Assembly: GCA_046757025.1 (NCBI GenBank) | Contig: JBHHXN010000074.1 | Location: 1-24,100, forward strand | DNA: 24,100 nt | Direction: 5' to 3' | Source of the DNA: a bacterium | GTDB taxonomy: Bacteria > Zhuqueibacterota > Zhuqueibacteria > Oceanimicrobiales > Oceanimicrobiaceae | Shown: positions 1-24,100 of the stretch, one piece after another | How the letters are laid out: every line of letters begins with the position of its first letter | How positions within the stretch are numbered: position 1 is the first letter of the stretch | Program-made: the position numbers and the translations under genes | The notes under the pieces: generated by a model | Database searches by the model: none | Seen by the model: only the letters and a program-made list of their open reading frames with translations | What the model was told of the DNA's origin: nothing

Positions 1-16
1 TGTCCTTTGAATCGGG

Positions 17-42
17 AGACTCCTGCATTCGCAGGAGTGACA
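17..42. repeat. REP-like palindrome (GATTCC..GGAATGAC-type right arm)
   Basis: Perfect hairpin ACTCCTGC-ATTC-GCAGGAGT (19-38) followed by GACA; same architecture as the arms at 227-245 and 358-417. Confidence 0.6.
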
Positions 43-155
43 CCTGAATAGTTACTTTTTCTTTTAAAATATGCCCGAACTGAGCGATTGACAACAGAGG
101 GAATTTCGGTGTTCAAGCTTTAGAGCCTGTAAGATAACACACAAATCTCCTGCTC

Positions 156-245
156 TGTCCTGCCCCGCCTTGCGGGGCAGGCGGTAGGAATCTTTTTAGT
201 TGAACGAAAGGCGCTGTTTATTGAAAAGATTTTTCCAGAATGACA
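156..245. repeat. Degenerate TGTC..GGAATCT / AGATT..GAATGACA REP dimer containing a GC-rich 10-bp hairpin
   Basis: TGTC (156-159), perfect hairpin CCTGCCCCGC-CTT-GCGGGGCAGG (159-181), GTAGGAATCTTTT (184-196), and inverted counterpart AAAAGATT...CAGAATGACA (224-245). Confidence 0.55.
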
Positions 246-357
246 TTCAATAGGTTTTGGTTTTTAATCAGCGCTTAGACTTTTTACACAGTCTCTTTTG
301 CTTGCTGGGCAGAGGGGATAGAACGGTGATAATCTTGGGTGAAAACAGTATTTCCAA

Positions 358-417
358 TGTCATTCACGCGAAAGCGGGAATCTATAAGCTGCTGTTTTTT
401 AATGGATTCCGGCTTTC
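358..417. repeat. TGTCATTC-type REP dimer, right arm incomplete
   Basis: Left arm TGTCATTCACGCGAAAGCGGGAATCTA (358-384). Right arm TGGATTCCGGCTTTC (403-417) matches the reverse complement of the left arm at 13/15 positions and then stops matching. Confidence 0.7.
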
Positions 418-420
418 AGC

Positions 421-591
421 ATGGAACAGGCGACGTTCGAGGCAGGGAACTATGCGAATCTTGCGTTGGCCGTGTTCGCGGTCATAGGGCTCACGACGAA
501 ACGGGCGTCTGTCCAGTGGGCTTCTGCCGCCACGTTCGGGTTTGTCATTGTGTGGGCCAGCGTCTTCGTTTGGACCGGCGGTTCGCTCTAG
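421..591 (+). CDS. Small two-TM hydrophobic ORF (56 aa), probably the 3' part of an integron cassette gene
   Basis: Manual translation MEQATFEAGNYANLALAVFAVIGLTTKRASVQWASAATFGFVIVWASVFVWTGGSL*: two hydrophobic segments separated by TTKR. The TAG stop lies 22 nt before the attC R'' box. No SD sequence; in-frame TAA at 400-402. Absent from the supplied ORF track (shortest listed ORFs are 60 aa). Confidence 0.5.
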   Translation: MEQATFEAGNYANLALAVFAVIGLTTKRASVQWASAATFGFVIVWASVFVWTGGSL

Positions 592-613
592 CGTGGACCG
601 TAGGCCGCAGACC

Positions 614-680
614 GCCCAACAAGCCCGTGAAGCAGACGAGCGCGGTTTCGCCGACTACCGCTTACTGGCAGACGTTAGCT
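614..680 (+). mobile_element. attC: Integron attC recombination site (solitary in this window)
   Basis: R'' GCCCAAC (614-620, RYYYAAC), 5-nt spacer, L'' CGTGAAGC (626-633), central region with a CGG-TTTCG-CCG mini-hairpin, L' GCTTACT (660-666), R' GTTAGCT (674-680). GCCcGT[G]AAGC pairs with GCTTACtGGC with one extra-helical base at 629. Length 67 bp. Confidence 0.8.
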
Positions 681-790
681 CGTGACACCCCACGCATGGG
701 CACCTCGCATGAGAGAGGCATACAGACCAGCACGAACAAGTGGATTAGCAGAAAGTGCCCCCCCTGAATGTTTCCTGAGAGCGGTAGGCT

Positions 791-1864
791 TTATTTGTTT
801 TCAGAGCGAGCGGCTTTCAATCGGCGATTTATTTTTGCCAGACGGATGAGCAGGGTTTCGAGCTGTTGGGAATACGTTTCGGGTTTGAGCAAATCTTTTT
901 TCACTTTCAATTCTTCGATGGCTTGCTCCAATTTCAGCTTTTCGATCCCGAGACTGTCCGTAGCGGTGAGGCTGCCGGATTCGGCTCTGTTCAGGGTTTT
1001 TTCCAGCTCTGTAGAAAGCGGACCGAGATAAACGCGACTGGCCCAGCGCCCATCTTTGGCGTCGGTCGGCTCCTGACTGCCTTCGCCATCGCCGTTGTCA
1101 TCCAGCAGGGGATGCTCCGCGCGAATCTGACGTTTTTCTTCAAACCACTGGTCCTGGCTGGTTTTGGCGTACTTAAACGCCTCGAGCATGCTGATGCGGT
1201 TGTCTTTGTTGATGTCGGCGGCGTCGCTTGCCAGCGCTTCTAAAAAGAAGTCGGCAAAATTGGTTTCGTATTTTTCCAGGCCGCTTTTGGTGGCGGTGAT
1301 GAGCACCCGGTGTTCGCCACTCAATTTTTGAATGAACGGACCGCTGGCGCTGGCGGTGTTCACCAGTACGATTTTCTTGCTGGGCAGATTGGCCAGCAGC
1401 TCGCCGAATTCGATATCTTTCAAATCGGGTCCCTTCAAGTTGAACTTGCTAAAGGTACCGTCAAAGGTGCCGTGCCCCACGAGAAAAACGAACAGTTGGT
1501 CCTGCTCGGTCATTTTTCGTTTTAGGTGATAAAATGCCCTGCGAACGTTTTCGCCCGTGGCTGCGTAATCGATACGTAACGAGTCAAAAGCGGGCTCTTC
1601 AAAGAGATAAAGGACGTTGTCCGGCTGGTATTCAAATTTGTTTACCAGCAAATCGACCATTTGACTTGTCTGGGCGAAATATTTCTCCGAGTACTCTTTT
1701 TGACCGCCCATGCCGCCGACCACCAAGGCGTAACGTTCTCCCAGCGAAAAGGCGGTTTGTGCAGTCAATTGATGAGTGAAAAGACACCCGGCCAGCAAAA
1801 TAAATCCCCGCAATGTTTGTGGCATTTTTCTTGTTTGGTGATTTGAAGGATTTTTTCTGTTCAT
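791..1864 (-). CDS. Exported caspase/legumain (C13/C14)-fold protein with Ser at the catalytic Cys position
   Basis: N-terminal hydrophobic signal-like segment, first strand RYALVVG, LFVFLVGHG (His131), LVNTASASG (Ser172), VLITAT, Ca-loop-like DINKDNRIS and DDNGDG, and a C-terminal coiled coil. The ATG overlaps the upstream TAA (TAATG). Confidence 0.75.
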   Translation of the reverse strand: MNRKNPSNHQTRKMPQTLRGFILLAGCLFTHQLTAQTAFSLGERYALVVGGMGGQKEYSEKYFAQTSQMVDLLVNKFEYQPDNVLYLFEEPAFDSLRIDYAATGENVRRAFYHLKRKMTEQDQLFVFLVGHGTFDGTFSKFNLKGPDLKDIEFGELLANLPSKKIVLVNTASASGPFIQKLSGEHRVLITATKSGLEKYETNFADFFLEALASDAADINKDNRISMLEAFKYAKTSQDQWFEEKRQIRAEHPLLDDNGDGEGSQEPTDAKDGRWASRVYLGPLSTELEKTLNRAESGSLTATDSLGIEKLKLEQAIEELKVKKDLLKPETYSQQLETLLIRLAKINRRLKAARSENK

Positions 1865-4146
1865 TACGATAATCCTTTATGTCGCCGAACGAACCATTCC
1901 ACTGTGAGCAGAAAGATGGCGATTAAAAACAGCAGCGGCACGTCCCACAAATCGTGCTCCACTAATTTGGAATAACTGCTGTTTTGAATGGAAATTTCAT
2001 CTGCCAGGATTTTGGCTTCGTCCTGATGATAATATTTCCCTCCGCTTATTTCAGCAAGGCGTTTCAACAGATTAGATTTGAGCTGAGCATGCGAAAACTC
2101 GGTTTTCGATTCTTCCACAAAGAACGCGGTTTCGGTTTTGCCCAAAAATTTACCTGAGGATGAATACGCGCGGATATCCACCAGATGCAATCCTTTTTCC
2201 TGCGGTTGGTAGTTGGCCACGTATTCCACTTTGCCGTTTGACGACCAGTTGAACGGCACCGAGATTACTTTGCCAGAAGGCGTGGTGATGAAGGCTTTTA
2301 TGGTGGCATTTTCCACGGAATTGTAGGTGCTGTCGCGCACATCCACGCTCAGGTGCACCGCTTCGGAAGGGGCGTAGGTGTCCTGATCCAGGCGACCTTC
2401 AATGGGCGAAGGCGAGGACAGCGCCAGCCAGCGCAGCAACTGCCGCCAGAATCTTTCGTGGTTGGTGTCTTCATGGGGCAAGCCCATTTGCCAGAGCCAG
2501 GAGCTGGATGTGGAAAAAACCATGGAGCGGCCGCGGCCAAATCGTTGCTGCGCCATAATGATTTTGGGATTTTCAATTTCGCTCAAAGGATGCACCGCCA
2601 GAATGGTGGCGCCGGGTTTGGCGCGTCCCAGGGGATTGTACCCTTCCAATTCCGGCATGTTTTCCCATTTGGAGCGATTGTCACTTTCGTCGGTGGCCAG
2701 TTGCAGAATGGCGGTGTCGTAGCCCTCCGGTGTGAGCACCAGTTTGAACTTATCCCGAAAAGTGGTGGGCGTGTTTGAGGCGGTGCCGTTGTGGTACGGC
2801 AGCTCGACCGGTAAGATCTTTTCGATGGGGGTGTTGCCGTATCCGCCTTGATTGAACGAATGCACGCCGCCGAGCATCAAAAATCCACCGCCGCGCTGAG
2901 ACACAAATTCCTGGGTGTTGAGAAGCTCTTTCTCACTGAAAAAATCCGCCTCGATGCTACCCAGAATGATGGCGTCGTATTTGAACAGAGCTTCTTTGGT
3001 TTTGGGGTAACCGTCTTTTAGCTCGTTTTGATCTTTGATTCCCTGGCGGTAGAATTTGTCGACGCCGGTTCTGAGCAGCGAAACCAGCTCGATGCTTATG
3101 TCGCCATCCAGCGCCCGCCGCAAATACTTGAACTCGGCGCGCGGGTAGCCTTCAATGTAAAGCACCCTGGCTTTTTTGTGGCGGTTGTCGATCAAAAAGC
3201 TTTTGCTGTTGTTTTCTTTGATGATCTCGTTTTCGCTGGCCACCGCATTCAGCGCGTAGTGTACAAAACCGCGTTTCTGTGGTGAAAATTTCATGGTAAC
3301 GCGGGTGCCGGAGCCGCGGAGCTTTACAACTTGCTTTTTAACCAGGAGGCCTTCTTCCCGCAGCTCAATTTCAACTTCTTTATTTTCAAAGTTATTATTT
3401 TTCACCAGCGCGGAAATCTCAACCACCGAGTTTTCAATGGTGGAATGGTTGGCCGCGACTTTGGCGATTTCGATATCTTTGGAAGTCTCGCTGCCCACGC
3501 CCACCACATAAACGGGTAGATCGCTGTTATTCAAAAGGGCCGCTGTTTCCAGAGGGTCCTGTGCGGTGTTGTTGGCGCCGTCGGTCAACAGCAGCACGCC
3601 GGAAAATCGACCCTGGGAACCGATCTCACCGGCAAATTCCAAACTCGCAGCTAAGTCGGTGATTTCTCCGCCAGCGGTCAGGTGAGCGGTCTGATTGAGC
3701 CGCTCTACTTCGGAGGCAAATTTGTAGGTTTGTACTTTGAAGTTCTTTTTCAACGCTTGTAACAAGCCCGGCTGGTTTGCGTCACCAAGTAATTTTTGCA
3801 CGTAAGCAGAGCGGGATTCACCACCGTTCACGTCTTTGATGCTCATACTTTTGGAATCGTCCACCAGCAGGATCAGAGAACTTTTGCGCGGGATAACGCT
3901 GGTGACTTGAATGATAGGTTCAAACAAAGCCAGAATCAGCAGGCCGAGCACCAGCATTTTTAACCCGAGCAGCATGCCTTTCAGCCACTGAGAAAGCTCC
4001 AGCGTGGTTTTTCGATAAGCAAACCACAGAGAAAGGGCCAGCAGCGCCGTGATGCCAAGCAGGGCGAACAGCGACGGTAAAACATTAAATCCGAAATGGC
4101 CTTCTTTGTAGAGAACGGGAGAAAATTTTAATAAGAATTCAAACAT
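1864..4146 (-). CDS. Membrane-anchored vWA + Ig-like + class I glutamine amidotransferase-like (DUF1355-type) protein
   Basis: Two N-terminal TMs, MIDAS-like VDDSKSM and LLTDG, beta-rich middle part, RVLYIEGYPRAEFKYLRR, GGGFLMLGG, FGRGRSMVF..SWLW, and a C-terminal TM ending EWFVRRHKGLS. Confidence 0.85.
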   Translation of the reverse strand: MFEFLLKFSPVLYKEGHFGFNVLPSLFALLGITALLALSLWFAYRKTTLELSQWLKGMLLGLKMLVLGLLILALFEPIIQVTSVIPRKSSLILLVDDSKSMSIKDVNGGESRSAYVQKLLGDANQPGLLQALKKNFKVQTYKFASEVERLNQTAHLTAGGEITDLAASLEFAGEIGSQGRFSGVLLLTDGANNTAQDPLETAALLNNSDLPVYVVGVGSETSKDIEIAKVAANHSTIENSVVEISALVKNNNFENKEVEIELREEGLLVKKQVVKLRGSGTRVTMKFSPQKRGFVHYALNAVASENEIIKENNSKSFLIDNRHKKARVLYIEGYPRAEFKYLRRALDGDISIELVSLLRTGVDKFYRQGIKDQNELKDGYPKTKEALFKYDAIILGSIEADFFSEKELLNTQEFVSQRGGGFLMLGGVHSFNQGGYGNTPIEKILPVELPYHNGTASNTPTTFRDKFKLVLTPEGYDTAILQLATDESDNRSKWENMPELEGYNPLGRAKPGATILAVHPLSEIENPKIIMAQQRFGRGRSMVFSTSSSWLWQMGLPHEDTNHERFWRQLLRWLALSSPSPIEGRLDQDTYAPSEAVHLSVDVRDSTYNSVENATIKAFITTPSGKVISVPFNWSSNGKVEYVANYQPQEKGLHLVDIRAYSSSGKFLGKTETAFFVEESKTEFSHAQLKSNLLKRLAEISGGKYYHQDEAKILADEISIQNSSYSKLVEHDLWDVPLLFLIAIFLLTVEWFVRRHKGLS

Positions 4147-4200
4147 CGATTGTAGTTAATTTATTTTAATGATTGCGGATGGTGTTTTTAGCAACCGTAC

Positions 4201-7200
4201 CTATTTTGTTTTTGAAAGCGCTTCATAATATTTCTGTACCAGCTCCACGTATTCCGGCGGAATTTTTTCGTCTTTTGCCAGGAACAATTTTTCTCTGTTT
4301 TGCATGAGCTCCACTTTTTGCGCCAGCTCGGATTCAAAACCCTTGAGTGGAATTAACACCTGGGCTTCGATGAGCTTCAAGCGATTTTCGTCGCCGCCGG
4401 TAAACGTGCGCAAGATACGCTGCATGTTTTGGTTGATGCGGTTGGCTTGCCGGGCCAGGGAAGTGTCCACTTGTGTGGAGTTTTCAATGAATTCCAATTC
4501 CTGCAGTCCCCGGGCCAGCTCCTCATTCAGCCAGTCTAATTTGCGCGGATCGAGATCCTGATCCGGTTTGCGGTTTTCACCGGGGCCGGCGCGTCTGGCT
4601 TGCGCGTTCTCCCTATTTTGCCCGGAATTTTGATTTTCCTCGGATGCCGCTCGGTTGAGCTCCTGTGCCTGCCTTTGAATGGCTTCCAATTTTTCACGCA
4701 GTTTGCGAGTCTGGTTGAGCGCCAGGTCCAACTTTTCCTCTTCCGAGTCCGCGAAACGACTCTGCATACGAGTGAATTTGTCCTGCATTCTTTCCAGCAT
4801 GTTTTTAATGTCGCGCTCCGCTTGCAGTGCAGAGTTTAATCGGTTCTTGGCTAGCATATCTTCGGCGCTGTCCATTTTCCGTTCGATTTTGGCGTTTTCC
4901 AGTTCCTGTGAAAATTTATGGAGATGCCGCGTGGCTTCGTTTTTGGATTTGCCGGCACTGTCCGAAAGGTTCTTTATCTTTTCCTTCAGCGCTGCGTAAT
5001 CCTGTTTGACTTTCAGCTGAGCTTGCTGTGCTTGGCTTTTTTCTTTCTCGGTACCTTGCTGGTTTTTAGTCATTTCTTCAACATCTTTGGTGAGCTTTTT
5101 TTGAGAATTGGCCAGCCTCTGAAATTGTTTGTCGATGGAATCAAACTGCCTTCTCAGGGATTCTTTCTGATTTTTCTCCAGTAATTTTTCCAGTTGTTTC
5201 AGGCGATTTAATGCCTGCTGGCCTTTGGCCGCCGCTAAATCGGTGTTTTGCTGCCGAAGATTTTTAGAGGAGTTGTTCATTTCCGAAGAGGAGCGTCGTA
5301 AGTTCTCCTGGATGTCTCTGGACAAGCTGCGGTTTTGCTGCCCTGACTGCTGCATTTTGCGCGCAAGCTGTTGAGTCTCTCGACGCATTTCTTCCTGCAG
5401 CCGGCGCAGCTCCTGAATTTGTCGACGTTTTTCTGCTGGCGGCAGCTTCTTTTTAGCCAGGTTGCGCAATTTTTGATTGACTTGCTGCTGACGCCGCGCC
5501 AGCTCTTTCACTTTTTCCAGAGCCTCATCAACTTGTTGGTCCGCCTGTTTCTGCAGATTGTCACGCGCCGACTCATATTTGTTTTTGAGCTTATCCATTT
5601 CATCTTCGAAAAGCTGTGCCAGCTCATCGAGGGTGGCGCGGTTGCTAGCGCCCTGAGCTTGCGCCTGCTGCAATTGCAATTCGGTCATTTGCGCTTCCGC
5701 CCGCAGTAAACTCTGCAGGGATTCCCTTTCCGGCGTCTGAGCTTCCTTTAATCTTTTTGCCTGCAATGCTACCACAGCCCGGCCCATGGCTTCCACCGCG
5801 TCTGAGTAAAATTCGGTGATGTTGCCTTCGTTGTTGCGCGAGAAAAACGACCGTTGTTGAATTTGGTAAAGGGTATTTTGGGTGACTTCCTGCAGGTTTT
5901 CCTGACTTTCTACCAGCACGTCCACACTTTCCTGAAATTTTTCCGGAGTGAGCATGTCTTTTTTTCGAAACAGCTTCCAGGTTGCCACCATGATGTCTTT
6001 TTGTGTTTGTGACAACCGGCCGCCGGGTCCGCTCATGCCGGCCATTTGACCCTGAGATACTGGTCGCAGGAAATCTTTTTCAAACGGCCGGATTTCCAGA
6101 AAGAAAATCTCGGAAGTCACCGGCGCCATGTTGGCTGCGTGGTTGTTGTCGTTGGCCTGTACATAGTAAGTTACAAAGTCGCCGGGCTGAACCTGCATGT
6201 CCTCCAGAAAGAAATCGTAATGGGCGCTGAATTCCTGAATTTCCTCGAATGAAACCTGTTTAGAAGATTTCAGGTTTTTGTCGATGGGCAGGCTGACAGT
6301 TTGGTCCTCTCCGCCGCTGACGGTGTAAATCAATTTCAGATCCGCCAGCCCATAATCATCCTGGATACTCACGCGGATGGGCACTTCTTCCAGCATGGTG
6401 ACTTTCAGGTCGCGGCCGGGCTCTTGCAGAGAAAGTGTGGGCGGTTGATCCGGCATGGCGTGCACAAAGTACTCCAAGGGCAAGTTGCTCAAACCATCCA
6501 GATCCGTGATCAAAATCTTGTAGTACGTGTCGTGCGTCACTTTGAGGGAAGCGGTCACCACCGTATCCTGTCTCACTGTGGTTGGCAGTTTTTTACCTTC
6601 GCCTACCAGCACCAAGCCTTCTTTGAGCGGTTTGTCGGTGATGGCGGTAATCCGCACCACCGAGCCTTCCGGCGCCCAGATGTCGCCGCTGTCCATCTCT
6701 TTTTTAGGACGCAGGCCGGTGTAGTCTGGAAAACGGTAGTACAAGTCCACACGTTTGATGGCGGGTGCGTCGTACAGATTTACGGTGTAAATTTCAGAAA
6801 GCTGTTCCTCGGCTTTTACGTAGTATTTGGTGGGTTGCTGCAAATCAAAAAAATTGTAAACAAACGTGTTGGGCTCCTTAGTCCGGTCCATGGCGATTTT
6901 GTTCCACAGAGAATCGTTCGTGGTGTAATATAAAACCATCTCTTCCGAATCAAATCCGCTGATTTCGGCTTTGATTTCCTGGGCAGAACCGCGGGGCAAT
7001 CGCACGTTTCCGGGTGTGACCTCCAAACTTTTACCCAATTTGATATCCGGTATGGACCACGGTTTGAAAAGCCGGTTGGATTTGAGCGTGATGAAATCCA
7101 GATTTGAAATCGCCAGCGCACTCAGAAAAACACAAACCGTCAACGCCAGGCTGCTCCAGGCGATGGCGGTGCGGGCGTGAATTTCTTTCGGCAGGTTCAT

Positions 7201-7605
7201 CGGTTCGATGTGAAAACGCGTGTCCTCCAGCAGCTTGTTGAGGATCTGAGCGGAAATCCGGGGATCGTCGGCGCCTCCTAACTCCACCGCGCTCACCAAC
7301 CGATCTTCCAATTCCGGATGCCTTTCTTCAATATAGCGTGCGATCTGATTGGCGGACGGCGCTCGCCGCAATGGTCGCAGCAATTCTCTGTAAAACAACA
7401 TCAAAAACACCGCTGCGCTCACCAGCAGCATCGCCAGTCGAATGGAATTGTTCAGCACAAAAAACGTGTCCAGCGCAAACGCCAGCAGCAAGGTGCCGAT
7501 AAGCGTGAGCAGCACTTTTGCACCGCCGCGGATCAATATCAACTTCCGCCAGCGGCGAAAGACTTGCGTGATTCTTTCTTGCAGTATTTTATGTTGAAGA
7601 TTCAT
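4201..7605 (-). CDS. DUF4175-like membrane protein with Ig-like domains and a very long coiled coil
   Basis: 1134 aa; three N-terminal TMs around ARYIEERHPELEDRLVSAVEL, beta-rich domains (DDYGL, YYVQAND), about 500 aa of Q/E/K/L-rich helix, and C-terminal IPPEYVELVQKYYEALSK. Confidence 0.8.
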   Translation of the reverse strand: MNLQHKILQERITQVFRRWRKLILIRGGAKVLLTLIGTLLLAFALDTFFVLNNSIRLAMLLVSAAVFLMLFYRELLRPLRRAPSANQIARYIEERHPELEDRLVSAVELGGADDPRISAQILNKLLEDTRFHIEPMNLPKEIHARTAIAWSSLALTVCVFLSALAISNLDFITLKSNRLFKPWSIPDIKLGKSLEVTPGNVRLPRGSAQEIKAEISGFDSEEMVLYYTTNDSLWNKIAMDRTKEPNTFVYNFFDLQQPTKYYVKAEEQLSEIYTVNLYDAPAIKRVDLYYRFPDYTGLRPKKEMDSGDIWAPEGSVVRITAITDKPLKEGLVLVGEGKKLPTTVRQDTVVTASLKVTHDTYYKILITDLDGLSNLPLEYFVHAMPDQPPTLSLQEPGRDLKVTMLEEVPIRVSIQDDYGLADLKLIYTVSGGEDQTVSLPIDKNLKSSKQVSFEEIQEFSAHYDFFLEDMQVQPGDFVTYYVQANDNNHAANMAPVTSEIFFLEIRPFEKDFLRPVSQGQMAGMSGPGGRLSQTQKDIMVATWKLFRKKDMLTPEKFQESVDVLVESQENLQEVTQNTLYQIQQRSFFSRNNEGNITEFYSDAVEAMGRAVVALQAKRLKEAQTPERESLQSLLRAEAQMTELQLQQAQAQGASNRATLDELAQLFEDEMDKLKNKYESARDNLQKQADQQVDEALEKVKELARRQQQVNQKLRNLAKKKLPPAEKRRQIQELRRLQEEMRRETQQLARKMQQSGQQNRSLSRDIQENLRRSSSEMNNSSKNLRQQNTDLAAAKGQQALNRLKQLEKLLEKNQKESLRRQFDSIDKQFQRLANSQKKLTKDVEEMTKNQQGTEKEKSQAQQAQLKVKQDYAALKEKIKNLSDSAGKSKNEATRHLHKFSQELENAKIERKMDSAEDMLAKNRLNSALQAERDIKNMLERMQDKFTRMQSRFADSEEEKLDLALNQTRKLREKLEAIQRQAQELNRAASEENQNSGQNRENAQARRAGPGENRKPDQDLDPRKLDWLNEELARGLQELEFIENSTQVDTSLARQANRINQNMQRILRTFTGGDENRLKLIEAQVLIPLKGFESELAQKVELMQNREKLFLAKDEKIPPEYVELVQKYYEALSKTK

Positions 7606-7699
7606 TGCAATTTCTCATTAGATTAGGCTCTCACATGTCCATTTTTATTTCATCATGAATGACCTTGCCTGTATTGATGGCCCGTCATGCACGAAATGA

Positions 7700-9778
7700 T
7701 CAACGGTACGTTCGATTGGCTAACCAGGTTTCCCCGATCAAAAGCAAAACCACCGCCAGCAGCGCCAGCCGCCAGAGTTTCTGATGCCGTTCTTTTTCGA
7801 TTTCTTGCAGGGGCGACGACAAGGCAGCGGTTTGCGGTTCGGGGTCTGCTTCCGAGGTGATTTGACTCTGAAGTTCTGCTAAATTTAGCTGCGTCAAATC
7901 GGCTTCTGTCGGGTCTATGTTGACCGCAAATGCTGCCAGCGCCCGCTTGCGCCCTTTGCGCAAAATGCGGTAAATTCCCAGCGTGGCGGTGTTTTTAAAC
8001 AGCACCTCTTTCAGATCGACTTTTTCACCATCCGGTTTCGCCACTTCAAAGTGTACCTGGTTGTTGGCGGTGCTGGCAAAATTGTGCAGTGCCACGGGCT
8101 GCCCCACCAAATACGACCTCTGGCCTTTTTCCTGTGGCGCGATATGCTGCAGCGTCTGGTAGAGGATGGGTAGAAATATCGCTTTCACCGGCAGATTATT
8201 CCACTCGGCGTCCAAACTGGAGGTGAAGAGGACGACTTTGCCATCCCCAACATGGCGCTCTAAAACCGCCGGACCACCGTCATCGTACGAGGCCAACACC
8301 GACGAAGCAGCGTACGGCTGAGTGTAGTAATACTGGTAAAATTGCGCGGTGCCGGGATCGCCCTGACTGGCGTCTGAAAATATCTTGAAGATGGGATGCT
8401 GATAATCGGTCTCCGCTAAAATCACGCTGTTTTCACGATTGACGGAATCAAAAGCCAAATTGTTGATGGTCGCCGGCGAGAGCTCCTGAAAAAGGCGATT
8501 GTAGATTGTTGGGTTCACGCGATCTCCCAAGGCGATCAGCAGCCCGCCGCCATTGCGCACGTAATAATGCAATTGCTCCAGAATGGTCCTTCCCATATCT
8601 TTCACGTTGGCTAAAATCACCGTCTGGTAATCGTTAAAATCCACATTGTGCAGTTGTTCTGGCGTAGTGTTCGTCAACTTGAATTTTGAGAGTTTTGGCA
8701 GATTGAGCGCCCGATCGAGGTAGAACAACTCGTCTTTGATGACGTCCCGTCGGTCCGGCTCGCCGTCCACCGCCAGAATTTGCGCCTGGTTTTGCTTCTC
8801 GATAACAAAATAATGGTGATTGTCTTGCCACAGTCCGTCCTTCTGAGCCCGAATTTCCACGTGCCCGGTGACCTGTCCTTTAGGAATCCGCACATTCGAA
8901 AATTGCACAATTTTTTCTTCATCTGCCGCAAGCGACACCTTTCTCTGTGCCACTTTGCGCTGGTTGATATGCAGAAGGACAGTGGCTTGTCTCTTTTTCC
9001 CGCCGTAATTTTTAATTCGCACCAATGCGTTCTTATTTTTGCTCGATTTTCTGGTAGCTGAAATATGGACTTCTTTAATGGCCAGGTTGGTATGGTTTTC
9101 AGGAGCCACATCCATAAAATGTAAACGAATGTCCGGCACGACGCCGATGTTTGAATATAAAGTGGGTAAGCCGCTTTTCTGGAAATCGGAAATGAGGTAC
9201 ATTTCTTTCAAATTAAAACCCGTATCCAGCAGGTAAGTCTCGGCTGACTCGATGGCGATCAAATAATGGGTGCCGAAATTGGTAAGCGGAATTTTGCTTT
9301 CGATTTCGTTTTGGGTTAAAGCGTAATTTGAAGTCATCTCGCTGATGATTTTCGCGCTTTCCGCAAAGGACATGATGGCGACCTTGTCACCCGGATTAAA
9401 AGAAGCCAGCACCTTTCTGGCGTTTTTAATTGCTTCCTGGAACTTTTCTCCGTAATCCATGCTGTATGAGTTGTCGATCAAAATCACTGCGGCTTTCGGT
9501 TGCCGGCTCCAGATGCTGTCCGGATCGGTATTGGCGAAATAGGGGCGGGCAAAGGCCAGGGCTAACAACGCCAGCGCCAAAATGCGCATGAGCAAAAGAA
9601 GAAGCTGTTTGAATTTTTGTGACTTGACTTTTTGATTCGGATGGATCTGCAAAAAACGCATGGCGGCAAACGGCAGTTTCACCGCGCGATTGCGTTTGAT
9701 CAAATGGATGATGATGGGAATGCTGGTGGCTACCAGTCCCCACAAAAAGAGAGAATTTAAATAAGTCAATCCAAACAT
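7700..9778 (-). CDS. BatA-type N-terminal double-TM + vWA + Ig-like + GATase-like protein
   Basis: IPIIIHLIKR...FAAMRFL...LLLLMRILALALLALAFARP (BatA N-terminal domain), MIDAS IDNSYSM and ISDFQ, GGGLLIALG, HPIF, and a C-terminal TM LWRLALLAVVLLLIGETWL. Confidence 0.9.
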   Translation of the reverse strand: MFGLTYLNSLFLWGLVATSIPIIIHLIKRNRAVKLPFAAMRFLQIHPNQKVKSQKFKQLLLLLMRILALALLALAFARPYFANTDPDSIWSRQPKAAVILIDNSYSMDYGEKFQEAIKNARKVLASFNPGDKVAIMSFAESAKIISEMTSNYALTQNEIESKIPLTNFGTHYLIAIESAETYLLDTGFNLKEMYLISDFQKSGLPTLYSNIGVVPDIRLHFMDVAPENHTNLAIKEVHISATRKSSKNKNALVRIKNYGGKKRQATVLLHINQRKVAQRKVSLAADEEKIVQFSNVRIPKGQVTGHVEIRAQKDGLWQDNHHYFVIEKQNQAQILAVDGEPDRRDVIKDELFYLDRALNLPKLSKFKLTNTTPEQLHNVDFNDYQTVILANVKDMGRTILEQLHYYVRNGGGLLIALGDRVNPTIYNRLFQELSPATINNLAFDSVNRENSVILAETDYQHPIFKIFSDASQGDPGTAQFYQYYYTQPYAASSVLASYDDGGPAVLERHVGDGKVVLFTSSLDAEWNNLPVKAIFLPILYQTLQHIAPQEKGQRSYLVGQPVALHNFASTANNQVHFEVAKPDGEKVDLKEVLFKNTATLGIYRILRKGRKRALAAFAVNIDPTEADLTQLNLAELQSQITSEADPEPQTAALSSPLQEIEKERHQKLWRLALLAVVLLLIGETWLANRTYR

Positions 9779-9781
9779 GAT

Positions 9782-10675
9782 TTAGCCCTTTTTGCTGCGA
9801 TACGCCAAAAAACTAAACAACGCGAAATCGAGTGGTTTGGAAGTGTTCAGGACATGATAGTCGATTTTCAATCTGCCACACTCCCTTTTAAAGGTGTCGA
9901 TGTGCTCGTTTAGATTTTGCAGATACGTATCCCGCACCAGAGATGGGATGGCGACAAATTGCGCCGTGCCTTCCAGGTCGATAAACTTGGTGGCGTTTTC
10001 GAAGGGGAAATTCAACTCGGTTTCGTCCATCACATGAAAAATGATGACATCGTGCCCTTTGAAGCGAAAATGCTGCAATCCTTGCATCACCGTCTGCGGG
10101 TCGTCCAAAAGATCGGAGATCAGGATCACCATGCCTTTCTTGTTCAGCTTTTCCGCCAGCTGGTGCAAAGGAATGGCTATTTTCGTCTCCTGTCCTTTTT
10201 CTAATTTTTCGAGATAGCGCAAAATCGAAAGCAGGTGTCCTTTTTTATTTCTCGAAGGGAAAAATTGTTTGATCTCCTGATCAAAAGTCACCAGACCCAC
10301 GCCGTCGCGCTGTTGAAACATGAGGTAGCCTAACGATGCCGCCACGTACGAGCCGTATTCCAATTTCGAGATGCCTTTGCTGGTGTAATTCATGGATGAG
10401 CTGATGTCCAGCAAAATATGACAGCTCAAATTGGTTTCTTCTTCAAATTGTTTTAAATAGTAGCGATCGGAGCGTGCGTACACTTTCCAGTCGATGAAGC
10501 GGGTGTCATCGCCGGGGGCGTATTCCCGGTATTCGGCAAACTCCACGCTGAATCCGCGATACGGGCTGCGGTGCAATCCGGAAATGAATCCTTCCACCAC
10601 GGTGCGGGCGCGCAGCTCCATGCTGGAGATTTTCGAAAGAATTTTGGGCTCTAAAAACCGCAATTGATTGGACAT
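9782..10675 (-). CDS. DUF58 family vWA-like protein (MoxR partner)
   Basis: GLHRSPYRGFSVEFAEYREYAPGDDTRFIDWKVYARS...KQFEEETN, MIDAS LLDISSSM and ILISDLL; immediately downstream of moxR. Confidence 0.95.
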   Translation of the reverse strand: MSNQLRFLEPKILSKISSMELRARTVVEGFISGLHRSPYRGFSVEFAEYREYAPGDDTRFIDWKVYARSDRYYLKQFEEETNLSCHILLDISSSMNYTSKGISKLEYGSYVAASLGYLMFQQRDGVGLVTFDQEIKQFFPSRNKKGHLLSILRYLEKLEKGQETKIAIPLHQLAEKLNKKGMVILISDLLDDPQTVMQGLQHFRFKGHDVIIFHVMDETELNFPFENATKFIDLEGTAQFVAIPSLVRDTYLQNLNEHIDTFKRECGRLKIDYHVLNTSKPLDFALFSFLAYRSKKG

Positions 10676-10836
10676 GTGTTAGGCACTCAGAATTTTGCAG
10701 TTACATAGATTTTTTATTTCGGATCAAAGGTGTCAATCATTTTCACGCACAGTCGCTAAAACCAATAGATTTCGCAAACAATAACCCGGTGAAGTTCTGC
10801 TGAACTGTCAAACGCGAAATGTTCCTCATCCTGTAA

Positions 10837-11865
10837 TCAAATACCGGATCGGGGTTCGGGCACCGTTTCCAGCAGTCGATTGATGATATCCACCGAGGTG
10901 ATTTTTTCGGATTCCGCATAGAAATTGGTTAAAATGCGGTGCCGTAAAACCGGCAGCGCCAGCGCTTTGATATCTGAAATCGAAACGTTGTAGCGGCCTT
11001 CCATGATGGCGCGCGCTTTGCCGCCCAGTATCAAATATTGCGATGCGCGCAGTCCCGCACCCCAACTGACCCAATTTTTCACAAATTCCGGATTCTTGTT
11101 ATTGGTGGGCCGGCTGGCGCTCACCAGGCGCACCGCATACTGCGCCACTCCTTTTGCCAGCGGCACTTTGCGCACGATCTTCTGATATTCCATGATCTCC
11201 TGGCCCGAGATGACGCTTTGCAGGTCCGGCACATAATTCGAAGTCGTGGAGGTCACCACTTCCACTTCTTCCTCTTCCGGCAAATAATCCATCACAATGT
11301 TGAACATAAAACGATCCAGTTGCGCCTCGGGCAGGGGGTAGGTGCCTTCCAGCTCGATGGGATTCTGCGTAGCCAGTACAAAAAAGGGCTCTTCGAGATG
11401 GTAGGTTTTTCCGCCGGCAGTGACCCGGTGCTCCTGCATGGCTTCCAGCAACGCCGACTGGGTTTTGGGCGGTGTGCGGTTGATTTCATCGGCGAGGATG
11501 ACGTTAGCAAAAATGGGTCCTTTGATGAAATTGAGCGTTCTTCGGCCGGTGGTTCGGTCTTCCTCGATGACGTCGGTTCCGATGATATCCGCCGGCATGA
11601 GATCGGGTGTAAACTGAATACGGTTGAATTTCAAATCCAGGATCTCCGCGATGGCTCGTATCAGCAGGGTTTTCGCCAGCCCGGGCACGCCGGTGATCAG
11701 ACAATGCCCGCCTGAAAACAGCCCGATCAACACCTGCTGGATCACTTTGTCCTGGCCGGTAATGGTCTTTTTGAGCTCGGAAATGATTTTTTTGTTGCCC
11801 TCTCTGAGCCTTTCTACCAGCACCAGATCTTGTTTTTGTTCCGTTAATCTTTCGAAGTCCGACAT
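10837..11865 (-). CDS. moxR: MoxR family AAA+ ATPase
   Basis: Walker A GVPGLAKT, RIQFTPDLMPADIIG, Walker B ILADEINRTPPKTQSALLEAM, ATQNPIELEGTYPLPEAQLDRF, VLRHRI; SD GGAG upstream of the ATG. Confidence 0.97.
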   Translation of the reverse strand: MSDFERLTEQKQDLVLVERLREGNKKIISELKKTITGQDKVIQQVLIGLFSGGHCLITGVPGLAKTLLIRAIAEILDLKFNRIQFTPDLMPADIIGTDVIEEDRTTGRRTLNFIKGPIFANVILADEINRTPPKTQSALLEAMQEHRVTAGGKTYHLEEPFFVLATQNPIELEGTYPLPEAQLDRFMFNIVMDYLPEEEEVEVVTSTTSNYVPDLQSVISGQEIMEYQKIVRKVPLAKGVAQYAVRLVSASRPTNNKNPEFVKNWVSWGAGLRASQYLILGGKARAIMEGRYNVSISDIKALALPVLRHRILTNFYAESEKITSVDIINRLLETVPEPRSGI

Positions 11866-11928
11866 ATCTTCTCCATTTTAAAATGCTTTTCTCAGGACGA
11901 TTGACTTTTTAGTGTCTGAACGAAATCG

Positions 11929-12032
11929 ATTCCTCTGTTTCACGAAGGCTTCCGGGCCGAGGTTGACGCTCTGCATCTCTCAGTGGAGCCTGTCCGGAGC
12001 CTTGTCGAAGGGACGTCTTCGCAACAGAGAAT
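11929..12032. repeat. Intergenic inverted-repeat element containing a CCTTCGACAAG..CAGGC-type short repeat
   Basis: Imperfect inverted arms ATTCCTCTGTTTCACGAAG (11929-11947) and CTTCGCAACAGAGAAT (12017-12032); internal GCCTGTCCGGAGCCTTGTCGAAG (11988-12010) flanked by GGA on both sides. Confidence 0.45.
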
Positions 12033-12058
12033 GTTTTAGCTTATCCTAAAATCTCCAT

Positions 12059-12832
12059 TTAATGTGTTAATGCGTAAATAACAAAATTTATTCCTAACTT
12101 AAATGCTTCGGCTGAGTATTTCGGCGGGTAGCGCGGGTCTTTGGCGTGTTCCCAGGCGTCTCCCATGTCCATGTTGCGGATGACCAGCACCATCAACCGT
12201 TCCTGATCATCGAAGATGCCCATGCAGCGCTGGTTGATGCCGCCTTTCTCAAACGTGACGCCGCGCAGCCAGGAACCCAGACCCGGAATCTGGACCACTT
12301 CGTCGAAATCATAAAAACAGTGAAAAATTGGATGGTCGATAGGAATATCGCTGATTTTGCGTTTCGGAAAGACTTTCTTCATCTGGTGCACAAAACTTTG
12401 CCATTCGAAGGGTCCGTGAAAGTCGTCCACCATCAAAAAACCGCCGCGCATGAGCCACTCGCGCAGGCTGTCGGCCTCACTCTGGTTGAGGGTCATGAAA
12501 CCGACTTCGACCATATAGGCGAACGGGTAGCGAAAGAAATCCGAATCAAAGAACGAAAGCGACACGGGGTGGTCGGCCACATTCAACGCCGTCCAGTTTT
12601 TGAGTCCCTCCATGAAATTTTCTTCTGCTGAGGGATAATCCACTGCCCAGCTCAACCAATTGGGCCCAAAGGGATTTCGCAGGCGAAAATTCGTGCCGCC
12701 GGAATGATACTTTATTCTCACAAAAGTAAACTCATCGCCGCTGCTACCCTGTGCAAAAGTGAATGAGGGTGTTTGAAATAAAAGAAAAATTGCAATTAAG
12801 ATGCGGCCTGCTCTCAAAGATGCGGTATTCAT
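12059..12832 (-). CDS. DUF4159 domain protein (exported), paralog 2
   Basis: Signal peptide ending AQ, FTFVRIKY, WAVDYPSAE, RGGFLMVDDF, HPIFHCF, DMGDAWE, LGINFVIYALTH. The ATG at 12832 (GAAGGG upstream) is preferred over the TTG at 12844. Confidence 0.88.
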   Translation of the reverse strand: MNTASLRAGRILIAIFLLFQTPSFTFAQGSSGDEFTFVRIKYHSGGTNFRLRNPFGPNWLSWAVDYPSAEENFMEGLKNWTALNVADHPVSLSFFDSDFFRYPFAYMVEVGFMTLNQSEADSLREWLMRGGFLMVDDFHGPFEWQSFVHQMKKVFPKRKISDIPIDHPIFHCFYDFDEVVQIPGLGSWLRGVTFEKGGINQRCMGIFDDQERLMVLVIRNMDMGDAWEHAKDPRYPPKYSAEAFKLGINFVIYALTH

Positions 12833-12847
12833 TGCGCCCTTCAATGG

Positions 12848-13564
12848 TTAGTGCGAGTATGAATAGATCAAATAGTTTATTCCGAGTTTATAGGATTCGG
12901 TGGAGAACTCCGGCGTTTCGTTGGGCAACTCCCAGCCATCTCCCACATCGTTATTATAATTTATTATGACCATGATTCTATCGTTCTCATCAAAAATCGC
13001 CCAATATTCCGGAGGAACGGATAGATAAGGTGTTAGCTGGTGAATGTCAGAATTTCGTAGATCGAAAAAACAATGAAAAATCGGATGGGTTACATTCAGT
13101 TTGCGTATGGAATGATTAGGCAGCACTTTGCGAATTTCGTTGATCCAGTTCTGCCACTCAAAACGCCAGCGGAAATCGTCCACCATGAGAAATCCTCCGC
13201 GCAACAGATATTCTCTGAGATTTTTCACTTCGGCATCCGACAGGGTTAAATAGCCGATTTCGCACGCGTAGATAAACGGGTACTTAAATATTTCTTCGTC
13301 TGCAAACGTCAAAACTTTGTTATCTTCCGAAACTTTAATACTTGTGGTCGCTTTTAAGGCGGTGTACAGGTTCTTCTCTGCCTGCGGGTAATCGTGCGCC
13401 CAGAAAGGGGCGTTGGTTGAGAATCCGTATCCATAACGGATGCCGTTTTCCTGCCAGCGAATACGGATAAATTTAAATTCATCTCCTGAAGGTACTTGTG
13501 CGATTACAGCCTGGGACAACCACAACAGCAAAAACAGCAAGCAAAAAATTGGTGTGATTTTCAT
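12848..13564 (-). CDS. DUF4159 domain protein (exported), paralog 1
   Basis: Signal peptide MKITPIFCLLFLLLWLSQAVIA, FKFIRIRW, WAHDYPQAE, RGGFLMVDDF, HPIFHCF, DVGDGWE, LGINYLIY; SD AAGGA upstream. Confidence 0.9.
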   Translation of the reverse strand: MKITPIFCLLFLLLWLSQAVIAQVPSGDEFKFIRIRWQENGIRYGYGFSTNAPFWAHDYPQAEKNLYTALKATTSIKVSEDNKVLTFADEEIFKYPFIYACEIGYLTLSDAEVKNLREYLLRGGFLMVDDFRWRFEWQNWINEIRKVLPNHSIRKLNVTHPIFHCFFDLRNSDIHQLTPYLSVPPEYWAIFDENDRIMVIINYNNDVGDGWELPNETPEFSTESYKLGINYLIYSYSH

Positions 13565-13687
13565 GGTTTTTCCTTTAATTTAAGAAATGAACCAGTTAAT
13601 CCAGGTGGTGTACTACCACGGCTGTTCGTTATTTTTTTTAAGAAACCCATTTGGAACCCTTGGTGTTCTTTTTGGCTGTACGTTGCC

Positions 13688-16312
13688 TTATTCAACACAC
13701 TCGAGTAGAATGTTCTGAGCCTTTTCGAAATTCGGTGCGATTTCCAGTGCCGATAGCGCCGACTTTTTGGCTTCGGATTTTCGGCCGGCTTTCAAATAGG
13801 CTTCGGCTAAATCGCAATGCGCTCCCGCCATATCCTGTGGCTGCGTCACAAGTAAAATTTGCAGCTCGTCGATGGCTTCGTCGTAGCGTTTTTCTGCCAG
13901 ATAGGCCGAGGCCAGCATTTTGTGGACTTCGGAATCGAAGGGCGTGTTGTAAATGATTTTGTTCAGCGCAACGATGGCATCTGAGTGATTATTTACCTCG
14001 ATACAAAGTTCCGCCAGCTTCGTTAATGCTTGAGTGTTTTTCCCATTTAATGCGGTGAGCGACTTGAGCTCTGTAATCGCTTCCTGCTTCTGATGGTTCT
14101 TTAAATACAACTCAGCTAATTCGCTGTACGGATTGCTTTCATGAATGTATTGCGGAAACAGCGTTTTCGCTTTGCGCAGGTATTGAATAGCCAGCTTCAT
14201 CTGGTCGTTTTCTTTATAATACCTACCAAGCATAAAATTTAAGAACGGATTGTTGGGCTTTTTTTCGAGCTGCTCTTTTAAATAGGTTTCGCGATCCGCG
14301 GCGTGAGCTTTGAGCTGGCGCGGATCAAAGGAATAATCCACCTCATCCATACGATATGCTTGCTTGATGAACAATTTGAATTCTTCGTTTAGTGCATCCA
14401 GGTCTTTTTTGTACACTTTGTAAAAAACCTGCCCGGTCGTTAAACCGGCCTTAAACTCAGGAAATGTTTGGGTGAGCCGGCTGTGACCGTATTTCTCAAC
14501 CAGAAATTCCACCACTTTTGAAGCCTGAAAATAAGAAAGCGAAACCTGACCGGGTTTGGTGGGTCGGTTGAAGCCGCTATCCAGCTCTTTCAGGGGCAGC
14601 AGTTGGTTGCTCAAAAAGGCTTGAATAAATGGCAAATCCAGCGGCATGCTCCAGTGCGGTTTGGCTGTGGCGGTTTCATAAACCGCGATGCCTTCGGCAA
14701 GCCAGCGCGGAATGCGGTTGTCCGTTAAACGCAGGTGGCTGACGTGCACCAGCTCATGCCATAGAGTTTCACCCCAAACAAAGTCGCCTTTGCTGCGGGC
14801 ACGCGGGGAGTCCATGGCCACCACGTTGCCAAAGCATATACCTAAAAAGGCGTCCGAACCGGGCAGTCCAAAGCAGCGCACCGCGAAATCATCATGCTCT
14901 GGAAAGATTTCCAGCAGAAAAGGTTCAGCGCCGGGTGTGGGATATTTATGGGATAAATCCGCGTAACTTTCCTGTGCCAGCGCAATGGCATATTTTGATA
15001 ACACCGCATCGTCCCTTTTGTGCATGCGCACGATAAAATGGTCGGTGGTATGACTCTGGTAGTCGGGGAATTCATCGAAGAGTTGCAGCAAATTGCCAAC
15101 ATATTTGTTGAACGGATCTTTAGCAAAGGCTCGTTCCAGGGCTAGTTTGCCTTCTTTTTCTCGTCCCAATCGGCTTAAACTGGTACCCAGGCCGGAGTAA
15201 GCCGACCAGTGCTCCGGATCCAAGGCCAGGGCTTTTCGATAAAATTCCACCGATTCCTGAAACAGATAACGTCGGGCCAGAATTTCCGCCACTTGATAGT
15301 ACAAATCACCGTAGTTTGGATTAATGGTGAGAATTCGGGAGGTTTCTTCGGAGAATTTGGAATCTTCCTTGAGAAAATAAAAACAAACGGCTCTCAGGCT
15401 GCGAGTGCTTAATGCGTGGGGATTGATCTTTAGCTGGTTCTGTAATTTTTCCAGAGCGGTTTCAAAATTACCCATCAGGATTTCGAATTCTGCTAACAGA
15501 TCGAGTGCGGCAATTAAATTAGGATTGATTTTCAGAGCCAGCTCCGCCGACATTTTCGCCTTTTCCATATCCACGCGCCGCCAGCATTTTGCCAAACCTA
15601 AATGTGCGCGCGCGGCATTGGGATTGATTTTGAGGGCTTTCTCATACACCTCGAACGCGTCGGCGGTGTTGTATTTGGAAACAAAAAGATCGCCGAGATG
15701 GAGGTAGGCCGGCCAGTAGGTTTTATCCACATCCGTGGCCTCATAAAAAACGTTGCGGGCATCGTAAAAGCGCTCCAAATACACGCATGCCCGGGCGATG
15801 AAGTCCAGCTCCCGGGCGCTCAAATTGCTACGGGATCGATAATAGGTGATAAAATATTGCAGCGTGCGGCGGGCAGCTTGCTTTTCGCCCCACTGCCACT
15901 GCATGATTCCGTAATTCAGCCGGGCTGGCAAATGTTCAGGATTGACTTCCATGGCTTTCTGAAATGAGCTGCGAGCGGCGGCATAGTCGCCGTGCAGCCA
16001 GGCGATCTCCCCTTGGAGATTCAGGGCCTCGGCGTTGCCGGAGGCCGTCTTCAATACCCGCGACGCCCAATTCTCCGCTTTTGTATAATCGCCGGTTGCG
16101 AGCCATACGCGCACAAGCCCCGTTTCGGCCTCGAATGCGGTGGCTGAATTTTGAACTGCGGCTGCAAATATTTTGGCTGCTTTTTCGTACTCGCCTCGAT
16201 TAAACAAATCGTAGGCATCGCGAATTTTTCCGCTGTCCTGGGAGTAAAGTGTGGCCGCACCCACCAAAAAAAGAAAAATGAAGATGATTGAAATCAGGCG
16301 AATCGTTTTCAA
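13688..16312 (-). CDS. Exported TPR-repeat protein with a central peptidase MA (gluzincin)-like domain
   Basis: TTG start with SD AGGAG and a signal peptide; many TPR-like repeats (A...NP/DP) at both ends; HELVH (14744-14758) plus downstream PRWLAEGIAVYE providing the third zinc ligand. Confidence 0.88.
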   Translation of the reverse strand: MKTIRLISIIFIFLFLVGAATLYSQDSGKIRDAYDLFNRGEYEKAAKIFAAAVQNSATAFEAETGLVRVWLATGDYTKAENWASRVLKTASGNAEALNLQGEIAWLHGDYAAARSSFQKAMEVNPEHLPARLNYGIMQWQWGEKQAARRTLQYFITYYRSRSNLSARELDFIARACVYLERFYDARNVFYEATDVDKTYWPAYLHLGDLFVSKYNTADAFEVYEKALKINPNAARAHLGLAKCWRRVDMEKAKMSAELALKINPNLIAALDLLAEFEILMGNFETALEKLQNQLKINPHALSTRSLRAVCFYFLKEDSKFSEETSRILTINPNYGDLYYQVAEILARRYLFQESVEFYRKALALDPEHWSAYSGLGTSLSRLGREKEGKLALERAFAKDPFNKYVGNLLQLFDEFPDYQSHTTDHFIVRMHKRDDAVLSKYAIALAQESYADLSHKYPTPGAEPFLLEIFPEHDDFAVRCFGLPGSDAFLGICFGNVVAMDSPRARSKGDFVWGETLWHELVHVSHLRLTDNRIPRWLAEGIAVYETATAKPHWSMPLDLPFIQAFLSNQLLPLKELDSGFNRPTKPGQVSLSYFQASKVVEFLVEKYGHSRLTQTFPEFKAGLTTGQVFYKVYKKDLDALNEEFKLFIKQAYRMDEVDYSFDPRQLKAHAADRETYLKEQLEKKPNNPFLNFMLGRYYKENDQMKLAIQYLRKAKTLFPQYIHESNPYSELAELYLKNHQKQEAITELKSLTALNGKNTQALTKLAELCIEVNNHSDAIVALNKIIYNTPFDSEVHKMLASAYLAEKRYDEAIDELQILLVTQPQDMAGAHCDLAEAYLKAGRKSEAKKSALSALEIAPNFEKAQNILLECVE

Positions 16313-16489
16313 GGCGCTCCTTTGTTACCACGGTTTTTTATGAAAAACAGTCATGAATCCTTAAAAATTCCGATTAAAATCAGGCGGGTCATCGATTTAA
16401 AGGTTATTGTAAAATGAATCGGACCGCAATTTGAGGTGATCAAAAAGTTATAAATGATACGTGATCATTATTAGCAAGGTTCCTGTCTT

Positions 16490-16518
16490 AAAATAAAATC
16501 TTTGCAACTAAATTGCAA
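16490..16518 (-). promoter_or_regulatory. Candidate sigma70-type promoter for the nine-gene cluster
   Basis: Minus strand TTGCAA-N17-TATTTT in an AT-rich divergent intergenic region; overlaps a TTGCAA-N5-TTGCAA repeat. Weak consensus only. Confidence 0.25.
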
Positions 16519-16781
16519 GAAAGTTCGTCAAATTTACAAGATCTTTCATTTTGTGCTTCTAACTGAATAACTTCTGTTGTAGATTTTCTTCTAACTGCTG
16601 GAATTGAAGTGATTAGAACAGGCAAAAGAAGAGGAAATCATTTTCAAGAATACCTAACCCGGCCTGGCCGGAACCTTGAAATAGGCTCACAAAATTGAAC
16701 GGCCACCAAAAGTCAAAAATTGCTTTTTGTGAAAATTCGGATTTGTGTCCTGTTTTCTGGGCTTTTCAAAGAGGTGCCATC

Positions 16782-17864
16782 ATGATTAAAAAGACAACAT
16801 TTTCATGGCCAAAACGAACAGCAGTGTCGCTGCTTTTGCTTTTGCCGCTGCTGTTCAATTATTGCGGCCACCAGAATCCGCGATCACGGGAAACGCATGC
16901 AGACCGGGAAGGCTGGATCGGAGTTTATGTGCAGGACGTCGATGGCGAGCTGCGCCGTTATTATGACCTGGATGCGCGTTCGGGGGTGTTGATCAACGAA
17001 ATCGTGGAAGACAGCCCGGCGGAAAAGGCCGGACTGCGGGATGAAGACATCATCGTTAAATTTGACGGCAAACGAATCCGTCGCACCGGTGACCTCACCA
17101 GACTGGTGCGACGAAAACAACCCAACGACCGGGTGCAAGTTGGAATAGTTCGGGATGGAAAAAAGAAAAAACTCACGCTTCGAATTGCAGAAAAGCCAGA
17201 AAGACTTTACCGCGATTTCAACAGCCGATTATTTAGTCGCCCACGAGATTATTCGTTTTCGCGTGGATACGGCGCCTGGCTTGGCGTACGCTTGGCTGAT
17301 TTAAACGACGATTTGGCCGGATATTTTGATGTGGATGAGCACGACGGCGCCCTGGTTCTGTCCGTTGAAGAAGACAGCCCCGCTGAACAGGCCAAAATCA
17401 AGTCTGGCGACGTCATCCTGAAAATAGACCGCCGGCGAGTGCGAGATTCCGAAGATGTTCTCGAAATAATCTCCAACCTTGAAGCCGGCGACGAAGTGGA
17501 AATTCAAATTAAAAGAAGGGGACGAACTCAATCTATTCGAGCCGAGTTGACATCGAATCCTCATCGCAATCGCTTCAATTTCAATAGGGATCATTGGCGA
17601 GAGTGGCGGGAAGAAATGAAACACTGGAAAAATGACTTACGGAAGCAGCTTCGGGGTTGGAATAAACAGCGACACCGTTCACGGTTGAATGATCTGCACG
17701 AGAAAAATCAGCGGCAACTCGGCAAGAACATCAAGCGAAATATGGAAAGAAGTTTGGACGTCAATTTTTATCTGGAAGCCGTGGAAGACGAAATCGACTC
17801 GGCCATGGACGATGTACATAAAGAGCTGGAAAAGGTTACATTTGAGCTTGAGTTTATCTATTGA
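16782..17864 (+). CDS. Exported (possibly lipoprotein) tandem PDZ-domain protein without a protease domain
   Basis: SD GAGGTG before the ATG at 16782; hydrophobic signal ending FNYC; two DegP-like PDZ domains (GWIGVYVQ..GVLINEIVEDSPAEKAGLRDEDII; AWLGVRL..GALVLSVEEDSPAEQAKIKSGDVI); charged helical C-terminus. Confidence 0.88.
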   Translation: MIKKTTFSWPKRTAVSLLLLLPLLFNYCGHQNPRSRETHADREGWIGVYVQDVDGELRRYYDLDARSGVLINEIVEDSPAEKAGLRDEDIIVKFDGKRIRRTGDLTRLVRRKQPNDRVQVGIVRDGKKKKLTLRIAEKPERLYRDFNSRLFSRPRDYSFSRGYGAWLGVRLADLNDDLAGYFDVDEHDGALVLSVEEDSPAEQAKIKSGDVILKIDRRRVRDSEDVLEIISNLEAGDEVEIQIKRRGRTQSIRAELTSNPHRNRFNFNRDHWREWREEMKHWKNDLRKQLRGWNKQRHRSRLNDLHEKNQRQLGKNIKRNMERSLDVNFYLEAVEDEIDSAMDDVHKELEKVTFELEFIY

Positions 17865-17940
17865 TCCCATAGATTTTGGATGGTTTCAACCCGTTTGTTT
17901 TGACTTTCTTTTTCGATAATAAGGTCTATCTGAATTGGAG

Positions 17941-17968
17941 AAGCCGGCTGCAGAGCGCCGGCTTTTTT
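17941..17968 (+). terminator. Rho-independent terminator
   Basis: AAGCCGGC-TGCAGAGC-GCCGGCTT followed by a T run, 77 nt after the PDZ gene stop. Confidence 0.8.
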
Positions 17969-18242
17969 GATGGCAACAAATCAGTTTGGTAAAAATTCAT
18001 CGATTCCCTTTTGCGGTCTGTTTAGTGGGGTCGAATTTCCAGGTGAAATCGAAAAAACAAATTGCGAATGAAGTTTATTTTGGAAAGAGGGTTTACTGGT
18101 GGGACAATCAGAAGCCGGCGCAATTTACTTTCGTCGATTTTTGTAGCGAATAATTAAATTAATTCAGAGGTGAATAAAGGAAACGCGATTGGGTATCAGT
18201 GCTTGTAACCAGATAACCATGCTGAAAAAAATGGAGGCTGCG

Positions 18243-20063
18243 ATGAAATCATTGAAAAATCTCTGGCCATGTGGGGTATTCATTTTTATCATCTTTTATT
18301 TTTCAAGCTCCAATGCCGAGTATTTGCAAAATCAATCCTCACTGACAGGCGATTGGCAGGGTAAGCTCAAGATTCCGGGCCTGGCGCTGAGAATTGTTTT
18401 CCATATTACGGTAAAGCCGGATGGCGCCATCAGCGCCACCATGGACAGCCCGGATCAGGGCGCCACCGGCATTCCCGTCAGCCAGGCTGAGATTCATGAC
18501 ACGCAATTACGCCTGCTGGTGCGCGCCATCGGCGGACTTTACGAAGGCAATTGGGACCCCAAAAGTGGAGAGATCAAGGGTACGTGGCAGCAAGGGGGTA
18601 AATCTTTTCCGTTAATCGTGCACAAAGTCGATCAATCAACAAAAGAAAAAAGATTTGTGGAAAAGCCACCGACGGTCTCGAAATCCGATCAGAATAAAAT
18701 CGTCGGGATCTGGCAGGGGCAGCTTGCAATTTCCGGGTTTGAATTACGCATTGTATTTCACATCGATGTGGATGAAAATGATCTCTTGAAAGCCACTATG
18801 GACAGTCCGGACCAGGGCGCCAAAGATATTCCCACCAGCCGGGTGGTGTTCCAAAAGGACAGTCTGAAAATCGAAGTGGCGGGTGTGGCCGGGCGCTATG
18901 ACGGTGTCTGGCAGGCGGAAAAAAAACAGATCACGGGCGTCTGGCGTCAGGGGGGCCGCAGCCTGCCGTTGATCCTCAAACGCGTGGACAAAGTAAAGGT
19001 AAGGCCGCGTCCTCAGGAGCCCATAAAACCGTATCCGTATCGGGAGCTGGAAGTAGAGTATGAAAATAAGCCGGCTGGAATTAGGCTGGCCGGAACCCTC
19101 ACTTTTCCCCAATCGGGCGAACCGTTTCCAGCGGCCATTTTGATCAGCGGCTCCGGGCCACAGGACCGCGATGAAACCGTTTTCGGTCACAAACCGTTCT
19201 GGGTGCTGGCCGACTACCTGACGCGCCTTGGAGTGGCCGTACTGCGCGTGGATGATCGCGGCACGGGCCGATCCACAGGTGATTTTAGCCTGGCAACTAG
19301 TGAGGATTTTGCAACAGATGTGTTGGCCGGAGTTGAATATCTTAAAAGCCGAAAAGAAATCGACCCGCGAAAAATTGGCTTGATCGGACACAGCGAAGGC
19401 GGACTCATCGCGCCCCTGGTGGCAGCGCAATCTACGGACATTGCGTTCATTGTGCTGTTGGCCGGCCCCGGGCTTCCCGGCGATCAGGTGCTGTTATTAC
19501 AAAAGTGTTTGATTTTACAAGCACAGGGCGCCAGTGCGGAGATGATCGAATTTGATCGGGCGTTTACAGAAAAAATATTTGCAATTGTGAAAACGGAAAA
19601 AGACAATGCAATGGCTGAAAAAAAGATCCGTGAGCTCAAAGATACGATGTGGCAGGGCATCAGCGAGGAGTTGAAGCAAGAGCTGAAACAATTCGGCGAT
19701 CAGGAACAGAATTGGCAGCAAGGACTGAAAGCGCTGACTTCGCCCTGGGTGCGCTTCTTTTTAAATTATGATCCAGCCCCTACATTAAAAAAAGTGACCT
19801 GTCCCGTGCTAGCTTTAAATGGTGAGAAGGATTTGCAGGTGGCGGCGGCGGAAAATCTGCGCGCCATCGAAGCCGCGCTGAAAGCGGGCGGTAATCGCCG
19901 CTACGAGGTCAAACCGTTGCCAGGTCTAAATCACTTATTTCAAACGGCCCAGACCGGCACCCTGTCAGAATATGCCCAAATTGAAGAAACTTTTTCACCC
20001 ACAGCGCTGAAAATCATCGGGAATTGGATACGTACACAGACAGCTTTGACTAAAGTGAATTGA
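18243..20063 (+). CDS. Exported alpha/beta-fold serine hydrolase with two tandem N-terminal beta-rich domains
   Basis: SD GGAGG before the ATG at 18243; signal peptide; ISGSGPQDRDE, VDDRGTG, nucleophile elbow GHSEGG, GEKDLQV (Asp) and LNHLFQ (His). Confidence 0.9.
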   Translation: MKSLKNLWPCGVFIFIIFYFSSSNAEYLQNQSSLTGDWQGKLKIPGLALRIVFHITVKPDGAISATMDSPDQGATGIPVSQAEIHDTQLRLLVRAIGGLYEGNWDPKSGEIKGTWQQGGKSFPLIVHKVDQSTKEKRFVEKPPTVSKSDQNKIVGIWQGQLAISGFELRIVFHIDVDENDLLKATMDSPDQGAKDIPTSRVVFQKDSLKIEVAGVAGRYDGVWQAEKKQITGVWRQGGRSLPLILKRVDKVKVRPRPQEPIKPYPYRELEVEYENKPAGIRLAGTLTFPQSGEPFPAAILISGSGPQDRDETVFGHKPFWVLADYLTRLGVAVLRVDDRGTGRSTGDFSLATSEDFATDVLAGVEYLKSRKEIDPRKIGLIGHSEGGLIAPLVAAQSTDIAFIVLLAGPGLPGDQVLLLQKCLILQAQGASAEMIEFDRAFTEKIFAIVKTEKDNAMAEKKIRELKDTMWQGISEELKQELKQFGDQEQNWQQGLKALTSPWVRFFLNYDPAPTLKKVTCPVLALNGEKDLQVAAAENLRAIEAALKAGGNRRYEVKPLPGLNHLFQTAQTGTLSEYAQIEETFSPTALKIIGNWIRTQTALTKVN

Positions 20064-20128
20064 ATCAGAAAAAATCCCGTGAAAAGGACCTGGACTAAAG
20101 TTCTATTTATTTGTGATTTAAAATGAGA

Positions 20129-21046
20129 TTATTTTCTTCGCTTCCTCAAAATGGTTCGGTAGCTGCCCGCTCGGTAGCCGACTTTCCAATTGACGCGCGG
20201 ACCTTCGGACAGATAGTACCGGTAAGAAAATTGCGTTGAAATCGCAGTGAGAATGTGCCATAAAGCATGTCCCTGCAAGCAACTGCCCGGCCAGCACAAC
20301 AATTTTTTTTCATCGAGAATCCAGATTCCGAAACCCAGGGCTAAACTGATGACCGCCCCCAAAAAGAGCTTGTTTTGCAGCGACTTGTGCAGAAAAACTT
20401 CCATACTAAGCGCCCCCAGAATTAATCCGCCAAAGGCGTAACGGCTGGCTTCGGGTCGAAACCACTGAAACAAAACCAACGGCAGGACCACCAGGGCATA
20501 CACGCCCAAAAAGGCGGAGGCGCTTTGTTGCAGTTTGCGCGAAAGGCCATAAGTGAAAAGAAACCCACCCAGAAAGTACATTCCGGTGACGTCCACAAAA
20601 TGACCGAGGTAGGTTAAACTGGCGTGAAACAACCAGGAGCCGATGCCCATGATCACCAGGGAAGTGCCGTAAAGCAGTCCATACCTTTTGTAGCGCCGCA
20701 CCGGAGAAAGTCGCGGAGCGGAAACTTTGTCCAAAAAGGAACGCCGGGCTGCCCACAAACCGATAGTGACGAAAATTAAAGAAGACCAGGTATTGAACGG
20801 TTGCCGTACAGCCCCGCTGCGAATTTGTTCGCAAAATACTTTGTCCGGAAATCCTGTGGTGATTTTCCAGTTCTGCCAGGGGATTCCCCGGCTGCTGATG
20901 AAGATCAGCCCCCCCACGATGACAAAAAACAGGGCAAGTGGTACGAAGAACCGTTTCAACTCCCAGACAAACCATTTGCCGTATTTTTCCAGTAAAAGGG
21001 TTAAATAAAATCCTTTTCGTATTTTTCGAAATCTGAATCTTTTCAT
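20129..21046 (-). CDS. CREST-superfamily (alkaline ceramidase-like) multi-TM hydrolase
   Basis: FCE...QPFNTWSSL, SxxxH (GSWLFHAS), conserved Asp (FVDVTGM), HxxxH (GHALWHIL) and about 7-8 TMs. The ATG at 21046 has SD GGAG. Confidence 0.85.
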   Translation of the reverse strand: MKRFRFRKIRKGFYLTLLLEKYGKWFVWELKRFFVPLALFFVIVGGLIFISSRGIPWQNWKITTGFPDKVFCEQIRSGAVRQPFNTWSSLIFVTIGLWAARRSFLDKVSAPRLSPVRRYKRYGLLYGTSLVIMGIGSWLFHASLTYLGHFVDVTGMYFLGGFLFTYGLSRKLQQSASAFLGVYALVVLPLVLFQWFRPEASRYAFGGLILGALSMEVFLHKSLQNKLFLGAVISLALGFGIWILDEKKLLCWPGSCLQGHALWHILTAISTQFSYRYYLSEGPRVNWKVGYRAGSYRTILRKRRK

Positions 21047-21458
21047 CAGATGAACTCCGTTTCGAGGTGTGACCTCAGCTAAAAACATCAAAGCGCTGTG
21101 CTTTTCTTATTTATCATACAGCCCAACCGTCGGCAATGAAGATAAAGCGGGTTGACTTGCTGGTTAACGGTCTCATGCTATTGTCATCGTTAAATTTAAT
21201 TCGGTGCATCAGTTTGTTACTCAAAAATAACTCTTTTTTGCCTGTGCGTGTTTTTCAATCCAAGCTTTCTACTAATCAATAACTATCAGACAATAGTACT
21301 TTGTTCCAGCGAACTCGCTGGATAATTTTTGAAATAGGGCTCGGGCGGGCGTGTTTCCAGAAAAAAATCAGGGCTTTGAGCAAGGATGCAGCGCTTTGTT
21401 TTGTTGAGAAAAATTTGGTGACGGCCGTCGTTTCACTCGACATTCCTGCACAATTTTC

Positions 21459-21487
21459 TTGATAAATTTCAAAATATATCTTACTTT
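21459..21487 (+). promoter_or_regulatory. Candidate sigma70 promoter of ychF
   Basis: TTGATA-N17-TACTTT ending 32 nt upstream of the ychF ATG. Confidence 0.4.
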
Positions 21488-21519
21488 CAACTCTCATTAA
21501 AATAAATTTTTTACTTTTT

Positions 21520-22611
21520 ATGCGAATTGGAATTATTGGCTTACCACAATCTGGCAAAACAACTCTGTTCACAGCACTGACCGCATCATCCACTGCTCCG
21601 ACAACCACGCGCTTTGACAAGAAGGAAGCGCATTTAAGCATCGTTAAAGTTCCCGACCCGCGATTGGATCGGTTGCATGAATTATACAGTCAAGCTAAGA
21701 GCGTTCCGGCGACCATTGAATATTTGGATGTGGGGGGATTAGCGAAAGGCTCTACCCAACGGTCTGGGTTTCAGGAACAATTTTTAGGCAAATTACGCAA
21801 TGTCGATGCGTTGCTGTGTGTTCTCAGGAATTTCAGCGATGAAGCGGTGCCCCATCCGGAGGGAACGATCGATCCAAAAAGCGACCTGCTTACGATTGAG
21901 ACCGAGTTTTTTTTGTCCGACATGGCTATCCTGGAGGGCCGAATTGATCGGTTGGGTTCAGAATTAAAAAAGACCAAAAACGAGCAGGGACAGAGAGAAC
22001 TGACAGTTCTGCAAAAGTGTCTTGACAGCCTGGAATCGGAAACGCCTCTGCGAGAGCTAAATTTTAACCCATCTGAACAAAAAATCATAAAAGGTTTCCA
22101 GTTTTTGACTGCCAAGCCGATGCTGTTGATAATAAACATCGATGAAAAGGAGGTGAGCGATGATGAAGAAATAAGGCGTGCGTTTGCAGGAATTGTTAAA
22201 GGCAAAAATATCGTATTGGATTGCGTATCTGCGAAATTAGAGATGGAAATTGCGCAATTACCTGAGGATGAAAAAGAGCTGTTTCAAAAGGAAATGGGTA
22301 TTACAGAACCCGCTTTGCACAAATTGATTCGGGATTCCTATGATTTGTTGGGCTTAATTTCATTTTTCACCGCTGGTGATAAAGAAGTTCGCGCCTGGAC
22401 GATCAAGAAAAATACACGAGCCCAATCAGCGGCCGGTGCCATTCACACCGATATGGAACGGGGTTTTATCCGAGCTGAGGTAGTCGATTTTGACACATTG
22501 AGCCAGCTGGGCTCTCTGGTCAAGTGCAAAGAAAAAGGCCTGTTACGATTAGAAGGTAAGGAGTACACAATTAAGGATGGAGATGTTGTCACTTTTCGGT
22601 TTAATGTCTAA
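21520..22611 (+). CDS. ychF: YchF/Ola1 family ribosome-binding ATPase
   Basis: G1 GLPQSGKT, VPDPRL, G3 DVGGL, G4 NIDE, and a TGS domain FFTAGDKEVRAWT..AAGAIHTDMERGFIRAEV..EGKEY..DGDVVTFRFNV. Confidence 0.95.
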   Translation: MRIGIIGLPQSGKTTLFTALTASSTAPTTTRFDKKEAHLSIVKVPDPRLDRLHELYSQAKSVPATIEYLDVGGLAKGSTQRSGFQEQFLGKLRNVDALLCVLRNFSDEAVPHPEGTIDPKSDLLTIETEFFLSDMAILEGRIDRLGSELKKTKNEQGQRELTVLQKCLDSLESETPLRELNFNPSEQKIIKGFQFLTAKPMLLIINIDEKEVSDDEEIRRAFAGIVKGKNIVLDCVSAKLEMEIAQLPEDEKELFQKEMGITEPALHKLIRDSYDLLGLISFFTAGDKEVRAWTIKKNTRAQSAAGAIHTDMERGFIRAEVVDFDTLSQLGSLVKCKEKGLLRLEGKEYTIKDGDVVTFRFNV

Positions 22612-22626
22612 AAACGAGGGGAACAA

Positions 22627-23649
22627 TTGAAATTAAAAGTATTCATTGGAATCGTTATTAGCGCGATATTTTTTTATCTTGCTTTTAGAGAAGTCAATTT
22701 TCAGGAAATGCTCGAAGCGTTGAAAAATGCGAACTATATCTGGCTTATTCCTGCTATGAGTTTTATGCTTGCCAGCCATTGGCTGCGGGCATTTCGATGG
22801 CGTTATTTTTTAGAACCCATTCGGGAGGTGAAGATTCAGCCGCTTTTCTCAGCACTGATGATCGGCTATGCCGCCAACAATATTTTTCCATTGCGCCTGG
22901 GTGAGTTTTTACGCGCGTTTGCGATTGGTAAATCTCAACAAATTTCCAAAAGCTCGGCATTTGCCACAGTCCTGGTTGAACGGCTCATCGACCTTCTGTC
23001 TTTGCTGGTTCTTTTATCTGCCACGGTTTTCTTTTTTCCTTTGCCGGAGTTAATTAAAAAAAGCGGATATGGTATCTTTTTTATGACGACCAGTGCCATC
23101 ATCTTAATGGTTTTTTTGATGGAAAAAACCGACGGTACCATAAAGGTCTTACAGAAAATTTTGCCAACGAAAATCTTTGGCCTGGTTCAAAAAGTGGTTC
23201 GTTCTTTTCTAATGGGTTTCAGTGTTTTCAAAAAAACCGAACATTATCTCTCCATTCTCAATTTTTCGATTCTGGTGTGGGCATTTTACATCGGTACGGT
23301 TTACACATCGTTTTTCGCATTCGATTTTCCACAACGATACGACCTCAATATGTTTTCCAGTGTCGTCATACTGGTGATCGTCAGTATCGGGATCATGATT
23401 CCGTCTTCGCCCGGCTTTGTGGGAACCTACCACTGGTTTTGCATGAAAGGTCTGGCGCTTTTCGGTGTACCGGAAAGCGAAGCCTTGAGTTTTGCGGTCA
23501 TCAGTCACGCCATGAACACCATCCCGTTCACGCTCATCGGCCTCTCTTATTTTTGGAAAGATAACTTACGATTTGCTGACGCCATGGCTGAAAAAGAAAT
23601 GGTCGAACAGGAAGCCGAAGAAGAAAAATTGATGGGGGAAGCGGAATGA
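22627..23649 (+). CDS. Lysylphosphatidylglycerol synthase TM-region (UPF0104, flippase-like) membrane protein
   Basis: Multi-TM protein with LRAFRWRYFL, ANNIFPLRLGEFLRA, ERLIDLL and IPSSPGFVGTYH; TTG start with SD GAGGGG, 15 nt after the ychF stop. Confidence 0.9.
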   Translation: MKLKVFIGIVISAIFFYLAFREVNFQEMLEALKNANYIWLIPAMSFMLASHWLRAFRWRYFLEPIREVKIQPLFSALMIGYAANNIFPLRLGEFLRAFAIGKSQQISKSSAFATVLVERLIDLLSLLVLLSATVFFFPLPELIKKSGYGIFFMTTSAIILMVFLMEKTDGTIKVLQKILPTKIFGLVQKVVRSFLMGFSVFKKTEHYLSILNFSILVWAFYIGTVYTSFFAFDFPQRYDLNMFSSVVILVIVSIGIMIPSSPGFVGTYHWFCMKGLALFGVPESEALSFAVISHAMNTIPFTLIGLSYFWKDNLRFADAMAEKEMVEQEAEEEKLMGEAE

Positions 23650-23656
23650 TCTCTTG

Positions 23657-23698
23657 AAATTCAAAATGCAAATTTCAAATTGAAAAATGCAAAATTGT
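23657..23698 (+). repeat. Tandem degenerate heptamer repeat (AAATKCA-like, 6 units)
   Basis: AAATTCA AAATGCA AATTTCA AATTGAA AAATGCA AAATTGT. Confidence 0.7.
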
Positions 23699-23767
23699 GA
23701 GTCCCGTTAAAAGATGAAATAAATTAAGAAATTTTTGAAAATCCAGTTGAGCCGTATCTTAATCTCT

Positions 23768-23911
23768 CCTAAATTGAGCGATTTAGCTTTGAATTGTCCT
23801 ATTAACGGGTTAGCATCAAGGGTGTTCACGCTTCAGCGTGTTTTTCCCCAAACCCCTGCAAGCTGAAGCTTGTACCCCGTCCCCCTTCATTCAGGAATCG
23901 CTCAATTTAGG
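23768..23911. mobile_element. MITE (non-autonomous IS derivative), 144 bp
   Basis: Perfect 16-bp terminal inverted repeats CCTAAATTGAGCGATT (23768-23783) and AATCGCTCAATTTAGG (23896-23911); direct repeat TCTCT immediately outside both ends (23763-23767, 23912-23916); no transposase. Confidence 0.85.
23821..23878. repeat. Inverted REP doublet inside the MITE
   Basis: GGTGTTCACGCTTCAGCGTG (23821-23840) and inverted copy CAAGCTGAAGCTTGTACCCC (23859-23878); 16/20 identical, each self-palindromic. Confidence 0.7.
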
Positions 23912-24021
23912 TCTCTGTTAATTTGGTAACCATTGTGGGAAATTAGTTCGCCGAGACCATTTGCCTCGTTGATCGTCGCTTACTTGAAAAATGGATTACA
24001 CGGTTCTCCCTCGCAATTATC

Positions 24022-24047
24022 CAATTTGTATTTTGAATTTTTCATTT
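24022..24047 (-). repeat. Inverted copy of the heptamer array
   Basis: Reverse complement reads AAATGAA AAATTCA AAATACA AATTG. Confidence 0.6.
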
Positions 24048-24100
24048 ACTCAAGTTTCGCAGTTGTGTAATCAATGGTTTTTAAGGTATTTTTCTTAACC

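What the first reader, a model, noticed from the sequence alone, without database searches (positions are those of the whole stretch)
614..680. Orphan integron attC site with no integrase or neighbouring attC in 24 kb
Seen: R''(GCCCAAC)-5nt-L''(CGTGAAGC) ... L'(GCTTACT)-R'(GTTAGCT), 67 bp, with an extra-helical base in L'' and an unpaired central spacer. Established: this is the attC architecture folded on the bottom strand and recombined by IntI at G/TT. The poor complementarity of R' beyond GTT is expected if those bases come from the next cassette, and ATGs follow at 696 and 709. Inference: a cassette-cassette junction stranded at the 3' end of a chromosomal operon (SALIN/CALIN-like), possibly still usable by an IntI acting in trans.
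Basis: partly seen in the sequence, partly recalled or inferred. Interest (0 to 1): 0.75.

Follow-up and report, generated by a model that had tools for sequence, protein, structure and literature searches.

The report
Stranded relic of integron cassette
The 67-base site is the end-mark (attC) of a foreign-looking gene cassette that has lost the first 70% of its gene, likely left behind by this bacterium's own, now broken, gene-capture enzyme: an ordinary kind of integron leftover.

Summary
The attC is real. A covariance model built from 17 unrelated attC sites picks exactly 614-680 on the bottom strand (25.8 bits, E 2.6e-4). Its closest DNA relatives are attC sites in two Gemmatimonadota-phylum genomes, one beside an intI. 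The 61% GC island in a 47% GC genome is bridged by contigs of four runs, with no empty allele seen. After G|TT comes no gene but a ~65-base piece homologous to a non-coding unit with three other copies in this genome. 'Orphan' holds only locally. The site lies 613 bases from the contig end, and the genome holds an intI remnant and other attC sites. The hairpin is weak (-8.4 kcal/mol, weakest of 16 tested) but can still adopt the recombinogenic fold (pfold 0.12-0.23 alone). Verdict: a SALIN-type relic of a known kind. This scan has noted similar integrase-less relics on other DNA.

The parts
1..357 (.). Nest of host repeats at the contig start (several repeat classes)
   Evidence: up to about 90 overlapping blastn hits elsewhere in G000; classes; 43% GC over 1-420
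358..417 (+). Host REP-like palindromic repeat whose right arm is cut off at 417
   Evidence: other copies align over 358-417 at 85-88% and then continue the palindrome, while the window does not; loose ends of run contigs show the same
403..421 (+). Left junction: overlap of repeat homology and gene homology (microhomology)
   Evidence: repeat matches run to 417; matches to full-length gene relatives begin at 403 (L015), 410 (L012) and 419 (L014)
421..591 (+). 3' remnant of a cassette gene: residues 133-188 of a 188-aa hydrophobic protein family with no Pfam or NCBIfam match
   Evidence: 89% identity to P0001, E 8e-23, 16 relatives all 188 aa; no family hit; GC3 0.75 against 0.46-0.59 in two host genes
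592..613 (+). 22-nt linker between stop codon and R''
   Evidence: similar linker and same 22-nt offset to an attC left arm in relative L014
614..680 (-). attC site (bottom strand is the folding strand): R'' 614-620, L'' 626-633 with extra-helical base 629, L' 660-666, R' 674-680, crossover between 674 and 675
   Evidence: covariance model 25.8 bits; homologous attC sites L073 and L080 with double changes in the L stem; pair table and pfold
675..741 (+). Piece homologous to the 5' end of a non-coding (likely gene-less cassette) unit with three other copies in G000
   Evidence: HMM of the C93, C173 and C211 copies, window excluded, hits 672-741 at E 0.0097, next hit E 2.9; local score 69 against a maximum of 54.5 in 5000 random windows
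742..790 (.). Unassigned tail with a C run (758-764) that varies in length; a decayed second attC here is not supported
   Evidence: extra C in X2 and part of X4; arm scores unremarkable; no model hit
791..1864 (-). Intact last gene of the host MoxR/vWA operon (weak Peptidase_C13 hit), convergent on the relic
   Evidence: Pfam; C-terminus of similar length in 5 of 5 relative loci, none with a similar sequence behind the stop

Best explanation
614-680 is an integron attC site closing a gene cassette whose first 132 codons are missing, likely inserted by an integron integrase of the host lineage that has since decayed, and probably cut short later by a deletion into a neighbouring repeat. Shown: the attC boxes, the truncated 188-aa gene 22 bases upstream, the 61% GC island, the repeat/gene overlap at 403-421, the change of homology at G|TT, an intI remnant and other attC sites elsewhere in the genome. 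Inferred, step 1: a circular cassette from a GC-rich donor (Gemmatimonadota-like, not pinned down) was joined at its attC G to the TT of a resident non-coding unit, by cleavage of the folded bottom strand. Inferred, step 2: microhomology-mediated deletion removed everything between a REP-like repeat and codon 133, including the upstream att site and any promoter. Inferred, step 3: the relic now drifts. The gene is most likely dead and the cassette cannot excise as a unit. The attC hairpin could still be bound by an incoming IntI, at reduced efficiency.
For: Covariance model and matrix scores. Homologous attC sites in 2 of 400 Gemmatimonadota-phylum genomes, one next to an intI. Truncated gene. 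Close relatives carry attC left arms after the stop in 2 of 6 loci (L014 p 0.0007, L016 p 0.007), and a third (L012) lies between 122-nt repeats that separate unrelated genes. Island bridged in one contig in X2 and X3, and in two abutting contigs in X1 and X4. intI remnant at C47:9963-9793, 63% identical to a relative's IntI over 57 codons, with an internal stop. IntI over the cut-off in 53 of 121 genomes of the class. Homology to the resident unit starts at the GTT, and C173 holds an inverted copy of that unit's end-to-start junction, as a circular form would give. Allele differences at 533 (amino-acid changing), 646 and the C run.
Against: The downstream piece is only 73% identical to the host copies, so it may have come with the donor DNA. 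No empty site or intact ancestor was seen in the four runs or in 40 relatives, so the order of events is not shown. None of the 6 close-relative loci gives a full attC hit with model R1, and 0 of 29 distant-family loci in Gemmatimonadota do; only 1 of 7 loci does. The attC-like ends of the C93 and C173 units are not scored by R1 and have a 10-nt L'-R' spacer. Genome-wide E of the site is only 0.064 with a small home-made model.
Confidence: 0.62

Rival explanations
1. The whole 418-790 patch entered as a fragment of a foreign cassette array by illegitimate recombination at microhomologies (SPDIR- or HFIR-like). The attC and its G|TT junction were made in the donor, and no IntI acted at this locus.
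For: Microhomology at the left junction. GC is about 61% on both sides of the attC. The patch starts inside a gene and runs almost to the host stop codon, with no terminator found. SPDIR integrates foreign strands at microhomologies (abstract start of 10.1101/2023.11.22.568220).
Against: The piece after G|TT matches a unit found in four places in G000 and in none of 140 relatives; 1 of 146 Gemmatimonadota genomes gave a chance-level hit (only about 32 candidates were scored per genome). The host copies are as GC-rich there, so GC does not mark it as foreign.
Confidence: 0.22
2. The site is the last attC of a larger array or complete integron whose remainder lies beyond the contig end, so it is a CALIN or integron edge and not a single site.
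For: Only 613 bases lie to the left, the side on which attI and intI would lie. 6 of the 8 attC-like sites listed in G000 lie within 1.3 kb of a contig end. Draft genomes overestimate CALIN and In0 (PMC9024848, passages).
Against: The 417 bases to the left are host repeats, the gene is cut, and no attC is found in 1-613. No adjoining contig could be identified.
Confidence: 0.1
3. Assembly chimera: DNA of a co-occurring GC-rich organism was joined to the host contig through a repeat.
For: MAG of 374 contigs; the island sits near a contig end next to a high-copy repeat.
Against: Separately assembled contigs of four runs bridge the junctions at the same depth as the host gene, and no other organism's contig covers 422-720. 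These runs are one study and may be the source of the MAG.
Confidence: 0.03
4. Chance resemblance to an attC.
For: The fold is no better than shuffles. Isolated attC hits occur near the false-positive rate of the published model (PMC4889954, passages).
Against: Model and matrix scores, position 22 bases after a stop codon shared with L014, and homology to attC sites beside an intI.
Confidence: 0.03

Closest known systems
[quoted passage not shown]
   Same: A coding sequence followed by one attC, with no other att site or integrase nearby in the sequence held. The paper counts 3400 SALINs in 2469 of 21,105 genomes and shows IntI insertion at genomic GWT (attG) sites; the junction here is GTT.
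   Different: The gene is cut to its last 30%. The DNA after the crossover resembles a repeated non-coding unit, not arbitrary host DNA. Isolation cannot be shown on the left because the contig ends.
CALIN and decayed chromosomal integrons (PMC4889954; passages read)
   Same: attC sites without an intact intI, in a genome with an intI remnant. The paper names cassette degradation as one source of single sites.
   Different: Only one attC here. The intI remnant is on another contig (C47) with no attC beside it.
Short attC sites of Gemmatimonadota-phylum integrons (loci L073, L080, found here)
   Same: 66-67 bases, long L'-R' spacer, same box sequences in large part (mean column identity 86%).
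   Different: They fold at -20.6 and -20.9 kcal/mol (z -3.3, -4.9); the window site folds at -8.4 with one L-box mismatch and a ragged terminal stem.
Gene-less integron cassettes (bioRxiv 10.1101/2023.11.21.568050; abstract and outline seen)
   Same: The unit whose 5' end follows the attC has no gene between a GTT core and an attC-like end in C93 and C173.
   Different: No promoter activity or transcript was tested. The attC-like ends are atypical and not scored by R1. The window holds only the first 65 bases or so.

Membership tests
attC site | R'' (RYYYAAC) and R' (GTTRRRY) cores with AAC/GTT in register | tested here: met
   614-620 and 674-680; three Watson-Crick pairs plus a bottom-strand G.T. 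R' has C, not a purine, at its sixth base.
attC site | Complementary L''/L' boxes with an extra-helical base on the R''-L'' arm | tested here: met
   6 of 7 pairs, extra-helical base at 629, paired in the minimum-energy fold. The base is C on the bottom strand as in L073 and L080; a G-to-C change costs only 2.7-fold in VCR (PMC2727003, passages).
attC site | Unpaired central spacer and variable terminal structure | tested here: met
   spacers of 5 and 7 nt, partly paired; terminal stem-loop 634-659
attC site | Significant score with an attC covariance model | tested here: met
   own model R1: 25.8 bits, E 2.6e-4 in the window, 0.064 genome-wide. The published IntegronFinder model was not available.
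attC site | Stable recombinogenic fold of the bottom strand, favoured over the top strand | tested here: inconclusive
   pfold 0.12-0.23 alone (top strand 0.085), 5e-4 to 1e-2 with 10-100 nt flanks, bottom above top in 4 of 5 flank sizes; energy weakest of 16 sites and no better than shuffles
attC site | Recombined by IntI at G/TT | not testable with these tools
   needs an in vivo recombination assay
gene cassette | Gene followed closely by attC | tested here: met
   stop codon at 589-591, R'' 22 bases later
gene cassette | Intact 5' end starting at a core site (TTRRRY) | tested here: not met
   the first 132 codons and the 5' core are missing; it is a cassette remnant
SALIN | No intI and no other att site nearby | tested here: inconclusive
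   met to the right for 23 kb and to the left for 613 bases; the contig ends there and no neighbour was found
CALIN | Two or more attC sites in a cluster | tested here: not met
   one model hit in the window; a second decayed site at about 731-789 is not significant
complete integron | Intact intI with attI next to the array | tested here: not met
   no TIGR02249 match over the cut-off in G000; PF00589 finds only two other recombinases; one intI remnant on C47. The assembly is 94.8% complete.

The most novel reading that the evidence does not exclude
This genome carries a private, repeated, integrase-less docking unit (promoter-like stretch, direct repeats, GTT core, hairpin, attC-like end). 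It has been excised as a circle, has spread to at least four places, and captured different genes, among them a cassette from another phylum. The window would be a fourth, truncated copy, and cassette capture in this lineage would have been spread over the chromosome instead of one integron.
Probability: 0.25. Interest if true: 0.5.

Novelty: new member of a known kind. Interest (0 to 1): 0.24.

Why it matters
As it stands it is one more single-attC relic; thousands are on record. Its modest value: a single attC can be shown to be a true positive by reading the truncated gene beside it, both junctions are readable, and it points to cassette flow between a GC-rich Gemmatimonadota-like donor and a 47% GC vent bacterium of another phylum. 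If the repeated docking unit is real, it would add a case to the open question of how cassettes spread over chromosomes without an integrase next to them.

Tried and rejected
Rfam: 3 chance-level hits in window 1-1200 and none in the three host copies of the downstream unit, so no known RNA family. Plasmids: no match for 421-770; one chance hit (E 0.9) for the C93 unit. Viral contigs: no exact match for two patterns of the downstream piece. A next gene from ATG 696 or 709: rejected (see first-reader verdict). A second attC at about 731-789: arm scores rank only about 23,000th and 91,000th of 11.9 million, rejected as unproven. The downstream piece as a conserved structured RNA: 1 of 19 pairs with a double change among 4 copies, folds no better than shuffles, not supported. 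The upstream part of the C93/C173 unit as a known attI: no alignment above background to the intI-upstream regions of 17 relatives or to that of the C47 remnant; of 4 promoter-like hits in the C173 unit, 2.0 are expected by chance. A rule-based hit at 132-205 lies in host repeats and has no model support. Allele 646C does not improve the fold. The matrix scan (window 43.9, best shuffled 31.9) is partly circular: 4 of its 27 training sites came from loci found with the window; one search uses the other 23. The first pair table had wrong coordinates and was redone. No function was obtained for the 188-aa protein: no Pfam or NCBIfam hit, no Atlas result, no structure prediction tried. One literature search for repeated integrase-less attI in these taxa returned no paper (six terms, at least four required), which is too narrow to claim absence from print. 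The host phylum was not identified; 'KSB1' in that search was my untested guess.

Full report
Setting. The window is the whole contig C74 of G000, a 5.96 Mb assembly in 374 contigs, 47% GC, 94.8% complete. Four runs labelled hydrothermal vent metagenome, all of one study, hold the stretch. Most of the contig is a minus-strand MoxR/vWA/DUF58/TPR operon ending at 791. Bases 1-417 are host repeats with many copies elsewhere. Bases 421-770 are 61% GC and have no close copy in the genome.

The observation. The published attC model was not at hand (it is a supplement of PMC4889954 that I did not retrieve). I therefore built model R1 from 12 attC sites of class 1 integrons and 5 from an integron array of a relative of the host. 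R1 finds exactly 614-680 on the bottom strand at 25.8 bits, E 2.6e-4; the next hit in the window scores 10.3. Five sites of the relative's array that were not in the model score 25.9-43 bits, so the window site is at the low end of true sites. Genome-wide E is 0.064 (150 of 1029 candidates scored). A left-arm matrix from 23 sites, none found with the window, ranks 614 in the top 2 of 11.9 million positions. A DNA search of 400 Gemmatimonadota-phylum genomes gave 46 mostly weak matches. Of the 30 loci returned, 2 (L073, L080) hold clear attC homologs at the match, with changes on both sides of the L stem. L073 lies after an SDR gene next to an intI.

How well it folds. The bottom strand folds at -8.4 kcal/mol with L boxes in register but R boxes open, no better than shuffles (z +1.07). 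The two homologs fold at -20.6 and -20.9, and the window site is the weakest of 16 sites compared as they stand. The recombinogenic form is only 0.4 kcal/mol above the minimum: pfold 0.12-0.23 for the site alone, 5e-4 to 1e-2 with 10-100 flanking bases. In PMC5371416 (passages) sites at 0.24-0.35 recombine well and pairs at 3e-3 and 8e-6 do not. The site is therefore eroded but not shown dead.

The cassette it closes. 421-591 is an open frame of 56 codons. It matches residues 133-188 of a family of 188-aa hydrophobic proteins, 89% identical to the best of 16 hits, with no Pfam or NCBIfam match. Six loci with close relatives were recovered: one Gemmatimonadota MAG, whose genome also has an IntI, and five metagenome contigs of 53-65% GC. 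Two of the six have a significant attC left arm just after the stop, L014 at the same 22-base offset with a similar linker. A third, L012, lies between 122-base repeats that separate unrelated genes. Against this, none of the six gives a full R1 hit, nor does any of 29 distant-family loci from Gemmatimonadota; 1 of 7 loci does. So this subfamily is often, not always, cassette-borne. Among the other 166 genomes of the host phylum only six distant relatives (22-29% identity) were found. The donor is not pinned down.

Left junction. A host REP-like palindrome starts at 358 and matches other copies up to 417, where they go on with the right arm and the window does not. Matches to the gene's relatives begin at 403-419. 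The two homologies overlap, which fits a join at a microhomology. The label REP is from my own knowledge; the genome has a Y1 transposase gene.

Right junction. Homology to another element starts at the GTT. 674-737 is 73% identical to C93:52-114. An HMM of the three other copies (C93, C173, C211), built without the window, finds 672-741 at E 0.0097, with the next hit at 2.9. In C93 and C173 this piece is part of a shared non-coding unit of about 0.5 kb that ends in an attC-like hairpin, after whose GTT the two copies diverge into different genes (YaaC-like; DUF3644 and a type I methyltransferase). C173 also holds an inverted copy of the join between the unit's end and its GTT start, the junction a circular cassette would have. 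These ends fold at z -2.3 and -1.9 with L boxes paired but have a 10-base spacer and are not scored by R1, so their status is likely, not shown. The piece was not found in 166 genomes of the phylum by DNA search or in 140 relatives by model R2; 1 of 146 Gemmatimonadota genomes gave a chance-level hit. These searches are of limited sensitivity. The last host gene is intact, with a C-terminus like that in 5 relative loci.

Is it in the organism? Separately assembled contigs span 282-2153 (X2) and 26-1853 (X3) in one piece. X1 and X4 break only at the C run. Depth over the island equals that of the host gene, and no joint skipping the island is listed. Alleles differ at 533 (3 of 4 runs; Thr to Met), at 646 (3 of 4) and in C-run length. 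The runs may be the source of the MAG, so this argues against misassembly but is no independent sample.

Is it an orphan? No intact IntI was found in G000. C47:9963-9793 encodes 57 codons 63% identical to the IntI N-terminus of a relative, with an internal stop and no continuation. IntI passes the cut-off in 53 of 121 genomes of the class, and 13 of 20 family members have a strong match. R1 supports further attC sites at C197:1225-1352 (31.5 bits) and C276:3037-3167 (23.1), more weakly at C58 (17.1) and C197:125-252 (12.6). The window site lies 613 bases from the contig start, on the side where a platform would be, and no adjoining contig was found.

Mechanism. Established: IntI cleaves the folded bottom strand of attC at G/TT and joins cassettes to attI, to attC, or to genomic GWT sites. 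Best reading (0.62): the cassette was joined at its attC to a resident non-coding unit while the lineage still had an IntI, then lost its 5' part by deletion into the repeat. Main rival (0.22): the whole patch was imported from a donor array by illegitimate recombination. An array edge hidden by the contig end (0.10), a chimera (0.03) and chance (0.03) follow. That the site is an attC holds under the first three, and I put it at about 0.93.

Novelty. Single attC sites are a named and common class. This scan's earlier notes describe similar relics and repeated integrase-less platforms in other genomes; these are unchecked notes and only gave me the lead. Verdict: new member of a known kind, interest 0.24. 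Papers seen: 10.1101/2022.09.11.507474 (passages and Introduction), PMC4889954, PMC5371416, PMC2727003 and PMC9024848 (passages), 10.1101/2023.11.21.568050 (abstract and outline), 10.1101/2023.11.22.568220 (search listing with start of abstract). No supplements were read; the attC alignments in them could change the model scores.

Noticed in passing
G000 C93:1-344 with C14:1-250 (L103, L106), C173:5640-6251 (L104), C211:6960-6630 (L105): Repeated non-coding unit of about 0.5 kb with direct repeats, a GTT core whose next 15 bases are nearly complementary to the bases before its own R''-like box, and an attC-like end; different genes follow each copy; no intI beside any.
   Followed up: partly
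G000 C173:6051-6085 (L104): Inverted copy of the junction between the unit's attC-like end and its start, inserted inside the unit; looks like a trace of a circular form.
   Followed up: partly
G000 C47:9963-9793 (L004): intI remnant: N-terminal 57 codons with an internal stop, rest missing, no attC nearby.
   Followed up: yes
G000 C197:125-1352 (L070): Two attC sites around two AT-rich (20-30% GC) genes without Pfam match at a contig start: a small cassette array.
   Followed up: partly
G000 C276:3037-3167 (L072), C58:26065-26196 (L107), C93:19790-19908 (L108): Further single attC-like sites with altered R' or partial arms.
   Followed up: partly
L012:84-205, 825-946, 2544-2693, 3583-3656; L016:150-275; L014:616-850: Long attC-derived repeats between unrelated genes in GC-rich contigs; several end in GTAG instead of GTTAG and escape model R1.
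   Followed up: partly
L073:129-1568: intI followed in the same orientation by an SDR gene with an attC, then katG.
   Followed up: no
window 791-16312 (minus strand): Operon of TPR/peptidase MA, two DUF4159 genes, MoxR ATPase, DUF58, BatA/vWA, DUF4175, vWA/GATase-like and a Peptidase_C13-like gene.
   Followed up: no
window 1-417: Nest of at least four host repeat classes at the contig start; the genome has over 100 REP-like arms and a Y1 transposase gene.
   Followed up: partly

What the first reader, a model, noticed from the sequence alone, without database searches (positions are those of the whole stretch)
791..16312. Nine-gene MoxR/vWA cluster that looks like an ATP-driven trans-membrane envelope machine of unknown function
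Seen: nine co-oriented genes with tight junctions (3-nt gap, TAATG overlap) and a clear topological split. MoxR and DUF58 lack signal peptides. Three proteins are membrane-anchored and, by the positive-inside rule, place their vWA, Ig-like, GATase-like and coiled-coil domains outside the cytoplasm. Four (TPR-peptidase, two DUF4159, caspase-fold) carry signal peptides. Established: MoxR ATPases work with vWA partners as chaperones or remodelers, and the Bacteroides bat operon has a related MoxR-DUF58-BatA core. I recall similar gene sets in other diderm phyla but know of no demonstrated function. Inference: a cytoplasmic AAA+ motor coupled through the inner membrane to a periplasmic scaffold with proteolytic modules, for assembly, quality control or export of envelope proteins.
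Basis: partly seen in the sequence, partly recalled or inferred. Interest (0 to 1): 0.7.

Follow-up and report, generated by a model that had tools for sequence, protein, structure and literature searches.

The report
Nine-gene MoxR periplasmic remodelling module
Nine neighbouring genes that are inherited together across several bacterial phyla encode a cytoplasmic ATPase, membrane-anchored proteins, a zinc protease with an intact active site and a protease-like protein lacking its catalytic cysteine, and they likely form an ATP-driven machine that tends proteins outside the inner membrane; this is an enlarged relative of the known but mechanistically unsolved Bat/Cmd envelope operons.

Summary
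The nine genes are real and co-oriented, but only 3 of 8 junctions are tight. Order is identical in KSB1-type relatives and Desulfobacterota, permuted in Acidobacteriota and scattered yet complete in five other genomes. Three markers (TPR-peptidase, vWA-GATase-like membrane protein, caspase-fold protein) occur in exactly the same 37 of 113 genomes of the phylum. Hydropathy and charge bias support the topology; it was not measured. Corrections: only one protease keeps its catalytic residues. The caspase-fold protein keeps His (149 of 150) but has no Cys at the nucleophile site (0 of 150). Every family of the alphaproteobacterial cmd-type operon (envelope-integrity phenotype reported in Rhizobium) has a remote homologue here, so the kind is known. 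The host also carries a classical Bat operon and a second, dispersed paralogous set, so this cluster is an accessory copy with added protease parts. Best model (about 0.4): MoxR-DUF58 twists the cytoplasmic faces of the membrane subunits and cycles periplasmic vWA grips on envelope clients, with proteolytic disposal. Coupling across the membrane is untested. The scan has already noted this cluster type in at least five other genomes. New variant of a known kind.

The parts
13688..16312 (-). g1, 874 aa: signal peptide, TPR repeats, gluzincin (Peptidase_MA_2) domain, C-terminal TPR repeats; intact zinc site H519-E520-H523, E540 and Y594
   Evidence: all five residues in 24 of 24 homologues
12848..13564 (-). 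g2, 238 aa: secreted DUF4159 protein A
   Evidence: relative of structural-genomics entry 4i66
12059..12844 (-). g3, 261 aa: secreted DUF4159 protein B (40% identical to g2); near-invariant R43, W66, D69, D140, D141, N224, N253 suggest a ligand pocket
10837..11865 (-). g4, 342 aa: cytoplasmic MoxR-proper AAA+ ATPase; Walker A, Walker B, sensor I and Arg finger invariant in 30 of 30
   Evidence: tree
9782..10675 (-). g5, 297 aa: cytoplasmic DUF58 vWA adaptor with MIDAS D90-S92-S94 and D188 invariant in 40 of 40
7700..9778 (-). g6, 692 aa: BatA double-TM anchor with basic cytoplasmic loop, then vWA (MIDAS), Ig-like, GATase-like, Ig-like, C-terminal TM; invariant TM2 Arg65 and near-invariant TM3 Glu683
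4201..7605 (-). g7, 1134 aa: DUF4175-type protein with three TMs, a 75-residue cytoplasmic domain with conserved acidic residues, a beta-rich region (about 190-510) and a long helical region (511-1134)
1864..4146 (-). g8, 760 aa: full-length paralogue of g6 (2 TM, vWA with MIDAS, Ig, GATase-like, Ig, helix-strand-helix, TM) without the BatA loop
   Evidence: hhalign 99.7%, 559 columns; model
791..1864 (-). g9, 357 aa: secreted caspase/legumain-fold pseudo-protease (His131 kept, Ser172 at the Cys site), an EF-hand-like loop (217-228), a DxDG-type acidic loop (255-260) and a C-terminal helical hairpin
11906..12030 (.). dispersed intergenic repeat inside the g3-g4 gap; not part of the system
   Evidence: 65 blastn hits elsewhere in the genome for the g3-g4 gap

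Best explanation
The nine proteins likely form an ATP-driven remodelling and quality-control machine for envelope proteins, in which a cytoplasmic MoxR-DUF58 motor would act through three inner-membrane subunits on clients held in the periplasm. Shown: one inherited unit, intact ATPase, three intact or near-intact MIDAS sites, one intact zinc-protease site, one pseudo-protease, and a conserved predicted topology. Inferred step 1, by analogy with NorQ-NorD: a MoxR hexamer grips DUF58, whose MIDAS binds acidic residues on the cytoplasmic domain of g7 and/or docks on the BatA loop of g6. Inferred step 2: ATP-driven twisting moves the membrane helices of a g6-g8 pair, whose vWA domains sit between TM2 and TM3, and so switches their periplasmic MIDAS sites between gripping and releasing a client, as in integrin inside-out signalling. 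Inferred step 3: the DUF4159 pair, the GATase-like domains and g9 recognise or present clients without catalysis, g7 serves as a periplasmic scaffold, and the TPR-gluzincin g1 degrades clients that are not rescued. The clients are unknown.
For: g1, the g8 orthologue and g9 occur in the same 37 of 113 genomes of the phylum and were not found in the other 76. All eight families lie within 10 kb of g8 in 32 of 79 loci, and g9 lies downstream in 63 of 65 loci with room. All parts are retained in five near-complete genomes where they are scattered over several loci. Motor and MIDAS residues are invariant or nearly so. The three-TM, vWA-in-periplasm topology was shown experimentally for the Borrelia BatA-type protein BB0173 (PMC5700661). 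NorQD remodels a membrane protein from the cytoplasm through its vWA partner (PMC13036017; PMC9976466). g7 has conserved cytoplasmic acidic residues (E93 21 of 26, E100 20, D101 21), while the BatA loop is basic. g8 residues 685-720 weakly match the last vWA elements of BatA/BatB, placing the vWA C-terminus next to TM3. cmd mutants are reported to have envelope and shape defects, and in Rhodobacter a MoxR gene and a TIGR02302 gene both appear among CenR envelope-regulon targets. A secreted tandem-PDZ gene flanks the cluster in 15 of the 24 KSB1-type loci.
Against: No interaction, activity, client or transcript was shown. The mechanical steps rest on analogy with MoxR systems of another subfamily (NorQD), and a pore-entering finger in DUF58 was not demonstrated (atlas score 0.75 to VWA_CoxE is a lead only). 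The g8-to-BatA C-terminal match is weak (E 0.07 against the whole ORF set), and g6 showed no such match. The MIDAS Thr of g6 is kept in only 27 of 40. Deleting the Leptospira biflexa bat genes gave no growth, shape or stress phenotype (PMC3557215). The cluster was not found in 76 of 113 genomes of the phylum, so it is dispensable. Homology to the cmd proteins is remote (E about 1e-19).
Confidence: 0.4

Rival explanations
1. MoxR-DUF58 is only an assembly chaperone: it helps the membrane subunits fold, pair or load metal once, and the periplasmic complex is then a static envelope scaffold carrying a protease.
For: NorQD and related MoxR-vWA pairs act as maturation factors. The orphan MoxR-DUF58 pair on C110 may serve the dispersed paralogues in trans. 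All co-occurrence data fit equally well.
Against: Invariant charged residues inside the TMs and intact periplasmic MIDAS sites tied to the TMs suggest moving parts, though they could be structural.
Confidence: 0.22
2. An inducible defence system that extracts and degrades incoming membrane-active toxins or foreign proteins, working like Pseudomonas Arc2.
For: Arc2 (MoxR plus vWA protein) protects against a predicted pore-forming toxin (PMC8926400 passages). This cluster is an accessory second copy beside a near-universal paralogue (108 of 113 genomes have some g8 homologue) and adds a protease.
Against: Gene content and order are stable within families (14 of 14, 8 of 8, 11 of 12), with no variable sensor or effector gene among recurring neighbours and a G+C content like the genome (0.49 vs 0.47). 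Arc2 proteins were not compared here.
Confidence: 0.15
3. An outside-in signalling relay: periplasmic domains sense a ligand and control MoxR activity on cytoplasmic targets, as proposed for the actinobacterial Esr pathway.
For: Esr uses MoxR and vWA proteins downstream of surface sensors (bioRxiv 10.64898/2026.09.08.750141 passages). Several non-catalytic, ligand-binding-type domains are present.
Against: No kinase, FHA, sigma, anti-sigma or DNA-binding domain among the nine proteins, and no gene family recurs beside the cluster across phyla.
Confidence: 0.07
4. An aerotolerance or periplasmic redox system, the classical Bat model.
For: 36 of 37 cluster-bearing genomes have a strong heme-copper-oxidase-family hit against 13 of 76 others; the carriers fall in only five families, so these are not independent.
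Against: No CxxC or CxxCH in the nine proteins; 1 of 226 homologues has a CxxC, and g6 and g8 have no Cys at all. Leptospira bat deletion gave no oxidative phenotype.
Confidence: 0.06
5. A GPI-transamidase-like anchoring machine in which g9 uses a His-Ser dyad to cut and transfer client C-termini to a lipid or cell-wall acceptor.
For: g9 has the fold of PIG-K (Z 18.5, rmsd 3.9, 221 aligned). His131 is kept in 149 of 150 and Ser sits at the nucleophile site in 123 of 150.
Against: The same site is Pro in 13, Ala in 10, Asn in 3 and Gly in 1 of 150, which an essential nucleophile would not tolerate. Metacaspase and legumain score higher (Z 21.0, 20.9).
Confidence: 0.05
6. A protein export system.
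For: Mycobacterial MoxR1 is reported to assist Tat export of RipA (review PMC12067865 passages).
Against: No polytopic channel, secretin or beta-barrel in the cluster; no twin-arginine signal in the secreted members (0).
Confidence: 0.05

Closest known systems
cmdA-D (RL3499-RL3502) operon of Rhizobium leguminosarum; examined through the Sinorhizobium meliloti locus L120, taken as its counterpart by gene content (inference)
   Same: MoxR (46% identical), DUF58, a BatA-vWA-GATase-like protein, DUF4159 and a g8 homologue, in the order MoxR-DUF58-BatA.
   Different: There DUF4159 is fused to the BatA protein; no DUF4175, TPR-peptidase or caspase-fold gene was detected in that locus; its MoxR lies outside the clade of the nine-gene clusters (long branch, placement unsure).
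Bat operon of Bacteroides, Leptospira, Borrelia and Riemerella
   Same: MoxR-proper ATPase, DUF58, a BatA double-TM anchor and a pair of three-TM vWA proteins; a TPR protein.
   Different: No BatD or SH3/BatE domain hit; the vWA proteins carry added Ig and GATase-like domains. The host's classical Bat operon is a separate locus on C27.
NorQ-NorD (and CbbQ-CbbO) MoxR-vWA remodellers
   Same: AAA+ MoxR plus a MIDAS-bearing cytoplasmic vWA partner acting, here by inference, on a membrane protein.
   Different: Other MoxR subfamily; the target here is predicted to be co-encoded membrane subunits with large periplasmic domains, not a respiratory enzyme; the finger was not demonstrated.
Arc2 (PA4317-23) of Pseudomonas aeruginosa
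   Same: MoxR and vWA genes in a multi-gene envelope cluster with a defence phenotype.
   Different: Other components were not compared here; the passages read mention no protease or DUF4159.
Metacaspase, legumain and PIG-K (clan CD) for g9
   Same: Fold (Z 18-21, rmsd 2.6-3.9, 205-221 aligned) and the GHG histidine.
   Different: No Cys at the nucleophile position in 150 of 150 family representatives.

Membership tests
MoxR-proper (MRP) operon | AAA_3 MoxR with intact Walker A/B and Arg finger | tested here: met
   PF07726 213.7 bits; motifs invariant in 30 of 30
MoxR-proper (MRP) operon | adjacent DUF58 gene followed by vWA membrane protein(s) | tested here: met
   g4-g5-g6 order in the window and in relatives
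Classical Bat operon | BatA N-terminal double-TM anchor plus vWA | tested here: met
   PF07584 61.1 bits, TIGR02226 67.2 bits
Classical Bat operon | BatC short TPR protein and BatD/BatE (BatD, SH3) genes | tested here: not met
   BatC model 31.7 bits vs cut-off 175; no BatD or SH3 hit in the nine proteins
Classical Bat operon | aerotolerance phenotype | not testable with these tools
   needs mutants; no redox motifs found
Cmd-type operon (RL3499-RL3502) | homologues of MoxR, DUF58, BatA-vWA-GATase-like protein, DUF4159 and second vWA-GATase-like membrane protein | tested here: met
   S. meliloti L120 as stand-in: profile hits E 4e-109, 2e-22, 2e-19, 1e-19; DUF4159 by Pfam
Cmd-type operon (RL3499-RL3502) | four-gene layout with DUF4159 fused to the BatA protein | tested here: not met
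   nine genes, two free DUF4159 proteins (vs 58, 66)
Cmd-type operon (RL3499-RL3502) | envelope and morphology defect on deletion | not testable with these tools
   reported second-hand for Rhizobium
Clan CD cysteine peptidase (g9) | caspase-hemoglobinase fold | tested here: met
   model pLDDT 81; Z 21.0, rmsd 2.9, 215 aligned to metacaspase 4
Clan CD cysteine peptidase (g9) | catalytic His | tested here: met
   H131 in 149 of 150 and 53 of 53
Clan CD cysteine peptidase (g9) | catalytic Cys nucleophile | tested here: not met
   metacaspase-4 position 139 aligns with S172; Cys in 0 of 150 there, 7 of 150 one residue later
Gluzincin (clan MA) peptidase (g1) | HExxH, downstream Glu ligand, catalytic Tyr | tested here: met
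   24 of 24 each; PF13485 70.8 bits. The role of Y594 is assigned from recalled M1-family knowledge
Gluzincin (clan MA) peptidase (g1) | proteolytic activity | not testable with these tools
   needs assay
Class I glutamine amidotransferase enzyme (g2, g3, g6, g8 domains) | conserved Cys at the nucleophile elbow | tested here: not met
   Cys in 0 of 57 (g8), 0 of 40 (g6) and 6 of 43, unconserved (DUF4159), in the segment taken as the elbow; elbow position assigned from recall
NorQD-like finger-in-pore remodeller | finger on the vWA partner entering the MoxR pore | tested here: inconclusive
   DUF58 has an invariant-rich segment before its vWA; no NorD match in PDB sequences; atlas 0.75 only; DUF58 was not folded alone
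MoxR-vWA-beta-propeller ternary conflict system | beta-propeller sensor and effector genes | tested here: not met
   none among the nine proteins; bpMoxR 44 bits vs AAA_3 214 bits

The most novel reading that the evidence does not exclude
A bacterial inside-out 'integrin' machine: a cytoplasmic AAA+ motor turns ATP into cycles of grip and release by paired periplasmic vWA domains, giving the ATP-free periplasm an actively powered unfoldase-protease pathway, with a calcium-binding pseudo-metacaspase as substrate receptor. It would also explain the Bat and Cmd operons as simpler versions of the same machine.
Probability: 0.25. Interest if true: 0.8.

Novelty: new variant of a known kind. Interest (0 to 1): 0.45.

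Why it matters
MoxR-DUF58-BatA operons are widespread and affect envelope integrity, stress survival or virulence in several bacteria, yet the papers read give no mechanism and no role for DUF58 (PMC12067865; PMC3557215). This version keeps all parts together, adds a protease that can serve as a substrate trap, and occurs in cultured harmless bacteria (Terriglobus sp. ADX1, L111; Gemmatirosa kalamazoonensis, L121). If the motor drives periplasmic domains, it would be a route for ATP-powered work outside the inner membrane distinct from ABC transporters and proton-driven TonB/Tol systems. As it stands it is a well-supported but ordinary-in-kind cluster whose mechanism is a hypothesis.

Tried and rejected
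Complex prediction of DUF58 with the N-terminal membrane parts of g6 (1-90) and g7 (1-175): no verdict, score 0.21 against a mark of 0.32, controls not folded. RNA runs: no RNA holder was listed for window 4000-13900, so co-transcription is open. Promoter and terminator scan: 20 promoter-like sites vs 15.7 +/- 3.9 expected and 37 terminator-like vs 26.3 +/- 5.7; uninformative. Rfam: no match. Whole-chain Foldseek of the g8 model (pLDDT 70, pTM 0.60) gave only TM-scores up to 0.18 among the listed rows, so no full-length structural relative was listed; single domains were not folded. The g1 peptidase domain has no sequence match in the PDB at E <= 1. No internal repeat found in g7 by self-BLAST. 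No extra gene family recurs beside the cluster across phyla. The Vanderlinde 2011 cmd paper is not held. The 2026 DUF-interaction preprint concerned DUF5819, not DUF58. Rejected: g9 as a cysteine protease; the GATase-like domains as amidotransferases; identity with the classical Bat operon; recent horizontal acquisition (G+C 0.49 vs 0.47, and the MoxR groups with same-class relatives; tree midpoint-rooted, no clade test); ORF 339-767 (+) as a tenth gene (no Pfam hit). The DUF4159 pair of G030 (L025) was fetched and left out of the synteny counts because it is a different, 414-aa type with no cluster genes.
Full report
OBSERVATION. Nine ORFs lie on the minus strand from 16312 to 791. I number them g1 to g9 in reading order. 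The gaps are 123, 3, 193, 161, 3, 94, 54 and -1 nt, so three of eight junctions are tight. In relatives several of these gaps shrink to a few bases, and the 193-nt gap contains a dispersed repeat. Promoter, terminator and Rfam scans add nothing, and co-transcription remains open.

TOPOLOGY. I used hydropathy, charge bias and a simple signal-peptide rule across homologues, not SignalP or DeepTMHMM. g6, g7 and g8 each keep three hydrophobic segments (74-100% of 40, 26 and 57 sequences per segment) and lack them in the large domains. The g6 loop between TM1 and TM2 has a median of 9 Lys/Arg; the g7 N-terminus has 5 against 0 in its first loop. This puts the large domains outside. Signal-like N-termini occur in 22 of 24 g1, 38 of 43 DUF4159 and 39 of 53 g9 homologues, against 3 of 30 MoxR and 1 of 32 DUF58. 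The same three-TM, vWA-out topology was determined for Borrelia BB0173 (PMC5700661; abstract, passages and Discussion read).

CONSERVATION. Titles of the closest records point to candidate phylum KSB1. In 24 loci fetched around paired DUF4159 genes of relatives, the order is the same as far as each contig reaches. Fourteen of the 24 show all eight families; nine are cut by contig ends, and in one (L024) g9 lies on another contig. A scan of species genomes with the g8 alignment confirmed 498 relatives, of which only the best 79 loci were returned; some repeat the contigs above. Of these, 32 hold all eight families within 10 kb of g8, and g9 lies downstream in 63 of 65 with room. Desulfobacterota loci keep the window's order, Acidobacteriota loci are circularly permuted, and a Calditrichia locus shows no DUF4159. 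In five near-complete genomes the genes are scattered as g4-g7, g8-g9, g1 and two separate DUF4159 genes, yet all are kept. Among 113 genomes of the phylum at 90% completeness or more, g9, the g1 peptidase domain and the orthologous class of g8 occur in the same 37 and were not found in the other 76. These 37 fall in five families, so they are few independent events. The 19 MoxR proteins of such clusters form one supported clade (99/97), apart from the host's three other MoxRs and the S. meliloti one (midpoint root, no clade test, two long branches).

ANATOMY. MoxR motifs are invariant in 30 of 30. The MIDAS DxSxS and Asp are invariant in DUF58 and g6 (40 of 40) and nearly so in g8 (55-56 of 57); the g6 Thr is kept in 27 of 40. 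g6 and g8 are full-length paralogues (99.7%, 559 columns), differing mainly in the BatA cytoplasmic loop of g6. The g8 model shows vWA, Ig, GATase-like, Ig and a helix-strand-helix before TM3. That last element weakly matches the end of the vWA domain of the host's BatA and BatB (E 5e-5 and 2e-4 among six proteins, 0.07 genome-wide for the better one), so the Ig-GATase-Ig cassette may be inserted into the vWA. Both proteins carry a charged residue in TM2 and a Glu in TM3 (g6 R65 40 of 40, E683 39 of 40; g8 R/K63 46 of 57, E750 55 of 57). The GATase-like domains lack a conserved Cys. DUF4159 has a structural-genomics relative (4i66) and a set of near-invariant polar and aromatic residues. g1 keeps H519, E520, H523, E540 and Y594 in 24 of 24. 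g9 folds like metacaspase and legumain. The metacaspase-4 nucleophile position aligns with S172; among the best 150 of 1393 family representatives at E <= 1e-30 this site is Ser 123, Pro 13, Ala 10, Asn 3, Gly 1 and never Cys, while H131 is kept in 149. g9 is therefore best read as a pseudo-protease. None of the nine has a CxxC motif.

GENOMIC SETTING. The host has four MoxR-DUF58 pairs: this one, a classical Bat operon on C27, a third cluster on C35, and an orphan pair on C110. Dispersed paralogues of g6, g7, g8 and DUF4159 also exist, and some g8 homologue is found in 108 of 113 genomes. I infer a six-part core (MoxR, DUF58, g6, g7, g8, DUF4159) that is near-universal in the phylum, and that the window holds an accessory second copy extended by g1, g9 and a doubled DUF4159. 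Carriers are mostly genomes with heme-copper oxidases (36 of 37 vs 13 of 76 at E < 1e-120), a lead only.

MECHANISM. NorQ grips its vWA partner NorD by a finger in the pore and twists it to remodel a membrane protein whose acidic surface residues bind the MIDAS (PMC13036017 abstract and Discussion; PMC9976466 passages). Applied here, DUF58 would be the adaptor and the co-encoded membrane subunits its target. g7 offers conserved cytoplasmic acidic residues; the BatA loop offers two conserved Phe (36 of 40 each) and almost no acids. Because the periplasmic vWA domains hang between TM2 and TM3, helix movement could toggle their MIDAS sites. Non-catalytic domains would select clients and g1 would destroy failures. 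Every step after the anatomy is inference; I put this model at 0.4, one-off assembly chaperoning at 0.22, defence at 0.15, and signalling, redox, transamidation and export at 0.05-0.07 each. An envelope-related role of some kind is much more likely than any single mechanism.

COMPARISON. A S. meliloti locus has MoxR, DUF58, a BatA-vWA-GATase-like-DUF4159 fusion and a g8 homologue (two ORFs in that record). I take it as the counterpart of Rhizobium cmdA-D by gene content. The cmd paper is not held; its envelope and morphology phenotype is known to me from passages in bioRxiv 10.1101/551135 and PMC5700661, and RL3499 and RL3500 appear as growth-impaired on TY medium in table rows of PMC5118466. 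Against a strong general phenotype, Leptospira bat deletion showed none (PMC3557215 passages). Riemerella moxR and batA mutants show stress phenotypes (PMC11834572 passages). A MoxR gene and a TIGR02302 gene are both listed as CenR targets in Rhodobacter (PMC9275681 table rows; their orthology to g4 and g7 was not checked). Acinetobacter AdvA, annotated with DUF4175, is a division protein (PMC7481262 passages; not compared here). Arc2 and Esr show MoxR-vWA pairs in defence and signalling (passages). The cluster is not the classical Bat operon and not a four-gene cmd operon, but it belongs to the same MoxR-DUF58-BatA kind.

NOVELTY. I found no paper describing this nine-gene set. Searches: DUF4159 with MoxR, 0 papers; whole-word TIGR02302, DUF4175 or DUF4159, 7 papers, three read in passages and four seen as listings only; further searches, seen as listings except the papers cited. 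The library omits most subscription papers, and no supplements were read; comparative surveys of MoxR neighbourhoods (Snider and Houry 2006, Bhandari 2022; seen only in reference lists) may list this context. The scan's own notes record the same cluster type in at least five other genomes; these are unchecked and were not counted as evidence.

VERDICT. A real, tightly co-inherited module; a new variant of a known kind with an unsolved mechanism. Interest 0.45. The boldest reading not excluded, an ATP-powered inside-out vWA machine for periplasmic proteins, has probability about 0.25 and would merit 0.8.

Noticed in passing
window 16695-17864 (+): Secreted tandem-PDZ protein with no protease domain hit, divergent from g1; a homologue flanks the cluster in 15 of the 24 KSB1-type loci but was not seen beside it in other phyla. 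Possible sensor of exposed C-termini.
   Followed up: partly
L016:202-1653 (+) and 8 other loci, some of them duplicates: An M48 metalloprotease gene lies downstream of g9 in several KSB1-type relatives.
   Followed up: partly
G000 C110:8506-10422, C7:47269-49359, C2:10584-12767, C2:88223-92297: A second, dispersed set of paralogues (MoxR-DUF58, g6-like, g8-like, DUF4159-DUF4175-TPR); some g8 homologue occurs in 108 of 113 genomes of the phylum.
   Followed up: partly
G000 C27 (L028) and C35 (L026): A classical Bat operon, and a third MoxR-DUF58-BatA-anchor cluster with a g7-like gene and a DUF4159 on the opposite strand; the genome has four MoxR-DUF58 pairs.
   Followed up: partly
window 1-315 and 11906-12030: Dispersed intergenic repeats (94 and 65 blastn hits elsewhere in the genome for the two regions); REP- or MITE-like by impression only.
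   Followed up: partly
window 791-1864, g9 residues 217-228 and 255-260: EF-hand-like loop with D217 and E228 in 150 of 150, and an acidic DxDG-type loop; calcium binding is inferred from motif recall.
   Followed up: partly
L007:149-781 (-): A second, partial g9 copy downstream of the cluster in G008.
   Followed up: no
L098 (Nitrospirota), L107 and L122 (Planctomycetota): Variant clusters: a double-DUF4159 fusion without g1 or g9 in L098; g8-DUF4159-g9 lacking the C-terminal hairpin in L107; a plasmid-borne version in L122.
   Followed up: no
phylum survey: 36 of 37 carriers have a strong heme-copper-oxidase-family hit against 13 of 76 non-carriers; only five carrier families, so not independent.
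   Followed up: partly
window 18189-23649: Unrelated neighbours: secreted alpha/beta hydrolase, ceramidase-family membrane protein, YchF, lysylphosphatidylglycerol-synthase TM protein.
   Followed up: no
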